Below, piece after piece: positions 1-64,000 of a stretch of DNA of 64,000 nucleotides. The stretch covers positions 352,001-416,000 of the forward strand of contig CAXXWQ010000003.1 in assembly GCA_963674945.2 (NCBI GenBank), in the 5' to 3' direction. A program made the position numbers and the translations under genes. Numbering within the stretch: position 1 is the first letter of the stretch; each line of letters starts with the position of its first letter. The notes below the pieces were generated by a model that made no database searches, was not told the origin of the DNA, and saw only the letters and a program-made list of their open reading frames with translations. The stretch is from an uncultured Desulfosarcina sp. (lineage in GTDB: Bacteria > Desulfobacterota > Desulfobacteria > Desulfobacterales > Desulfosarcinaceae).

Positions 1-425
1 AGCTGACAATATTCCTTGACAATCAGGTATGTCTCACTTTCGTAATATCCTTTGTAATTTCGTACTTCGATGAGGAGGATTTTCGCATGCACCCGGTCGT
101 TGTTCCAGTTGTCCAGGGTTCTCCATATGAGCCTTTTTAATTTGTTTACGGCTCCCGTGATGGCGACCAGATCCGTATAGAACTGCTGCAATGAATTTTT
201 TTGGTGTTCGGCCAGCACATAATGGAGCAGGCCTCGTTTATCGCTGAAGTACCGGTAGATGAGCGACTCGTTTACCCCGGATTTTCTGGAAATTTCGGCT
301 GTCGTAATCGAATTGAAGTCTTTTTCCTCCAAAAGTTCCTCAAGTGCTATGGCGAGCTTGATTTTTCCTCGAGGTGTGGATTGCATCCGTTTGTAAAGGA
401 AACGGCTTTTTTCCTTCGAAGACAT
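1..425 (-). CDS. TetR/AcrR-family transcriptional regulator (3' end runs off the window)
   Basis: Manual translation from ATG at 425 gives MSSKEKSRFLYKRMQSTPRGKIKLAIALEELLEEKDFNSITTAEISRKSGVNESLIYRYFSDKRGLL, a TetR HTH. It is divergent from the catabolic operon and absent from the ORF track. Confidence 0.9.
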   Translation of the reverse strand, partial: MSSKEKSRFLYKRMQSTPRGKIKLAIALEELLEEKDFNSITTAEISRKSGVNESLIYRYFSDKRGLLHYVLAEHQKNSLQQFYTDLVAITGAVNKLKRLIWRTLDNWNNDRVHAKILLIEVRNYKGYYESETYLIVKEYCQ

Positions 426-499
426 CTAATGATTCCTACCCTCCGTGGTTTCGATAATCCGTTAAAAATGCAAATAACATTTACATCGGATCATCTCTT

Positions 500-622
500 T
501 GTCAACCGTTTATATTTATTAATTATTTACAGAATACCATCAATCCATTCTTTTTGAAAAAAACTGTTGACAGATTTTGATTATACTTTTAAGTATAGTG
601 TTACTTGCTTTTAATCAAGTAA
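500..622. promoter_or_regulatory. Divergent promoter region with putative TetR operators
   Basis: TTGACA at 567-572 (+) and 500-505 (-). Palindromes TATACTT-tt-AAGTATA (582-597) and TTACTTG-N8-CAAGTAA (601-622). Confidence 0.55.
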
Positions 623-735
623 ATTTTACTTATACCACATCAGACCTGCCTCCCGGAAGGCAGGGAGAACCTTTTGAATGTTTGTGGAAAGATGCGGTTT
701 ATATTATTTTCCATATTGAAGAAGGCGCAACAGCG

Positions 736-1527
736 ATGAAATTCCAAACGATCATTGTCGAAAAGGAAAAAGGGCTGGGAAAAATAATTTTTAACCGGCC
801 AAATGTGCTCAACGCTTACAATGAAACCCTTGCCGGCGAGGTCCTTCAAGCATTTTCCACCTTGGAAAACGACCAATCCATTAAAGTGATCGTATTCACT
901 GGAAGCGGCCGGGCCTTCATGGCCGGGGCGGATATCAAAATGATCAACGCCTGGTCCGAACAGGGCGATTCTTCTAAAATCAACGACCATTTATCCTCCC
1001 TGCTCAATCCGAACATGCTTGAGGATTGCCCGAAACCGGTCATCGCCGCCGTGAACGGCATCGCCTTCGGCATGGGTTTCGAAATCGCCCTGGCCTGTGA
1101 TTATCGAATTGCCGTCAGGAATGCCAAATTTGCCCTCCCGGAGGTAAAACTCGGTCTCGTGCCCGGCGGCGGCGGAAGTCAGCGGCTGTTTCACATCGTC
1201 GGCGCCACCCACGCCCTGGAGATGATTACCATTGGTGATCCCATCGACGCCGAAAAAGCAAATCAGATCGGTTTGATCAATCGAATGGCCGACGATGAGG
1301 CCGGCCTGTGGGAGGCTGTAACGAAGTTCAGCCAATCCTTGATGGGGCATAGTACCCTGGCCTTGGCTGCATGCAAGCGCTTGATTTACAAGGGCGGTAG
1401 CCTGCCGATCCGCAAGGGCATCGCGTATGAAAAGCAGCAATTTTGCGAAATCCTCTTGGCAGAAGATGCCAGGGAAGGAACGCAGGCTTTCCTTGAAAAG
1501 AGGCAGCCGCAATTCAAAGGAAAATAA
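736..1527 (+). CDS. Enoyl-CoA hydratase/isomerase (crotonase family)
   Basis: Motifs NRPNVLNA, FMAGADI, GMGFEIALACD, PEVKLGLVPGGGG. ATG 736 follows a GAAGG RBS. Confidence 0.95.
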   Translation: MKFQTIIVEKEKGLGKIIFNRPNVLNAYNETLAGEVLQAFSTLENDQSIKVIVFTGSGRAFMAGADIKMINAWSEQGDSSKINDHLSSLLNPNMLEDCPKPVIAAVNGIAFGMGFEIALACDYRIAVRNAKFALPEVKLGLVPGGGGSQRLFHIVGATHALEMITIGDPIDAEKANQIGLINRMADDEAGLWEAVTKFSQSLMGHSTLALAACKRLIYKGGSLPIRKGIAYEKQQFCEILLAEDAREGTQAFLEKRQPQFKGK

Positions 1528-1578
1528 CGAGGAGATGTGGCGCTGATCAGAAATTCATCACATTTTAAGGAGGTATCG

Positions 1579-3426
1579 GTGGCAGCATTTTTGGTAGATA
1601 AACGAGATCAGCTTTTTGTTCTGAACGATATGCTTGAAATCGATAAAATTTGTGAATTTGAGAAGTTTTCCGAGCATACCGGATTCGAAATGGTTTTGAC
1701 CGAAGCCCACCGGTTTGCCAAGAATGAATTTTATCCCACCCTTCAAGATGGTGACAACCAGGGGTGTGTCTACGATCCTGAAACCCACTCCGTTCTCTTT
1801 CCCGAGTGTTTTAAAAAGCCATACGAAAAGTTCAAAAAAGGAGGATGGCTCGCCATGTGCGACAGCCCGGAGGTTGGCGGTGACGGCTTTCCGCTCACCA
1901 TTGGAACGGCCGTTTCCGAAATTTTTTATGCCTCGGGATTTTACATTTACGGAGCAGCAGAATTGAGTCACGCCGGTGCAAAAGTGCTCGAGAAGTACGG
2001 CACCCAATCCCAGAAAAAACTATATATGACCCGGCTCTTTTCAGGTGAATGGATGGGCACCATGTGCCTTACCGAACCGGATGCCGGCAGCGATGTGGGC
2101 AAAGTAGAGGCCAGCGCATCGCTTCAATCCGATGGGACTTACGCCATCACCGGCACCAAAATATTTATCACGGCCGGTGAACAGGATCTGACAGAAAATA
2201 TCATTCACATGGTTCTGGCCCGTGTGTAAGGAGATCCCTCCGGTACGAAAGGACTTTCTCTTTTTATCGTTCCCAAGTTTCTGTCCGACGAAACCGGTAC
2301 GATTACGAAACGCAACGACGTCAAATGCATGGGTATCGAGCATAAGATGGGGCTGCACGGTCTAGCTACGTGCACCATGTCTTTTGGCGACAATGATGCG
2401 TGTACCGGATACCTGTTGGGAGATCGAGGGAAAGGCATCGTCGAAATGTTCAACATGATGAACGAGCAGCGTCTTCTGGTCGGACTGCAGGGCCTTTCCT
2501 ATTCTTCCGCCGCATTCTTGCATGCCGTGGAGTACGCAGGAACACGCAAACAGGGATTTTCGGTTCATCCGGACAGGCAAAAAAAAGGATCGGTGGCCAT
2601 TATCGAACATCCGGATATCAAGAGGATGCTTCTGACACTGAAGGCCCACGTTGAGGGGGGGCGGGCCCTGGCCTATTTCGCCAGCATGTGCATTGATTAT
2701 GCCGCCGTCACCGAAGGGGAAACCCAGGCCCGCTGGCAGGGATTGGCCGAACTGCTGACCCCCATCGTCAAGGCCTATCTGACTGACAATGCATGGGAAG
2801 ATACCGGCATGGCCATCCAGGTCGCCGGCGGTTACGGTTACTGCTCGGATTATCCCTTTGAAAGGCTCGCCAGGGACTGCAAAGTCTCCAGCATCTATGA
2901 AGGGACCAATGGGATACAGGCCATGGATCTGGTGTTTCGAAAAATCATTGGCAACCAATCGGTCAATTTCAATCATCTGATGGCGTGTATGGACCAGACC
3001 ATTCATTACGCTGAGACAATCGAAGGGTTGACCGCTTACGCTGCCATGGTGCAACAGGCCAGGCAGGATCTCGAGCCTGTCGTGCACCACTTCGTGGATC
3101 TTTTTGAAAATGGCCGGATGGACCATGTTTATGCCAAAGCCAGTCCATTTCTGGAAGTTATGGGAGATGTTTTATTGGGTTGGCTGCACTTGTGGCAATT
3201 GACCATCGCCCTTCCGGAATTATCGAAGGAAATTGATGAAAAGGAAAAATCGGAAGCCATCAAATTCATAAAAAAGAAGAAAAACCTTTCTTTCTACTAC
3301 GGCAAAGTTGCCAGCGCGCAGTTTTATATTCAAACGATGTTGCAGCGAACAAAAGGCAAATTGGAAGCGCTGAAATCATCATCTGATCCTGTAGTAGACA
3401 TTTTCGAAAAAGCCTTTACCGGTTGA
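1579..3426 (+). pseudogene. Acyl-CoA dehydrogenase interrupted by an in-frame TAA at 2227-2229
   Basis: ORFs 1537-2229 and 2329-3426 share a frame. The sequence reads MVLARV*GDPSGTKGLSLFIVPKF across the stop. Motifs MCLTEPDAGSD, IEHKMG, IYEGTNGIQA. Confidence 0.9.
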
Positions 3427-3486
3427 AAACGCATCCGGCGTATCAGATCACTATTTATTTAGACTGCTTACATTGAAGGAGAAAAA

Positions 3487-4341
3487 ATGAGTATCAACAC
3501 CATCGGCGTCATCGGATCGGGCATCATGGGCCATGGTATCGCACAGGTAGCGGCCACTGCCGGCATCACCGTACGACTCAACGATATATCGGACGACATT
3601 CTGGAAAAGGCCAGAAACAATATCGATCGGTCTCTGGAGAAAGGAATGAAAAAAGGAAAAATCAATCTGGACGACAAGGCAAAGATCCTCGGACGCATAT
3701 CCTTCGAGAGTGACGTAACAAAAGCCGTTGAAAACGTTGATCTGGTGGTGGAAGCGGTTCCGGAAAACATCGAACTGAAAAAACAGACGTTTCGGAAACT
3801 CGACGAACTCACTCGGTCGGATACGATTCTGGCCACCAACACGTCACAGTATAGCATCACCGAAATCGCCAGCGTGGTTTCCGAACCTTCCCGGGTGATC
3901 GGAATGCACTGGTTCAATCCGCCGGTAATCATGAAGCTGATCGAAATCATTCGTGGACTGGATACGTCCGATGCTGTGGTCGAGTCGATTCGCACGTTTG
4001 CTGCCAAGGCAGGCAAGCAGATCGTCGTGTGTAAAGACTCCACCGGATTCATCAGCACCCGGGTCCTTCTTGCCCTCAGGCTTGAGTGCTACCGACTGCT
4101 TGAAGAAGGCATCGCCAGTAAGGAGGATATCGACAAGACCCTGAAGCTGGCCTTCGGCCATCCCATGGGACAATTCGAGTTGGCCGATTTCTCCGGATTG
4201 GATATCGAGGTGCCATCCTGCGAGTCGCTGGCCAAGGTCTTCGGGGGTCGATTCAGGCCGCCGCAAGCCTTGATGCAGCGGGTAAAAGCGGGACGGTTGG
4301 GAAGAAAAACAGGACGAGGCTGGTATGATTACCAGCAGTAA
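3487..4341 (+). CDS. 3-hydroxyacyl-CoA (3-hydroxybutyryl-CoA) dehydrogenase
   Basis: Rossmann motif GSGIMGHGIA, EAVPE, GMHWFNPP, LGRKTGRGWYDY. Confidence 0.95.
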   Translation: MSINTIGVIGSGIMGHGIAQVAATAGITVRLNDISDDILEKARNNIDRSLEKGMKKGKINLDDKAKILGRISFESDVTKAVENVDLVVEAVPENIELKKQTFRKLDELTRSDTILATNTSQYSITEIASVVSEPSRVIGMHWFNPPVIMKLIEIIRGLDTSDAVVESIRTFAAKAGKQIVVCKDSTGFISTRVLLALRLECYRLLEEGIASKEDIDKTLKLAFGHPMGQFELADFSGLDIEVPSCESLAKVFGGRFRPPQALMQRVKAGRLGRKTGRGWYDYQQ

Positions 4342-4458
4342 TAATATCCAAATACAATGATATTGTAAAAATTCGCTGTTCGGATGGATTCGTATAAATG
4401 ACCGAAATCAAGGTTTGCGAATCCGTCGGATAAGAAACTTCACGGGAAACAATTGGAG

Positions 4459-5700
4459 ATGAAAACAATGAGCGATCCAGATGATCTTGTCATTGTCAGT
4501 GCCGCACGAACCCCTTTCGGGCGCTTCGGAGGCATGTTGAGAGAGATGCACAGTTCCGCACTCGGCACACTGGTCATCAAAGAAGTGTTGTCACGTACCG
4601 GCCTTCAGGGTGATTCCATCGATGAGATGTACTACGGCATGTGTATCCAGTCCGAAGCGGCATTGCTGTACAATGTTATCGCAAGGCAGGCGTTGATTCA
4701 CGCAGGCCTGTCGCCGGAAACCATTTCCCTGACCATTGACCGTGCATGCTGTTCGTCGCTCACCGGGGTCCAACTGGGACGCAAATCGATTTTGCTGGGT
4801 GAAGCCGCCATCTGTATGGCGGTGGGCGCCGAGAATATGAGCAACACGCCGGTGGTGCTCAACGGACATCGCTGGGAGACCCGGTTGGACAAACCGACCA
4901 TGGTGGACCATCTGAATCCGATTATTTACGTGGGATTTAAATCCATTGCAGCCGATGCGGGCGAAGTTGCCCTGGAACACGATGTCTCACGGGAAATGCA
5001 GGATGAATGGGCCTACAACTCCCAGATGAGATATCAGTCCGCCAACAAGGCAGGCAAATTCAAAATCGGTGAAGAACTCACCCCGGTGCCCATCCCCCAA
5101 AGGAAAGGAGGAGAACTGCTCTTCCAAGAGGATGAGTTCCCCAAACCGCACACCACCTTGGAAAAACTGGCGTCACTGAAAACCGTCTATGACAGCCCGA
5201 CGGTTACCGCCGGGAATTCGCCGGGCCTGGATGCCGGCGCCGCGGCCTTGATTATCACCAAACGATCCACGGCCGAATCATTCGGTCTTACGCCGCTCGG
5301 TATAATCCTGTCGGTGGGCAGTGCGGCCAGAGAGCCACATCTGATGGCCGAGGTTCCCGCCTATGCCATCTTGCAGGCCCTGGACCGGGCAGGCCTCTGT
5401 GTAGACGATCTCGACCTGATTGAAATCAACGAAGCGTTCGCAGCCGTGCCATTGGTTTCGACCAAACTTCTGGCAGATAACGATCCGGTGAAGTGGGAGA
5501 CGATCAAGGCAAAGACCAATCCCAATGGTGGTGCCATCGCCATTGGTCATCCCGTTGGTGCAAGTGGCGCCAGAATACTGATGACCGCAATGTACGAGCT
5601 GCGACGGCGCGGCGGCGGCGTTGGGGCCGTCGGCATCTGCGGAGGACTGGCCCAGGGCGATTCGGTCGTTCTGCGGGTGGATGAAACGTGTGGCCTGTAA
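4459..5700 (+). CDS. Acetyl-CoA C-acyltransferase (thiolase)
   Basis: RTPFGRFGG, catalytic Cys in RACCSSL, INEAFA, GHPVGASG, CGGLAQG. Confidence 0.95.
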   Translation: MKTMSDPDDLVIVSAARTPFGRFGGMLREMHSSALGTLVIKEVLSRTGLQGDSIDEMYYGMCIQSEAALLYNVIARQALIHAGLSPETISLTIDRACCSSLTGVQLGRKSILLGEAAICMAVGAENMSNTPVVLNGHRWETRLDKPTMVDHLNPIIYVGFKSIAADAGEVALEHDVSREMQDEWAYNSQMRYQSANKAGKFKIGEELTPVPIPQRKGGELLFQEDEFPKPHTTLEKLASLKTVYDSPTVTAGNSPGLDAGAAALIITKRSTAESFGLTPLGIILSVGSAAREPHLMAEVPAYAILQALDRAGLCVDDLDLIEINEAFAAVPLVSTKLLADNDPVKWETIKAKTNPNGGAIAIGHPVGASGARILMTAMYELRRRGGGVGAVGICGGLAQGDSVVLRVDETCGL

Positions 5701-5757
5701 CATCAGGCATGATGGCATATGGTCGTTTTGTAATTTCATAAAGGGAGGAAAAAAACG

Positions 5758-7419
5758 ATGGAAATGATCAAAGGTTGCCCATCTACATCAATGGATGATT
5801 ATCAGCTGAATCATACGACACTTATACGGCACGCTGCGAGAAATTTTCCGGAAAGAGAAGTTGTTTACAAAACAGCCAGCGGCGTCGAACGCTACAATTA
5901 TCAAAAAGCGTATAATCGAATGAAACGGCTGGCAAATGCGCTGGTGCAGATTGGCGTTCAACCGGGGGACCGCGTCGGTGTTCTGGACTGGAATTCCAAA
6001 CGGTTTTTCGAATCCTACTTCGCCATTCCCGGTATCGGCGCCGTACTGCTGCAAATGAACCTGCGCGTCAGTCCCGATGAACTCGCTTACGTGGCGAATC
6101 ACAGTGAAGCCAAATACCTTTTCGTCGATGAATCCCTTCTGGAACTCGCGGAGGAGTTAGCGCCCAAACTGAACAATGTTATCGCCTTTGTGGTGATGAC
6201 AGACAAGAAGCCCGATGAATTGAAGACTTCTCTTACCCCGGTCTACCACTACGAAGAAATGGTCGACAATGCACCCGATACGTACAAATGGCCGATTATC
6301 GATGAGACTTCGGCATATAGTGCCTGTTATACGTCCGGAACGACAGGCAAGCCCAAAGGCGTCTACTATTCGCATCGGTGCATATACATCCATGCCATGA
6401 TGTACGCGCTGTATGCAAGCATCAGCTGCCGCGACACGCTTGTCCAACTCGTTCCCATGTTCCACGCGCAGGGATGGGGGATATGGCAGTCCGCAGTCTT
6501 CATGGGGGCGAAAATCGTATTGCCGGGAAGATACAGCCTCAATGATGCGGATTCGATCATAGAGATGATGGTTGCGGAAAAAATGACCGTCACCAACGGC
6601 TCTCCGGCGCTTTTCACGCCTTTTTTGAGCCTCATCGAACAAATGGAGAAAAAGCCCAAATTTGAAGGGGCCAGAATCATCAGCGGAGCGACGGAACCGC
6701 CGCTGTCCACCATGAAAGGGTGGCGGGATCTCACCGGTGCGAAATTCATCCATATCTACGGTGCCACAGAGACAGCTCCCATCTGCCTTTGCAATGTCCT
6801 GAGCCCCGACCTGGAGGAGCGATTGTCCGAAGACGAGAAATGGGAACTGATGAAAAAACAGGGCATACCGGTCACGGGGTTAGACGTCAAACTGGTCGAC
6901 TTCGATGGGAAAGAAGTGCCTCGTGATGGCAAAACAGCCGGCGAGATAATGGTTAAAGGTCCGTGGATCACCGGGTCTTATTACAATGACGACCGCAGCC
7001 AGGCGTCATTTGTCGATGGATATTGGAAGAGTGCGGATGCCGGCGCCATCGACGAAAACGGCTATGTAAAAATCGTCGATCGCTATAAAGACCTCATTAA
7101 AAGTGGCGGCGAATGGATTTCTTCGGTCGACCTGGAAAATGCCATCGCCGCACATCCTGCCGTTGAAGAGGCAACGGTGATCGGCCTGAAGCATCCCAAG
7201 TGGGAAGAACGTCCCCTGGCTCTGGTCGTCAAAATGAAAGGGGAAGAATATTCAACGGTGACGGAGCAGGATATCATCGATTTTATCGCCCCAAAATTTG
7301 CCAAATGGCAGCTTCCCGACAAAGTCAAATTCGTAGCGGAAATCAAGAAAACAAGTGTTGGAAAATTTGACAAGAAACGGATTCGCAATGATTACGTGGA
7401 TGAATACATTAACCAATGA
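5758..7419 (+). CDS. Medium/long-chain fatty-acid-CoA ligase (AMP-binding)
   Basis: YTSGTTGKPKGV, YGATET, DRYKDLIKSGGEWISS, KTSVGKFDKK. Confidence 0.95.
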   Translation: MEMIKGCPSTSMDDYQLNHTTLIRHAARNFPEREVVYKTASGVERYNYQKAYNRMKRLANALVQIGVQPGDRVGVLDWNSKRFFESYFAIPGIGAVLLQMNLRVSPDELAYVANHSEAKYLFVDESLLELAEELAPKLNNVIAFVVMTDKKPDELKTSLTPVYHYEEMVDNAPDTYKWPIIDETSAYSACYTSGTTGKPKGVYYSHRCIYIHAMMYALYASISCRDTLVQLVPMFHAQGWGIWQSAVFMGAKIVLPGRYSLNDADSIIEMMVAEKMTVTNGSPALFTPFLSLIEQMEKKPKFEGARIISGATEPPLSTMKGWRDLTGAKFIHIYGATETAPICLCNVLSPDLEERLSEDEKWELMKKQGIPVTGLDVKLVDFDGKEVPRDGKTAGEIMVKGPWITGSYYNDDRSQASFVDGYWKSADAGAIDENGYVKIVDRYKDLIKSGGEWISSVDLENAIAAHPAVEEATVIGLKHPKWEERPLALVVKMKGEEYSTVTEQDIIDFIAPKFAKWQLPDKVKFVAEIKKTSVGKFDKKRIRNDYVDEYINQ

Positions 7420-7437
7420 CAAACAGGAGGAAATTAT

Positions 7438-7581
7438 ATGAATTGGGCAGCGCTTTTATCATTTTTACATCCCATGCTCGCTTGTATCATTTGCGGGGTT
7501 TGGATCCTTTGGATTCTCAAAAAAAATTATTCGAAGGAAGTCATTGATGAAAACAGAATCGAAATGCAAACCAAAGAGTAG
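7438..7581 (+). CDS. Small single-TM protein, probable accessory subunit of the downstream symporter
   Basis: AGGAGG RBS; MNWAALLSFLHPMLACIICGVWILWILKKNYSKE... (47 aa), directly upstream of an SSS gene. Confidence 0.65.
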   Translation: MNWAALLSFLHPMLACIICGVWILWILKKNYSKEVIDENRIEMQTKE

Positions 7582-7611
7582 CGTTTCAGAAACAGGGGAA
7601 AAGGGGATCGT

Positions 7612-9207
7612 ATGAATCTGACCAATGCCATATTTTTCGGTACACTTTTGCTGTATGTGATTGTTTCCTTTTATGTCACCCGATACATCAAGACATCCAA
7701 GGACTACTACGTCATGGGTAACAGGGCGACCACACTGTGGGTCGCCGGCGCATTGACGGCAAGTTACACCAGCGCCGTTACCTTCGTGGGGATCGCCGGC
7801 ATCGAATATCTGAACGGGCCGCCGATTTTCCTGCTCGCCTATGGAAGCTGGCTCGGAATGGTGATCGCGATGCTTTACGTCGGCAGGAAATTGAGAGCCT
7901 ATGGCTCGATGACCATGCCGGATTTCATTCAACAGCGGTAGGGCTCTACAACGAGGATCATCGCGACGATCATCATGATCATCGGCCTGATGGGTTACGG
8001 ACTCGTTCAGTTTATGGGGGCCGGTGTACTGCTGAGTTCCATCACGGGAATACCGTACACCTGGGTGGTCATCATTTTTGCCGTTGCTCTGGTGATTTTT
8101 TGTTCCGCGGCAGGAATGTGGAGTGTGGTTGTCAATGACACCATCATGCTGATCACGATACTCATCGGCTGTTTCGTCGTAGCGCCCTTGCTGGTGGTCA
8201 AAGCCGGCGGATTCGAAGCCATTACCACCGGATTGATGGAAAAGAGCGAACTGTTTTGGAGCTCGGGCGGCGCCGTCTACAAAATGCCCGTGGGCTGGAC
8301 CATCGGCCAGCTGATCCTGTGGATGGTATTCTTCCCGGTCGCACCATGGATCGCCATGAGAGCCTTTCCGGCAAAGGACGATTTTGTCCTCATGCGGTCG
8401 ATCGCCTGGTCAACCTTTATGGCGACGGCCGGCGTGACCGTATTGTTTCTGGGGTGCTCGGCCGTATTTCTCATCAACCCCAACATAAAGCCGGCGGATC
8501 AGGTCTTTATCTGGGCGTCACAAAACCAGGTGCCTGCCTTTTTAGGTGGGATTGGGATCGCCGGAATCATGGCGGCAATCCTGTCGACGGCGGCGTCGAT
8601 CTTCATCGCGGCGGGGTTTGCTCTCTCCAGGGATTTGTTCGAACGGTCCACTTCACGAACCCTCACCGAGAAGCAAAAGGTGCTATACGCCAGATATGCT
8701 CAGGTTTTCATCGGGCTGGTGATACTGGTGATCGCTTTGACAAAACCGTTGGCCATTTACTGGATCGGCGCCTGGGCAGGCGCTCTCTTTTGCACCTCAT
8801 GGATGCCGATGATCGTTGGTGGCTTCGAATTTAAAAAGGTCACCCGCCAGGGTGCGATCGCCTCCATGATCGTCGGCGTAGGTTCCTATGTCCTGTTATA
8901 CCAGCTGGTCAAGAAGGCAAAGCTGTTTCAGCTTCCGCTCAATCTCGATCCGGTCATCTACTGCCTCCTCCTTTCATGTCTGGTGATGTGGATCGTCAGT
9001 GTGTTCACCAAACCCAATGAGAAGGATCTGGAGACGTTTGACAGCCTGCAGGGCATAAGCCTTTCCAAAGAGGCGATCGTTGCCTACCCGTCCGACATCC
9101 TGGCAAAAGAAATCAGAACCACGAAGCTAACCGCGTGGGGACTCATTCTTCTCAGCGTTGTCTTTTTCGGGTACCTGATTATCAGGATCGTTCCTGCGGT
9201 GTCCTGA
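7612..9207 (+). pseudogene. Sodium:solute symporter (SSS family) with an in-frame TAG at 7939-7941
   Basis: ORFs 7612-7941 and 7975-9207 are in frame: TMPDFIQQR*GSTTRIIATII. SSS motifs DYYVMG, SAVTFVG, AAILSTA. Confidence 0.85.
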
Positions 9208-9275
9208 CAGACCGGTGGATATCCCAAACAGCACCTTCCGCCCGGTGGTTTGACGTAGACCTAAGTTGAGTTTAG

Positions 9276-10931
9276 CCTGTTTCCGTGGCACAAAACCTGA
9301 TTAAAACACTATAACCAATTGATAAAACATATATATTATGGTAATATTAGGGCACTAAACGCTCACTTCGGAGGTGAAATCAATGCGGCGTCCGATCACC
9401 ATAAAACACGAGATGGAAAAACTTGCCAGTCATAGCGGATTGATCAATATCGGCGCATTACTTGATGCGATAAATTTCAGGTTCCGTTTCGAAAAGATCA
9501 ACGGCGTCCATTGTGTAGACCCGAAAATTTCTCATGGTGACATTTTAGCTTCGATGATTGCTCTCATGAGTATTGGTAAACCTGATTACGATGCGATCGA
9601 GATTTTTCGTGAGAAGCAAGAATTTTTCAACAAGGCCATTGGCAATCGTGCATGCCCGTCAAGCCCGACATTGCGTCAGCGAATCGATTTGATCGGCAAC
9701 CAAGCCGATAAGCTGATTAAGGATGCAGGCGTTGATTTGGTTCGATCCTGCGCTCCGGCGATTTCACCCATCCAAACCAGTGCGGGTGATTTCCTTCCTT
9801 TGGATATGGATGTGAGTCCGTTTGACAACTCAAAGACTCAAAAGGAAGGCGTTTCCAGAACCTACAAAGGCACGGATGGCTTCGCTCCGATCTTTGCCTA
9901 CCTGGGCACCGAGGGGTATCTGGTGAATCTTGAGTTCAGAGAAGGAAAACAACACTGCCAGAAAAACACCCCCGAATTTATCAACGCCACCTTGGATTAT
10001 GCCAGGCAAATTACCGATCAGCCTATTTTGATGAGGTTGGATTCAGGAAACGACAGTCAAGACAACTTTCCTGACGATTCACGAAAGAATGTCCACTTTA
10101 TCATCAAACGCAATTTGCGTAGAGAATCTGTTCAAAAGTGGGTTGATCTGGCAAAAAAATCCGGCAAGCAACAGCATTGCCGCTCAGGAAAATGTGTATG
10201 GATCGGAAAGACGATTGAAGACATCAACGGCAATCCATTGCGCTACCCAATCATCTTTGAGGTTACCGAAAGGCATACCAAAAAGGGCCAAGTACTGCTG
10301 TTCCCCGAGTATCAGATCGATACCTATTGGTGCAGCCTCGCACAGTTGCCACCGGATGAGGTGATTCGACTTTATCACGATCACGGTACCAGCGAGCAGT
10401 TTCACTCCGAACTCAAATCCGACATGGGCCTGGAGCGCTTGCCGAGCGGTCATTTTTCCACCAATAGCTTGATTCTTCATTTGGCGATGCTGACGTACAA
10501 CATGCTACGGATTATCGGACAAATCAGCATCGAAGAGAGTGATCCGACTGAATTGCCCGGTATACGCCGGAAGAAAGTTACCCGGCGTCGAATCCGGACA
10601 GTCATGCAGGACTTGATGTATATGGCCGGTCGATTAGTAACCAGAAGTAGAAAATGGTACATATCCTTTGGCCAACTCAATCCATTTTCCAAACTGATGG
10701 ATCGGATTTATCTTCGTCTGAATTTGCTTTCCGCTATGAAGTAGCTATAATTTTTAAAAGAACAATTTTACAGGCATTTGCTTGGTGATTTGCTATGGCT
10801 AAAGAATGAGAAACAGGAGCAAAATTCCTTCGAAATTTGAAAATAGTGAGAAAAATTATCAACAAATGATGGTGTGTGAGGCAATCGCCCCGCGCCAATC
10901 CTAACAGCAAAAATTAGGCCACTGATTCAGG
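9276..10931 (+). mobile_element. IS1380-family insertion sequence, copy 1 (1,656 bp)
   Basis: Imperfect terminal IRs CCTGTTTCCGTGGC / GCCACTGATTCAGG. 5-bp target duplication TTTAG at 9271-9275 and 10932-10936. Confidence 0.95.
9374..10744 (+). CDS. IS1380-family DDE transposase
   Basis: LDMDVS, RLDSGND, YHDHGTSEQFHSELKSD; protein identical to 26486-27856. Confidence 0.95.
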   Translation: MKSMRRPITIKHEMEKLASHSGLINIGALLDAINFRFRFEKINGVHCVDPKISHGDILASMIALMSIGKPDYDAIEIFREKQEFFNKAIGNRACPSSPTLRQRIDLIGNQADKLIKDAGVDLVRSCAPAISPIQTSAGDFLPLDMDVSPFDNSKTQKEGVSRTYKGTDGFAPIFAYLGTEGYLVNLEFREGKQHCQKNTPEFINATLDYARQITDQPILMRLDSGNDSQDNFPDDSRKNVHFIIKRNLRRESVQKWVDLAKKSGKQQHCRSGKCVWIGKTIEDINGNPLRYPIIFEVTERHTKKGQVLLFPEYQIDTYWCSLAQLPPDEVIRLYHDHGTSEQFHSELKSDMGLERLPSGHFSTNSLILHLAMLTYNMLRIIGQISIEESDPTELPGIRRKKVTRRRIRTVMQDLMYMAGRLVTRSRKWYISFGQLNPFSKLMDRIYLRLNLLSAMK

Positions 10932-11004
10932 TTTAGGGTAAAAACTCTGGGGCGGAAGGTGGGCTCCCTTACCAACACCCAACGTTTGCCTTTACGGATA
11001 TATT

Positions 11005-11763
11005 ATGGATCTTTTCACGCTTACGAATCGAATCGCCCTGGTGACCGGCGCAAGCCGGGGGCTGGGCCGTGCCATGGCCGTCGGCATGGATAGTGCCGGC
11101 GCCCATATCGTTGCCCTCGGCAGGGACAGGCGTTCATTGAATGTTACCGCAGATGAGATCGCTGCGGCCGGTGGAACATCGACCATCGTTGAGGTCGATT
11201 TGTGCGATGATGCAGCAGTTCAGGAGATGGTGACCGACACCGTGAAAACGCTTGGCAGGATCGATATCCTCGTCAACAATGCCGGGATCTCGTCGATGAA
11301 ACGCACAACCGAAATTACGAAAGCCGAATGGGATCGTGTGCTGGATACCAACCTGAATTCTGTTTTTGTGCTCTCCCAGGCGGTCGGTCGGCAAATGATC
11401 GAGAAAAAACAGGGCAACATCATCAACATCGCCTCCATATACGGAAAGATGGCCTCCAACCGATCGCTGCACTATTGCGCCTCCAAGGCGGCCACCATTC
11501 AAATGACCAGAGCATTGGCCCTTGAATGGGCGCCGTTCAATATCCGGGTCAACTGCATCGCTCCCGGGTTTTTTCAAACGGAAATGACGACGGACCAACA
11601 GACAAGTGAGAAGCACTACTCCTTTTTAATGCAAAAGATTCCTCTCAAGCGATTCGGAGATCCTGAAGAAATTATCGGAAGCGTACTGTTCTTGTCGTCG
11701 GATGCTTCCAGATACGTTACCGGATCCACGCTGTTTGTCGATGGTGGGTACTCTATCTGGTAG
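11005..11763 (+). CDS. Short-chain dehydrogenase/reductase (SDR)
   Basis: TGASRGLG, LVNNAG, YCASK, VDGG. Confidence 0.95.
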   Translation: MDLFTLTNRIALVTGASRGLGRAMAVGMDSAGAHIVALGRDRRSLNVTADEIAAAGGTSTIVEVDLCDDAAVQEMVTDTVKTLGRIDILVNNAGISSMKRTTEITKAEWDRVLDTNLNSVFVLSQAVGRQMIEKKQGNIINIASIYGKMASNRSLHYCASKAATIQMTRALALEWAPFNIRVNCIAPGFFQTEMTTDQQTSEKHYSFLMQKIPLKRFGDPEEIIGSVLFLSSDASRYVTGSTLFVDGGYSIW

Positions 11764-11857
11764 CGCTTCTGACGACCAGTCGATTGTCGGCTGCATTACT
11801 TTTTCGGAACGTATCGCTTCGTTCGTAACACTTTTACGTTATTTGGAGATTTCTCCC

Positions 11858-12980
11858 ATGGGTCCATTGAAAGGAATCAAAATACTTGAATTCGGAGGTA
11901 TCGGAGCAATCCCCTTTTGCGGCCAGATGCTTGCCGACATGGGTGCCACGCTTTTGCGTATTGAGCGTAAAGGCGGACCCAGGGCAAGACTGGGCAAGGC
12001 CAAATTCAATGTCTGGTTCCGGAACCGCCCGGCGGTCTATATCGATTTCAAACAGGAACAGGCGCGGAAGACGATTTTCAAGCTGATTGAGTCCGCTGAC
12101 GGAACGATTGAGGGGTTTCGGCCCGGAGTCATGGAACGGCTGGGGATCGGTCCCGACGAATGCCTGCAGCGAAACCCCAAACTGATATATGGGCGTCTTA
12201 CCGGCTATGGCCGCGAAGGTCCACTTTCCATGGCTGCGGGCCACGACATCAATTATCTGGCCATATCCGGCGGCCTGGGTGCCATCGGGCACAAAGAGAG
12301 CCGCCCGGTTCCACCGCTGAATGTTCTGGCGGATCTGGGTGGCGGTGGTCTCATGTTGGCATTTGGAATGGTTTGCGCGCTCCTGGAATGCCGCAGGTCC
12401 GGCAAGGGACAGGTCGTCGATGCGGCCATGGTCGATGGCTGTGCCGCATTGTTCGGCGCCTTTTACGGCTGGTGGGCCGCCAATGTATGGAAGGATTCGA
12501 AAGGTGAGAATCTGTTGGACAGCGGAGCCCCGTTCTACGATACCTACCAGACGGCGGACGGCAAGCACATTGCGCTCGGGGCGCTTGAACCCGAATTTTT
12601 CCGGACGGTTCTGCAATGCATGGGCATCGATGGTTCAAAGTTCAGAAAACCACACCGATGAAAAATGCTGGCCGGCGCTCAGACAACGACTGTGTTCGAC
12701 ATTTAAGACAAAAACGAGAGACGAATGGTGTGCCATTATGGAAGGTTTCGATACCTGTTTTGCACCGGTACTGTCTTTCGGTGAAGCCGTCCGTCACCCC
12801 CACAATCGTGCCCGCGATACATTTGTTGAGATTGAGGGCGTAATCCAGCCCACACCTGCCCCCCGATTTTCCCGTACCCGACCGGAAATCAATACGCCGC
12901 CAGCCGAACCAGGAGACAATTTAGAAGACTCACTGCTGCAATGGGGATTCAGTCGCAGTGAGATAACGGAAATTTTGTAG
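11858..12980 (+). pseudogene. CaiB/BaiF family III CoA-transferase / alpha-methylacyl-CoA racemase-like, frameshifted near 12646-12649
   Basis: The N-terminal part (EGFRPGVMERLG, AGHDINY) ends at 12661. The C-terminal part (WPALRQRL...PAPRFSRT) continues in another frame to 12980. Removing one A from AGAAAAC restores the frame. Confidence 0.85.
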
Positions 12981-13051
12981 GAAAGCGTCCTCTAATCTGC
13001 TGATAGAGAACAGACTAAATGACGAAGACAAATCCAGGTAAAGGTCAAACA

Positions 13052-14509
13052 ATGAAGATCGAGACCAGTTCAGACTACATGTCCAGTTTGCAGGCAATCA
13101 AACCGGTTATTTATTACAAAGGCGAGAAAATCGAAGACGTAACCACGCACCCGGCCACAACGCCCCATGTGCGGGCCGCGGCCATGACCTATGCATTGGC
13201 TTCTCAGGCCGAATATCACGAACTGGCCACGGCGATCTCCCATCTTACAGGAAGAAAGATCAGCCGCTTTACCCATGTCCACCAGAATGTTGAAGATCTC
13301 ATCAAGAAAGTTAAGCTGTTACGTGTTCTGGGACAGAAGACCGGCACCTGCTTCCAGCGCTGCGTGGGATTCGACGGTATCAACGCCACCTACGCCACGG
13401 TCTATGAAATTGACCGGAAGTACGGCACCGACTACCTGGAGCGGTTCAAAAAATGGCTGATTCGTGTCCAGGACGAGAACTTGATGGTGGTTGGCGCCAT
13501 GACCGACCCGAAGGGCGACCGATCCAAAGGACCGGCCGACCAGCCCGATCCGGACCAATATCTCCACATCGTAGAGCGCCGCGAAGACGGCATCGTCATC
13601 CGCGGCGCCAAACTTCATATGACCGGCGCGGTCAATTCCCATGAAATCCTGGTCATGCCGACCACGGCAATGAACGAGGCGTCCAAAGACTATGCCTTCA
13701 TCTGCTCGTTGCCTGTGGACGCACCCGGCATTACGATGATATTCGGTCGTCAGGCCAATGACAGCCGGCGTGATCTGAAAGAAACCATCGACGTGGGCAA
13801 ACCCTCCTTCGGCATCGTCGGCGGTGAGGCGGTGATCGCCTTCGAGGATGTTTTCGTGCCCTGGGAAAACGTCTACATGGATGGCGAAACCGACTTCACC
13901 GGTCTGATCGTACACCGTTTTGCCGCCCACCACCGGGCTAACTATGGTGCCTGCAAGACCGGCCTGATGGATGTGCTGACAGGTGCGGTGACCTACCTGG
14001 CCCAGGCACAGGGAACGGCCAAGGGTTCCCACGTGCGCGACAAGGTCACCGAGATGATCCACCTGAGCGAAACCCTGTACAGTTCGTCCATCGCCTGCTC
14101 GGCAGAGGGTGTGCCGACCCCGTCGGGAGCATTCATGGTGGACACCATGCTGGCCAATGTATGCAAGCACAACGTGACCCGGTTTCATTTCGAGGTGGCG
14201 CGCCTGGCCGTTGACCTGGCCGGTGGCTTCATCGCCACCTTGCCAAGCGAGCACGACCTGCGTAGCGAGAAGATCGGCCACATCGTGAAGAAGTATTTCT
14301 CGGGCGTGGCCGACATACCGGTGGAAGACCGCATCAAAATCGGGCGACTCATCGAGGCCATGACCGGCGGCACGGCCATGGTGGAATCCATGCATGGCGC
14401 GGGCTCACCCCAGGCCCAGCGGATCATGATCTTCCGGGAAGGCGAATTGGCAAAGAAGATGTCGCTGGCCAAGGCCCTGGCCGGTATTCCTTCACGAAAA
14501 AACGGTTGA
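13052..14509 (+). CDS. abfD: 4-hydroxybutyryl-CoA dehydratase / vinylacetyl-CoA isomerase (FAD, 4Fe-4S)
   Basis: TGTCFQRCVG, AMTDPKGDRS, HHRANYGACK, ESMHGAGSPQAQ: conserved Fe-S ligand motifs of AbfD. Confidence 0.85.
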   Translation: MKIETSSDYMSSLQAIKPVIYYKGEKIEDVTTHPATTPHVRAAAMTYALASQAEYHELATAISHLTGRKISRFTHVHQNVEDLIKKVKLLRVLGQKTGTCFQRCVGFDGINATYATVYEIDRKYGTDYLERFKKWLIRVQDENLMVVGAMTDPKGDRSKGPADQPDPDQYLHIVERREDGIVIRGAKLHMTGAVNSHEILVMPTTAMNEASKDYAFICSLPVDAPGITMIFGRQANDSRRDLKETIDVGKPSFGIVGGEAVIAFEDVFVPWENVYMDGETDFTGLIVHRFAAHHRANYGACKTGLMDVLTGAVTYLAQAQGTAKGSHVRDKVTEMIHLSETLYSSSIACSAEGVPTPSGAFMVDTMLANVCKHNVTRFHFEVARLAVDLAGGFIATLPSEHDLRSEKIGHIVKKYFSGVADIPVEDRIKIGRLIEAMTGGTAMVESMHGAGSPQAQRIMIFREGELAKKMSLAKALAGIPSRKNG

Positions 14510-15164
14510 AACGCTCAGTTTTTGTTCCCGTAGGTTCGTTTGATATGATGCAATCAATGAACGGATACGCGACTGTTCGTTTGCAATAGTGAGTCCCTTC
14601 CCCAGAAAACCTTTTTCATCTTCCTTTCCTCCTCGCCGGGCTGCCTTTTGGGCGGCCCGGTGCCGCTTGGCAAACCAGAATACCGATACGGATACAGAAT
14701 ATGGCAAACAAAAGATGCTTCGCTTGACGTAATAGCCATTTATGGGGCACCGCCCTTTCGGTTATCCCGCTACGTCGATTCCTGAATCGCATCCAAGATG
14801 CTCATCTTTGTTTCCGTACCGTATATCAAGAGTTGTATATTTCTTCTATCCACTCTTTGAACCACTTGGGCTTTTGGTAAAAAAGATAAATTAGTCCCAA
14901 TGCTGTAATGGGGATTGGAATGATCGTATCAAAAATTGCCAACACGATAATATATATCAGAATCCTGGTTTTCGTAGACATCATTTTAGTCCTTTTTTTC
15001 CGTTTCCAGCCGCCTCAATAATCCCTTTATTCTTCTTTCGGTTATGAATACCTGTCATTATGGTAATATCTGCTTGATATAGTAGCCCACATAAAATAAT
15101 ATGCCAGAAAAATTTGATTGCGTTCGGATCGTCATATTTACCTGTTAAAAGGAGATTATCTTTA

Positions 15165-15608
15165 ATGAAGAAATTATTAAAGAACTTGATTTCGATTTCT
15201 GAAACATTGTCAATCCTTGCTGTAAGGGTGGAAAAGATTGCTGATGTTTTTGAAGCAGAATCTCTGCAAGCAAAGCCTGCCAAGAAAACAGCCGCTAAGA
15301 AAAGGGCGGTTCCTAAAAAAGTCAAAAAGAAGGCGGCGCCAAAAAAGAAGGTTGCCGCTAAAAAGAAAGAGACTCCTGTAGAAGCTGAACCCACAAAGGA
15401 GGTAAGTGAGCAAGAAAGCGAACCTGAAGGCGGCATAATTGACAATATTCTCGGATTAATTAGCAGTGGCGGTGAAGGTACAACGGTTTCAGAATTAAAG
15501 GAAAAGACAGGCTTTGCACCGCGCCAAGTAAGTAATGCACTGTTCAAGCTGAAGCAGGGTGGAAAAATCGAGTCCCTTTCAAGGGGTGTTTATGTGAAAA
15601 AGGAATAA
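15165..15608 (+). CDS. Lys/Ala-rich histone H1-like protein with C-terminal winged HTH
   Basis: AKPAKKTAAKKRAVPKKVKKKAAPKKK tract followed by VSELKEKTGFAPRQVSNALFKLKQGGKIESLSRGVY. Confidence 0.65.
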   Translation: MKKLLKNLISISETLSILAVRVEKIADVFEAESLQAKPAKKTAAKKRAVPKKVKKKAAPKKKVAAKKKETPVEAEPTKEVSEQESEPEGGIIDNILGLISSGGEGTTVSELKEKTGFAPRQVSNALFKLKQGGKIESLSRGVYVKKE

Positions 15609-15732
15609 TGGTCGTTTGTGATTCTGGTCATTCAACGTATCGGAAAGTTCCTTACCGAAAGTCATCTTCATTTGCCAGAACGGCATCATCCATTAAGTAA
15701 CGTCAAAAACAAAAAGAAAGGAAAGCCCTATC

Positions 15733-15933
15733 ATGGCCAATGGAATCGTTAAGTGGTTTAATGATAAGAAAGGATTCGGGTTCATTGAACAGGAAAATGG
15801 ACCAGATGTCTTTGTGCATCACTCAGCGATCAATGCGATCGGCTTTAAATCCCTCAAAGAGGGTGATCGAGTCACCTTTGACATTGAGCAAGGGAAAAAA
15901 GGCCCTTCAGCTAAGAATGTCACCGTAGTTTAG
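15733..15933 (+). CDS. Cold-shock protein (CspA family)
   Basis: RNP1 KGFGFI and RNP2 VFVH motifs, 66 aa. Confidence 0.97.
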
Positions 15934-15948
15934 GAAATCGCCTATGAT

Positions 15949-15988
15949 AAAAGGGCATTTTCTCTGTTGATGGGGGGGTGCCCTTTTC
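15949..15988 (+). terminator. Rho-independent terminator downstream of the csp gene
   Basis: Stem AAAAGGGCA...TGCCCTTTT. Confidence 0.55.
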
Positions 15989-16028
15989 AATTTGACGTGA
16001 TTTCCAAAGATTATTTCCATTCATTTCG

Positions 16029-16287
16029 GTTTCCGGTTTCGACGAATTCTGTGTGAAGGCGTGGGCGGACGGATAGGTCGGAATTCGGCTACGGGTTAGG
16101 ATGCTATTTTGCTTGCCCGGCGGGTGGTGACGTTTAAGTGTTCCTGCAAGCGGATGGATTCTATGAATGGAAGGGAGATAAGGGAAATAAGCAAACGATG
16201 TTTCTGACTCTGCCAGATGGCAATCCTTTCGCTTTCGCCGGCCTGTGGGAAATGTGGGATAATATAAAACCTGTTGGCTTGTGGTAA
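16029..16287 (+). pseudogene. Degenerate IHF fragment fused by deletion to a central SRAP fragment (module A)
   Basis: Reads VSGFDEFCVK /fs/ RIGRNSATG*DAILLARRVVTFKCS, then ADGFYEWKGDKGNKQTMFLTLPDGNPFAFAGLWEMWD-NIKPV. Homologous to 28647-29331 and 36060-36344. Confidence 0.85.
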
Positions 16288-16335
16288 AAGGCATCAGCAT
16301 GGCAGATCCTGAACATTTTGAGATACTGAAACAGT

Positions 16336-16437
16336 ACCATTTTGTGGGCGTCCATGCTTTTTACTTGATTAAGAAATAAGTTCGAATCGGTTTTCCGTTT
16401 CAATTTGTTCTTCACGCTTCGAGGAGTGACTTGCCGT
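16336..16437. repeat. About 100-bp direct repeat (RAYT 3'-end relic), partner of 17618-17717
   Basis: accattttg..gcgtccatgcttt..acttgattaagaaataagttcgaatcggttttccg..cacgcttcgaggagtgacttgccg matches the copy at 17618 closely. Confidence 0.85.
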
Positions 16438-16451
16438 TTTTCTTACGGGTT

Positions 16452-17600
16452 TCACCCCCAGTTGATATTCGCCGGCAGTACACCTTCTTTCCCCGGTTTT
16501 CCGACAAGCTGCGGTACATACCGATTGAACGCGAACACAAATGGCATGCACAGGATCAAGCTTACCAGGGTTACCACACACGCGATACCGAAAAGGCCCA
16601 AACCGGACGGTGCAACACCGGTTTGCACCAATTTGGCCAGTGGAGGATTGAGATAGTGATAAAATATGCCATTTAGGCACATGAGCAGCAGGGTGTTCTG
16701 GCCTAGCCAAACCATTGGTTTCAGGGCGGGTGTAAAGGATGCCGCCAGTAGAACAAAAGCGCAACCGGCCAAGGCGGTCAAGGGGAACAGCAGCATGTTG
16801 CCGTGGGATGAAAAGAGTATGATGACGGCATCGTAGACATGAAACGGAAAGGGGCCGTTGTTCAACCGGTAGGTGAACAGGACCATCAGGAACGCACCTG
16901 CCGCAGCAGGCATCACGATCTTCATCGACACCACTTTTCGAAAAAGCCCCAGGCGCGTGAGGAGGACACCAACCAGATAGAAACTGTATAGGGTGATCGC
17001 CTCATGGATGAACAGATAGTTCCACCCCACGGTTCGACCTTTCAAGGGATTGAACAGATCGAGCTTCAAGTTCAATAGATAGCCTCCGACGTAAAAAATG
17101 AGAGCAGCGGCCACTATCTTGTAAGTGGAATCCTGTAAGAAACGAAAAACGCAGAAGTGAACGAGTTCGACCGAAAAGATCAGGAGGAGAAACCAGGAGG
17201 GAATGTCAAACGACGGCAGGCCGAACACGGTCGAAATGAGTCCCCCTGTATACCCTTGCACGCTGGGCAAGGACAGACCATAGAACTTGCCCTGAAAGAA
17301 TATGGGAGGAATCATCATCAAAAAGGTGAAAAAGATATAAGGCAGCAGGCGGGAAATGAATCGCTGTTTTAAAAATCTGCCCGTGCCCCATTCAAGCACA
17401 TTCTCTTTGGCGATGGTTCCGGACAAAACGATAAACAGCACCATATGAAATGAGTATATGAATTTATACTGGCCTGCGGCCGCCGTGTTCTTCAGCAGCA
17501 TCAGTTCCTCGATGAAGTGCCCGTAAAACACCAGTGCCATTGCATAAAATCGGGCAATGTCAATCATGACAATTCTTTTTTGATCGGTGCCGGCTGTCAT
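16452..17600 (-). CDS. Acyltransferase-3 family membrane O-acyltransferase
   Basis: RIVMIDIAR...LVFYGH, FIYSFHM..F..LSG, SWFL; multi-TM protein. Confidence 0.9.
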   Translation of the reverse strand: MTAGTDQKRIVMIDIARFYAMALVFYGHFIEELMLLKNTAAAGQYKFIYSFHMVLFIVLSGTIAKENVLEWGTGRFLKQRFISRLLPYIFFTFLMMIPPIFFQGKFYGLSLPSVQGYTGGLISTVFGLPSFDIPSWFLLLIFSVELVHFCVFRFLQDSTYKIVAAALIFYVGGYLLNLKLDLFNPLKGRTVGWNYLFIHEAITLYSFYLVGVLLTRLGLFRKVVSMKIVMPAAAGAFLMVLFTYRLNNGPFPFHVYDAVIILFSSHGNMLLFPLTALAGCAFVLLAASFTPALKPMVWLGQNTLLLMCLNGIFYHYLNPPLAKLVQTGVAPSGLGLFGIACVVTLVSLILCMPFVFAFNRYVPQLVGKPGKEGVLPANINWG

Positions 17601-17628
17601 AAACAGTTCCTCTCGGGACCATTTTGGA

Positions 17629-17911
17629 GACGTCTATGCTTTAATACTTGATAAGAAATGAGTTCGAATCGGTTTTTCGTTCCAATTCATTCTCCACGCT
17701 TCGAGGAGCGACTTGCCGCCAGGTGGCGTATGTTTCGTCTCCTCGCAATCTCGATGGTGCCATTTCAAATCGGACCTGAATATTTACCGCCGCTTGATTC
17801 CCATGATGCCCTCATGGTGCAACGCCCCGGGTGCATCCATTCTTGTTTTTCGTGGTATAATCACTTTTTATCAGGTGTAGTGGGCGGGGTAAAGCATGAA
17901 AGCATGACGTC
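17629..17911 (-). mobile_element. Internally deleted RAYT (REP-associated Y1 transposase) element / MITE
   Basis: The minus strand reads PRKTRMDAPGALHH..MGIKRR*IFRSD (RAYT N-terminus), joined to a RAYT C-terminal tail. Terminal inverted motifs GACGTC(T)ATGCTTT / AAAGCATGACGTC. Confidence 0.75.
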
Positions 17912-18108
17912 ACTATTTTTCCTCCGACATCAACATAAAGGATGAATTGATTTTTATCGAAAATGGTGTAGGCTCGTGTGAAATTTTCTTAGAAGCGTTC
18001 AAATGAAGATTTTGACGGGTGAGAGTTTCTTTTCGGGAAATCGAAATGTGATCCAGACGCCTTACAGCCATGAAAAAATGGTGAGCGCAAGCTCCGGATT
18101 GTTTTACT

Positions 18109-18930
18109 ATGAAAGGAAATATGTCTTTGAAATTCAACAAAAAGCTTGCTGCCCTATACAGTGCCATTGAGATGCATCGAAAAATTGTCGGTGTAAAATT
18201 TTTTTTTAATCTCCGTGATTTCGAAATCTCTTCACTCCGCACAGTACGCAGCCGCTTATCATTTTGCATGATGGTTAAAATCGCTTCGAGAGGTACGGGG
18301 CTCAAGGTCACCGAAGACAATTTCAAATGCCCGGGGTCTAGACGTGCATTGGGTATTGATAATGTGGATCGACAGTTCCGTTCTGGCGAAAAATATTTTG
18401 GGCTTGGTCTGTATAAAAACCTTGACACTGCAAGGAGTGTCGCTGATGAGATGCTTTTTCTGGACAGAAAACCAGCAGCTATGGCCGTTGCCCCCATTGA
18501 GCAGTTGGAAACTCCGCCCGATACGGTTGTCATGATTATCGATGGATACAGCGCAATGCGGATAATTCAGGGATACACATATCATTACGGCCAAGCGGGA
18601 CAAATCAGATTTTGCGGAAATCAAGGTGTTTGCTGTGAACTGACATCAAAACCCTTTATGGTTCAGGATATGAATATCTCATTATTGTGTTCCAACACGC
18701 GCTTTTCCTGTAAATGGCAGGATAGTGAGATCGGAATTGGCTTGCCATATCATATGCTGGAAGCTGTTGTTGACGGAGTTCTCAAAACTCTTAATTCTAC
18801 GGAGTCGGATAGGCGCAAAGTAGAAATCATAAAGCGTGCAAAAGCACATGGCCTTGATTTGGGTGTCGAGCTAGGAAATAATTATTTTAATAATGACCTT
18901 GGCATTGAAAAACGGAAAACCAAACTTTAA
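18109..18930 (+). CDS. DUF169-like protein
   Basis: VGVKFF, FCMMVKIA..G, CPG..RALG, PDTVVM, GNQGVCCE, SLLCSNTR pattern. Confidence 0.75.
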   Translation: MKGNMSLKFNKKLAALYSAIEMHRKIVGVKFFFNLRDFEISSLRTVRSRLSFCMMVKIASRGTGLKVTEDNFKCPGSRRALGIDNVDRQFRSGEKYFGLGLYKNLDTARSVADEMLFLDRKPAAMAVAPIEQLETPPDTVVMIIDGYSAMRIIQGYTYHYGQAGQIRFCGNQGVCCELTSKPFMVQDMNISLLCSNTRFSCKWQDSEIGIGLPYHMLEAVVDGVLKTLNSTESDRRKVEIIKRAKAHGLDLGVELGNNYFNNDLGIEKRKTKL

Positions 18931-18959
18931 CGGCGTGCCCTCTTGGCGAATAGGTACCA

Positions 18960-20075
18960 TTAGATGGGAGGGGAAGCCGAGTCAGCCATCGCCCTCGATG
19001 CGGCTACCATGGCATGGACATTCAGTGGTGGCGTTAAAAGCGGCATTGAACATGCCGGCATCAAAATAAACCCGCCGGGTAACGTTCTTCCAGCTTCAAT
19101 ACATCGGCAGGCTTCGGCATAAACATCAGCAGCGGAACCCGTCGCAAGAAGCGTGGTCGAAATATTCCCGCCAATGATATGGCGGTGGTTGAATGTGTCG
19201 GCGACTTTCTCCAGATCCATTTCTCCAATACTGAAAATGGTTCTCTCCGGCCAGGGAAGTTCGGCCCACGCGGCCAGATTATAATCGTGCCGGCCGCAAA
19301 TGTGGACAAAAAAACGTTTTACGCCTTTGTCAATCAGCTGTTGGTTGATTTTTTTTATTCGCGGCCACGAAAATGTCCTGAATATTCTCTCGCTGACAAG
19401 ATTGTTTGAATCTACCGGTGTACTTAGGAAAACCGAACAATTTTCAGCACCATATTCCTGAATCACCATTTCCGCGGCACTAAGGATAAACTTCATCGCT
19501 TTGTCATAAAGGGAATGGACTGCTTGCGGCTCCTGCAGGTACCATTTCATCAGTCTTTCTATGGACACCATGCCGGCCACCAGCGAAGAGACCGATCCAC
19601 CGCGTATCTTTACAGGATACCCCAGAGAATGGATGACCCGGTTGAATCGGGACAGATTGGGTAGCATACCCGCTGTTTGCGGATCTGGAACCTCCAAACG
19701 GTCCACATCCGACAGGCAGGTCACCGGAAATATGGCCGTGCGAGGCGCCGTATCCGCAATGGTAACAGGAAAATGACAGGCCCCGCCGAATTCCCAACCG
19801 CCCCAATCCGCCCATCCATAGGATGGAGAATCATCGACCTGCAAAAAGGCCTTGGTTAGGATCTGAACCTTCACATTGTCTTCAATGTTGGTGTAGTAGT
19901 CGTATAATGGCAATCCTGCCATCATTGCGGGGTAACCGTCGATAAAAGCAACGACCGGTGTCCTGTCGGGCTTTTGCCCCTGAACAACGGCTTGAAAGCG
20001 CCGATTCGATTGTAAGAATGAACGGCTCTGAAGCATCTGCTTCGTCCATTCTTCATATTGCGCCGAGATAGGCAT
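18960..20075 (-). CDS. URO-D superfamily / MtaA-CmuA-like Zn methyltransferase
   Basis: PDRTPV, PDP..AGMLP, HICG, GGNIST, GGFILMPACSMP..TPP.NV; exact start uncertain. Confidence 0.85.
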   Translation of the reverse strand: MPISAQYEEWTKQMLQSRSFLQSNRRFQAVVQGQKPDRTPVVAFIDGYPAMMAGLPLYDYYTNIEDNVKVQILTKAFLQVDDSPSYGWADWGGWEFGGACHFPVTIADTAPRTAIFPVTCLSDVDRLEVPDPQTAGMLPNLSRFNRVIHSLGYPVKIRGGSVSSLVAGMVSIERLMKWYLQEPQAVHSLYDKAMKFILSAAEMVIQEYGAENCSVFLSTPVDSNNLVSERIFRTFSWPRIKKINQQLIDKGVKRFFVHICGRHDYNLAAWAELPWPERTIFSIGEMDLEKVADTFNHRHIIGGNISTTLLATGSAADVYAEACRCIEAGRTLPGGFILMPACSMPLLTPPLNVHAMVAASRAMADSASPPI

Positions 20076-20772
20076 TCTGGATACTTTCGTTCCTGCTAAG
20101 GTCTTTGGAAGTTCCGCTTGCGACGATACGGCCGTTTTCCATCACGTAGTTATAATCTGAAATCCCTAAAGCGCGGCGCGCATTTTGCTCGACCAGCATT
20201 ATTGTGATCTGACGCTTGCTCAGCCTTTCAAGAACCGCGAAAAGCTCGCCAACCAAAAACGGAGCCAAGCCCAGACTCGGCTCGTCCAAAAGCAGCAGCT
20301 TGGGTTGCGCCATCAGTGCCCGTCCGATGGCCAGCATTTGTTGTTCTCCACCACTGAGCGCAACGGCCCGCTGTCGCAGGCGTTCGGCAAGCCTTGGAAA
20401 AAGGTCGAGGACCCACTCCAGGTTCTGTTGGAAGGTGTTTTTCCCGCGTTTTCCATATGCCCCCAGTTCAAGGTTCTCAAAAACGCTCATACCTGCAAAA
20501 AGAGCCCTGGACTCAGGAACCAGAGAGATACCCAGGCTGACAATCCGGTGGGGGCCGGAGTGATCGATCTTAACATCGAGGAAGCGAATGGTGCCACTGA
20601 CCGGACGAAGCAATCCGGCGATTGTTTTCAACGTAGTCGATTTTCCTGCACCGTTCGAACCAAGCAACGTAACCAGTTGCCCTTGCTGAATGTGCATATT
20701 GATCTTGCGAAGGACTTGTTGCCCGGCGTAATGTGCGTTTACCGATTCAAGGGTTAGCACGTGACTCTCCAA
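20053..20772 (-). CDS. livF: Branched-chain amino-acid-type ABC transporter ATPase
   Basis: GSNGAGKST, LSGGEQQMLAIGRALM, DEPSLGLAP. Confidence 0.92.
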   Translation of the reverse strand: MESHVLTLESVNAHYAGQQVLRKINMHIQQGQLVTLLGSNGAGKSTTLKTIAGLLRPVSGTIRFLDVKIDHSGPHRIVSLGISLVPESRALFAGMSVFENLELGAYGKRGKNTFQQNLEWVLDLFPRLAERLRQRAVALSGGEQQMLAIGRALMAQPKLLLLDEPSLGLAPFLVGELFAVLERLSKRQITIMLVEQNARRALGISDYNYVMENGRIVASGTSKDLSRNESIQNAYLGAI

Positions 20773-22552
20773 GGTAGGCGTTTATGACATTTGTATCCCT
20801 TCGCACCCTGGATGGATCGCCCTCGGCGATAACCCGTCCTTGATTGAGAACACTGACCTGATCGGAAAGCCCCATTACCAGACGCATGGTATGCCCGATC
20901 AACAAGATCGAAATACCCAGGCCGGAGCGAATCCGTTCGATAAGTTCCATCAGCGATTCCAGTTCCGAGGATGTCAGCCCTGCTGCGGGTTCGTCCAACA
21001 GCAGCATCCTTGGTTTTGATGACAGCGCCCTGGCGATTTCAAGCAGACGCTGATGGCCAAAGGCAAGCGATCCTGCCGGAAGATGTCCGTAGGACGATAG
21101 TCCGACGAAATCCAGAAGATCAAGTGCCGTATCGCGTATCTGTTTTTCTCTTTTCAGATGAACGCCGGTCTGGCCGCACATCTGGAAAAAATTCTGTTCA
21201 GTCACTGCTTCGGCTCCGAGAAGAACATTTTCGAGAACAGTCATCTGGCCGAAAAGCTCCACGTTCTGGAAAGTCCGGGCGATTCCCAAATGCGATCGCT
21301 GGCGGACTGGAAGATGCGTGATATCCGTTCCGTTGAAACGAATGTATCCTTTCTCGGTGCTGGTAAGCCCGGAAATGACATTAAAGATGGTCGTCTTTCC
21401 GGCACCGTTGGGACCGATAATGCCATGGATCTGCCTTTCGGATAGTGAAATATCAACTGCGTCGAGCGCCACCAACCCCCCGAAGCACACGCGGATTCCC
21501 TGTGCCTCAAAAAGTGTTTTTTCCCTTGGCAATTTCGTTTCGGCAGATTGATCTGTCTGAATAGAGTAAATTCTTTTCTGTGTTCTCCTGGAACGGTTCG
21601 TCTTCGCCGTGGAAATTGAGCGTTTGCCTGCGATCAGCCCGATGATCCCACGGGGGAGAAAAATAAGCAGCGCAAGCAGCAGAAGGCCGGTCAACAGATC
21701 TTTGTACTCCGCCGTGCCGCGCAGCAATTCCGGTAAAACAGTCAGCATACTGCCGCCAATGGCGGCACCCGCGATTGTTCCCATTCCACCCAGTATTCCC
21801 ATGGTCACATAGGTGATGGAGACAGGAAAAAGAAACGCATCGGGGTTAACGAATTGTGCCAAACCGGCATAGAGCCCGCCGGAAACGCCGGCGATCATGG
21901 CTCCTATTCCGAAGGCAAGGGTTTTGGTATGGTTAAGATCGATTCCCATCACCGTTGCGGCAAGTTCGTTGTCACGGATGGCTGTAAACGCCCGCCCCTG
22001 CCATGAATTGATAATGTTTGATGCCAAAACGAACACCACAATGACGATTGCAGCCAATGCGAAATGAAATGTCTCAGGATACAAATCCCATTTCAAAAAT
22101 CGAGGTACATCAATTGTCAATCCGTTGGGACCATTGGTCAAAGACATCCAGTTTTGTGCCACGAGAACAACAGTCATTCCAAAGCCAAAGGTCACCATGG
22201 CCACACACAATGGACCCAATCGCAGGGCCGGCATTGCAATGATACAGCCGGCAACTGCCGCCAGCAGGCTGCCAGCCCCGAGCGCAATCCAGTAAGGGAT
22301 GCCTGTATGTAACGTCAACAGTGCCGTGGTGTAGGAACCGATGGCGGCAAAACCGGCGTGCCCAAGGGATACCTGCCCCGCAAATCCCATAACGATGTTC
22401 ACGCCGAGTACGGCCGTAATGTTTATGAGACAGAGGCTCAGTATATACAAAGGATAGGAAGGCACAAAAAGAGGGGCGAACAGAACGATGGCTGTGCAGA
22501 GCACTATCAGAACTCTGCTTTCAACGACACGTAATTTCATGCTCGACGCCAT
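20747..22552 (-). CDS. Fused LivM permease + LivG ATPase
   Basis: GQVSLGHAGF, AIRDNELAA, then GPNGAGKTT, ARTFQ, DEPAAGL. Confidence 0.92.
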   Translation of the reverse strand: MASSMKLRVVESRVLIVLCTAIVLFAPLFVPSYPLYILSLCLINITAVLGVNIVMGFAGQVSLGHAGFAAIGSYTTALLTLHTGIPYWIALGAGSLLAAVAGCIIAMPALRLGPLCVAMVTFGFGMTVVLVAQNWMSLTNGPNGLTIDVPRFLKWDLYPETFHFALAAIVIVVFVLASNIINSWQGRAFTAIRDNELAATVMGIDLNHTKTLAFGIGAMIAGVSGGLYAGLAQFVNPDAFLFPVSITYVTMGILGGMGTIAGAAIGGSMLTVLPELLRGTAEYKDLLTGLLLLALLIFLPRGIIGLIAGKRSISTAKTNRSRRTQKRIYSIQTDQSAETKLPREKTLFEAQGIRVCFGGLVALDAVDISLSERQIHGIIGPNGAGKTTIFNVISGLTSTEKGYIRFNGTDITHLPVRQRSHLGIARTFQNVELFGQMTVLENVLLGAEAVTEQNFFQMCGQTGVHLKREKQIRDTALDLLDFVGLSSYGHLPAGSLAFGHQRLLEIARALSSKPRMLLLDEPAAGLTSSELESLMELIERIRSGLGISILLIGHTMRLVMGLSDQVSVLNQGRVIAEGDPSRVRRDTNVINAYLGESRANP

Positions 22553-23409
22553 TCCCCCCTGCCAAAGAGTCCATCAGGCCTGATTGCCAGCACGATCAAT
22601 AAAATGATGAATGCAATCACGTCTTTCATGCTGCTATCGAGATAAACACCGCCGAGGTTTTCGATGACCCCAAGGATGATGCCACCGAAAACTGCGCCAG
22701 GTATGCTTTTAAAGCCACCCAGAATCGCACCGATAAACCCTTTGATGCCGATACTGCCCATGTCTGGTGTGATGATGATCAACGGCGCCAATAAAATGCC
22801 CGCAACGGCGGCCAATGCTGAACTGAGCCCCCAGATCAAGGCAAAGTTCAATGGCACATGAATGCCCACGATGGATGCTGCCATTCGATTTTCGGATGTG
22901 GCTTTCATTCCCTTGCCCAGCCATGTTTTTGAGAAGAAAGCCGCTAAAGAAACCACCAGAAGAAGTGATGTGGCAATGATGCCAAGTCCCAATGGCGTCA
23001 CGGTAACACCAGCAAGTGTGAAAGGTGTGAGAGGAAACAAAGGAGGAAACTGGCTGACTTCCTGACCTCTGAATATGCGAACTGTAGCACGCATGATTTG
23101 GGCAACAGCAACCGTGGCGAGGATTACAGTAGTCTCCGGTGCGTTGAAGAGTGGCCGATAGATGATTACTTCCAGCAATATACCGAGTATTCCGGCCAGG
23201 ATTATCGCCAGAAGCACGGCCAGGATATATCCCATCCCGAAATCGAAGTGAAACAGGAGCGCAAAAATAGCCCCCAGCATCATCATTTCACCTTGTGCGA
23301 AATTAAGTACGCCAGTCGCTTTGTAAATGATGACAAATCCGATACCCACCAAGGCATACAGGCTGCCTAGCGTAATACCGCTGATAATAACTTGAGGAAA
23401 CAGAATCAT
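22537..23409 (-). CDS. livH: LIV-type ABC transporter permease
   Basis: GSLYALVGIGF..IY...GVLNFAQGE, AILGG..SIPGA. Confidence 0.92.
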   Translation of the reverse strand: MILFPQVIISGITLGSLYALVGIGFVIIYKATGVLNFAQGEMMMLGAIFALLFHFDFGMGYILAVLLAIILAGILGILLEVIIYRPLFNAPETTVILATVAVAQIMRATVRIFRGQEVSQFPPLFPLTPFTLAGVTVTPLGLGIIATSLLLVVSLAAFFSKTWLGKGMKATSENRMAASIVGIHVPLNFALIWGLSSALAAVAGILLAPLIIITPDMGSIGIKGFIGAILGGFKSIPGAVFGGIILGVIENLGGVYLDSSMKDVIAFIILLIVLAIRPDGLFGRGEWRRA

Positions 23410-23507
23410 CGGCTTGACCGGGAGGGAAAGTGCAAAGCGAGGATCGATGGCGTTTTATTGCCCCATCGATCCATCGCTCACTTGCGACCACTTTGTAACA
23501 ACAAATA

Positions 23508-24683
23508 CTATTTCAGGTGCCATTTCAGATCCGACCCAACACTGATGATCTGCATTTGGGAGGTTCCTTCATGACTATTCGCCGTATAGGTAATGGGAAA
23601 TGTGACTTCTGTCTGGAAGTTATCCAAAGATTCGAGTGCATCGATAAAACGCTCCCGGGTCAGTTCCTTTCCTGTGCGTTTCAGCGCCTCCTCGCAAACT
23701 TTGCCGGCCCCATATGCTGCAAGATCATATTCCGATGGCCTGCCGCTGGGGTATTTGCCATCGGTATATATCAGTTTGCGCAAATGTTCACGATATGCCT
23801 TCACCGCTTGCGAATCACCACTGTCCGCCATTTCCGGCAGGACGAAACAGGCTGTGAAGCCAACGGATGCATTCCCGGCAGCTTGCTGAAAAAGGTTCGT
23901 GGCCGTGGCCCCACCGCCGAACATTTTTGCAGTAATACCCAATTCTTTTGCCTGACGCACGATAATACCCCCTTCGGCAGCATAGGAGTAAATCAGTACA
24001 CCGTCCGGAGCAAACTGCTTGATACGTAGCAGCTGCGCACTGAAGTCCTGATCTCCCTGGTTGTATCGCTCTGCGGCAACCAAATCCATTCCATATTTAT
24101 TTTTCAAATATGATTTGACTTCTTCAAACCCACCAACACCATAATCGTTGCTGTTATAGATGACAGCGGGTTTTTTTATGTTTTCTTTGTCAATCATCCA
24201 ATTGATAATTGCCTTCGCCTGATCTGTCTCATTTGCGTAAATTCTGAAAATGTATCGTGAGAAAGGATTCATCAGATTGTTATTGGAAGAAATGGAACTG
24301 ACAAAAGGGACCTTTTTTCTGGTAATATACTTTCTCATTGGCAGTGTTGAGCTGCTGGTCGAGCCAGAAATCAGCATGAAAACATTATCCTGCTCTACTA
24401 AACGCCTCACGGCTGCCTGGCCTTCTTGAGGAGACGCACCATCATCATAAACGATAAGCTTTATTTTTCGGCCGTTGATGCCCCCTGTGGCGTTGACCTG
24501 GTCAACCCAGACTTTTACACCATCGCTGGCCGAGGTACCCAGCAATGAAACTGGACCACTCAAAGGCGTCCACATGCCAATCTTAATTTCATCATCTGAG
24601 ACACCCGTCTCTGCATTAACAGATCCAATTGTTATCAATAGAGTAGTAAAGACCGCAGCAACGAGGACGGATTTAAATCTCAT
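23508..24683 (-). CDS. LIV-type (Peripla_BP_6) substrate-binding protein
   Basis: Signal peptide, GVSDDEIKIG, PLSGP, GGINGRKI, DFSAQL. Confidence 0.92.
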   Translation of the reverse strand: MRFKSVLVAAVFTTLLITIGSVNAETGVSDDEIKIGMWTPLSGPVSLLGTSASDGVKVWVDQVNATGGINGRKIKLIVYDDGASPQEGQAAVRRLVEQDNVFMLISGSTSSSTLPMRKYITRKKVPFVSSISSNNNLMNPFSRYIFRIYANETDQAKAIINWMIDKENIKKPAVIYNSNDYGVGGFEEVKSYLKNKYGMDLVAAERYNQGDQDFSAQLLRIKQFAPDGVLIYSYAAEGGIIVRQAKELGITAKMFGGGATATNLFQQAAGNASVGFTACFVLPEMADSGDSQAVKAYREHLRKLIYTDGKYPSGRPSEYDLAAYGAGKVCEEALKRTGKELTRERFIDALESLDNFQTEVTFPITYTANSHEGTSQMQIISVGSDLKWHLK

Positions 24684-25134
24684 CTTTGAACTCCCTTTTG
24701 GTTGTCTTGCCTGTCATAAAATCGCTCAATAGCTGTAAATAGAAATAGTAATCGACAGTTAATAATGGATAAACCACATACAGTCAAATACATATTTCAT
24801 ATGTTATCGGAAAGATAGATTTATAAAGTCTATATCGAGCCACCCATATTGTAGCCGGCAAACGAAATCTTTATCTACCCGCTTCATTTTTCACTCTTCT
24901 CTACCTCATTTCTCAGATTACGATCCGTGTGTACAAAGTTTGAAATGTAAAACGTGGAAGAGATAGAGAATATTGAAATATTTGGGGAGCGGATATTTTG
25001 AAGGATATAGTTATGAGCGGTGTGGATGCTGCAGGGCGTTGATGCATTTTACCAAATTCGATACAGGCAAATGCCAACCATTTTGTTCCACAACACCAAT
25101 GAGTGTAAGAACACTTCCTTGTTCGGATGACCTG

Positions 25135-25347
25135 TTACTCTTCAAGTGCATTCGATAGTTGATTGGAGCAATGACTCAGAAATTTGTTGTACTGACCTTT
25201 CGTAAGAAACAATCTATGAACGAATGGTTGATTTTGGCGTCCCTTGTCCAGGTTTTCCTTTTGGTCAAAACTGCACCTGACAATTTTCAAAGTGTCCAAA
25301 TCTATATCAATGAAATAGCGTGTGTCCTTATCTTTAATTCCGCTCAT
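25135..25347 (-). CDS. Small conserved hypothetical protein
   Basis: MSGIKDKDTRYFIDIDL...HRLFLTKGQYNKF, preceded by a GGAGA RBS. Confidence 0.6.
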   Translation of the reverse strand: MSGIKDKDTRYFIDIDLDTLKIVRCSFDQKENLDKGRQNQPFVHRLFLTKGQYNKFLSHCSNQLSNALEE

Positions 25348-25393
25348 TTGAATATTCTCCAAGAGTGCTATCGGAAATGATTTACTTACAATA

Positions 25394-25867
25394 TTAGTCC
25401 TTACCAAGGTAAACGCCTTCATAATCCAATGTGCTCAGCGGAACCTGGTCCTGTAATAATTCGGCATCAATGATCTCACCGATAAAAAGGGTATGATTGC
25501 CGGGTTTGTATCTCTCAACGACTTTGCATTCCAGATATCCGATACAATCAGATAAGATAGGTGATCCGGTTTGACCCGCTCTATAGTCAATTCCGGTAAA
25601 TTTGCCCATTGGATCAGGTCCTTTGAATCTGGATAGAAAATCCTTCTGATCTTGTGACAGAATATTCAAGACAAAGCTGCCACTTTTTTCAAGGAGTTTG
25701 TGGGAATAGCGATTTGGATGGATTGCGGCCATAATCAGCGGTGGATCGTATGATATCATGGATACCCAGGAGGCGATCATCCCATTAATTTTTTCTTTAT
25801 CGGCGGTAGTAAGCACATAGATGCCGAAGGGCATTTTGCTGATTGCTTTTATCCATTCTGTTTTCAT
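25394..25867 (-). CDS. Flavin reductase-like FMN-binding protein
   Basis: GIYVLTT, NGMIASWV, SYDPP, GSPIL, GNHTLFIGEI. Confidence 0.93.
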   Translation of the reverse strand: MKTEWIKAISKMPFGIYVLTTADKEKINGMIASWVSMISYDPPLIMAAIHPNRYSHKLLEKSGSFVLNILSQDQKDFLSRFKGPDPMGKFTGIDYRAGQTGSPILSDCIGYLECKVVERYKPGNHTLFIGEIIDAELLQDQVPLSTLDYEGVYLGKD

Positions 25868-25961
25868 GGAATTTTTTCCAGATTGATTATGATTGGATAA
25901 GTGACCAAGTGATAATCAATCCACACAAGATAGAATCATCGTAAATCAATTCTCACTCAAT

Positions 25962-26387
25962 TCATTTCCGCACCTTCTGATCAATCCAACACCTCCCAAA
26001 CACCACATACCCGATACCATCACCCGCAGCTGATAAAACCACCGTACCTGTCTTTTTTGAAATCACGATACTCCAGGCTAACCCATCATCAACATTTTCC
26101 ACGCCATCTTCAACGCCTTGGAGGATCAGTTTGTTTTCGATATGCACTATACGTTCAATCCTGCTGGTCTTTCTGACCAAGCTGTCCTTGGATGGCCGAA
26201 TGATCTTATTTTCAAAATCAATGACGAAATCTTGTGGGAGCCCAACAGAATCCGGGTTGACGTTGTCCTTTGTTTTGAATTTGTTGATTTCAAGTATTCT
26301 GTCAACGGTGCCGTATAGCGGTTTTGATCCATCGAAGTCGCCAGCGAAAGTGGACAGAGGTATGACCAAAAGAAAGATTGAAAATAT
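25962..26387 (-). pseudogene. Exported hypothetical protein whose signal-peptide codons are split by IS1380 copy 2
   Basis: Removing the IS and one TSD copy gives GTG(28066) FLNRIIFSIFLLVIPLSTFA-GDFDGSKPL. Confidence 0.75.
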
Positions 26388-28043
26388 CCTGTTTCCGTGG
26401 CACAAAACCTGATTAAAACACTATAACCAATTGATAAAACATATATATTATGGTAATATTAGGGCACTAAACGCTCACTTCGGAGGTGAAATCAATGCGG
26501 CGTCCGATCACCATAAAACACGAGATGGAAAAACTTGCCAGTCATAGCGGATTGATCAATATCGGCGCATTACTTGATGCGATAAATTTCAGGTTCCGTT
26601 TCGAAAAGATCAACGGCGTCCATTGTGTAGACCCGAAAATTTCTCATGGTGACATTTTAGCTTCGATGATTGCTCTCATGAGTATTGGTAAACCTGATTA
26701 CGATGCGATCGAGATTTTTCGTGAGAAGCAAGAATTTTTCAACAAGGCCATTGGCAATCGTGCATGCCCGTCAAGCCCGACATTGCGTCAGCGAATCGAT
26801 TTGATCGGCAACCAAGCCGATAAGCTGATTAAGGATGCAGGCGTTGATTTGGTTCGATCCTGCGCTCCGGCGATTTCACCCATCCAAACCAGTGCGGGTG
26901 ATTTCCTTCCTTTGGATATGGATGTGAGTCCGTTTGACAACTCAAAGACTCAAAAGGAAGGCGTTTCCAGAACCTACAAAGGCACGGATGGCTTCGCTCC
27001 GATCTTTGCCTACCTGGGCACCGAGGGGTATCTGGTGAATCTTGAGTTCAGAGAAGGAAAACAACACTGCCAGAAAAACACCCCCGAATTTATCAACGCC
27101 ACCTTGGATTATGCCAGGCAAATTACCGATCAGCCTATTTTGATGAGGTTGGATTCAGGAAACGACAGTCAAGACAACTTTCCTGACGATTCACGAAAGA
27201 ATGTCCACTTTATCATCAAACGCAATTTGCGTAGAGAATCTGTTCAAAAGTGGGTTGATCTGGCAAAAAAATCCGGCAAGCAACAGCATTGCCGCTCAGG
27301 AAAATGTGTATGGATCGGAAAGACGATTGAAGACATCAACGGCAATCCATTGCGCTACCCAATCATCTTTGAGGTTACCGAAAGGCATACCAAAAAGGGC
27401 CAAGTACTGCTGTTCCCCGAGTATCAGATCGATACCTATTGGTGCAGCCTCGCACAGTTGCCACCGGATGAGGTGATTCGACTTTATCACGATCACGGTA
27501 CCAGCGAGCAGTTTCACTCCGAACTCAAATCCGACATGGGCCTGGAGCGCTTGCCGAGCGGTCATTTTTCCACCAATAGCTTGATTCTTCATTTGGCGAT
27601 GCTGACGTACAACATGCTACGGATTATCGGACAAATCAGCATCGAAGAGAGTGATCCGACTGAATTGCCCGGTATACGCCGGAAGAAAGTTACCCGGCGT
27701 CGAATCCGGACAGTCATGCAGGACTTGATGTATATGGCCGGTCGATTAGTAACCAGAAGTAGAAAATGGTACATATCCTTTGGCCAACTCAATCCATTTT
27801 CCAAACTGATGGATCGGATTTATCTTCGTCTGAATTTGCTTTCCGCTATGAAGTAGCTATAATTTTTAAAAGAACAATTTTACAGGCATTTGCTTGGTGA
27901 TTTGCTATGGCTAAAGAATGAGAAACAGGAGCAAAATTCCTTCGAAATTTGAAAATAGTGAGAAAAATTATCAACAAATGATGGTGTGTGAGGCAATCGC
28001 CCCGCGCCAATCCTAACAGCAAAAATTAGGCCACTGATTCAGG
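26388..28043 (+). mobile_element. IS1380-family insertion sequence, copy 2 (1,656 bp)
   Basis: Same ends as copy 1. TSD AATAT at 26383-26387 and 28044-28048. Confidence 0.95.
26486..27856 (+). CDS. IS1380-family DDE transposase
   Basis: 456 aa, identical to 9374-10744. Confidence 0.95.
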   Translation: MKSMRRPITIKHEMEKLASHSGLINIGALLDAINFRFRFEKINGVHCVDPKISHGDILASMIALMSIGKPDYDAIEIFREKQEFFNKAIGNRACPSSPTLRQRIDLIGNQADKLIKDAGVDLVRSCAPAISPIQTSAGDFLPLDMDVSPFDNSKTQKEGVSRTYKGTDGFAPIFAYLGTEGYLVNLEFREGKQHCQKNTPEFINATLDYARQITDQPILMRLDSGNDSQDNFPDDSRKNVHFIIKRNLRRESVQKWVDLAKKSGKQQHCRSGKCVWIGKTIEDINGNPLRYPIIFEVTERHTKKGQVLLFPEYQIDTYWCSLAQLPPDEVIRLYHDHGTSEQFHSELKSDMGLERLPSGHFSTNSLILHLAMLTYNMLRIIGQISIEESDPTELPGIRRKKVTRRRIRTVMQDLMYMAGRLVTRSRKWYISFGQLNPFSKLMDRIYLRLNLLSAMK

Positions 28044-28646
28044 AATATAATTCGGTTTAGAAACACGATTCTTTTCTCTCAATTTTGTCAGGACTTTTCC
28101 TTCGCGAGAAAAATGAATGGGATGGCAAGCGGGCCAAATACAGCACCCATGATAGCCCAGAATATCGTGTTCAGACCTCGTTTATCAGTAATAAACTATA
28201 AAAGGGCCGCACATCCAATGGGAATTATAATAATGACGAATTCTACCATAATGAATATTTCCTATTTGTTGTCTTTTTTTGAAAAACGAGAGTGTCTTTT
28301 TGAATAGACAATCAATGTGGTAGCTGGTGACCAGATTATCGTATATAGATTGATTTTGTCAAAAGGTTGCTTTTTAAAGGTTGGGTTATGTTGGATCCAC
28401 TCGTTTGGATTAGAGGAACTGGCAGTCCGTGAGTCCCAATTCCCAGCCAATTCCAATTTGTTTGAACTTCGATATCTTGTACCATCAGTGCCATAAGTTC
28501 TGATTGAGGTTGCATTTTCTGTGAACACCCCATACATCCGTAATGGTGATCGCGACAGAATTATCGATTTGACACCAAATGAAATATTTGCGACTTTGGA
28601 TCAGTCTCACCTGTTATTTCCGGCCCAACACTTACGGAGTAACCAT

Positions 28647-28931
28647 ATGGCACTAACGAAAAATGATATCGTTGATCGGATCTATGAAGAGCTTGGCTAT
28701 CCCAAAAATCAGGCCCAAGAAATCACAGAAGACCTGCTGGAAATCATGAAGTCAACCATGGAATCCGGTGATGATGTCCTGGTTTCCGGTTTTGGCAAGT
28801 TCTGTATTCAGGAAAAGAGAGCCCGGAAAGGAAGGAATCCGGCCACCGGTGAAGATTTGATGCTGCGGTCGAGACGGAGAGTTACCTTCAAGTGTTCCGG
28901 TAAGTTGCGGGAAAAGGTGAATGAGGGCTGA
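28647..28931 (+). CDS. ihfA: Integration host factor alpha-like protein (module B)
   Basis: MALTKNDIV...VLVSGFGKF...GRNPATGE...VTFKCSGKLREKVN. Confidence 0.93.
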   Translation: MALTKNDIVDRIYEELGYPKNQAQEITEDLLEIMKSTMESGDDVLVSGFGKFCIQEKRARKGRNPATGEDLMLRSRRRVTFKCSGKLREKVNEG

Positions 28932-28932
28932 T

Positions 28933-29331
28933 ATGTGTGGCAGATTCGTTGGATTCAGACCACTCGAAGAATTGCGACATCATTTTCCCATTAATGTTTC
29001 CAAAGTGGATGCCTCCGAAAATTTCAATGTAGCCCCATCTCAAGAAGTCCTTGCCATTGCCCGTTACGTAGGCAAAAATCATCTGGTTACATTCAACTGG
29101 GGTCTTGTTCCCTTTTGGGCCAAGGATATCAGCATCGGAAACCGGATGATCAATGCACGTTCTGAGACCGCCGCAACGAAACCCAGCTTTCGCGATGCTT
29201 TCAGGAAACGCCGATGCCTGATCCTTGCGGATGGATTCTATACAGAACTGAAAGCCATTCCCGTTTCCAAGCAGGTAAATTCGGTGCAAAACAATCGGCC
29301 GGAAAATATAAAACCAGTTGACACAAAATAG
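28933..29331 (+). pseudogene. SRAP (YedK/HMCES) protein with an in-frame internal deletion
   Basis: MCGRF, NVAPSQ, WGLVPFW, INARSET, RRCLILADGFY joined directly to the C-terminus PVSKQVNSVQNN...IKPV. The central EW...HDRMP region is missing. Confidence 0.88.
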
Positions 29332-29366
29332 CAGAATGGATTGATGACTTTCATATAGGTGATCCC

Positions 29367-29729
29367 ATGTTCTGTCCAAAATGCAGAGCCGAATATCGAG
29401 AAGGTTTTCATACCTGCTCGGATTGCAATATTGAACTGGTCGATGAGTTACCTCTATTGCCTGAACCTGAATTTGTGGATTTTATTGAAATATTGGCCAC
29501 CTACAGTCCAGCAGATGTAGTATTTTTAAAATCTTTACTTGAAAGCGAAGGAATCCAATATTTTTTCAAAGGTGAGCATTTTATGTACATGCGTCCTCTG
29601 GCTGATCCTGTGAGACTGATGGTAAGGAAAGACCAGGTTGAAGAAGCCGCTGAATTGGTAAAGGATGTCAGGTTATCTGTTGCCGGGCTGAGTTTGGATA
29701 AGAGATCTGAGGATGATGATGGTGATTGA
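29367..29729 (+). CDS. Zinc-ribbon + DUF2007 (putative signal-transducing) protein
   Basis: MFCPKCRAEYREGF..CSDC...LV; KSLLESEGI. Confidence 0.85.
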   Translation: MFCPKCRAEYREGFHTCSDCNIELVDELPLLPEPEFVDFIEILATYSPADVVFLKSLLESEGIQYFFKGEHFMYMRPLADPVRLMVRKDQVEEAAELVKDVRLSVAGLSLDKRSEDDDGD

Positions 29730-29786
29730 TGGTTCACGTCGATGGCAGGATACGCATAGCGTTTGGTGTGTGAAGCAGTCAATTCA

Positions 29787-31298
29787 TCATGACATCTCTA
29801 ACAGATACTTGCCTTTCACCCTTTTGTCCTCAGATATATGCCACCGTTTATGCGTCAAAGTGTCTAAAAAACGCTGGTCATGGCTCACGAGAAGCATTCC
29901 GCAGGGACAATCGGCCAGGGCTTGCTCTAAACATTCGATGGAAGGCAAATCAAGGTGGTTGGTCGGCTCATCCATGATGATAAGATGCGGTACGTTGGCG
30001 ATACCGGTGGCAAGAAGAATTTTCCGAATCTCTCCGGGACTGGGCGCTATGCTTTCCAACAGTCGTTGGGGTCTTGATCCCAGACAGCTGACGACGGTCA
30101 TCATTTGCCCCAGTTTATTATGGGGAAGATCTCGCGCCCGGGCCATGATATCCTTCGATGCATGGATATCAATCTCTTGTGGTAAATAGGTGACATGATC
30201 TTCCTGCAGATGAAGCGATTGTAGAATATGGTTGATCAATGTGCTTTTCCCGCTGCCGTTCGACCCTGTAAGGGCGATACGATCATCGGGTTTCATGGAC
30301 AAATCGGGAAAATGCAGCCATCTGTCTCCTCCCAGGGACAGTGACCCGGCGGGAAAGTTGAACAGGGTGTCTCGTCTTGATTTTGCTCCCGACATCCAGA
30401 TCCCCAGCGTATTCGTTTTCTTAACCCTGATACGATCCATTTTCATGCGAGCCTGGGATAGGCGACCACCGAGCTGGTTTAATCGTTTTCCGGCAATGCC
30501 GTCTTTTCCGGTCAGACGGCCCAAATTGATTTTTTCCCGCCCGTCACGGTCCTTTGACGCCAATCCTCTCTTCGATCGCTTTCGATTCGCCTGTGAGGCG
30601 GCATCCCTGCGTTTGGCCGCCTCACGCCGTAATCTTGAGAATTCATGTTTGGCTTGAGCACGTTGTTTTTGAACGGACATCTCATCCTTCACCGCCTGCT
30701 TTGCGCCCTGGGAATAGTTGCCCGGTCGTAATATGGCTTCCGGTGGTTCGATAAAGAGGCATTGATGGCATAAATTATTTAAAAGCGCACGGTCGTGGCT
30801 GACCAGAATCCCGACACCGCGAAAGTCCGAAAGCGCGGCAAACAATTTATTCTGTGCTTCGATATCGAGATGATTGGTGGGTTCGTCCACCGCCAGGACC
30901 TGCGGTTTCTGCCACAAAGCAACGGCGATCTGAGCCCGTTTACGCTCACCGTGGCTAAGGGTTTTCCACCGCTTTCCCCAATCATCTTCGACGCCCAATC
31001 GACCTTTGATCAAGACGGCTTCTCTATCGACTGCATGAATCAGATCGTTTAGCTGCTCCGGTGCATTATCCGTTCGTTGCTGGCAGTAAACCACGAAATC
31101 AGGGATGCTCATTTGTCCTTGCTGTGGCTCCAGGCCGCCGGTGGCAAGTTTCAAAACAGTGCTTTTCCCCACTCCGTTAGCGCCAACGATGCCGGTCCAG
31201 CCTCGGTTGAAGTGTGCCGACAAATTAAGGATCAAGGGTTGGGTCGCCCTGTCATAACCAAATGATACATTTTGAAATCGGACAGACAAATCGGCCAT
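29787..31298 (-). CDS. ABC-F family ATPase (two ABC domains, no TM segments)
   Basis: GANGVGKST, LSHGE, DEPTNHLD, SHDR; second domain GSNGSGKST, SPGE, DEPTNHLD, SHD. Confidence 0.92.
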   Translation of the reverse strand: MADLSVRFQNVSFGYDRATQPLILNLSAHFNRGWTGIVGANGVGKSTVLKLATGGLEPQQGQMSIPDFVVYCQQRTDNAPEQLNDLIHAVDREAVLIKGRLGVEDDWGKRWKTLSHGERKRAQIAVALWQKPQVLAVDEPTNHLDIEAQNKLFAALSDFRGVGILVSHDRALLNNLCHQCLFIEPPEAILRPGNYSQGAKQAVKDEMSVQKQRAQAKHEFSRLRREAAKRRDAASQANRKRSKRGLASKDRDGREKINLGRLTGKDGIAGKRLNQLGGRLSQARMKMDRIRVKKTNTLGIWMSGAKSRRDTLFNFPAGSLSLGGDRWLHFPDLSMKPDDRIALTGSNGSGKSTLINHILQSLHLQEDHVTYLPQEIDIHASKDIMARARDLPHNKLGQMMTVVSCLGSRPQRLLESIAPSPGEIRKILLATGIANVPHLIIMDEPTNHLDLPSIECLEQALADCPCGMLLVSHDQRFLDTLTHKRWHISEDKRVKGKYLLEMS

Positions 31299-31310
31299 GG
31301 GTATCCTCTA

Positions 31311-31450
31311 AATAAAAAAGCCACGGTTGCCCGTGGCTGTCAATGGTATTGGAAATGAAGTTGTACTATGAGCAACGGGTCAGAGTCGTCAACACACACC
31401 TATCAGAAAAGGCAAATATGCCATTCTTCCATGTGTTACCAATGTTTCAT
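31311..31450 (-). promoter_or_regulatory. Putative attenuator in the ABC-F leader (terminator hairpin + short uORFs)
   Basis: AGCCACGG-gcaa-CCGTGGCT-TTTTT about 15 nt before the start codon. uORFs MKHW*, MEEWHICLF*, MAYLPFLIGVC*. Confidence 0.6.
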
Positions 31451-31893
31451 TTGGAATATCGGTGTGGTTGTGGCGATATTATTTTTTCACCCCGTTAGCC
31501 CCTTATCTTAATTGCGGTAGTGGATTTTCAGATTTGGATGATAAAATTTGCCCCGTTACGTATCAGGTACAAGGTGGTATGTCAATTTCAAAACGGAACC
31601 GGTATCCGGATGGCATTTGCCGAAAAATAAGCCGCCCAAGTGCTGAGACATTTAGATACTAATTTTCCATACCCTCTGTCAAATGATGAGATAGAAACGA
31701 TTCCGTTCACCTTCTGATTATAAATGGAGACAAGAATGTCATGGGGATCAAGAAAATTTGACATAGCTTCGCGTCACGGGTATAGAGTTTAGAAAAAATC
31801 TCAAGATAACAAGGGCAAAAATATTGATTTGGGATGAAGGAGTTTTCCGTTTACAGATTAACACAGCTTTGAGCAATGTAGAGAATAATTATA

Positions 31894-32754
31894 ATGGGTG
31901 ACAGGGAGTATAGCCGCACTGCAGAACTCACCGCCGCCATCCGTGCCTGGCACTATTTACACGGAGAGCATCCGCTAATCTTGGAAGATCCAATTGCAAT
32001 TGACCTATTGAGCCCTGAATTACACAGGCAATGCCTCGATGGAGACATGCGAGATAGATTTGGACGTAGTGGTGGGTCCGCCATCGTTCTTGGTCGAGCT
32101 CGCTATGCGGAAGATAAACTGGAAAAAGCAGTGCGATCGGGTACGAATCAATATGTCATACTAGGTGCCGGCGGGGACTCTTTCGCATTGAGGCGTCCGG
32201 ATCTGATGGAGAAAATCCGTGCATATGAGATCGACCAACCGGGAACCCAAGAATGGAAGCGGGAATGTCTGATGGAGCACGGCCATGCGTTGCCGACATC
32301 TTTGGAGTTCATTCCCGCCGACCTTGAACATGAAACGGTCCTTGAGGTTCTGGATCGGTCCTCTTTCAGAAAAGACCAACGCGTATTTTTCTCATGGCTT
32401 GGTACGTTAATGTATCTCACCCCAGAGGCGATCTTCGGCACCCTGCGAACTCTTGCTGAAGCGCTTGCCTCGGGCAGTGAAATTGTTTTTGATTATCGTG
32501 TACAGACTGAATTTATCGACCCTGATGATGTTGACATTGTCCTAAAAGGTGACGAGGCAACAGCAGCGATGGGGGAGCCCAAAAAATCATTTTTCAATCC
32601 CCATACATTTCCAGATGAAATTAAAGCAACGGGCTTCGAAATGGTTGAGAACCTTTCCCCGAAGCAGCTAACCCGGCGGTACCTTAAAAATAGAAAAGAC
32701 TTGGTGAAGCCGACAACGCATCAATGGTATGCTCATATACGTCTTTGCAGCTGA
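31894..32754 (+). CDS. SAM-dependent methyltransferase (leucine carboxyl methyltransferase-like)
   Basis: SRTA...AAIRA, QYVILGAGGD, YEIDQP..Q..K, WLG.LMYL. Confidence 0.9.
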   Translation: MGDREYSRTAELTAAIRAWHYLHGEHPLILEDPIAIDLLSPELHRQCLDGDMRDRFGRSGGSAIVLGRARYAEDKLEKAVRSGTNQYVILGAGGDSFALRRPDLMEKIRAYEIDQPGTQEWKRECLMEHGHALPTSLEFIPADLEHETVLEVLDRSSFRKDQRVFFSWLGTLMYLTPEAIFGTLRTLAEALASGSEIVFDYRVQTEFIDPDDVDIVLKGDEATAAMGEPKKSFFNPHTFPDEIKATGFEMVENLSPKQLTRRYLKNRKDLVKPTTHQWYAHIRLCS

Positions 32755-32806
32755 TTGAATTTTCTGATTCCTCTATCTAATTCAGACCAGGGTGTCTGAA
32801 TTGCCC

Positions 32807-32950
32807 TCAGCGGGTGAAGAACTCACCACCACCAACGCCGAATATCTGTCCGGTGATAAAACGCGACGCATCACTGACAAGGAATACCACCACCGGCGCC
32901 AAGTCGGCCTCCGATTCTCCGAAACCTCCGCCGAGCGGGATGAATGAGGC
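32807..32950 (-). pseudogene. C-terminal remnant of an SDR oxidoreductase
   Basis: [39 protein letters not shown]; truncated where the RAYT relic begins. Confidence 0.7.
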
Positions 32951-32967
32951 AGATTCAGGAAGGACCT

Positions 32968-33389
32968 TCGGGGTCAGGTCTCCACATTACACATTTTGAC
33001 CATTTTTCAATTCTCTCTACCTGCTTTCTCAGATGGCGATCTGTCTTTACCTCATTCAGGAACCAGGAGTAGGATTGGGGAACGGCGGAATCACCGATTC
33101 CGAATCGATCACCAATTGCTGCAAGGATGGCGGTTGTATACTTACGGCACAAAAAAATCTGAACTTTTCTGGAAAGGCTGGGTTTTTCTTCAAGCACCGA
33201 TTCAACGGTTTGGCAGATGCCTGGTAATGTTGCTTGGCGGGTCAACTGTTTCAGCGCCGGATTATTTCGGCCTGACTTCTGGTGGGAAATATATTCATCC
33301 TTATTGAAATCGATAAACGCCTGACTTCCAAGAAGGAAGGAACCAAAGATGTCTTTCATATCAATTCGAACAAAAACGTTTTTTATCAC
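32968..33389 (-). pseudogene. 3' remnant of a RAYT-type transposase (DnaA C-terminal-like HTH)
   Basis: LLGSQAFI, IFLCRKYT...IGDRFGIGDSAV; ends at AATGTGGAGACCTGACCC. Confidence 0.65.
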
Positions 33390-33664
33390 AACACAAGCTC
33401 GGCAAACACGAATGAAAACAACAGAATCTTAACAAGAATTACCCTCCTGTGAGTGGGGCGATTTTGTTCAGTTAACTTGAAAGCGATTCCAGAATTGCGT
33501 TTTTATGACAGCAAAATTGGACACCTTCTGAACCATCAAACCCGGACAGGGGGAAGACTTAAAAAGGCAGAGCCCCGTTAGCGGCCCTGACGAACACCGC
33601 CAATTCGTTGGAATAACTATATTTCTCTATTTTTTCGAAGCTCTGCCATTCATCCGGTAAAACA

Positions 33665-34198
33665 TCATGCCACGGAAAATCTTACGTTGTATGGGATGGT
33701 ATGAATTGCCTGATCTGCAAGTTGCCGAGTTATTTTGTACTTCGACAAGTTCATGCTGATTTTGAAAAGCCACTTGTAATAAAAATAGGGCATCACGTTT
33801 ACGGTTCTAAGTTCTTCCAACTTCCTGTCAGCCCAGTAATATGCTCGCGTAAAGTTCCAGCAATATGCAAAATATCTGATAGGCGTAACGATGACCTTCG
33901 TAAGGCGTTTCATAATCCACCTCCCGGTGCGATAGACGCTACCCTGCCACATCGATCCCTGGATCACATCCCAAGTGCTCGTCTTTGTTTTCGCATTCAA
34001 AGTTTCTATGTCGGGTATCAACGTGTCCTTCATTATCATCTTTCCCGTAATCTTCTCTTCTATTTTCGGCCATGATATCACCTCTCTGACTTTATGCTTG
34101 GTTGTTGATTTTTCTCTTGTCTGGTCAAAAGAGACGGCATCAACGAAATTGGACAATGTGAGCCGGTTGGTTGTTGAATGGTAGGGAAATACTGCCAA
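33665..34198 (-). CDS. Hypothetical protein
   Basis: 177-aa ORF with no recognised motif; start uncertain. Confidence 0.4.
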   Translation of the reverse strand: MAVFPYHSTTNRLTLSNFVDAVSFDQTREKSTTKHKVREVISWPKIEEKITGKMIMKDTLIPDIETLNAKTKTSTWDVIQGSMWQGSVYRTGRWIMKRLTKVIVTPIRYFAYCWNFTRAYYWADRKLEELRTVNVMPYFYYKWLFKISMNLSKYKITRQLADQAIHTIPYNVRFSVA

Positions 34199-34531
34199 TC
34201 AATAGTAGTGGGCTTGTAGTGCGGGGTATAATGATTTTAAAATCAGGGCTGATGCAAATGATCTATTCATCTTCTGGCGGCGGTGAAAAAATGACGAACG
34301 CTGCTGAACTTGATCAGACCGCGTATGATATTTTGGCCGGCATTCCCCCGATGTTGGGTTCTTTATTTGTCGGCGTTCAGAAAAACCTGCATGTAAAAGT
34401 GTTCCCCCACCGTTATCGTTTTTTCCGGTACCAACGGAATTTATTGTATCAGCTCTTCCGGTGAGTATCTGTTTTCCATTGGGAGGTATTACAAGGAACG
34501 CTTCGAGTGATGTGTGAAATGAAAAGAGATA

Positions 34532-35212
34532 CTATTTCCCCAACCACCTCAATATCCCCCGAAGTAAGGCGGCACTATGGCTGATCTGTTTATAAGCCTC
34601 CTCCCTGGACAGCAACCGGCCTTCCTTTTCCAACTGGTATCCCAGCTTCGCTGACAGATTGGCGATCCTGGCGACTTCCTTTACCAGATCTTCCTCGGAT
34701 CGGATCTCAATGGGATAGATTTCAATCTTAGACCAATTTACCAGGACTTCATTCTCAATAATACCATCCGTTACAGTGTGATTTTTCTGATTGTAGGCAT
34801 TGTAAAGGGTATTGTGAAGAGGCTGGGACAGGTCACCGACGTAGTGAACACAGAATGCCAGATTGTATTCAGCGTATTTTCCTGTTTTCGTGGTAGTCCG
34901 GTATTCTCTGATGGACTGAATGATGGCCCCGCAAAGGTGGCCTTTCTCGTCATCGGGATTGTTGTAGAGATCGGCCTGATTCAGTACCATTTCCGGTGTC
35001 ACCATTGTACCAGGTGGGTTGTTCACGTAGTGGTTCTTATTTTCAACGTCACCGGCTTTGGTTTTGGTGATATCGGCTCCGGCGGCATTATACCATTTCT
35101 CATAGCCGGCAGCCTTGGCGATAGCGAGATGGGTTTCGTCGTTCCAGGCCCAGCCTGATGCGGAGAACACCCAAAGTGTTAGGAACATCAACCATACTAT
35201 AACTCGTTTCAT
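34532..35212 (-). CDS. Secreted zinc-dependent phospholipase C / S1-P1 nuclease-fold protein
   Basis: Signal peptide, then W-x-x-x-x-H (WNDETH) and HYVGDLSQPLH. Confidence 0.82.
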   Translation of the reverse strand: MKRVIVWLMFLTLWVFSASGWAWNDETHLAIAKAAGYEKWYNAAGADITKTKAGDVENKNHYVNNPPGTMVTPEMVLNQADLYNNPDDEKGHLCGAIIQSIREYRTTTKTGKYAEYNLAFCVHYVGDLSQPLHNTLYNAYNQKNHTVTDGIIENEVLVNWSKIEIYPIEIRSEEDLVKEVARIANLSAKLGYQLEKEGRLLSREEAYKQISHSAALLRGILRWLGK

Positions 35213-35349
35213 CTTCAGTGCACCGATTGATTGAAAGTTACGCCACACCAAACACACGATTCCAGTTTGAAGGACGGTAATGTATGAACAGGTCTTTATG
35301 CAACGAGACATATCCTCGACCAGGCATCTTGTCAATGATAACCAACCCC

Positions 35350-35580
35350 TTGACACTAAATGAAATTTTTGCCACTTTGGATCAGTCCCACCTGTCATTT
35401 CCAGCCCAACATTTATGGAGTGACCATATGGCACTGACGAAAAACGACATCGTTGATCGGATCTATGAAGAGATTGGCTATCCCAAAAACCAAGCCCAGT
35501 TTCCGTGATGCTTTCAGAAAACGCCGAAGCCTGGGCCTTGCGGATGGATTCTATGAACGGAATGGAGATAGGTGATCCCA
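35350..35580 (+). pseudogene. Doubly deleted IHF-SRAP module (module C)
   Basis: Leader and MALTKNDIVDRIYEEIGYPKNQA match 28569-28715. The sequence then jumps to SRAP PSFRDAFRKRRSLGLADGFYE, then to the ATAGGTGATCCCA leader. Confidence 0.88.
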
Positions 35581-35940
35581 ATGAAATGTGAAAAGTGTAA
35601 AGCGATTATCCCCACAAACGACGAACGTGAATTTCATGGCAAAATGATCTGCGAAGACTGCTATATGGTCGCTCTTTCGCCTGCCAAAGCCTGTGATCCA
35701 TGGGCGGTATATTCCGCAAAGTCATTCTCAGATAAAACTGACGCTGAAACGAAGATTACCGAGACGCAGTCGAAAATATTACAGATCTTGAAAGAAACTG
35801 GTGGCATTGAGCCCGATGAGCTATCAGAGAGCCTTCAAATCGGACCGTCAGATCTCGAAAGAGAGGTTGCCACACTCCGTCATATGGAAAAACTCAGGGC
35901 TGAATTGCGAGATGGGAAAAAATTCCTTTGTCTGTGGTGA
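35581..35940 (+). CDS. CxxC zinc-ribbon + winged-HTH hypothetical protein
   Basis: MKCEKC...CEDCYM...KACDPWAV...LEREVATLRHMEK. Confidence 0.8.
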   Translation: MKCEKCKAIIPTNDEREFHGKMICEDCYMVALSPAKACDPWAVYSAKSFSDKTDAETKITETQSKILQILKETGGIEPDELSESLQIGPSDLEREVATLRHMEKLRAELRDGKKFLCLW

Positions 35941-36059
35941 AACTGAAAGGCAAGCCAGGATTTCTTCATTGCCATTTGAACAAAGGCAAACCGCGCTATA
36001 TTTCGGTCTGGAACCATTCACTCCTTTCAACTCCAGTAAACATTTACGGGGCACTCTTT

Positions 36060-36344
36060 ATGGCACTGACGAAAAATGATATCGTCGAAAAGATCCAGAA
36101 CCAGCTTGGCTTTCTAAAGTTTCAGTCCAAAGAGATCACAGAGATCTTACTGAAAATCATAAAGTCGGCGATGGAATCCGGTGACGATGTCCTGGTATCA
36201 GGCTTTGGAAAATTTTGCGTAAGGAAAAAGGCGGAGCGGAGAGGTCGGAATCCTGCTACCGGAGAAGATGCCATATTGCCCGCTCGACGAGTGGTCACAT
36301 TCAAGTGTTCGGGAAAGTTACGGGAAAAAGTGAACGGGGAATAA
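36060..36344 (+). CDS. ihfA: Integration host factor alpha-like protein (copy D)
   Basis: MALTKNDIV...VSGFGKF...GRNPATGE...VTFKCSGKLREKVN. Confidence 0.93.
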   Translation: MALTKNDIVEKIQNQLGFLKFQSKEITEILLKIIKSAMESGDDVLVSGFGKFCVRKKAERRGRNPATGEDAILPARRVVTFKCSGKLREKVNGE

Positions 36345-36835
36345 CTGTCGAACATGGGTTCAGGAAAATGATGGATTAAACGATCCTGTTCAGGAAATGA
36401 TAAATATCAGCAATAATCCATCAATCCTTTGTATAAAAAGCTTTACAATGCGTAATCGTATCTCCACCGGATACGGCCGGGTCATAGAACGTCTCTTAGC
36501 TCCGGCCTTACTTTTTTCTTTTTAGTTCTCATGGGTCACTCCTCTCGATGTAATTTATTTTTACACTCGGGAGTGTTAGCTATTTTCTTAGATTCTCAGC
36601 GCCATAAACTGGCAATTAGGACAACATAGTCGTGGATTATTTTGGATAGAATTGGAAAACTGGAAGCAAGCACTATCTGATTTGAATAGGGCTCTCAATC
36701 TCGTTGGTGGAGATGAAAAAGAAATTCCAGATATAGAATTCCACATCTATGAGGCAAAAAATAATTTTCCGGGGCAACGATGTAATTACGGTGGGATGAC
36801 GATTACAGATAGACAACAATTCTGACCCTTATCAT

Positions 36836-36933
36836 ATAGCATTCATATCAATGGACCATGGTGCATTTCCTTTGAGTGGGAAGATGGTGAGGCAGTGAGG
36901 ATTAATCTCGAACAATATCTTGAGGTAAAATAA
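36836..36933 (+). pseudogene. higB: C-terminal remnant of a HigB (RelE/ParE) toxin
   Basis: YSIHINGPWCISFEWEDGEAVRINLEQY immediately upstream of higA; 5' part absent. Confidence 0.7.
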
Positions 36934-36936
36934 AAT

Positions 36937-37181
36937 ATGGTTGAATATATGGTCAGACGTCCTTTAAAAAGGTCTCCGGTACATCCTGGCGAAATTTTAC
37001 GTGAAGATGTTTTAAAGAGTCTCGATTTGACGGTAAGCGAGGCAGCAAGACGACTCGGTGTCTCTCGTCAGCAACTTCACCGCATATTGGCCTGTACACA
37101 TCCAATTTCAACAGAAATGGCGCTTAGACTTGGAAAATTTGCCGGTAATGGGCCTGGGTTATGGCTACGTATGCAACAGGC
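36937..37181 (+). pseudogene. higA: HigA antitoxin truncated by prophage insertion
   Basis: PVHPGEILREDVL..L.LTVSEAA..LGVSR...MALRL...WLRMQQA; homology then stops abruptly at TGT 37182. Confidence 0.85.
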
Positions 37182-37231
37182 TGTAAATTTGCACACAAAC
37201 TCAGAATTTTTTGCAGATAAACTCAGAAATT
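37182..37231. repeat. Prophage terminus with tandem putative transposase-binding sites
   Basis: TGTAAA followed by TTTGCACACAAACTCAGAATTT (37188-37209) and TTTGCAGATAAACTCAGAAATT (37210-37231). Confidence 0.75.
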
Positions 37232-37260
37232 TTCAGCCATGTAAAAGCCAGTACGCAAAA

Positions 37261-37296
37261 CACCTGCTCGAATCAAATTGAAGGATTCGACAGGTG
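37261..37296. terminator. Inverted repeat downstream of the methylase
   Basis: CACCTG(c)TCGAATC ... GATTCGACAGGTG. Confidence 0.5.
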
Positions 37297-37328
37297 TAAA
37301 TTATTAGAATTTTGGGGTTAAATGCCTC

Positions 37329-38087
37329 CTAAAAATTTGTAATCAAAAGCTCATTTCCAACCGTCTGTTTGCCCTTCGAAACTGTGTATTTCAGCGCAAC
37401 AGGTTTAATTTCGAAAGCTTTAAATACCTCCCTGATATCAGAATGATCATTGATGCTTAATATGAATTTGCCACTGATTTTTGAAAGAATCTCTGCAAGT
37501 TTTTCGAAGTCTGCAAACCCAAAGTTATAGGCATAATATGGACATTTATAATAAGGAGGGTCGCAGTAAAAAAAGGTTTCTTCCCTGTCAAACCTCGGGA
37601 TAAATTCATCCCAAGGAAGGTTCTCAATCGTAGCATGAGCAAGCCGCAAATGAACTTCAGAAAGCGTTTCCTCCATGCGTAACAAGTTAATCATTGGCCG
37701 TCTCATCGGGCCTGAGCCATAGACCCTACTTTTTACCTTTCCTCCAAAACATAGCCGCTGCAGATAGTAATATCTGGCCGCGCGCTGGATATCCGTAAGC
37801 CCTCCGGCATCCTGTTGCCGATTCCAGTCCTCGAACCACTCCCTGGATGCCAAAAGCCACTTGAACTGCTTTAAAAATTCCTCCAGATGGTTCTGCAGCA
37901 CCCTGTAGAATGCGACCAGATCGCCATCCAGGTCATTGATCACCTCGTATTTGGATTGCTCCTTCCTGAAAAACACCCACGCGGCGCCGGCGAACACCTC
38001 ACAATAGCTTCTGTGTTCCGGGATCATTTCGATGATTGTCTTTGATAATTTCGATTTTCCGCCGATATAGGCCAATGGACTGTTCAC
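37329..38087 (-). CDS. D12-class (Dam-like) N6-adenine DNA methyltransferase
   Basis: YIGGKSKL, YCEVFAG, EVINDL, DPPY; GTG start after GGAGG. Confidence 0.93.
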   Translation of the reverse strand: MNSPLAYIGGKSKLSKTIIEMIPEHRSYCEVFAGAAWVFFRKEQSKYEVINDLDGDLVAFYRVLQNHLEEFLKQFKWLLASREWFEDWNRQQDAGGLTDIQRAARYYYLQRLCFGGKVKSRVYGSGPMRRPMINLLRMEETLSEVHLRLAHATIENLPWDEFIPRFDREETFFYCDPPYYKCPYYAYNFGFADFEKLAEILSKISGKFILSINDHSDIREVFKAFEIKPVALKYTVSKGKQTVGNELLITNF

Positions 38088-38209
38088 GAAAACCTCCAAG
38101 CACGTTTCTTTGGCCACAAGGGCCGTCTGAGTTCAGATGTCTGGTTGTCCGCATACAGCCATTCGCCCCGGGGATGTTGGCGCATCCACCAGGGCGGCCC
38201 TTTTCGTAT

Positions 38210-41200
38210 TTATGGTGTTGCGTTGGTAACCGTCTTGAATCCGGTCACGATCATATCGTCCCCGTCCGTAGCATCGACGATTGTCCCCTTGGCGGAATAA
38301 TTGATTTGTACCGTCTGGCCGCTGGTGGCCGCCGTGGTAGCGGTGAATGTCCTCGTCGCTCCGGAACCGCTGGGAGAGGACAGATTGATCGGCGTATCGA
38401 TATCCCAGTCGTAATAGAGGAAGAGATCTCCGGTGCTATACGACGATGTGTCGACCGATTGAGACCACGTGACCGATACGCTCGATCCATTGATGGAAAC
38501 CGCAGTGATGTATGGCCAGTCAACACCGAAAGAGGCATTGTTCGTTGCTGCCCATCCCTCAACGATCCCGCTGGTGACAGTGTTGTCATGGGCATGGTAA
38601 TTGACATTATCGACATAGATGCGATCCGAAACGGTATTGCCGTAAAACTCGATTTTATGCATCAACGTCACACCGTAGGAATCGGAACAATGCCCCGGAT
38701 TATACACAAACGCGTTTAGGTCGTTCCCAGTTGAGTTATTATAAAACAGCCCATTCATCGGGACGCCAAAGGAGCAATTTCCGGTTACGGAATAATCAGA
38801 GGGGTATCCGCTGAAAGCCGACTGCATCGTCATCCCACCATAGCCAACAACCGGGGCGGAGTTCCCCTCGAACATCACCCGATAGGCTGCTCCAAACACC
38901 AGCGGGCAGGAATTCCAGGTATGGGTAATCGTGTTAAACCCAAAATACGTGTTGATCGCAGGCGCACAGATGACCACTTGATCCCCGACAGAAGCGGAAG
39001 AGACATTTTCGCTGAAAGTAAAATCATCATGTACGTGCGTTAGGATCTTATACGTTTCGCCGATCAAAGCACCGTCAAGGAACACCATATAATACCCGGA
39101 AAAATCCCTCGACGTACTATCCCAATTTGCATGGGCCAACTCGATGGTGTTTGTACCAACTGCGGAAATCACATCCCGGTCAAATGTGGTAACGTCCGGG
39201 GTGCTGCTATAAACCGCATCATAGGAGGCACCCTCTTCTCTTGGATACGTGATTGTATTACAGGCAATGATATTATTTTCGAGCACGGAGCCGTTGCCGG
39301 TAATCCCGCCGCCACCAACAGTGGCCCCAGCCTTGAGAATAATACCAACAAAACCGCCATCGATCGTATTTCTCACAATCCGGTTGTTCTTTCCGGCCCG
39401 GATCTCGATATTATGACCAACCCCCTCGCTATTGTCCGAATCGATATTGTTGTAGTAAATGATCGCATTGTTCGCGTATGGCAGATAGATGCTGCCAAGC
39501 GTCGATCGATGTAATTCGCACCGGCGCACCTCTATCCCGTCCACCGGTACGGCGTTGGTGCTCTGGATCGCCCTGGTGTAGTTGGGCGCCCATCGAAAGT
39601 CCTGTATGCGGATATGGTCGTTCCCGCCGATATTGAGAAGCGTTGCGCCCATGTAGGCGGAAGATGAGCAGGTCGACACAACCGGCTCGCACGTTCCGCC
39701 AGACCACCCGTCCAGCGTGACCGGGTTTCCGCTCGTGCCGTAAATGTTCACATCGAGGCTGTCCTCGGTGATCGTGCCGGAAAAGAAAAACACATCTCCG
39801 CCGTAATCGCCTGTCAGGGCCTCGAACTGGGAAATGGAATAAGGAGAACTTTCCGACCCGTCGCCGCTCGCCCCATCGGCCACGTAATAGGTGTTCGCAG
39901 CAGCTTCTACGCCCACCGAGACGGTCCATCCCAAAGTGGTTGTAAGGGCGGTGTAGGCTGCATCCGATGAGGACGTCCGATTCGCGTTGCCGGTCAGGTT
40001 GATGTTGCCGCCGGTGGCGCCATGGGCCGCGAGGTCGATCAGGATATTGTCCACCTCCGTGGCATCCAATCCGAGATTGTCGAACGTGAGGATTGCCCCG
40101 TTTCCGGTGTTGAACGGCCACGAACCGCCGGTATAGTCGTCAATACCGCAGCCGGAGAGAAAGATGCTGGTTGCCAGAGACGCCGGCAAATCCGCGATGT
40201 CCCCGGCTATGGCTGTCCCTTCCAGGTTGAGCACGCCGGTCGGAGATATGGTGATATCGTCAGCGGCCCCTGTGACGCTGGTGTCTTTCAGGTTTACAAA
40301 AGAAATAAGGCCGCTCGGTAAACCCGTCACACTGCCGCCGATGTTGGTTGAATTGATCGCCAGGCCCCCGGTAAGGTTGCGCGGCAGGTCGGCCAGAGTT
40401 GAGCCACCTGTGAACGTCACACCAACCAATCCTAAAAAATCCGTAAGACCGGATGGGAGATCCACGGCATCAAGAGACAGTCCGGCCTCGTTATTTGCTG
40501 CCAGGTAGGTGACGGAGTTCCAGTCGCCCGTAATGGTGCCATTAAACGTCGTCGCCGACGCATAGGTGTGCTCGTAAAGGGTTTCGGTCACAGGCCCTGT
40601 CACGGTCGTGCTGGTCGAATCCCCCCAATCGATCTGGATCTCTCTTCCGGAGGGCAATGAAACAGTGAAACCGAGCGTAAGATCAACGGCCCCATCCTGG
40701 GCAAACGTCATTTCCTGCGAAGGCTCTCCGATTGTCCAGCCCAGAATATTGGACAGGTTTTCGAAGGCAGAATCGGAGGCGGTTGTCCTGGTCGCGTTGC
40801 CGGTCAGATCGAGAGTTCCATTCGTGATCGTGCCGGCATTCGCATAGGTGTTCAAATCAATGAGAAGATTGTCCACTTCCGTTGCATCCAGACCGAGATC
40901 GGCAAATGAAATCGTCCTGCCCGATGCCGTCTGCATCGGCCACGTTCCGGATGTATACGTGTCGACGGCCGTATTGCTGATATCGACGTCTCCGGTAATC
41001 GTGGATGGAAAGCCCGCGATGTCACCGCCAATGGCGGTGTTCGATGCGTAAAAATTGCCGGAAAGCCCGCTCCACAGATCGCCGATAGCACCGTTTACCT
41101 GCGTTCCCGTTATATCAAGGTCATAAACGACATGCGGAAGGGCCGCCAGCGCTCCGGTCGCGGCGGTGCTCCTGAGATAAAGGCTGGTGATGTTCTGGGA

Positions 41201-42103
41201 AAGAGACGTCGCGTCTCCATAGGCCAGCGTATTGTCGAGGTTGAGAATGCTGCTGAGGCCGGCGGGCAATTCGGAAAGGTTGATTGTCAGGCCGGTTTCG
41301 TTGGCCGCATGAAAATAGGTGACATCGTCCAGATCGTACCGGATCATGCCGTTGTGGGTGTTGCCGGCAGGATAGGTGTGCGCGTAATTCTGTGCCGTGA
41401 CCGGGCCGTTGACGGTCGTGATGTCCCCGTCCCCCCAGACGATCTCCACGGTGCTGTCGGACGGCAAAGAGAGGGTAAAATCAAGATTTGCATCCCCGGT
41501 CTGCGAAAACGGCATGTAATCGTAATTGATCTCCGGGATGCGGTACGTGACCATCAGCGTATAGCTGTCGGTTTCGGGAACGGGGGTATTGTCCACGTCG
41601 AAGCAAAGCCCCTCGCCGGTGGCAAGCGTGTTATCGCCCGTGACCGTGTAGATCCTCGTCTGCTCCGATCCCGAACTCGCCGCGACCACGGAATGGTTCA
41701 TCGGGGTCCCGCCCCTGTCTTCCAGAGAGATCTCGGCGGTGGTCGTGCAGGTACCGGAACAGTGAACCCCGAAGGACTCGATGGTCATCGGCAGGTTGGC
41801 GATGAAAAACTCGTAATTGTCGTCTGCTGCGGCCAGTTTGTCTTTGCGGTATGTATATGTGGATATGGTGACCTGGTTCGCCAGCGCATTCTTATTGGCG
41901 GCGATATCAGCCGCATGCCGGGAAAGGGTATCGGCGTTGTTTGATATTTCGCCGGCGTTGGCGTCTATTTGATCTTGCACATTTTCTCTGACACCGCTCA
42001 GGCGATCAATCTCTTCACCCGTCGCTTTGCCTGGAAATTGTCCGGCAAGGGCTGCACTGACAGGCAGCAGAAGCAAAGCGATATAAAGAATCCATCTTTT
42101 CAT
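38210..42103 (-). CDS. 1,297-aa fibre/adhesin-like protein: signal peptide, duplicated PKD-like+LRR-like unit, beta-helix, C-terminal Ig-like domain
   Basis: MKRWILYIALLLLPVSAALA; (I/V)xWGD..HTY units; YYVADGASGDGSESSPY pectin-lyase-like start. Confidence 0.75.
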   Translation of the reverse strand: MKRWILYIALLLLPVSAALAGQFPGKATGEEIDRLSGVRENVQDQIDANAGEISNNADTLSRHAADIAANKNALANQVTISTYTYRKDKLAAADDNYEFFIANLPMTIESFGVHCSGTCTTTAEISLEDRGGTPMNHSVVAASSGSEQTRIYTVTGDNTLATGEGLCFDVDNTPVPETDSYTLMVTYRIPEINYDYMPFSQTGDANLDFTLSLPSDSTVEIVWGDGDITTVNGPVTAQNYAHTYPAGNTHNGMIRYDLDDVTYFHAANETGLTINLSELPAGLSSILNLDNTLAYGDATSLSQNITSLYLRSTAATGALAALPHVVYDLDITGTQVNGAIGDLWSGLSGNFYASNTAIGGDIAGFPSTITGDVDISNTAVDTYTSGTWPMQTASGRTISFADLGLDATEVDNLLIDLNTYANAGTITNGTLDLTGNATRTTASDSAFENLSNILGWTIGEPSQEMTFAQDGAVDLTLGFTVSLPSGREIQIDWGDSTSTTVTGPVTETLYEHTYASATTFNGTITGDWNSVTYLAANNEAGLSLDAVDLPSGLTDFLGLVGVTFTGGSTLADLPRNLTGGLAINSTNIGGSVTGLPSGLISFVNLKDTSVTGAADDITISPTGVLNLEGTAIAGDIADLPASLATSIFLSGCGIDDYTGGSWPFNTGNGAILTFDNLGLDATEVDNILIDLAAHGATGGNINLTGNANRTSSSDAAYTALTTTLGWTVSVGVEAAANTYYVADGASGDGSESSPYSISQFEALTGDYGGDVFFFSGTITEDSLDVNIYGTSGNPVTLDGWSGGTCEPVVSTCSSSAYMGATLLNIGGNDHIRIQDFRWAPNYTRAIQSTNAVPVDGIEVRRCELHRSTLGSIYLPYANNAIIYYNNIDSDNSEGVGHNIEIRAGKNNRIVRNTIDGGFVGIILKAGATVGGGGITGNGSVLENNIIACNTITYPREEGASYDAVYSSTPDVTTFDRDVISAVGTNTIELAHANWDSTSRDFSGYYMVFLDGALIGETYKILTHVHDDFTFSENVSSASVGDQVVICAPAINTYFGFNTITHTWNSCPLVFGAAYRVMFEGNSAPVVGYGGMTMQSAFSGYPSDYSVTGNCSFGVPMNGLFYNNSTGNDLNAFVYNPGHCSDSYGVTLMHKIEFYGNTVSDRIYVDNVNYHAHDNTVTSGIVEGWAATNNASFGVDWPYITAVSINGSSVSVTWSQSVDTSSYSTGDLFLYYDWDIDTPINLSSPSGSGATRTFTATTAATSGQTVQINYSAKGTIVDATDGDDMIVTGFKTVTNATP

Positions 42104-42158
42104 TGCAGGCCTTTCGATTGGCAATCAATATCAGGTAAGGGGTACGCGATTTCAATCA

Positions 42159-43088
42159 TTATTGACGCGCCCCATAACCGCACAGAACCAAATCTCCATT
42201 GATGGTGGTAAAATCCGTTTGCGGCGACACTATGATTTCAAATGATCGCCCGGTCACCTGGATTTTCTTCGATACCGAACAGCCGGCGGCGCCGCCGCCA
42301 TCAGAATCGATTCTATCCGTTACGCGTGCGATAATTCTCGATGTCTGGTTGGCGACCGAAAATTCGTCACCGCCGATGTTCCGGGCATAAAGGCTCAAAT
42401 CCGCTGTGGCGCCGGCAGTTCCTCCGGTAGTAATGTAGCAGAGCATATTGATTGTGATTTCCACCCAGGCAGCATTTTCCGGTATCGCATCCAAAGCGCT
42501 CCAGACAAACGAGCTTTGATAAAGAGTTTCAAATCCGACACCGGTAAGGGCACTGTCCAGCGCAACGAGCGGCGGGCTGCTCTCGAAGGTCATATGTATC
42601 CAGACCGTAGCGCTAAACGAGATTCTTTCCACCGTAACATTGCCGGCGCCGTAAACGGTTTCCAGCTCGGCCTGGATCGTCGCGGCGGTTGCATCGAAGG
42701 CGATCGGACTGGTGTTCGTCGAACCATCTCCGAGTGTGAACGTCCCGCCGGTGATGTCGATCATGGCAAGGGTCCAGCGCTCCTTCGTTCCCGTCGGCCC
42801 GACGATCGTCCATCCGGCGCTTTCGATATCGTCAAATTCGAACTGCTCATCGTCGATGTTGGGAGATCCGGATGCATTGGTGACAAACACACCGAACTCG
42901 TCGATGGAGGCCTCCGTCCACTTGAGCCATCGATCGATCAGACGAAACGCCCAATTAAAATATTGAAACGGCGGTTTTTCATTCGATACCCAGCCTGCCA
43001 GTTTTTTCGCCCCGGAAGGTTCCGCGAATTTATCGCCATCATCGTCGGTTATCCAGTCCAGGTGGCCTGTCGTCGGTTTGGTCGCCAA
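42159..43088 (-). CDS. Tail fibre protein
   Basis: N-terminal EPS..KKLAGW...EKPPFQYFNW baseplate-attachment motif; located after the baseplate genes. Confidence 0.75.
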   Translation of the reverse strand: MATKPTTGHLDWITDDDGDKFAEPSGAKKLAGWVSNEKPPFQYFNWAFRLIDRWLKWTEASIDEFGVFVTNASGSPNIDDEQFEFDDIESAGWTIVGPTGTKERWTLAMIDITGGTFTLGDGSTNTSPIAFDATAATIQAELETVYGAGNVTVERISFSATVWIHMTFESSPPLVALDSALTGVGFETLYQSSFVWSALDAIPENAAWVEITINMLCYITTGGTAGATADLSLYARNIGGDEFSVANQTSRIIARVTDRIDSDGGGAAGCSVSKKIQVTGRSFEIIVSPQTDFTTINGDLVLCGYGARQ

Positions 43089-43100
43089 AACGCTCTCCTT

Positions 43101-43787
43101 TTACTCCTTCACGATGTAATACTCGCCATTGGGCAAGATGTAGTAGTCGCCGCCGGCCTCCACATAAGCGGTACCCGACGGCCCGGCGTGAGACAATTCG
43201 GCCCCCTGGATATAGGCAAGCTGTCCACCGGCATCGGGATCATCAACATCCCCGAATCCGCCCACCGTGTCGTCATCCGGATCGAAACCGAAATCATTGG
43301 ATGCCGTATAGATGATCGCCGGAAAATCGATTTCCACGCCGCCGGCCGGCACTTTTCTCATCATGGTGAAAATGAATTGGATCAGGTCCTCGTCCAGAGG
43401 TACGTCGCAGTAAAGATCGACCTGGCCGGGATATACCTCCAAAACATGGATATTGTCCGCCTGCGACAATATCTTCCAGACGCCGATGATCTCCTCGATG
43501 GTGCCGCGGCTGACGAGCTGTGCGCACCGGGCCGTTAAAAGAACGCGGTAGACAGCATCCTCCCACCCGGCCCGCTCGGTACCGACAATCCGGCCGATGC
43601 CGTTTAGCTGTTCTCCCGCAGAGCCCTCGATATCCAGCCGGCCGTACATGGATGAGACAACATCCTCGATTTCCTGCACCGGGGACAGCAATGCATCGAT
43701 CAGAGCGGAAAGATTCGGCCGGTCCTTATACTGCATCAGCAGCCTGGACCGGGCATCGGCAACATGGGTGTCGATGGGGAGGATCAT
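43101..43787 (-). CDS. Baseplate protein (DUF2612-like)
   Basis: LLMQYKDRPNL, G.QL..IGRIVG..R, D..YR; follows baseplate J. Confidence 0.8.
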   Translation of the reverse strand: MILPIDTHVADARSRLLMQYKDRPNLSALIDALLSPVQEIEDVVSSMYGRLDIEGSAGEQLNGIGRIVGTERAGWEDAVYRVLLTARCAQLVSRGTIEEIIGVWKILSQADNIHVLEVYPGQVDLYCDVPLDEDLIQFIFTMMRKVPAGGVEIDFPAIIYTASNDFGFDPDDDTVGGFGDVDDPDAGGQLAYIQGAELSHAGPSGTAYVEAGGDYYILPNGEYYIVKE

Positions 43788-44992
43788 GATGTCGCCACCG
43801 TTATGTTCTCAGCCGACCAGAGCGACATTTCCACGGTCCCTCCGGAGCCGTCATCGATGTCGATGTTATCGTCGCCCGTCGGGCTTTCCGTTCTTCCGAT
43901 TCTCACCGTCACATCGACAATCCCGCCAACGCCGGCAAGCTGGGCCACCAGTGCGGGATAAACGACGATATCGACACCGGCGCCGAGGCTGTTTCCCCAT
44001 TTTACGACCAGCTCCTTGACCAGATCGTCCCCGTTGCCCGGATAGTCGCCGGTTGTGGATAGATCCAGCTCCAGGTAAACCGGCACCGATACCGGCCTGG
44101 AAAACCGGCAGGTGCGTTTCTGGCCGTCACTGGAAACGACCTCGACGGCAACATCGCCGTGGGGTTTTATCCCGGCCGGTTTGGACGTCAGCATGATCGC
44201 ATCGGCGATCTCCTGGTCCCGGTCCGTAACGCCTCCGGCCTGGTACACCACGACGGCGATCGATTTGCCGGGGATGCCCCGGGAATCGGTCTCCAGTTCA
44301 AAGTTTTCGAAAACGCTGCAGTGCGTGATCGTCGCCCTGGTCGTGTCCTCGTTCAGGGCCAGGATGGCTTTTCGTATGGCCTCCGTCGGCCCCGCATTGG
44401 AAATGACCAGGTTGGTGCTGCGCCGGATCCGCGCCTCGGCATCGGTTTCCCGGTTGCGCCCTTCGATGGCCGCGGTCGGGTTGGTGACAGAGTTCAGCCC
44501 GGATATGGGTGTCACGATATTGGTAAGGGCGCCGGCGGCAACGGATATGGGGCCGGTCTGCTGGGCGATGCAGTCGACGGCGGCCGCAGTGCCGCTGATC
44601 GTTACGGCCGACTCGGTGGCAAATACTACATCGGCGGCGCCTTCCACGGAAAACAGGGTCCCGGACGGCACCACGGTCCCGTCCGTGCCGGTGAGCGTCA
44701 CACCGTTGCAGCGGCTGTAGGATGCGGCAAGGCGCTTTACCGCGGTGATCGCCAATACATGATCCAGGCTGGCGCCGCCGGACGTGTCCGGGTATTGAGC
44801 GTTGTAAAGGTCCTCGAGCGCTTCCCACAACAGCGCCTCGCGTTCGGCGAAAATACTCTTTAACTGGCCGAACACGGAAGACTCCGTGGTGTTGATATGC
44901 ACGCCGAAGGCGGCGCGCAGTGCCGCCTCGATCTCGTTTTCGCACTCGACCAGGGTCTTTCCGACAAATCCGCTTTCGGTCATTCCGCTCAT
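43784..44992 (-). CDS. Baseplate J / gp47-like wedge protein
   Basis: GTDGTVVPSGT, G..SVTNPTAA..GR.RETDAE.R.R. Confidence 0.9.
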   Translation of the reverse strand: MSGMTESGFVGKTLVECENEIEAALRAAFGVHINTTESSVFGQLKSIFAEREALLWEALEDLYNAQYPDTSGGASLDHVLAITAVKRLAASYSRCNGVTLTGTDGTVVPSGTLFSVEGAADVVFATESAVTISGTAAAVDCIAQQTGPISVAAGALTNIVTPISGLNSVTNPTAAIEGRNRETDAEARIRRSTNLVISNAGPTEAIRKAILALNEDTTRATITHCSVFENFELETDSRGIPGKSIAVVVYQAGGVTDRDQEIADAIMLTSKPAGIKPHGDVAVEVVSSDGQKRTCRFSRPVSVPVYLELDLSTTGDYPGNGDDLVKELVVKWGNSLGAGVDIVVYPALVAQLAGVGGIVDVTVRIGRTESPTGDDNIDIDDGSGGTVEMSLWSAENITVATS

Positions 44993-45348
44993 GGCAACAC
45001 CTCGTCGAAAGAAATCTGCTCTCCGGACTCTGACGTGGCGGTAAATGTCAGCTTCAACCGTCGCGTCCGCCGTTCGACGGAAAGATCAAAAAAGGTCAGC
45101 TCGACGATCCCGGGCGTATTGATGATCGCACTTTTAAAAACACCGTCCAAAACCACAGGGTCCGGGTTTTTCACCAGCACGTGCTGCAGGTACGGCACCC
45201 CCTTTCGCTGGTCTCGGAACCACTCCCCCAGCCATGTTTTCAATCGTTGGGCAAGATGCTGGACGATGGCGCTTTCGCCGGTCACAACGGCCAGGTCGCG
45301 ATCGGCGATCACCAGGTCCCAGGTATCCTTGTCCAGTGCCAGATCCAC
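44989..45348 (-). CDS. Baseplate wedge / sheath initiator (gp25-like)
   Basis: QRLKTWLGEWFRD...GVPY...TPG. Confidence 0.8.
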   Translation of the reverse strand: MDLALDKDTWDLVIADRDLAVVTGESAIVQHLAQRLKTWLGEWFRDQRKGVPYLQHVLVKNPDPVVLDGVFKSAIINTPGIVELTFFDLSVERRTRRLKLTFTATSESGEQISFDEVLP

Positions 45349-45578
45349 TATTCGAGATCTCCTTTTCCGGTCAAACCACCGCCCTGGCTATCCAGAAAGG
45401 TTCCGGGAACGGCATGGCCGTTTGTCTTGATGTGGTTTACGATCGCCGTGCAGATCACCTGCCACTGCTGGGTCATGACGGCCTGCTCCGATCCGTCCAA
45501 TTGTCCGCCGGGCGCCGTTGCGGCCAGTGCGGCCGCCACTTCCGATCCCATTTGATTGCCGTTTAGGGCCATGATCAA
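45348..45578 (-). CDS. Small baseplate-region protein
   Basis: MALNG...WQVIC.AIV.HI..N; translationally coupled to its neighbours. Confidence 0.65.
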   Translation of the reverse strand: MIMALNGNQMGSEVAAALAATAPGGQLDGSEQAVMTQQWQVICTAIVNHIKTNGHAVPGTFLDSQGGGLTGKGDLE

Positions 45579-46225
45579 ACTCTCTTTATGGTTGCCAGCC
45601 TTGCCCGGTCGGCTTCAAGGTCCGTGATGGTCGTATGGTAAAACGGCATCGCCCCCATGGCCGTTGCCACACGCGCGTTGATCAAGTGCTCTAAGATGCC
45701 GTCCACGATAGTCAAAAACTCCTCGCTGGCCCCGGATATGGAGATCTTCCCGGAAGGGTCCATCTCGATACGCATCTGCCCGTTTTGCAGCACGGCGTTC
45801 GATGCGCTGGTACCGGAAAGCGGGCTGCCGAACGGCCGCAGACCGGGGATGAAGATCGCGTCCTTTAATGCATGGATTCTCACGTCATCCGGGCTGACGA
45901 TCTGCCCGGTACCGGATAGCCAGTTGTCCAGGCTGCGGTCCGCAAAGACCAGCATCCCCGGATCGCCGGCAGCCAACGGCAGGTGAAGATACGCCGTACC
46001 GCCGGCGGCAGACGGCCACTGCACCGGCACATTGGTGATGACGGGCAGTTGGGCCGCACCGATTTCGACATACTGTTTTTTCAAAAGCGGTTTCACATCG
46101 GCGCGCTGCTCGTCTTCGTCGTACTTCTCGATACGGCCGGGCAGGCACACGCGAAGATCCATCATCTGCCGGCGAATGGCGTTTTTCAGCCCCTTTGCAA
46201 ACGATTTGGCCGCCTTTTGTGTCAT
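45575..46225 (-). CDS. Baseplate spike (Gp138-like, OB-fold)
   Basis: CLPGRIEKYD, NVPVQWP, GD.GMLVFADRSLDNW, H.L.DAIFIPG. Confidence 0.85.
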   Translation of the reverse strand: MTQKAAKSFAKGLKNAIRRQMMDLRVCLPGRIEKYDEDEQRADVKPLLKKQYVEIGAAQLPVITNVPVQWPSAAGGTAYLHLPLAAGDPGMLVFADRSLDNWLSGTGQIVSPDDVRIHALKDAIFIPGLRPFGSPLSGTSASNAVLQNGQMRIEMDPSGKISISGASEEFLTIVDGILEHLINARVATAMGAMPFYHTTITDLEADRARLATIKRV

Positions 46226-47064
46226 ATCGCCACCGCCGTCCCGTTGGCGTTCCAAGCCTGCCCGTGGGTGTCCCCGGAAAAGTTCACGCTTTCCACTTTG
46301 TAAAACCCGTTCACCGTCTTGTTTTGCTCACACCGAATCCGCACCAGACGGCCCGGGGCGATCTTAGGAACGATAAGGCACTGAAACTCCACCCCGGTCT
46401 TTTCGTATTTCGTGTCGCGCAGCACCGGAACGTCAACCAGGCCCGTTTCGGGTGTGAGAAGAATCGCATCGTCGGCAAGCGCCTGGTCCTTTGGATTGAC
46501 CTGGAGCGTGTTATTCTGGATCGACCACTCCAGCCCCTGGTTTTCCGTCAGCCGGTCGAGCTCGTCCTTGCTCGCACCGGATACCACGTCCCCGCGCCGG
46601 GCGATTTTCGACTCGATGCCGAGAAGAGAGCCCAGCGCCACCTTGCCTTCGTCCACCAGTGTTTTGGCCACATCCCGGATGATCGTCTTGTAATCCGTTC
46701 CGGCCGCATAGCTTTTGTCCACGCTTACCCGGCGGATGGCGTTGAGGCCGTCGCCGCACTCTGCCGTGGTCACCCAGTCCGGGCCCTGTCTGGAAATGTA
46801 GGCCCGCGAGATGTCGCCCACGTACAAAATGCTCAAGTCTCCGCCATAGCCCACCTCGAGCATCACGAACGGATCTGTTGCGCGAACCAGGGCCCGGGAG
46901 GATTCCGCCAGGTTGTAAATGCTGATCTTGGCCGTATTGGGAAAGCTTTCCGAGGTCTTTTCCACCTGGAAGATCGTTCGAAGGCCGATGAATTTCTTCG
47001 CATCGCCCGTCTTCCGGCTGCCGATGGTTACCGCGACGCTTCGATCAAACAGCACCCGGCTCAT
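46222..47064 (-). CDS. Baseplate hub protein
   Basis: F.VEKT...PNTAKISIYNL, WSIQN, LTPETGL, GDTHGQ.W. Confidence 0.8.
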   Translation of the reverse strand: MSRVLFDRSVAVTIGSRKTGDAKKFIGLRTIFQVEKTSESFPNTAKISIYNLAESSRALVRATDPFVMLEVGYGGDLSILYVGDISRAYISRQGPDWVTTAECGDGLNAIRRVSVDKSYAAGTDYKTIIRDVAKTLVDEGKVALGSLLGIESKIARRGDVVSGASKDELDRLTENQGLEWSIQNNTLQVNPKDQALADDAILLTPETGLVDVPVLRDTKYEKTGVEFQCLIVPKIAPGRLVRIRCEQNKTVNGFYKVESVNFSGDTHGQAWNANGTAVAI

Positions 47065-47387
47065 GCGGCCTCCTGGTACACGATGCCGACGTCGCGCCCG
47101 AAGTTGTCCCGGTCCGCTTCCGTGTATTGTTCGGAGAAGTTAACAACAAACAGCCGGCCGGCGGGAAACCGCGCGTCCGAATAGGGGGCCAGAAGATCCA
47201 CTCCCAGCCGGACGGCGATGCCGGCCGCCAGGATTTGCTCATCGGCGGACCGGATGGTCATCATCCATGCTTCGGCCCGGGTGTTGTACAAAAACGAAAA
47301 TCCGTACACCGCGCCGTCCAGCGCGATGGTGAACCGCTGTTTGGGAACGTCCGCCGATATGGGGAGTGCGACGATGGCCATGATCAA
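47061..47387 (-). CDS. Baseplate plug-like protein
   Basis: Q.F.IALDG..Y...F.YN.R...W; position in the tail operon. Confidence 0.7.
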   Translation of the reverse strand: MIMAIVALPISADVPKQRFTIALDGAVYGFSFLYNTRAEAWMMTIRSADEQILAAGIAVRLGVDLLAPYSDARFPAGRLFVVNFSEQYTEADRDNFGRDVGIVYQEAA

Positions 47388-48106
47388 TCCAACAAAGATG
47401 GAAACACCTTTCTGGTTAACTTATAGGCCCAGCTTTCCGCGACCTTGCTTTTGGCATCGTCCAGTGCCTTGGGCAGCATACGGCCGCTGTCCTTTACATC
47501 CGCGCCCATGTCCCGCGTATCCTCGCTGAGGGCCTCGGCCGGCACGGCCACGGTCTGGCTGGTCACGATCTTCGCCTCTTTGAAGGCCGCCGAGAAAACG
47601 AGCGAACCTGCGGTGTTTGCCGTGCGCACGGGAGAAAACCGCTCCATCACCATGTTGGTGTAGGTGTCCAGCCCGGTGATGATCGTAAGAAGGAGCTTTT
47701 TCTCCCGGATCTCCTTGAACACGTCCAGCGCCGCCTTTGCCGGCTGTGCGGATTGGCTCACCAGCTTGTTGCCGACGAGCACGCCCGCGGCCGTGGCAAC
47801 GGTCTTGGCAGGACCGGACAGGGCCCCGCCGATCACGCCGGCCACATTGCCCACCATGGCAGTCGAAAGGTTGATCGGATGATTGCTGACGATGCCTTCC
47901 AGCGTCAGCCGTGACGGCTTGAGGATGATATGGTCGGAGACCACGGCCCCGTCCTCGATGGGAAATTCCGTCACCTGGGACGCCATCTCGGGCCGTTCCG
48001 ACGGCGTGCAGTCGAGCTGCAGCAACACGCGTTCGGCAGTGCCGGAATTGTACTGCAAGGTCACCCGGCGGGGAAAAAACGTGTTGGTTATGCTCTCGAA
48101 CGCCAT
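47384..48106 (-). CDS. Tail tube initiator / Dit-like baseplate protein
   Basis: VTEFPIEDGA.VSDH...P..L.LEG; Y.NM. Confidence 0.8.
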   Translation of the reverse strand: MAFESITNTFFPRRVTLQYNSGTAERVLLQLDCTPSERPEMASQVTEFPIEDGAVVSDHIILKPSRLTLEGIVSNHPINLSTAMVGNVAGVIGGALSGPAKTVATAAGVLVGNKLVSQSAQPAKAALDVFKEIREKKLLLTIITGLDTYTNMVMERFSPVRTANTAGSLVFSAAFKEAKIVTSQTVAVPAEALSEDTRDMGADVKDSGRMLPKALDDAKSKVAESWAYKLTRKVFPSLLD

Positions 48107-48109
48107 GGG

Positions 48110-49597
48110 CTACTCCTGCTCGGTCGGTTCCAGAAAGTTGAACGTGTCGCTCATGATCCGGCGAAACTCGTCGGAAACACCGTGCAGTACTGCCTGGCTT
48201 ACCGCCGATGGGGGTTTTCCTTCCGGGACGATGACGGTGATCGGTGCGTCTACGCGAATACTTTGCCGTTTGCTGATGTTGCGCGTGGATGACGGCGCAT
48301 TGCCCGGGCCAAGACTCATCATGGAAAAAACGCCCTGGATGGCGTCGCCGGCCCATTTCGTGCCGGTCTCGAGCCAGCCGCCAAGCCGCCTGGTCCCCGA
48401 GCTGATGACTCCTTCCAACGGCCGGATTTTGCTTTTCAGCCACTCGATCTTTTCTCCGATAAAAAGCGCGATGCTCTCAAAGATCTCGAGCAGGGCGTCT
48501 TTTAACGCCCTGGCCGTTTGCTTGATTTTTTCAAACGCGTTTTCGAACTTTTCAACCAGCACACCGGTGACCGATTTGCCATCTTTCCCGAAACGGAAGA
48601 GATCTTCCCAAAACAAAAAATTCGTTGCGGCCGCAATGGCAAGAAGAGACGCTATCGCCAACGGAACGCCGGCAATCTTTACATTGGCGATCAGTCCCGC
48701 CGTGCCCAATGCGTTCATGGCTTTGGTCAGTGTCTGTATCCCCATCACCACGTTGCCGATGGCGGAAGCACTGTAAGCCCCGAGAAAAATACCGGCTGCG
48801 ATCCCTGCCATCCGCAGGGCCCGGGCCAGGTTGTCCAGGTTGAACACCGCCTCCTTGTTCTCTTTCATCCACCCCCGAAACCGCTCCATCCATCCAGTGA
48901 AAACAGGAAGCAATTCGACGCCGATGGCGTTTTTTACACCCACCATCACCAGTTTGGTCCGAAGCAATTCGTCGTTGAACTTCTCGGCGCTTCTCGCATC
49001 CGCATCGCTGATCACATACCCGAGCGACCGGGCCTCGGCCCGCATGTTGCGTAGCGCTTGGCCGCCGTCTCTCAGCATGTTCACCATGCCCACGCCCTCG
49101 GTGTCGAACAGCTTGAAGGCAAGGGCCACCCGCCGGCTCGGGTCCTCCACCCGCGCCATGCCGTCGGCGATGTCGGCCAAAAGGTCCTCGCTCGATTTCA
49201 TGCGGCCGTTTGAATCGGAGACGATCACGCCAAGCTCTTTTAAAGCGTCCTTTGCCTCGCCGGTACCCCGGGCCGCCTCGGCCGCCCGGCGCGTCATGCG
49301 CTGCAGGGCCGTGTCGAACTGGTTTTGCGCCACACCGGCGATCTCGGCCGCGTAGCGCATCTCCTGCAGGGCCTCGATGCCCACCCCGAGCTTGTCCGCT
49401 GTTTTTGCCGCCTGGTCGCCCACGTTCGCCACATTTTTGGCCATACCCAAAAGGATCCCGGAGGCCGCCGTCGCCACCGCCCCCACGCCGAGGATCAGGC
49501 GCTTTGTCTGTTTCAGCCCCTTGTCCAGGGCCTTCAGGTCCTGGTCCTTTACGTCGAACCCGATGCTGACGAACAGATCCCTGAGTTTAAAGGCCAT
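48110..49597 (-). CDS. Tape measure protein
   Basis: LRDLFVSIGFDV N-terminus; Ala-rich helical protein with a TM segment; follows the chaperones. Confidence 0.85.
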   Translation of the reverse strand: MAFKLRDLFVSIGFDVKDQDLKALDKGLKQTKRLILGVGAVATAASGILLGMAKNVANVGDQAAKTADKLGVGIEALQEMRYAAEIAGVAQNQFDTALQRMTRRAAEAARGTGEAKDALKELGVIVSDSNGRMKSSEDLLADIADGMARVEDPSRRVALAFKLFDTEGVGMVNMLRDGGQALRNMRAEARSLGYVISDADARSAEKFNDELLRTKLVMVGVKNAIGVELLPVFTGWMERFRGWMKENKEAVFNLDNLARALRMAGIAAGIFLGAYSASAIGNVVMGIQTLTKAMNALGTAGLIANVKIAGVPLAIASLLAIAAATNFLFWEDLFRFGKDGKSVTGVLVEKFENAFEKIKQTARALKDALLEIFESIALFIGEKIEWLKSKIRPLEGVISSGTRRLGGWLETGTKWAGDAIQGVFSMMSLGPGNAPSSTRNISKRQSIRVDAPITVIVPEGKPPSAVSQAVLHGVSDEFRRIMSDTFNFLEPTEQE

Positions 49598-49600
49598 GAT

Positions 49601-49834
49601 CTACTTTCCTTTGGGATTTTCCGCGGCCCATTGCTGGGCCTCCTGATGAACGTCGAGCGCCTCGTGCGCGTCGAAAAGGTCGCAAAGCGACCAGCGGGTT
49701 TCGATTTCCGTCAAGGTGGCGATCCTTGCCACTACCGGCCGCCAGAGGTACCACGCGACGTTTCCCGGCCCGGGGTCATACCCTTTAATTTGGCGGCCAG
49801 ACCGCCGGCGACGCCGGACCACGCGTCGAAAAAA
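49601..49834 (-). CDS. Frameshift extension of the tail assembly chaperone (gpGT-like)
   Basis: Lies in the -1 frame relative to 49732-50208 and begins at slippery site T-TTT-TTC (49834-49828). Confidence 0.7.
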   Translation of the reverse strand, partial: FFRRVVRRRRRSGRQIKGYDPGPGNVAWYLWRPVVARIATLTEIETRWSLCDLFDAHEALDVHQEAQQWAAENPKGK

Positions 49835-50208
49835 TCCGAGTACTCCGCTTTCAAAGCCGCTGCGACCACCTTGAACAGATGCGGCAACCTACCCCCGAAC
49901 AGCACGTCGAACTGCCTGGACACCTCGCCGTGGCCTTTGCAGATGGCCTGGGAGAGAAGATCGTCGATGATCGACTCCACCACGTCCTCGTCCAGCCGGT
50001 CGCAAAGGGCGCCCATCACCCGGGAAAGGTCCAGGTCCTTGTCCAGGATGCTCTCCGTGTCGCCTGCCGTTCCGGACACCGCAGCCCCGGCCGGTGCGCC
50101 CAATACCTTGAAGATGCGGACCAGAAGACGCATGGACTGTTTCGGCGGCATCTGGTGAAACGAGTACTCGAGGCCGTCAATGGTCTTTACGATCGTCTCC
50201 CTGGCCAT
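49732..50208 (-). CDS. Tail assembly chaperone
   Basis: Between tube and tape measure genes; ends ...EYSDFF... Confidence 0.8.
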   Translation of the reverse strand: MARETIVKTIDGLEYSFHQMPPKQSMRLLVRIFKVLGAPAGAAVSGTAGDTESILDKDLDLSRVMGALCDRLDEDVVESIIDDLLSQAICKGHGEVSRQFDVLFGGRLPHLFKVVAAALKAEYSDFFDAWSGVAGGLAAKLKGMTPGRETSRGTSGGR

Positions 50209-50606
50209 CAGTTACCTCCCACCGTGAACGTTGTAAAAGAACCACGGATCGTCCATTCCCTCTCTCCCGCCTCTTTGCCGTACTCGCTGTCCGCCGGCTT
50301 CACAACGGTCCCTTGGGGCATGACGTGCAAAGAGTTCCCGTTGTTGTCCTTGATGATGCAGGAAAACAGCGCGTCGGAAAGACTGTAGCCGGAAAGGGTT
50401 GCGTTGTCCTGGGACGTCTGCGGCGTCGTGATGGTGATGGCGCCGAGCGTGTTGAGGTTTTTCGTCCGCGTCGGCTCGCCGGTCGTCCCGGAAGAAAAGG
50501 ACCAGGCGTCCTCATCCCGCTTGGCGGAAACCTTGTTCCAGCTTTTGATGATGCTTCCCCCGACGATCAGGCTCACCTGGTCGGGGTCGTACGTTTTCAT
50601 CTCCAT
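50208..50606 (-). CDS. Tail tube protein (DUF3277-like)
   Basis: TYDP.QVSLIVGG, QTS..N..L, YGKEA..REW. Confidence 0.85.
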   Translation of the reverse strand: MEMKTYDPDQVSLIVGGSIIKSWNKVSAKRDEDAWSFSSGTTGEPTRTKNLNTLGAITITTPQTSQDNATLSGYSLSDALFSCIIKDNNGNSLHVMPQGTVVKPADSEYGKEAGEREWTIRGSFTTFTVGGN

Positions 50607-50622
50607 GATTTCATCCTCCCGT

Positions 50623-50671
50623 CCTATCGCCTATGGCCCATAGCCTATCGCCTATGACCGATGGCCCATAG
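50623..50671. repeat. Seven tandem heptanucleotide repeats
   Basis: cctatcg cctatgg cccatag cctatcg cctatga ccgatgg cccatag, between the sheath and tube genes. Confidence 0.85.
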
Positions 50672-50677
50672 CCAGTC

Positions 50678-51718
50678 CTACAACGTCAGCCTGCCGGAAA
50701 TACTCAACTTGTGGATCGCTTCGGCGATTTTGGCGGAAAATTCCACGCCGCTTAGATACCGCTGGGCCTTTTGCGCCGGATCGACCGAATCGATATCCGG
50801 CATGGTGATGGAAATGGTGCCGTCGGCGAGAAAGCCGACATCCACACCCTTTTGCAGCCGGTACCGGATCTGGTTTTCGATCACACAAAAGCCGTGTACG
50901 GTAAACGGGATCTTGTCCGCGTTGATCAGTTCCAGGAAAATACCCTCGGCGATGCGCGCTTTGAGCCAGTCGCACCCGCGAATGGTGTCGATATACTCGC
51001 CGGAGGCCATCACCGCATCGCCTGAAATTGTGTTTTTGCCGGCAATGGTTTCGTAGAAGTTGGCGTTTTTGCTCCCCAGGTTGTCCACGGCCGTGTCCGT
51101 CAAATCGTCGGGGGTGATCCCGGAAAGGCTCTTGTACTTCCACGTGATGCTGCCCGGATCCTCGGGAAGGCATCGGCCCAGCCACGCCCCTTCCGGGTAT
51201 TTCGCATGATCCGCGCTGTACATGATCGCCGTGCGTTCGTAGCCGGCCGCCTTCAGCGTGGAGGCGATGTCCGACGTCGCGCTGGTGAGCATGTCCGCCT
51301 CTGCGATGCAGCCGATGAAGATCTTGTCCCTGGGCTCGATCCAGGCGGCCGCCGCGGCGATGTCCGCGATCTGGTCCGCCTCGACCCCGTCCCGCGTCAG
51401 CATCAGCGCGTACCAGTCGCCGTACGCCTCCTGCATGGCGGACAGCTCGTCGCCGAGCGTTTCGGCCGTATCGAACCTGCCGATGACGATCTTCTCCGGG
51501 CTCACCTCCTGGCCGAACAGCGCGGCCGCCGCCTTCCACTGCTCGGTCGTCGTTTCGAAATCCTCCTCCACGGCCTCGATGGAGCCGTACACCCGGTACC
51601 GGTCGGCAAATTCCGTAAGCGGCCCGAAGACCAGCGGCGTACCGAACCCGGCCTGGGTGATCTTGGCCGTCTCTCTCGTGATGTTGACGACAACGATGTC
51701 ACTGATTTGCGTTCCCAT
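50678..51718 (-). CDS. Contractile tail sheath protein (DUF3383-like)
   Basis: ISDIVVVNI, GSITWKYK.L.G, G.YID..RG.DWL, KIPFT..G. Confidence 0.88.
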   Translation of the reverse strand: MGTQISDIVVVNITRETAKITQAGFGTPLVFGPLTEFADRYRVYGSIEAVEEDFETTTEQWKAAAALFGQEVSPEKIVIGRFDTAETLGDELSAMQEAYGDWYALMLTRDGVEADQIADIAAAAAWIEPRDKIFIGCIAEADMLTSATSDIASTLKAAGYERTAIMYSADHAKYPEGAWLGRCLPEDPGSITWKYKSLSGITPDDLTDTAVDNLGSKNANFYETIAGKNTISGDAVMASGEYIDTIRGCDWLKARIAEGIFLELINADKIPFTVHGFCVIENQIRYRLQKGVDVGFLADGTISITMPDIDSVDPAQKAQRYLSGVEFSAKIAEAIHKLSISGRLTL

Positions 51719-51722
51719 GTTC

Positions 51723-52235
51723 TCACTCCGAATCGATGGTTATGGTTTGGCCGCAAACGGCGCTGGTGATGCCGACCTTGCGGATCTCTCCCGGGGCGTC
51801 CGTCATCTGGTCCGCCCAGGCGATGAAGATGTCGATCACGGCGCGACCCTCGTGCTTTGTGTCCATCAACGCCGTGATATCCGTCGGCGGTTCGTTGCCC
51901 CACACGGCGAATCCGGCCTGGCGCAGCCGGGCCTGATGGGTGGGAAGAAAAAGGGCGTTTTCGATGGCCGCTGCCATGACCAGGGCGTTTTCTCCGAATG
52001 TTGAGATGCTCAGCGTCGCCCGCTTTCTCATCGGGTAGGCGTACGTGTCCTCCGACTCGTAGCGCTCCTCGGGTGTTCCGGTGGACCTCGGTCCCGCAAT
52101 GATGTCCAGTGTCGCAAACGGGATGTGCGGCCGCTTGCCGTCCTCGTGCTCCCAGATCACGCTCACGCCGGTGAGGATCTCCTGTATCCAGGCGTGCAGT
52201 CCGTTCTCCTGTGTGGTGGTCAGTCGCTGCATCAC
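51723..52235 (-). CDS. Neck / tail terminator protein
   Basis: VIW......RP..P.AT; located before the sheath gene. Confidence 0.7.
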   Translation of the reverse strand: MMQRLTTTQENGLHAWIQEILTGVSVIWEHEDGKRPHIPFATLDIIAGPRSTGTPEERYESEDTYAYPMRKRATLSISTFGENALVMAAAIENALFLPTHQARLRQAGFAVWGNEPPTDITALMDTKHEGRAVIDIFIAWADQMTDAPGEIRKVGITSAVCGQTITIDSE

Positions 52236-52552
52236 TGTTCCTCGATGCGCATCAAGATCGCCTTGAAATGAGGCAAAGAAAACGCCGTCCAGTCGGACAC
52301 CGCCTGCGCCTCGAAACGAAGGCCGCTCGCCCGGGTCACCACATCGCCGTTTTGCAGCGCGAACGCCGTATAGATCTTAAGCTGCGCGTGCTCCCGGTCG
52401 CCTTCGGGCAGTTTCTGCAAGTCGGTTCCGGACAGCGGCTGGATGTTCCCGGCGGCGTCGTAATTCGTCGGGTCCCCGGCAATCCACCGGCCGCTTACAT
52501 AGCTGCCCGCGGCGGTTCTGGTCACGGTGATGGGTTCGACGGCAAGATTCAT
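52232..52552 (-). CDS. Head closure protein
   Basis: G.YV.GRW, IQPLSG.DL..LPEG.R. Confidence 0.75.
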   Translation of the reverse strand: MNLAVEPITVTRTAAGSYVSGRWIAGDPTNYDAAGNIQPLSGTDLQKLPEGDREHAQLKIYTAFALQNGDVVTRASGLRFEAQAVSDWTAFSLPHFKAILMRIEEQ

Positions 52553-53022
52553 GTTTTCACCTGGTGGGTGATGGATTGACGAAGCCGGCCCTCATCGTTC
52601 AACGGTTTCGGTTCGGTACGACCGCGTTTGATCTTGGCCGCCTTGACCGACGCGGCATTTTCCACATACGGCTCGCCGCCGGCCCGGATCTTTGCCTGCA
52701 CCTTGCCCACGAACCAGATGCCGATCCGGTTGAGAAAGGTTTCCTGCTTTACTTTTCCGGTCACGATGTCGACCTTGGCCTTGTCCACCGCCCTTTCGAT
52801 CGTCTCTTCTTCCTCGTCCAGCGTCGACCGCAAAAAAGAGCGTTTCGGGATCATCACGTTCCGGCTCTTCCCGGCCTTGTCCGTTCCGAACTCATGGGCT
52901 CCGGCGATGATCACCATCTCCGCGTCCTCTTCGCCGAACACACCCACATCCACGCGGCCGTGAAGTTTTTTCACCCGGTCGACGAAATCGTCCATGCCGC
53001 TATCGATGATCGTCACACTCAT
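52549..53022 (-). CDS. Neck / tail-completion protein (virion morphogenesis family)
   Basis: HEFGT, IPKRSFLRST, PL.D.G.LRQSIT. Confidence 0.8.
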   Translation of the reverse strand: MSVTIIDSGMDDFVDRVKKLHGRVDVGVFGEEDAEMVIIAGAHEFGTDKAGKSRNVMIPKRSFLRSTLDEEEETIERAVDKAKVDIVTGKVKQETFLNRIGIWFVGKVQAKIRAGGEPYVENAASVKAAKIKRGRTEPKPLNDEGRLRQSITHQVKT

Positions 53023-53041
53023 TAGGCTATTCCTCTTCCAG

Positions 53042-53164
53042 CCGGGTTCGTAAAACGCCCGAGATCAAGGCTTGCGAACCCAGAGGAGCGAGTCGTACAA
53101 GTAGTACGTCGCAGCGACGAGGGGTGAAGCGTAACGCCGATATCGGGTGCTTTTACGAATCCGG
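53042..53164. repeat. 123-bp nested palindromic element (REP/MITE-like)
   Basis: CCGGGTTCGTAAAACGCCCGAGATC ... GATATCGGGTGCTTTTACGAATCCGG with an inner GCGA..CGTAC/GTACG.TCGC stem. Confidence 0.8.
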
Positions 53165-53167
53165 AAC

Positions 53168-53515
53168 TCATGGTGTCACCATCATAAATCCGGAAATGGT
53201 GCTTTTCTTAAGCCGTTTGAACTCCCTGCCGTACTTGGTTTCGGAAAGGCCGTCCGCACTGGCATCTCCTGCCGCGTATGTCGTGGAAACATCGCCGACC
53301 TTTTCCGAGACCACTGTCCCGCCCGAAGACGACTTGGCGATCACGGCCAGCTTGTGCGCGACCAGATACCGCTGGGCCATCTCCTGTTTTTCTCCCCAGG
53401 CGGCCGCGGTGATCATGAGCGCTGCATCGGCCAAAACGATGTCCCAGGCGTCCTGGGACACGTCGGCCAGTTCCGGGGCGATGGCCAGCACATTGGCCTG
53501 GGTGGTGTCCGCCAT
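53168..53515 (-). CDS. Head-tail adaptor (DUF4054-like)
   Basis: APEL, YLVAH.L, SEKVGDVS..Y, TKYGREF. Confidence 0.8.
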   Translation of the reverse strand: MADTTQANVLAIAPELADVSQDAWDIVLADAALMITAAAWGEKQEMAQRYLVAHKLAVIAKSSSGGTVVSEKVGDVSTTYAAGDASADGLSETKYGREFKRLKKSTISGFMMVTP

Positions 53516-53914
53516 TTACTCTTTCTCCGCCTTCTTCTTCTCGATCTCGGCGATGGCCTCGGCCTGCTTTTCGATGGCTGCCAGTACTGTCTTTCGCTGT
53601 TCTCCGGACTCTTCGAATGTTCGGTATTCGGAAAGCTTGTCCGCATCGATGGTGCCTTCGATCAGGTCGATGAACTCTTTTGCGTTGAGCTCTTCCACCT
53701 TCACGGTTTTTGTGGTTTCGGTAGGTCCGCCGACCGGAATCAGAAAATTGCCGTAGTGGGCGTCCCATGCCTCTTCTCCGGCCTCTTTCATGACCGCTTC
53801 CAAAATATCCGGATCGATGTTGTTGTTGCCCGGCACAAACGAAAACGTGCCGGTGGATTTGCCCTGTTTCCAGGGCAGGTGGGTAAGGGTCGGGCTCTTG
53901 TTGATGACAATCAT
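53516..53914 (-). CDS. Hypothetical head-region protein
   Basis: MIVINKS...PG.N; C-terminal E...EQRKTVLAAIEK; GAGGAG RBS. Confidence 0.7.
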   Translation of the reverse strand: MIVINKSPTLTHLPWKQGKSTGTFSFVPGNNNIDPDILEAVMKEAGEEAWDAHYGNFLIPVGGPTETTKTVKVEELNAKEFIDLIEGTIDADKLSEYRTFEESGEQRKTVLAAIEKQAEAIAEIEKKKAEKE

Positions 53915-53948
53915 TGAAAGACTCCTCGTTGATGGTTGAAAAGGCGGA

Positions 53949-54902
53949 TCAGATGCCGGTGAAGAACAAAAACGCCAGCGGGTACCGCACAACAACGCCG
54001 CCGATGCGCGACTCGCCGGGCACGATCATCTCCAGCCCCTTTTCCTGGGCCGGATAGATCGTAAGCTCCATGGGAACGCGAAGCTCGAAGTTCTCACGGG
54101 ATTTTTCGTACAGCACCATGCCGTCCTTAGTTCCGGATACGAACGCATTGTCCAGCTCGCCGTACATGGGCTCGATGGTCTTGATGCCGTACTTGTCGGA
54201 TTTGGAAAGAAGGAATTCCAAAATGGTTTTATCGCTGTTGTCGCTTCTCGGCGTACCGGCGATCAGGTCGTACTGCGCATTGGGCAGCAATGCCGTGTCG
54301 GCCTGGTGAATGCCCTTGGACTGGGTGCGCACCTTGGACGTGGCCAGGTAAAAATCCTTGATGATCTCGTCCGGCGTCTTGCTGGCCCAGTCCGGCGTCC
54401 CGGCATCGCCGTTGCCGGCCGCCAAGGTCGGGATGTTGGTGTTGCTCAAAAATCCGGGAATGCCGCTTGCGGCATGCCCGTTCCATGCGATCGCACTTTC
54501 CCGCTCGCGAACGGACCGCCGTTGGGCCGCCGCCTTTTCGGTCTCCAGGCCCACGCCGGCCATCATGGCGGCACGGATCTCCTGGCGGCTGTATCCCACC
54601 GCGCAGCCGATCGAGCGCACCGGGTGAGAATAGGATTTGCCGTACACGTCGGCACGGGGCAGATCCTGGCTGTAGTCGGCGATGATCTTGGCCATGCCGA
54701 TCCGCTCGTACATGATGTAGGTGATGGTCTCCGCGCCGGAGTTGTCCCGGTTGGAAACGGGGATCAGGTTGCGGTATTTTAGTTCCCGCTCCTTGAACCG
54801 GTAAATCTCCGCCTCCACCGCCTCGAGCTGGCGCGACGTGAACAGCGCGGCGTTCTGGTCGATGGCGTCGAGAAATACTCTTACTGCGTCGATTCGAATC
54901 AT
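53949..54902 (-). CDS. Major capsid protein (DUF2184-like, HK97 fold)
   Basis: F..RQLE.VE..IY, G.AKIIA, DLP..D, GGVVVRYP.A. Confidence 0.9.
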   Translation of the reverse strand: MIRIDAVRVFLDAIDQNAALFTSRQLEAVEAEIYRFKERELKYRNLIPVSNRDNSGAETITYIMYERIGMAKIIADYSQDLPRADVYGKSYSHPVRSIGCAVGYSRQEIRAAMMAGVGLETEKAAAQRRSVRERESAIAWNGHAASGIPGFLSNTNIPTLAAGNGDAGTPDWASKTPDEIIKDFYLATSKVRTQSKGIHQADTALLPNAQYDLIAGTPRSDNSDKTILEFLLSKSDKYGIKTIEPMYGELDNAFVSGTKDGMVLYEKSRENFELRVPMELTIYPAQEKGLEMIVPGESRIGGVVVRYPLAFLFFTGI

Positions 54903-54978
54903 GATGGACTCCTCTTAAAAGGGGTTTTTTTACTGTTGCTGCGGATATCGGGCAAATTGGCCATTTCCGGTCGGATAC

Positions 54979-55455
54979 TTAGGTCAAGTTGAGATCCAGC
55001 AGCGCCACCTCTCCCGCCTCCGCGTCGGTGACAAACTTGGCATTGGGCAGGGCAACGGCGTCGGTGCCGTCGGCATCGCTGCGAAAGGCGCCAAGCTGCT
55101 CCGCCCCTTCGGCGACGAACCGGACGAAGGCCGCGCTCTCCGCTTCCACCGCGTCCTCCACCGGCACCCATACGCGCCCCTTTTTTACCACCGGCATCAC
55201 ATCCTTGTCCGCATACCCCTCGTCCTGGGGTTGGGTATGGCTGCGTGCGACAACGCCGAGGCCGACCAGGCCGGTCACCTCACCTGTGGCGTCAGGCAGT
55301 ACGGCAAGACCTTCGCCGCTGCCCTTGGTGACGAACGAACCGAAGGGGATGATGTCGCCTTGCTCGTTGGCGTACGTCAAAACGTCGGATTTGCCGATGT
55401 CGGCGATCTGCCCGGCAAGGCCGACTTCCATGTTCTCTCTGACTGAAGTCTGCAT
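54979..55455 (-). CDS. Head decoration / cement protein
   Basis: G.AGQIAD, IPFG, KGRVWV; located between protease and capsid genes. Confidence 0.75.
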   Translation of the reverse strand: MQTSVRENMEVGLAGQIADIGKSDVLTYANEQGDIIPFGSFVTKGSGEGLAVLPDATGEVTGLVGLGVVARSHTQPQDEGYADKDVMPVVKKGRVWVPVEDAVEAESAAFVRFVAEGAEQLGAFRSDADGTDAVALPNAKFVTDAEAGEVALLDLNLT

Positions 55456-55515
55456 AATATTCTCCCTGGTTTGAAAAGCGGTTGCGTCAGGCGATCTTCA
55501 CGGCGCTATACGGCG

Positions 55516-56676
55516 CTATGAATCTGCGCCGTCAAACAGCGCGTTGGATTTTTCGATGAATTCGGCCCGGTGATCGGTCTTGGTCTCGGTCTTCTTGGCG
55601 TCTGCGATAAACGTGGCCAGACCGTTTTGGGCGCCCTCTTTTTTGGCGGCGTCGAGGATTTCGACAACGGCGTCGAACCGGGCGTTGATGTATTCGTCGG
55701 ATTTTCCGTCGGCAGTAAAATCCGGCGCCTGCTTTTGGATCACGGCCACCTTGACCGCCTTGTTGTCCAGGCCGTCGGTCTTGATCTCCAGGCTGCCGGC
55801 CACGTCCTCCAGGGCCTTGCGATCGGCGATGATGGCCTGGATCTTCTCGCCGGAAGGATCGCTCAGGGCCTCCACATCAGCTTTCAGCTTTGCGCTTTCC
55901 GCTTCCAACGTGTCGACCTTTGCCTGGGCTTCATCGGATTTTCTCGTCATCGCAACGATCCTGGCGGCCTGCGTTTTGATCACATCCACCGCCTCGTCGA
56001 GCTTGGCGGACATGCGGGACAAGACGCCCTGGGCGTCCTTGGGGACCTGCTCCTCGATGGCGTCCATCGAAAAACCGTCGATCTTCAGTGCTTTGCGGAT
56101 AAACGTAAACATGGGGTTTGCCTCCTTCTGGTCGAGTTGAAGTTTGATTTTCTCACCCGCCCGTCCCTGGGCCACGATGGCGACATGGTTGTAGCGGATG
56201 TTTTTCTGCACGGCGTCGTAATGCCCTTCGGTGGGATGCTCGCCGGATATGGGCGCAAGGTCGGCCCGGTACCCGCAGGACAGCTCCACGCCTTTGCCCC
56301 GGGCACGCATGTCCTGCACATATTCGATCACCGCCTTGTCCGTGATCTTCACCCGACACTTGACCACCTCGTCATCGTGGGTGATGTTCTCGCCGGTCAC
56401 ACCGACCTGAAGGCGGCGGATGTTGTCCGTGGTGACGATCTTTTCGCCCGGGTGCAAAAACGTAATGGGCTGCATGGCAAGAGAAGCCAGGGACTGGTCC
56501 GAAAACACCTCTTCCGGCGGCCGTAATTCCCGGATCAGGTTGCCGTCGGCATCGTGGTAGTCGAATACCCCGGTCCGTGTGGCGAACGCATCGCAGACCA
56601 GGTATCCTTCCGGCGTGATCTCGAAGGCGCCGTCGGCCCGGTCCAGGCGGATGGTAAACGTACGACTTTCTTTCAT
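55516..56676 (-). CDS. Prohead protease/scaffold (DUF2213-like)
   Basis: TPEGYL, RTGV..Y, ELSCGY, YDAVQ.NI.YNHVAIV..GRAG; coiled-coil C-terminus. Confidence 0.88.
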   Translation of the reverse strand: MKESRTFTIRLDRADGAFEITPEGYLVCDAFATRTGVFDYHDADGNLIRELRPPEEVFSDQSLASLAMQPITFLHPGEKIVTTDNIRRLQVGVTGENITHDDEVVKCRVKITDKAVIEYVQDMRARGKGVELSCGYRADLAPISGEHPTEGHYDAVQKNIRYNHVAIVAQGRAGEKIKLQLDQKEANPMFTFIRKALKIDGFSMDAIEEQVPKDAQGVLSRMSAKLDEAVDVIKTQAARIVAMTRKSDEAQAKVDTLEAESAKLKADVEALSDPSGEKIQAIIADRKALEDVAGSLEIKTDGLDNKAVKVAVIQKQAPDFTADGKSDEYINARFDAVVEILDAAKKEGAQNGLATFIADAKKTETKTDHRAEFIEKSNALFDGADS

Positions 56677-57572
56677 GCGGCTTTCTTCTCCTTGGCCTTG
56701 TACTCCATGAATTCGTCCAACACCGGCTCGGCCGTACACCGGCATTGAAAGTCCTCGCCCGGGTGTCCGGTATCCGGCGGATCATCCCATCGAAACCGCT
56801 TTCCGTTGTTGGCAAGGTGCGACGGCCGGTCCGCGCCGTCATTGGTCGATCGCCAGATGTACTCCTCCACGCCGGCCTCTGTCTGGCGAAGCTCTGTCAG
56901 TTTGCCGTTGAGGCTGCTCACCTGGTCCCGGGCGATGAACCGTGCCCGGCTTTTGGTCGTATCCAGCTTTTTTTGAATGGCCTTTTCCAGGGCCCGGACG
57001 CTGTCACCGGCCTCCACCCGGGCCATGATCATCACCTGCAGGTCCCTGGCCGCCTTGTCCGTGATATCCTTGATCAGGCCGACGTTATTGAAAACGAACG
57101 CCTCGATCTTGGGCCGCAGCCATTTCTCCTGGCGAAGCACCGGGATGCCGAGCACGGACGAGAACTGCCCGTCCACCTGCCCCTTGTTGAAATCCGATGT
57201 GCGGGTGGCGAACCGCCCGGCAGCTTCCCGGATGTCCTCGTCCGTTACCCGGGCCGCCACGTTCAAACGGATGCCGTCGAATACCTTGCCGATCATCTCG
57301 CCGTATCCGTCTTCTTTTTGTGAAAACATGGCATCGGCTTTTAAGTCCTCGTTTCTCGCCGAAACGATTTCTCCGAGCACCGGCACCAGCGATTTTTTGA
57401 TCTGATCGAAAAATGGTTCCGTCAGGCGCAACAGTTCCGCCCTGTAGGACCTCTCGATGGCCGTCGGGTGCAATTGCGCCCGCGGGCGCCGTTTTCTCGG
57501 CAACCGCCGGCCGGCGGCCTTCATCATTTCTCGCCGGGCCCGGATGGCGGCCTGTTTGTCGGCAGGCGTCAT
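56673..57572 (-). CDS. Minor head protein (SPP1 gp7 / Mu F-like)
   Basis: RARFIARDQ, Y.W....D...R.SH, HPG....CRC. Confidence 0.9.
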   Translation of the reverse strand: MTPADKQAAIRARREMMKAAGRRLPRKRRPRAQLHPTAIERSYRAELLRLTEPFFDQIKKSLVPVLGEIVSARNEDLKADAMFSQKEDGYGEMIGKVFDGIRLNVAARVTDEDIREAAGRFATRTSDFNKGQVDGQFSSVLGIPVLRQEKWLRPKIEAFVFNNVGLIKDITDKAARDLQVMIMARVEAGDSVRALEKAIQKKLDTTKSRARFIARDQVSSLNGKLTELRQTEAGVEEYIWRSTNDGADRPSHLANNGKRFRWDDPPDTGHPGEDFQCRCTAEPVLDEFMEYKAKEKKAA

Positions 57573-58933
57573 TCCATTTCCTCCGTTTCCATGTCGGCGC
57601 CCTCGTTATCCGAGGGATTTTCCCGCCCTTCCAGCTCGATGACAGTCTCCATGCTGTACCCGTCCGGCCCGAACCGGTTGATGGCAACCTCTTCGGGCGT
57701 CAGCACCTGGTTGGTGATGTAGATCGCATCCGTCTCGGCCACCGTCTTTCGCGTATCGGCAAGCTCCTTTTCCGTGGACTGCCACAGCGGCGCGAAAGAA
57801 AAGGACCAGTCGCCGCCGGCTTTGCCATGTTCTGCCAGGATCAGCTCGATGACGCGCGTCAACGGATAGCGGATGTGCTTTTGCTGATACGCCTTGACCC
57901 GGTCGTAGTAGTTACGGGTCGTCTCGTCAGCACCGGACAGGGTTCCCAATTGCTGCCCGAAAAGCCGGGTCTTCGGAATATCCGAAGCGGCGGACATCAG
58001 GTCCATGTACTTGTCCATCAGCTCGACCAGGCCGGTGATGGGGTTCTGAACCTTTGTAAACTCCTCGTCCGATCCGATCAGGGCAAGGCCGATGGAGGAC
58101 ATCCCCGCGGCGGCGTACTGCATGCGCGCAAACAGCGTCGCCTCTTCGCCGCTTGCGATCAGCTCGGCCAGGTTCGGGATCTTGAGCGTCTTGGTAATGA
58201 AATCCTGAAACAGCACGGCGCCGGACTGGATACTGGTTCCGAACTGCTTGAGCTGCTCGTTGATGGCAACGAACACCGAATCGTGCCAGCCCTGGTTTTG
58301 CAGCCGTTGCCGGTCCGGCAGCCAGCTTCCGTTGAACCGGATCAAGCGCGATTCGTGGATGACGGCGCCGGAGCTCACCTGTGCGGCATTGGCCGCGTTG
58401 ATCCGGTAGGTCTCCGGCATCCCGAAATTGGGTTTCATGGGGTCGTCATAGGTTTTTGCCGGCGTGATCTGCCACCGGTCCAGCACCGTCAAAGACTGCA
58501 ATCCCTTCACGCGCGATGCGCCCAAGGGCTCTTCCGGGTTCCCACCGTCCGTGGTTCCAAGGATGACCGTCGATCCGCCATAAAGCCGGGACAGCCGCAA
58601 CGCCTCTTCGAACACCGGCCAGACGTTGATCTCCTCCATTCTCAGGTTGACTCGCTGCCCTTCCTCCGGGTCCTCGATGGAAAGGTTGATCCGCTGCCGG
58701 CATGCGTCTTCGGGAAGTGCGTTGACGATCCGGCGTGGCAGCCAGAAATACCGGTACATCTCCTCCAGCTCGGTCTGGCTCGGCACGATGCCGCCGACAA
58801 ACTCGGTCCGCCGCATGGGGTCTTTCGGCCCGCCGAACCCGGAAAAGGCGTTCACGTACATGTCCGTGCGCGTATGGGTGGGCTTTCCGCTGCGGGCCTC
58901 GAAGGCGGCCAGTTTTTGGGAAAGGTCCGTCAT
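57569..58933 (-). CDS. Portal protein (DUF1073-like)
   Basis: SRLYGG, IHESRLIRF.G, IP.TRLFG, NYYD.V...Q, F.PLW. Confidence 0.88.
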   Translation of the reverse strand: MTDLSQKLAAFEARSGKPTHTRTDMYVNAFSGFGGPKDPMRRTEFVGGIVPSQTELEEMYRYFWLPRRIVNALPEDACRQRINLSIEDPEEGQRVNLRMEEINVWPVFEEALRLSRLYGGSTVILGTTDGGNPEEPLGASRVKGLQSLTVLDRWQITPAKTYDDPMKPNFGMPETYRINAANAAQVSSGAVIHESRLIRFNGSWLPDRQRLQNQGWHDSVFVAINEQLKQFGTSIQSGAVLFQDFITKTLKIPNLAELIASGEEATLFARMQYAAAGMSSIGLALIGSDEEFTKVQNPITGLVELMDKYMDLMSAASDIPKTRLFGQQLGTLSGADETTRNYYDRVKAYQQKHIRYPLTRVIELILAEHGKAGGDWSFSFAPLWQSTEKELADTRKTVAETDAIYITNQVLTPEEVAINRFGPDGYSMETVIELEGRENPSDNEGADMETEEME

Positions 58934-60471
58934 GCGACCATCCTTTGCATCATCCTGCCGATTACACCGCGCGCGCCGAGCCGTTTCAGCGCGTCGGCAA
59001 CCGAAGATCCGCCCTGCTGGAGAAGGGACACGGCGCCCTCCAGGGCGTCGGGCCCGTCATCGTTGACGTTTTTGTTGAGAAGGTAGATCAGTTGTTCGAC
59101 CAGACGGTCCTGGTCGCTGTGGCCTTTTCGAAAACGAAGTTTTCCGAACTCGACGAGATAGGAAAGCGTTCCGATGATCCGCGCCTCCTTGTTCGTGCTG
59201 TGAAGCTTCGGGCGCCAGGGAAGATACCGGCCGGTCTGCTTGGCATAGTTCTGGATCGCCTCGTGGAGAAAATCGTGAAACATGTTCTCTTCGATCCCCA
59301 CCGGGCCGTGGTACTCGTCATGCTGCCGGTAGGCGGCGGCGAACATCTCGGACGGGCTGGCATGCCGGATCCAGGCGTGCAGCACGTAGAAAATCATCGT
59401 GGCCCTGTCCAGCCCGACGGTGACGCACGCCTTGTAATCGTTGTTCTCGCCGCTTTTCGCGCTGGGGTCCGTGAAGCTTGCCGTGCGAAGCTCGATCCCG
59501 GCAATTTCCTCGATTTCGTAGTACCGGAACCATGTCTCGGGAAAAGGCGAGTTTTCTGCGCCGGTGAGGTTGCGCATCTCGGCATTGAAATCCACCGTGC
59601 CCATCTGGCGCTGTTTTTTCTCCAGGCGTTCCGCCGGCCACAGCGCCGGCCACAACGGCCTTTGGGTGGGTTTGCCGTAATCGATCCAGCAGTCGTACAC
59701 CTTGGAGACGTACAGCTTGTTTCCTTCTTCGTCCTTGGCGGCGATGAGCTGGGAGATGACGCTTTTCGGGTGAAACAGGTTCCCGACCATGTTCGCCGTG
59801 TACCCGGCGCCCATGCTGCCGATCACGGCCCGGACCAGCCAGCGCTTTCCCTTTTCCACCTGTTTGGGATTCTCGACATTCTCGTCGTTTTCGAAATCGT
59901 CGATGATGGCGCGATCCGGACGGTGCTGCCGGTTTTTCAGGCCGCGGACCTTTTCTCCCCGGCCCCTTGCCAGAACACGCACCCCGTTTGCCGTCGTAAA
60001 ATCGTTCTTCTTCCAGACCTTGCCGAAAAAATCGCCGAAGTCATGGCGCAAACGGGGATTTTCTTCGAGCTCCAGCCGGATCGGAAGGGTAAACCCGCTG
60101 GCCTGGTCGTTGGTGTCCGAGATGATCAGGATGAACCACCGCAACTGGTACACGATGTCGTGGATCGGCAGGCCCAGTGTGAAGAACGTGGATTTGGCAT
60201 GCTCGCGCGGGGCCCCCAAAAGAACCAGGGCGTCCTTGACCTCGGTCAAGTCCTCCCATTCTGAATGGCAATCGGCGAATGCGACCGGAAAGTAATGCGG
60301 CAGGTACGTCTTGAAAAAATAGAGCAGATCGTACTCGGCCCGCATCTTTCGCTCGGCCTGCTTATCCGGGGTGTCGTTTTCGAACGGCGACACCGATTCT
60401 GCGATCCAGGCCTTGATGTCATCGGCCCAGCGGTCGAAGCGAAGTTCGGTAAGTTTAGGACGCTTGCGCAT
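58930..60471 (-). CDS. Terminase large subunit
   Basis: APREHAKST Walker A, RPD..IIDD.END, TDPS, DDGPDALEG nuclease motif. Confidence 0.93.
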   Translation of the reverse strand: MRKRPKLTELRFDRWADDIKAWIAESVSPFENDTPDKQAERKMRAEYDLLYFFKTYLPHYFPVAFADCHSEWEDLTEVKDALVLLGAPREHAKSTFFTLGLPIHDIVYQLRWFILIISDTNDQASGFTLPIRLELEENPRLRHDFGDFFGKVWKKNDFTTANGVRVLARGRGEKVRGLKNRQHRPDRAIIDDFENDENVENPKQVEKGKRWLVRAVIGSMGAGYTANMVGNLFHPKSVISQLIAAKDEEGNKLYVSKVYDCWIDYGKPTQRPLWPALWPAERLEKKQRQMGTVDFNAEMRNLTGAENSPFPETWFRYYEIEEIAGIELRTASFTDPSAKSGENNDYKACVTVGLDRATMIFYVLHAWIRHASPSEMFAAAYRQHDEYHGPVGIEENMFHDFLHEAIQNYAKQTGRYLPWRPKLHSTNKEARIIGTLSYLVEFGKLRFRKGHSDQDRLVEQLIYLLNKNVNDDGPDALEGAVSLLQQGGSSVADALKRLGARGVIGRMMQRMVA

Positions 60472-60925
60472 GGTGCTCCTTGAACCGGCTTACGATCGTA
60501 TCGAAATTTCTCGCAAACACCTTCAGACCGCCCGGGTCCACATCCTTGAGGGTTTCTGCGATGAACGCCATGTCTTCGAGAAAAAGCTTGGGACGGTCGA
60601 TCTCCACGGTCTCGGAATCGTTGTTTTTCTCGCTGTCCATTTGCAGCTTGAGAACCTTTAATGCCGCATAGGCTTGTTGCGGATCCTCGGAATCCACCGC
60701 CTTTTGCAGCATCGTGTCCCTAAGCTTGACAAGCTGCTGTTTCAGTGTTCGTTTGCTCGTAAGGTACTTGGCCCGCTTTTCCCGCCAGTGGCCGTCTTTA
60801 GCCCAGCGTTTTAGCTGAGAAACGGAAACTCCGGTGGCATCGGCGACCTGCTCGTAGGTTTTACGCTCCTCTACGTACAGGTCCTCGGCTTCGAACCGGA
60901 TCTTAAGGTCAATTTCCTGTGCCAT
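60455..60925 (-). CDS. Terminase small subunit-like HTH protein (DUF1804-like)
   Basis: AEDLYV....T.EQVA...GVS...LKRW...G.W; directly upstream of terL. Confidence 0.75.
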   Translation of the reverse strand: MAQEIDLKIRFEAEDLYVEERKTYEQVADATGVSVSQLKRWAKDGHWREKRAKYLTSKRTLKQQLVKLRDTMLQKAVDSEDPQQAYAALKVLKLQMDSEKNNDSETVEIDRPKLFLEDMAFIAETLKDVDPGGLKVFARNFDTIVSRFKEHHAQAS

Positions 60926-61014
60926 TGATTTGTCGAATACGTTCCAGTGTGCGTTCCAGGGCCTTGAGGCTCATGACGAAAGACAAGCGCTGCAATCGGT
61001 ATTTCAGCAGAAAA

Positions 61015-61224
61015 TCAGCCATCTTTTTGTCCCGAAAGATTGGCAGCCATCACGCCCAGCTCCTTGACCAGGTCAACCAGCATGCCGGTCACCCTGTCCA
61101 TGAGGTTGCGGTATCCCTGCCAAAGCCGCCAGATGGCATAAAACGCAACGGCATTGACGGTAAGGCTCAAAAGCAGGGCCGCGTCCTTGCTGCCGGCGAC
61201 ATCCTTGATCCAGTGCCAGTTCAC
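61015..61224 (-). CDS. Small single-TM phage protein
   Basis: Hydrophobic LLLSLTVNAVAFYAIW segment; coupled to its neighbours. Confidence 0.6.
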   Translation of the reverse strand: MNWHWIKDVAGSKDAALLLSLTVNAVAFYAIWRLWQGYRNLMDRVTGMLVDLVKELGVMAANLSGQKDG

Positions 61225-61622
61225 GATCGTTTGGACTTGTGCTTGAGCGCGCTGGATTCTGCGACGTCCCGGGCAGATTCGCTTTGCCGTTTCAGGTCAG
61301 CGGAAATGTCGAACATGTCCAGTGCTCGTTCGAACTCGTTGGCCGTCTCGTTGTCCACCCTTCCGCCGGAGAACAGGTGGCTGGCCGTGGCCATGAAGCG
61401 GCTGGCCAGCCGGTCCCTGGGCGTCTCTTCCTTGGAAATGTTCTCGCCACCGTCTTCCAGGGCCATCAATAGCTGATCCAGCCGGGTGTTCAGGGCCTGG
61501 GCCAGATCCTCCACGGACTGCTCAAGACGCGACAAGTCTCCATAATGCCGGCCGTTGGTGCCCAGATAGCCCAAAACCGCATGTTTCAATTGTTTGATTT
61601 TCTGGATGCTTTGCCGCGTCAT
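61221..61622 (-). CDS. Hypothetical phage protein
   Basis: GAGGAGG RBS, 133 aa, overlaps the next gene by GTGA. Confidence 0.65.
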   Translation of the reverse strand: MTRQSIQKIKQLKHAVLGYLGTNGRHYGDLSRLEQSVEDLAQALNTRLDQLLMALEDGGENISKEETPRDRLASRFMATASHLFSGGRVDNETANEFERALDMFDISADLKRQSESARDVAESSALKHKSKRS

Positions 61623-61833
61623 CTTTCCTCCTCAATGCGTTAAATGACGAAAAGTAGGTGTTAACCGCGAATGGCCTTGATGGCCCCTTCGATGAGTCCG
61701 GCTTCTTACTCGGCCCTCTCCTGCCATTTCAGGCACCGCCGCCAGCCCGGTACCGCCTTTTCCCTTGATCGGCAAGGGCCAGGCCGAGAAAATAATCGGA
61801 CACGGCCTGGCCGTAATCGCCATCATTCATGGA

Positions 61834-62001
61834 CTATTTGAGCATGCCGGTACGAACGAAAACGACACTCAGCGCAGCCAATGATCCCTGGATGGCCTGC
61901 ATCCATGTCGTCTCGCCGGAAACGGCGCCGCCGATCGCAGCAACAGCTCCTGCCACGCCTGTCCAAACCGCCTTGCTCTGGTACCACTTCTTCTTTTCCA
62001 T
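61834..62001 (-). CDS. Putative holin (55 aa, two TM segments)
   Basis: Manual translation MEKKKWYQSKAVWTGVAGAVAAIGGAVSGETTWMQAIQGSLAALSVVFVRTGMLK; AAGGAGG RBS. Confidence 0.7.
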   Translation of the reverse strand: MEKKKWYQSKAVWTGVAGAVAAIGGAVSGETTWMQAIQGSLAALSVVFVRTGMLK

Positions 62002-62010
62002 GATGCCTCC

Positions 62011-62436
62011 TTAAAAACATTCGAGTATGGTTAAATGAGCGCGATCGAAACCTCGCATGGCAGACATGAACGAGCGAAAGGCATCTTTCGAAGATAAAAC
62101 CCCGCGATCCTTTTCGATGCGTCCGTACTGCCGGGCAAGAAGGATACAGCCGTCGGTCTCGACGGCACGATTGCCGGGATGGAAACGGATCAGGTCCCGG
62201 AAGGGCACGTCGCAGACCTCGAAGGTCTCCCCGAACCGGCTGGACTGTATCCGTTTGAGTTTGTACTGCTGTGCCGGGATGGATGAGCGATTGCGCTGGT
62301 TTTCTCGATCGGGAGGCTCAAGCGTGACGCAAAAGACCTGCTTGTTGATCCGGAGAACGCCGAATGTTCCGTGCTCGGAATCTTCTTCCAGCCGGATCAA
62401 CTCGATGATGGGGATAAGATTGTGGTCGGGTGTCAT
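62011..62436 (-). CDS. Putative endolysin (DUF5675-like)
   Basis: GTFG.L, FC.TLE, IPA..Y, R..I.FHPGN....TDGCIL; first gene of the lysis/late block. Confidence 0.75.
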   Translation of the reverse strand: MTPDHNLIPIIELIRLEEDSEHGTFGVLRINKQVFCVTLEPPDRENQRNRSSIPAQQYKLKRIQSSRFGETFEVCDVPFRDLIRFHPGNRAVETDGCILLARQYGRIEKDRGVLSSKDAFRSFMSAMRGFDRAHLTILECF

Positions 62437-62458
62437 TTGCCGCTCCCTGAAAACAAAA

Positions 62459-62503
62459 CGAGCCGGTCATCCTCGATTGACAGTTCGAAGGATGACCGGC
62501 TCG
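62459..62503. promoter_or_regulatory. Strong inverted repeat upstream of the late operon
   Basis: CGAGCCGGTCATCC ... GGATGACCGGCTCG, 14-bp perfect arms. Confidence 0.6.
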
Positions 62504-62779
62504 ATTGTGTCGCTTCCGGTCGCGGGTCTTATTGCAACCCTTCCCACAATAAAACGGAGGGCATTTGGTTTGTGATGATTAGTTTAAGCAGTATTTCTCT
62601 TTGTGGTCAAGCCATTTTTTGGTAGTGCTTCTATTTTTCTTTTTTTATTCCATATTCGTCTCATATGCTGCACGCTTATCGGGGCAATCTCTTCAATAGC
62701 CCATTACCCCATCGCCTCTTGCCAGATTAAGGCCAATTCCTCGGCACTGTTGATGCTCCGCATGATGGGCAGAAGAGTT

Positions 62780-64000
62780 TCAAGTTTTTTCGCTTCTTAA
62801 CTTTCGCAACAGATCATCAACCATTGCCTCTTTTGGTGATTGGATTTCACGAAAAAGAACAAGTGCCTTCTGGAACATCTCCTCTGTACGATCAAGCTCT
62901 CCGCGGATCATATACAAACTCCCGAGGTTGCTGTAGTCACTTGCCATGCCCTCTTTACCTCCGAGCATCTTATTGATGGCCATCGACTTCTGGTACATCT
63001 CCTCTGCACGATCAAGCTTTCCGCAGGTCTGATACAAGGTCCCGAGGTTACCATAGTCAATTGCCATGCCCTCTTTGCCACCGAGCGCCACGTTGATGGA
63101 TAGTGATTTCTGGTACATCTCCTCCGCTCGATCAAGCTTTCCGCAGGTCTGATACAAGTTCCCGAGGCTACCGTAGTCAATTGCCATGCCCTCTTTACAA
63201 CCAAGCGTCTTGGTAATAGCCAGTGACTTCTGGAGCATCTCCTCTGCTCGATCAAGCTCTCCGCGGATCTGATACAAGGCTCCGAGATTGGTGTGTTGAC
63301 TTGCAATGCCCTCTTTACGACCGAGCACCTCGTTAATGGCCAATGATTTCTTATACATTTCTTCCGCACGATCGAGCTCTCCGCGAATCTGATATAAGGT
63401 TCCGAGGTTACCGTAGTCAATTGACATGCTCTCTTTACGGCCGAGCGCCTCATTGATGGCCAGTGATTTTTTGCACATCTCCTCTGCACGATCGAGCTCT
63501 CCGCGGGTCTTATACAAGAGTCCGAGGTTGCCATATTGACTTGCAACGCCTTCTTTACAACCGAGCGCCTCGTTAATGGCCAGTGATTTCTGGTGCATCT
63601 CCTCTGCACGATCAAGCTCTCCGCGGATCTGATACAAAATTCCGAGGATACCGTAGTCACTTGCCATGCCCTCTTTGCGACCGAGCGACTCATTTATGGC
63701 CAGTGACTTCTGGCACATCTCCTTTGCACGATCAAACTCTCCACGGATTTTATACAAGAGTCCTATATTGCAGTAGCTATTTGCCATCCCCTCTTTATGG
63801 TTTAGCACCTCGTCGATAGCCAGCGACTTCATGTACATCTCCTTCGCTTGATCAAGCTCTCCGCGAATTTTATACAAGTTCCCGAGGTTACCGTAGTCAA
63901 CTGCCATGCCCTCTCTACGGCCGAGCGTTTCGTCGATGGCCAGTGACTTCTGGTACATCTCTTCCGCTCGATCAAGCTCTCCGCGAATTTTATACAAGTT
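62780..64000 (-). CDS. Tetratricopeptide-repeat protein (5' end beyond the window)
   Basis: About 10 tandem 40-aa units of the form EGMAxDYGNLGxLYxxRGELDRAEEMYQKSLAINExLGxK. Confidence 0.93.
   Translation of the reverse strand, partial: NLYKIRGELDRAEEMYQKSLAIDETLGRREGMAVDYGNLGNLYKIRGELDQAKEMYMKSLAIDEVLNHKEGMANSYCNIGLLYKIRGEFDRAKEMCQKSLAINESLGRKEGMASDYGILGILYQIRGELDRAEEMHQKSLAINEALGCKEGVASQYGNLGLLYKTRGELDRAEEMCKKSLAINEALGRKESMSIDYGNLGTLYQIRGELDRAEEMYKKSLAINEVLGRKEGIASQHTNLGALYQIRGELDRAEEMLQKSLAITKTLGCKEGMAIDYGSLGNLYQTCGKLDRAEEMYQKSLSINVALGGKEGMAIDYGNLGTLYQTCGKLDRAEEMYQKSMAINKMLGGKEGMASDYSNLGSLYMIRGELDRTEEMFQKALVLFREIQSPKEAMVDDLLRKLRSEKT

Follow-up and report, generated by a model that had tools for sequence, protein, structure and literature searches.

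Integron cassette arrays are runs of small unrelated genes separated by repeats, and ICEs of the ICESt1 family reportedly accrete in tandem. The uncultured Desulfosarcina sp. analysed here carries, within a 64-kb stretch of DNA (the window), a series of ihfA and SRAP sequences that resembles integron arrays in having small unrelated genes with repeats between them. The repeat here, however, is a protein-coding operon on one strand rather than attC, and no tyrosine recombinase lies within 453 kb.

SXT/R391 arrays and hybrids show ICEs accumulating in tandem at a single site and undergoing deletion there (PMC5812530), and flexible, MGE-encoded IHF_A, IHF_B and HU are described from Acidithiobacillia (PMC10561277; review PMC6606824). 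The consulted sections of PMC3765255 place SRAP/YedK beside umuCD, imuAB-dnaE2, dinB/lexA, Ku-ligase and a RecD-like helicase, and also note SRAP in prophages. The ihfA-srap stack is an undescribed instance of a known behaviour, island-borne IHF. As in the consulted parts of the Acidithiobacillia accounts (PMC10561277, PMC6606824), extra ihfA genes are found on plasmids and integrated elements besides single syntenic core copies, reach up to 8 ihfA per genome and are usable as island markers. A link to SRAP is unreported in the consulted part of PMC10561277, whereas ihfA here heads an operon with pilZ and srap that is seen mainly as serial relics. As with the SXT/R391 elements (PMC5812530, as consulted), recombination and deletion have reshaped related elements piled up at a single site, here a tRNA-Lys gene, but the tRNA-Arg site of the window keeps neither an att scar nor an integrase. 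The domain is the same as SRAP/YedK (PMC3765255), with Cys2, Glu and His all conserved in the intact C4 copy of this genome; IHF, however, is absent from the main text of that source, and the umuCD, imuAB-dnaE2, dinB/lexA, Ku-ligase and RecD-like partners were unrecognised beside SRAP here.

Structure and decay of the window copies

The window contains four ihfA copies (modules A to D, Table 1), all on one strand, with SRAP sequence joined to A, B and C. This arrangement, already recognised in the preliminary description, is confirmed by blastn, by Pfam (SRAP relic of module A, E 4e-10) and by contigs of sequencing run X1, possibly the source sample, which show 0 differences where they span the junctions of modules A, B and C. 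The intact window ihfA genes have the Bac_DNA_binding fold (PF00216), and their best PDB and NCBIfam matches are IHF-alpha, not beta or HU. They score 97 and 104 bits against an NCBIfam equivalog cut-off of 111 bits, which is not diagnostic, as core ihfA genes of the same genome also miss it (95 and 98 bits).

Table 1. Features in and around the ihfA-SRAP modules (positions within the window)
Feature	Position	Strand	Remarks
43-aa acidic peptide gene, 3' relic	14742..14813	-	multi-copy gene; second copy at 33935-34200
52-aa hydrophobic ORF	14826..14984	-	
Lys/Ala-rich small basic protein	15165..15608	+	without Pfam match
Cold-shock protein gene (csp)	15733..15933	+	
Module A ihfA	16028..16147	+	degenerate C-half; blastn E 4e-15 to another ihfA
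Module A SRAP relic	16147..16263	+	residues ~99-136, fused to ihfA relic; E 6e-19
Acyltransferase region	16336..17858 (gene 16452-17600)	-	flanked by two 101-bp direct repeats
Cargo	18109..26405	.	DUF169, URO-D-like protein, branched-chain-type ABC transporter (from ORFs), flavin reductase, small ORFs
IS, DDE_Tnp_1_4 transposase	26388..28043	+	1 of 26 near-identical copies in genome
Module B leader	28569..28646	+	begins at TTGACA box; upstream half lost
Module B ihfA	28647..28931	+	intact accessory ihfA, 94 aa; PF00216 E 2e-27
Module B SRAP	28933..29331	+	residues 104-197 lost in frame
Zn-ribbon/DUF2007 gene	29367..29729	+	
Cargo	29787..33389	.	ABC ATPase, leucine-carboxyl-type methyltransferase, C-terminal RAYT-like relic
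43-aa acidic two-Cys peptide gene	33561..34200 (gene 33935-34066)	-	conserved leader and 3' element
Methyltransferase 3' relic and S1/P1 nuclease gene	34350..35188	-	divergent from module C
Module C full leader	35329..35427	+	carries TGTCAA-N14-TTGACA inverted repeat
Module C ihfA-SRAP fusion	35428..35575	+	ihfA codons 1-24 (35428-35499), then SRAP residues 82 to ~109
119-aa Cys-rich/winged-helix protein	35581..35940	+	
Module D ihfA	36060..36344	+	intact accessory ihfA, without SRAP
DUF3820 exonuclease-like gene, 15-codon relic	36385..36429	+	weak, E 0.036
Mu-like prophage	37329..64000, on to ~C3:433.7 kb	-	between module D and tRNA-Arg(TCG)

No intact SRAP is present in the window; modules A, B and C have each been broken by deletion. 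The breaks fall mostly at words of 4-11 nt common to both sides; in module C, ihfA and SRAP join at a word of ~10-11 nt, and the SRAP end is fused to the downstream ribosome-binding site. What had been taken for scars around cargo are deletions inside the operon, not insertion junctions. The ADGFY motif, near which three window breaks lie, was rejected as a fragile site, as relics elsewhere break at other positions. The SRAP of module B keeps Cys2 but is predicted to be inactive, as the equivalents of the catalytic Glu105 and His160 of YedK are within the lost residues; none of the window copies holds the equivalents of Cys2, Glu105 and His160 in one chain.

Pairwise identity among the window copies is 66-92% (A vs B and D, 66-70%). 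An alignment of modules B and C covers 149 bp at 90% identity (E 7e-50). Their dS is 0.46-0.54 and their dN 0.02-0.06, and they diverged under purifying selection; the dS between B and D is 1.38. If a single resident operon had been duplicated in tandem on the spot and the copies had then decayed, this would account for all copies being on the same strand within 20 kb and for B being the closest match to C among the loci compared (87-92%). This explanation is improbable, since A and D reach just 66-73% identity with B and are closer to copies elsewhere, the flanks of B and C have nothing in common outside the leader and a 13-nt ribosome-binding stretch, and B and C diverged under purifying selection. 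With dS values of ~0.5 to 1.4 among the window copies, a single recent duplication event, the counter-explanation raised in the preliminary description, is unlikely, while an older B-C duplication is conceivable.

The TTGACA-starting leaders of B and C match at 69 of 78 bases, as expected from their earlier description as shared, but TTGACA is not their common start, since most leaders extend further upstream: more shared sequence precedes the box in 24 distinct full-length leaders among the instances listed, and has been lost in B. The TGTCAA-N14-TTGACA inverted repeat, kept in many module leaders, may more simply be read as two back-to-back -35 boxes. The leader of B is a putative promoter; a sigma-70 consensus scan of it returned 0 sites. 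The leader was also considered as an att site or SOS box: across the genome the inverted-repeat spacing shows no enrichment, and a leader matrix scanned over it matched only two module leaders, with recA and lexA unmatched.

The module had been proposed to be the conserved end of a mobile unit. If IHF-SRAP ended a transposon-like or site-specific unit, with the leader inverted repeat as its recombination site, this would fit the conservation of that repeat, the loss of homology at or within 2 nt of TTGACA in B, in the C3:901 kb copy and in a G007 copy, and the location of one copy in a 9.6-kb stretch between a phage terminase gene and a pre-portal gene that are adjacent in L210. However, most leaders run on upstream of TTGACA, selection for expression would be expected to spare the sequence from a -35 box onward, relic breakpoints are scattered from copy to copy with no common boundary, and the terminase-portal site holds unrelated cargo in L208 and L209. 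The terminase-portal insert (C3:893-903 kb) was also tried as an empty-site test and rejected, the shared word being just 6 nt and the cargo differing in relatives. Searches at the modules and their flanks for common termini, terminal inverted repeats, target or att duplications, and a cognate transposase or dedicated recombinase found none, and no transposase family recurs among the module neighbours examined. A discrete transposon-like unit is already largely refuted, and this origin is regarded as very unlikely.

The accessory operon in the genus and on mobile DNA

The accessory operon has the order leader, ihfA, often pilZ, srap and a variable gene, and is distinct from the two syntenic core ihfA paralogues. 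All SRAP genes examined in the genus (21/21) have ihfA or its relic upstream (3 weakly), 10 of them with pilZ between, while outside the genus ihfA or a relic precedes SRAP in 2/28. An ihfA tree (a quick one, 94 columns, with 4 broken rows excluded) splits off the two housekeeping, or core, lineages, each separated from the rest by a single branch (support 93 and 97), and the accessory copies do not form one clade. The accessory copies are non-syntenic, with 1-8 sites per near-complete genome, and the operon is not confined to this locus, being multi-copy and on mobile DNA across the genus. The presence of a homologue in G000 was tried as a measure of neighbour variability (accessory 78/365, core1 37/61, core3 23/36, core2 9/105), a weak proxy that was rejected as confounded by core2. 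Among phage collections, IMG/VR contains one ihfA and one weak SRAP fragment, and INPHARED gave no DNA match.

Plasmid Do28_1 has a MOBQ relaxase and T4SS genes of the Dot/Icm type. It bears ihfA, a SRAP with a deletion, DUF3820 and a Lys/Ala-rich (K-rich) gene, and the module occupies an internal position. Two other module copies of this genome lie inside tRNA-Leu and tRNA-Lys islands, which are delimited by duplications of the tRNA 3' end and have an integrase gene on that side; the tRNA-Lys site has three att copies, and its island encodes a coupling protein, ParB, SSB and RepB-primase. The accessory ihfA genes are non-core extra copies on a plasmid and on bounded islands, as are MGE-encoded (flexible) nucleoid-associated proteins.

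Of 32 module sites, 14 have a tRNA 3' end no more than 50 kb away, against 7.5 at random (p 0.008), and 16 have an integrase no more than 50 kb away, against 8.7 at random (p 0.003); for the tRNA 5' side the count is 7, against 7.0. Ten of the 32 are more than 100 kb from any tRNA 3' end, and core1 ihfA itself is 3 kb from tRNA-Thr. A consistently linked integrase, which the preliminary description proposed to look for, was not seen: a tyrosine integrase is within 5 kb at just 3/32 sites and the nearest to the modules of the window is 453 kb away. The resolvase family PF00239 has 0 members in the genome, and the module is not associated with any one family of elements.

Origin of the region at tRNA-Arg(TCG)

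The window is located 3' of tRNA-Arg(TCG) in a strain-variable region, and the 3' side of His-Arg(TCG) has a module in 5/9 genomes (G000, G011, G015, G018 and G020). The copies do stand between variable genes, as first described, but these are not all unrelated, as several recur beside ihfA elsewhere (Pfam was run on selected module neighbours). The gene order K-rich, csp, ihfA relic, SRAP recurs at C4:829-828 kb, and K-rich homologues adjoin modules at C3:903 kb, C4:829 kb and on plasmid Do28_1, where a DUF3820 gene is 3' of ihfA-SRAP. The flavin reductase gene is also upstream of an ihfA relic-SRAP in G001; the start of the Zn-ribbon/DUF2007 gene is also 3' of SRAP in G009, and the gene is 3' of ihfA in G046. 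The methyltransferase/S1/P1 nuclease arrangement, divergent from a module, is also seen in G016, G018, G023, G013, G014 and G019, a homologue of the 119-aa protein gene adjoins an ihfA relic in G023, and a divergent homologue of the 52-aa ORF is upstream of intact ihfA-srap in G118 (another family; L161). The 43-aa peptide gene, with no match in NCBIfam or Atlas, is multi-copy in the genus and frequently next to modules.

The acyltransferase is a passenger; its 101-bp repeat was rejected as attC, as the right repeat lies within the remnant of the N-terminal part of a RAYT-like (Y1) transposase gene. The DDE_Tnp_1_4 IS is not part of the module, and the Mu-like prophage is likely a separate insertion forming the boundary of the finding. 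tRNA and Rfam scans of the window gave nothing above cut-off.

The region probably consists of the remnants of three or more islands, acquired independently and stacked at a tRNA-Arg(TCG) hotspot. Since a conjugation-type plasmid and tRNA islands carry the same operon, the window copies likely represent several eroded mobile elements that arrived from outside, not one new transposon. Repeated backbone genes point to stacking at the tRNA-Arg site; no att duplicate of tRNA-Arg or tRNA-His was found there, nor any tRNA-Arg 3'-end duplicate of >12 nt over 260 kb, and a search of C3:200-440 kb with six integrase queries was negative for relics of such genes. Related bacteria carry the accessory ihfA-(pilZ)-srap on a conjugation-type plasmid and tRNA-anchored islands; several islands were probably acquired independently beside tRNA-Arg(TCG), their remnants then likely being fused by recombination and trimmed by short-homology deletions. 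From the intact operon its element would gain an additional IHF-alpha, which would bend DNA during integration or transfer or at cargo promoters. The operon would also supply a PilZ protein with predicted c-di-GMP binding and a SRAP that, by prediction, protects abasic sites in DNA transferred as a single strand. Once the element was grounded, SRAP would become dispensable and decay, with some ihfA copies retained.

The module may instead be a landing pad for integrase-free capture of genes, at which DNA arriving with a module copy and cargo undergoes a RecA-dependent single crossover into a resident copy and leaves the cargo between direct repeats; this is compatible with stacked island remnants, the driver being homology instead of tRNA integration. 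It would fit the direct orientation of all four window copies and of other close pairs (9/10 by coordinates, several of them kin), and the Arg site without att scars. In G009, two 99%-identical ~3-kb copies flank ~20 kb with an operon reading as a membrane hydrogenase, and in G021 and G022 two ihfA modules flank a four-gene redox-type cluster. However, fresh crossovers would leave near-identical copies rather than the 66-92% identity of the window, direct orientation is also expected from tandem site-specific arrays, and csp, the peptide gene and an IS are other multi-copy genes offering equal homology; the landing pad is considered rather unlikely. It is unlikely that ihfA-pilZ-srap is the universal recombination anchor of the Desulfosarcina mobilome, whereby plasmid- and island-borne metabolic operons would be captured by integrase-free module crossover, each capture leaving a soon-deleted repeat.

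Meaning for sediment sulfate reducers

SRAP in the context of IHF, PilZ and conjugative DNA was not found in the literature searched, and this context suggests that SRAP may protect transferred single strands. If the anchor reading is true, these bacteria would have an integrase-free route for amassing catabolic and redox operons, and module relics would count past capture events. The module is a sequence marker by which old islands that lack an integrase can be recognised in sediment sulfate reducers.

Structure and lineages of the ihfA-SRAP copies

The four ihfA-like copies claimed in the preliminary description (modules A to D) are all genuine, each lying on the + strand of the window (C3:352001-416000) in a genome of 7.08 Mb. 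The closest named relatives of the SRAP protein are mostly Desulfosarcina records, which makes the host a likely member of that group. As aligned with YedK, the internal loss in module B takes out the equivalents of Glu105 and His160, which are required for crosslinking (PMC9436759), and thus none of the window copies is predicted to have SRAP activity. Contigs of sequencing run X1, which may be the source sample, span the A, B and C junctions with 0 differences.

Features of the window discussed in the text (window coordinates)
Feature	Coordinates	Strand	Content
Module A	16028-16147	+	Degenerate C-half of ihfA, joined to SRAP residues about 99-136
Module B		+	Intact 94-aa ihfA, then SRAP with residues 104-197 lost in frame
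Module C		+	ihfA codons 1-24 joined to SRAP 82 to about 109
Module D		+	Intact ihfA, without SRAP
Catabolic genes	682-14509		Acyl-CoA/HpaB family, left of module region
IS	9276-10931; 26388-28043		
Peptide gene	33935-34200	-	43-aa acidic two-Cys peptide
Peptide gene relic	14742-14813		
Small protein	15165-15608		Lys/Ala-rich
Transposase relics	16336-16436; 17618-17858; 32955-33389		RAYT-like
Prophage	37329-64000		Mu-like, on to C3 433.7 kb
Repeat ORF	62780-63958		120-nt (40-aa) tandem repeats, within prophage

Compared with intact copies, the junctions are deletions: the ihfA-SRAP fusion of C lies at a common word of about 10-11 nt, its second fusion at one of 4-5 nt and the internal SRAP loss of B at a 5-nt word, while the fusion of A is close to a 6-nt word yet has no exact crossover, all these words being judged by eye on alignments without a chance model. 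B and D share 73% identity with a dS of 1.38, and A is 66-70% identical to both. C matches B at 87-92% identity, the differences comprising 11 synonymous and 4 replacement changes. D clusters with two other copies of this genome and with those of two relatives (G015 and G020) at the Arg site, the 3' side of tRNA-Arg(TCG) next to the window region (support 97, quick tree). The window's ihfA copies are thus of at least three lineages, so recent tandem duplication does not account for the region; an old duplication possibly gave B and C.

The IS must have undergone a recent burst, to judge by its 26 near-identical genome copies. In relatives (L120, L121, L122), short inserts are flanked by repeats of the RAYT-like N-terminal piece. 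Counterparts of the catabolic genes, recognized by ORF starts and one DNA match, are found in G010 (L145) about 20 kb from ihfA modules.

The accessory operon across the genus

The DNA search with module B finds matches in 24 of 24 sampled genomes of the same genus, SRAP being present in 22 of the 31 genomes searched. Among 21 intact genus SRAP genes with upstream DNA examined, 10 have a full-length intact ihfA upstream and 11 a broken ihfA or tail (3 of them weak), with pilZ (PF07238) lying between ihfA and SRAP in 10; outside the genus, ihfA is directly upstream in 2 of the 28 best-matching SRAP loci. The leaders, gathered with a motif ending at TTGACA, precede ihfA, SRAP or a relic in all 24 distinct full-length instances listed (23 called by tblastn, one by eye), and their conservation, which takes in a TGTCAA-N14-TTGACA repeat, extends farther upstream. 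Neighbours recur in similar order: genes for the 43-aa peptide, for a methyltransferase and for an S1/P1 nuclease diverge from the module, and those downstream are of the DUF2007, DUF3820, KH-domain or AEP-TOTE type. The order K-rich, csp ahead of module A is seen again at C4:829 kb.

The Lys/Ala-rich small protein, with five or six genome copies (at least three adjoining csp or ihfA) and no Pfam match for its family, is possibly a nucleoid-associated protein. The 43-aa peptide gene, whose product has no family match, is multi-copy (in this genome also at C4:977.9 kb, 2207.6 kb and 2457 kb) and widespread in the genus; its conserved leader of about 140 nt contains a sigma-54-like GG-N10-GC word.

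In ihfA neighbourhoods of eight near-complete genomes, plus five of the eight matches of G011, three core paralogues keep their context (in 8, 9 and 4 genomes). Each is one side of a branch (support 93, 97 and 96) in a quick tree of 94 columns and 61 rows (4 broken rows excluded; careful search unfinished), where the other 40 rows are not one clade. At 38 non-core loci, none of 353 neighbours comes from a family that three other genomes also have close to ihfA, compared with 33/86, 78/114 and 24/55 at the core groups, a count that is partly circular because the groups were first defined by synteny; an independent proxy for neighbour variability gave a weaker contrast, with one core group failing. 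In accessory pairs dN is far below dS, and the intact copies have therefore been under purifying selection. An ihfB-like and HU-like gene pair occurs twice in this genome (L003:12781-13400 and L007:5674-6311), at distances of 15-23 kb from sites with accessory ihfA or SRAP.

Mobile DNA and the tRNA-Arg(TCG) site

The accessory operon rides on mobile DNA. Do28_1, a conjugation-type plasmid of 136 kb with a MOBQ relaxase and Dot/Icm-type secretion genes, carries a module of intact ihfA, SRAP with an internal deletion and DUF3820, with the K-rich gene 3.4 kb further. In this genome, the C3:901 kb copy lies within a 161-kb stretch from tRNA-Leu(GAG) to its duplicated 3' end, and the C4:828 kb copy within a 157-kb stretch from tRNA-Lys(CTT) to the first of three duplicates, both stretches having an integrase gene at the duplicate end. 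The tRNA-Lys(CTT) 3' end is present as three copies of 46 bp (C4:935.8, 947.6 and 963.1 kb), all accompanied by an integrase and a second, degenerate copy, and these clearly form a tandem island array.

Eight genomes gave 32 module sites, counting copies less than about 30 kb apart as one. A tRNA 3' end lies within 50 kb of 14 (random 7.5, p 0.008) and within 20 kb of 7 (random 3.3, p 0.04), both thresholds being our own choice, and the tRNA 5' side has no enrichment. An integrase, from a set with clustered matches thinned and one Integrase_1 gene added, is within 50 kb of 16 sites (random 8.7, p 0.003) and within 5 kb of only 3; these tRNA and integrase p values overstate the significance because the genomes are kin. 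The proposal that IHF-SRAP is a conserved mobile end is not supported, and a unit with defined ends is very improbable, as it fails on boundaries, target duplications and recombinase.

The 3' side of tRNA-Arg(TCG) differs in every genome fetched and has a module in 5 of 9, namely this genome, G011 (3.3 kb away), G018 (27 kb), G020 (31 kb) and G015 (100 kb, beyond a related prophage), while no Arg-site module was found for G004, G009, G010 or G023. A distance of 50 kb separates module D and the tRNA 3' end; prophage (called Mu-like by gene order and baseplate match) makes up about 44 kb of it, which leaves about 5.5 kb. Neither an att duplicate nor an integrase relic was found at the Arg site, which counts against clean integration. 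This genome, G023 and G009 have, at tRNA-Asn, a module accompanied by an AEP-TOTE-type gene.

The Mu-like prophage has a relative at tRNA-Arg(TCG) in G015 (L195, L196), and the D12 methyltransferase end region of the Mu-like prophage is found again at C3:8 kb and C3:1965 kb. Right 3' of tRNA-Arg(TCG), about 100 bp are duplicated in tandem (C3:437.9-438.1 kb). In a prophage family (L004:3700-13300), one relative has no insert between terminase and the gene preceding portal, where others contain varied cargo, as compared in L208, L209 and L210.

Island accretion and the place of the operon

It is fairly probable that related mobile islands came one after another to the tRNA-Arg(TCG) hotspot, where every incoming island would hold the ihfA-(pilZ)-srap operon in its backbone and would then, through recombination and deletion at short homologies, be joined to others and worn down; such stacking, fusion and erosion of elements are described for SXT/R391 arrays (PMC5812530). 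The main rival, in which cargo is captured through crossover into the module, draws on direct repeats flanking cargo operons in G009, G021 and G022 (cargo named by eye from ORFs) and is considered rather unlikely. The intact operon may provide extra IHF-alpha, c-di-GMP sensing and protection of transferred single strands, as family knowledge suggests.

Accessory IHF is reported on plasmids and integrated elements (PMC10561277, PMC6606824), and the SRAP contexts in PMC3765255 include no IHF, though its full neighbourhood tables could hold the linkage. Literature searches found no SRAP linked with PilZ and IHF (occasional papers mention SRAP or yedK with IHF), no report on Desulfosarcina ihfA, none joining SRAP, conjugative plasmids, abasic sites and single-stranded DNA, and, by title or abstract start, nothing on an ihfA-pilZ-srap operon. 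The ihfA-(pilZ)-srap arrangement is a real accessory operon, apparently undescribed so far. Rather than a new mobile end, it is a variation on what is known of IHF borne by mobile elements and of island accretion, and it is a good marker for island turnover.

Follow-up and report, generated by a model that had tools for sequence, protein, structure and literature searches.

A prophage of 48,939 bp in an uncultured member of Desulfosarcina, a genus of sulfate reducers, combines in one element MuA and MuB, Mu-type ends and a transposable-phage TerS and TerL core with a virion module of the DUF1073 myophage type. A Mu-type prophage ancestor probably acquired the portal-to-baseplate genes of a non-transposing DUF1073 myophage through a crossover in the 3' end of terL, which would have brought the predicted docking tail of TerL along with the portal. 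The late half of the element lies inside the window (the whole stretch analyzed, 64,000 bp of host record G000, contig C3, positions 352001 to 416000), and about 22 kb more lie beyond its edge; coordinates above 64000 continue the window count (Table 1). The original prediction from the window was of a chimera, and the chimera is real, but it is old and recurrent rather than the product of one event.

The right terminus is a TG at position 37182 followed by two repeat units with 22-bp spacing, and the unit recurs inverted at the far end of the element and at the ends of its relatives. Both ends were fixed by comparison with relatives; position 85826, a candidate for the left end, was rejected as an inner unit. 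The left tip carries an exact 101-bp duplication (86019 to 86120). At the right end the element cuts a host higA antitoxin gene after the codons for QQA, and the intact homologues L004 and L005 run on past this point. Six-frame searches of the assembly did not find the 3' half of higA, and the right-end flank was not found beyond the left end. The two flanks of the element differ. A target duplication is absent in this copy and in that of D. widdelii PP31 (G440). The missing duplication and higA remainder were likely lost through an adjacent deletion driven by an element end. One public contig spans the right junction with no difference, and no alternative joint at 37182 was present among the matches listed for contigs from the four matching sequencing runs, all of one study and with no RNA run listed. 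In the contigs of the same study, the virion genes have a depth similar to that of the flank, which has no bearing on prophage activity because such contigs drop rare variants and possibly come from the source sample.

Table 1. Features of the prophage and its host site in window coordinates
Feature	Position	Strand	Basis or remark
Host higA antitoxin gene, cut by the element	36937..37181	+	TIGR02607 over cut-off
Right end, two tandem transposase-binding-like units	37182..37240	-	sequence
D12-class adenine methylase, terminal gene	37329..38117	-	PF02086, phrog_56
Likely tail fibre/adhesin genes, 1304 aa and 309 aa	38210..43088	-	no family match; role suggested by position
Baseplate: DUF2612, Baseplate_J, wedge, spike, hub (E217 gp41), plug (Pam3 gp18), Dit-like	43101..48106	-	
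Tape measure, chaperone, tube, DUF3383 sheath, terminator, closure, neck	48110..53022	-	
Host multicopy repeat, 121 bp, between neck and adaptor genes	53043..53163	.	gap versus L017/L050
DUF4054 adaptor, PF09950 capsid, cement, DUF2213 protease, MuF-like minor head protein	53168..57572	-	
Portal	57569..58933	-	PF06381 (DUF1073), phrog_146, TIGR01555
D3112-type TerL and HTH TerS	58930..60925	-	TerL = phrog_38
TerL C-terminal tail, residues 487-513	58930..59013	-	predicted portal-docking peptide
Tail motif, TerL residues 490-495	58987-59004	-	
Pre-terminase genes, 55-aa holin candidate (61834-62001), DUF5675 putative endolysin	61015..62436	-	putative lysis roles
Start of low-GC cargo, 3' part of DUF4062-TPR gene	62600..64000	-	
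DUF3164 gene	73372-73989		
MuB	75819-76574		phrog_296
MuA	76618-78747		PF09299, phrog_310
Repressor	80821-81300	+	
Left end	86019/86120		TA terminus; 89 bp past tRNA-Arg(TCG) 3' end

Profile scans of 33 ORFs recovered, in order, a PF06381 portal, DUF2213, PF09950, DUF4054, DUF3383 and DUF2612, which is the virion module of the DUF1073 myophages. From the non-Mu set named in the original prediction, DUF1073, DUF2213, DUF4054, DUF3383 and DUF2612 were matched by profiles, and the portal is not of the DUF935 type: PF06381 scored 285 bits against a cut-off of 33.8, TIGR01555 was also over its cut-off, and PF06074 (Portal_Mu, DUF935) had no match in the element at an E value of ≤0.01, its sole occurrences in the host genome being at three prophage sites elsewhere. 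The tube was assigned to phrog_280, with a PF11681 score under the cut-off. Bcep781 (Naesvirus), PB1 (Pbunavirus), AP22 (Obolenskvirus) and FP_Brigit share the portal family and a similar virion set. The predicted resemblance to Bcep781, PB1 and AP22 holds at the level of families, but it is distant, and the DUF3383 sheath is short (346 aa versus about 490 to 500 aa). The best isolate matches of portal and capsid are unrelated phages with identities of 28 to 37%, the capsid matching best to FP_Brigit (37%), which has a short sheath too. No transposition genes are annotated in Bcep781 and AP22 (whole genomes), PB1 (1 to 45 kb) or Brigit (19 kb). The Bcep781, AP22 and PB1 portals are distant in the portal tree, their TerLs lie outside the G000 TerL clade, and the element does not belong to their genera. 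Structural ORF lengths equal those of the orthologues in five relatives, except for a tape measure about 25 to 50 aa shorter, in agreement with the earlier claim that the structural genes show no visible lesions. The 1304-aa fibre shares 86% identity with that of another prophage of this host, one of the DUF935 type (tblastn), and the 121-bp repeat has 106 copies of at least 95 bp in the host genome.

The predicted Mu-like terminus and terminal methylase were both recovered, the former as the TG with its repeat units and the latter as the PF02086 gene in last position; a D12-class methylase is also terminal in G440, G570, G631 and G743. The order of lysis genes before terminase is present as well, with lysis genes and an HTH TerS upstream of a TerL (58930-60471) that carries HAKST. 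Of the claim that packaging is Mu/B3-like, the HAKST and the HTH TerS stand, but in the tree TerL is like those of D3112, KS10 and Mushu rather than Mu or B3, with KS10-like phages, Mushu and D3112-like phages as the nearest isolates at about 30%.

The early genes lie on the same contig as the virion genes, beyond the window, and comprise MuA, MuB, GemA (PF06252), a Ner-like gene, a repressor and a DUF3164 gene. The DDE transposase that was to be sought at the other end was found there: MuA and MuB are adjacent and co-oriented, and MuA has an intact triad, with D270, D337 and E382 aligned to the DDE triad of Mu A, which we take to be at positions 269, 336 and 392. Early and late genes are parted by a 10.6-kb cargo block with a GC content of 0.42, which extends to 73300 and contains the DUF4062-TPR gene, a PDC-M11A/B pair, IS66, an HNH gene, a kinase and an IS1380-type element; IS66 and the IS1380-type element are both multicopy in the host. 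The G000 element had no match to Mu Mor, Mu C or the L093 Mor, and no Mor match was obtained in G570, G743 or G442 either; Mor is present in G631 and L104. Loss of the pre-lysis gene phrog_2161, considered as the mark of a dead copy, is weakened as such, as G570 (with an intact duplication), G743 and G442 are also without a match.

Ten records of Desulfobacterales and metagenomes contain the virion module, in 11 elements altogether (G000, G440, G441, L050, L093, G442, G570, G631 with two copies, G743 and L103), and it was seen only in transposition-type contexts wherever the context was readable. MuA and MuB are inside the element in 7 of the 11. L093 and G442 have GemA and a Mu-type TerL, G442 without a match to the G000 MuA and L093 with any MuA falling past the available flank; L050 and L103 are fragments. 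The D. widdelii PP31 element has the same layout gene for gene, with identities of 73% for MuA, 92% for TerL, 75% for portal, 87% for capsid and 78% for sheath. Among 401 genomes of the order, 16 have MuA matches at an E value of ≤1e-60, and 5 have PF06381 over cut-off, at six loci, five of which are this module in MuA/MuB elements; the sixth (G469) had no transposition gene in 40 kb. Both ends are resolved in five members, and three of these (G570, G631a and G631b) have an intact 5-bp target duplication; the two near-identical G631 copies are at different sites. A protein search gave 24 clusters of at least 58% identity, the query included, before identities fell to ≤52%. Members form one clade in the portal and capsid trees (SH 91 and 99), and its sister is L105, joined in the portal tree by L100 (SH 100), both with non-Mu TerLs; their non-transposable status is read from TerL type and, for L105, the lack of a MuB match in a record that is 72% complete, L100 being a 5.6-kb contig. 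The portal tree is a quick IQ-TREE and the TerL, MuA and capsid trees are FastTree, with a long-branch warning. The integrase prophage G393 has the same gene order, mostly at 26 to 40% identity. Together, the 11 elements and the trees support the predicted undescribed lineage of transposable phage in sulfate reducers, and among the isolate collection and the papers listed by searches, none of the transposable-phage genera described so far was found to have this gene set. Selection of the borrowed head for larger genomes is not supported, since members have 41 to 45 kb, close to the roughly 41 and 43 kb of DUF935-type prophages in these hosts.

The missing target duplication, the IS-bearing 10.6-kb block and the duplicated left tip of the G000 copy could be taken to mean that two decayed prophages fused locally, or that the assembly is wrong, and that no working phage type exists. 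This is extremely improbable: G440, G441, G631 and G743 have the early-to-late layout without the block, duplications are intact in three members, the public contig bridges the right junction unchanged, and the syntenic members refute a fusion unless they are misassembled. Another reading makes the module ancestral in transposable phages, from which L105 and L100 received it, and it is compatible with the gene order TerS-TerL-portal-MuF-protease-capsid, which also fits Mu, and with trees that are midpoint-rooted. However, the TerLs of the module carriers nest among DUF935-linked TerLs. At 58 viral loci with a TerL at least 55% identical to that of G000, the portal is DUF935-like in 37, phrog_10963 in 13, DUF1073 in 3, phrog_3753 in 2 and HK97-like in 1, and is not on the contig in 2. 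In addition, the portal tree so far places transposable carriers inside non-transposable clades, and its rows outside the second lineage described below (G393, G300, 20 environmental loci and four isolates) had no Mu-type TerL or transposition matches by queries and annotation of the available stretches. An ancestral module is therefore very unlikely.

The module carriers use three unrelated TerL clades, and monophyly of carrier TerLs was rejected (p-AU of 4.7e-6 in an AU test of 12 rows). Unlike the core, the last 25 to 30 residues of TerL track the portal. All 9 carrier TerLs have the motif [ST]VA[DE]A[LI][KR], as against 0 of 56 other tails, a count that covers loci with a readable TerL end and sets aside 3 tails that were not cut out. 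Of 26 ORFs that precede other DUF1073 portals, several of them not TerL, only 2 have a relaxed form, and these are exactly those of the sister records L105 and L100. Mean tail scores are 28.6 for the same portal across cores and 19.5 for the same core with other portals; a regular expression for DUF935-type tails matched only 16 of 41. Since three unrelated TerL cores share one tail motif, the crossover was likely inside terL, where it would move the predicted portal-docking peptide together with the portal. The lineage could also be real with docking set elsewhere in TerL and a tail that moves with the portal by adjacency alone. In most members the terL and portal genes overlap or are directly adjacent, recombination is expected to hitch-hike a flanking 30-codon stretch, and the tail holds the ribosome-binding site and overlapping start of the portal gene, so that any upstream crossover would carry it. 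Adjacency alone is nevertheless unlikely, as the motif is conserved as protein while each of its six codons varies synonymously, lies at a variable distance of 27 to 56 nt from the portal start, and persists across portals about 51 to 62% identical. Genetics also puts portal binding in the TerL C-terminus: in lambda, T3, SPP1 and P22 a short C-terminus was shown to set prohead binding in single phages, according to the available parts of PMC4856287 and PMC13595956, whereas here we infer it from co-segregation across natural chimeras. A tail that follows the portal likely explains the swapping of whole virion kits.

DUF1073-headed transposable phages form at least two independent lineages in Desulfobacterota. 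In another class, PF06381 was over cut-off in 13 of 201 genomes. Eight of these loci were read out over long stretches, and five (G430, G827, G911, G830 and G997) have MuA and MuB, with no MuA/MuB match in the other three; the remaining 5 of the 13 were viewed to ±1.5 kb. The TerS is Mu gp27-type in G430, G830 and G997, the three scanned. Second-lineage portals are 27 to 29% identical to the G000 portal, and G430, the one in the tree, groups apart. The TerLs of G430 and G827 are Mu-type and those of G911, G830 and G997 are Bcep781-type (38 to 40%), and both types of core end in a common W-E/D-x-L-A tail. The latter three had been considered as non-transposable donors because of their TerL type, which was rejected since they carry MuA/MuB. 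D. piger group B was also rejected as the second lineage, as the Mu-like portals listed in the available part of PMC12724379 are gp29/DUF935.

The element shares with Mu, D3112, B3, KS10 and Mushu the MuA DDE transposase, MuB, GemA, repressor/Ner genes and a TG end with repeated units, as well as the order lysis-TerS-TerL-portal-MuF; 5-bp duplications occur among its relatives. Unlike Mu, it has a PF06381 rather than a PF06074 portal, and DUF2213, PF09950 with cement, DUF4054 and DUF3383 replace the Mu set; the G000 left terminus is TA, the elements have 41 to 49 kb versus about 37 kb, and no Mor/C was found in the G000 copy. The available text of PMC8705779 places portal, protease and adaptor in the core of 21 of 22 reference transposable-phage genera and describes Mu/B3 portal queries as the means of finding such phages; in the G000 element, PF06381, DUF2213 and DUF4054 stand in place of the gp29-type core. 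Transposable prophages of Leptospira are described there too, with two further structural modules; in these prophages a transposition module is joined to virion modules with few or no Mu-like structural genes, with TA termini and no Mor/C, so that a non-Mu virion on a transposable phage has a precedent in principle. These prophages differ in host phylum, B3-related TnpA and 6-bp duplications, and their authors see the modules as diverged homologues; no Leptospira record was among the matches listed in the plasmid searches. Gp29-type portals are reported for D. piger Mu-like prophages (PMC12724379, in part), and a Bacteroidales Mu-like family has been defined (bioRxiv 10.64898/2026.05.11.724261, in part). 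Judged by title or the start of the abstract, none of the matches listed, which take in little of the subscription literature, described transposable phages with a DUF1073-type head, Mu-like prophages of Desulfosarcina or insertion of Mu-like phages next to tRNA genes. The lineage is a real variant of transposable phage and apparently undescribed so far; by its portal, protease, adaptor and lack of a Mor match the element falls outside the described genera.

Of the 22 loci of the MuA clade examined, 19 have at least one end with a readable flank. Ten of these end 80 to 143 bp past the 3' end of a tRNA gene (eight) or of a 3' tRNA remnant (two), three of them with the duplication kept, and the other nine comprise one at 387 bp, two located 5' of tRNA-Leu arrays and six elsewhere. 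With the 52 tRNAs of G000, ten in 19 has a binomial p of about 4e-14, even if only intergenic DNA is considered; the hosts of the tRNA-adjacent elements are kin, and the tRNAs differ. The biased target of the Citromicrobium Mu-like phiA is, in the available part of PMC12486242, a 40-bp zone in one host gene and not a site after a tRNA gene, and Pseudomonas Ab30 has its hotspots in BIME repeats rather than past tRNA genes (PMC5977238, in part). Pseudomonas saltovirus hotspots were considered as tRNA genes and rejected, with 0 occurrences in the available text of the latter source, where the hotspots are BIMEs.

In the proposed history, the crossover in the ancestor would have fallen just after the TerL nuclease domain, so that the new portal brought its docking peptide, while the transposable-phage TerS would have been kept and would select phage DNA in the chromosome. 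The phage would replicate by replicative transposition, and TerL, docking through its tail, would package DNA into the acquired head by the headful mechanism, leaving host DNA at the genome ends. Transposase, TerS and TerL core, which make up the front half, have probably been exchanged time and again since then at this junction. The chances are somewhat better than even that transposable phages are in general a replication cassette that can be joined to nearly any virion kit of tailed phages through a crossover within the final 30 terL codons, with the tail peptide as adaptor, that in Desulfobacterota this extends from at least two DUF1073-headed lineages to phrog_10963, phrog_3753 and HK97-portal forms, and that the MuA clade of the G000 copy directs its insertions to sites shortly downstream of tRNA genes.

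Transposable prophages account for most of the DUF1073 portals in the order sampled. Since the accepted core markers of transposable phages include portal, protease and adaptor, and Mu/B3 portals serve as queries, such lineages would be missed or misfiled. D. widdelii PP31, which is in culture and has a complete genome sequence, carries a member. The tRNA-adjacent insertion, if confirmed, would be a mode of target choice unlike that of Mu. Judging from the natural chimeras, docking on the portal is likely determined by a 6-residue motif, and this would make TerL-portal recognition and the mixing of motors and heads testable by tail swaps.

The large terminase (TerL) of the Mu-type prophage under study belongs to a D3112-type clade that is found beside several other portals. 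Members of the clade adjoin phrog_10963 portals and fused protease-capsid genes at L012, L031, L036, L056 and nine further loci, an HK97-type portal at L048, and phrog_3753 portals at L062 and L063. Transposition genes lie upstream in several of these loci, which are additional, unnamed non-Mu virion types. A control within the source genome (G000) is its third Mu-like prophage, whose TerL is 59% identical to that of the element and yet is accompanied by a DUF935 portal and a different transposase type. At 807 aa, the TerL of G778 (L215) exceeds its relatives in length by about 330 aa, and by eye the extra stretch looks like an intein-type insertion.

Among 19 elements whose MuA is related to that of the prophage (MuA clade), 10 have a tRNA 3' end 80 to 143 bp upstream of an element end, which may be the left or the right one. 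At two loci, Mu-like left ends are accompanied by tRNA-Leu(GAG) arrays, in which three to four copies lie 400 to 730 bp apart. In Desulfosarcina widdelii PP31 (G440), exactly 5 bp separate two abutting Mu-like elements, and the DUF1073-type member of the pair has TA at both termini. No virion genes were found in another MuA-clade element of this genome, in which host metabolic genes spanning about 24 kb separate the methylase gene from the right end; this methylase is also flanked by IHF-like genes.

Coordinates of the elements and small features (window-extended, window count carried past 64000)
Feature	Position	Remark
Putative fibre gene	window 38210-42124	1304 aa
IHF/HU-like gene	window 36059-36340	immediately left of the host antitoxin gene higA; identified by eye
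Long inverted repeat	window 62458-62502	directly upstream of lysis genes
PDC-M11A/PDC-M11B pair	window-extended 65107-66935 (L001:3107-4935)	EVE and ASCH domains; low-GC cargo block
tRNA-adjacent ends, MuA clade	window-extended 86019-86210	also ends in G440, G441, G445, G448, G594, G628, G631
tRNA-Leu(GAG) arrays	L227:5600-7400; L228:9700-11000	
DUF935-type prophage, two copies	G000:C3:1965400-2008200; G000:C1 from about 406800	second continues at start of C3
Third Mu-like prophage	G000:C4:1770600-1808000	
Junction of two Mu-like elements	G440:C1:1911046-1911057	
MuA-clade element with host genes	G440:C1:6460412-6500383	

The PDC-M11A/PDC-M11B genes adjoin a DUF4062-TPR gene and are a candidate defence pair. 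The inverted repeat is possibly a terminator or a late-control site.

The source genome also carries two copies of one DUF935-type Mu-like myovirus prophage, with a chemotaxis-like gene as one target. The 5-bp flanks are swapped between the copies, as expected from transposition-linked inversion or recombination between them. The putative fibre of the element has no family match. It shares 86% identity with its counterpart in a DUF935-type prophage of the same genome but was not found in five lineage relatives (elements sharing the DUF1073 portal and virion module), which suggests that the fibre was swapped recently between co-resident prophages.
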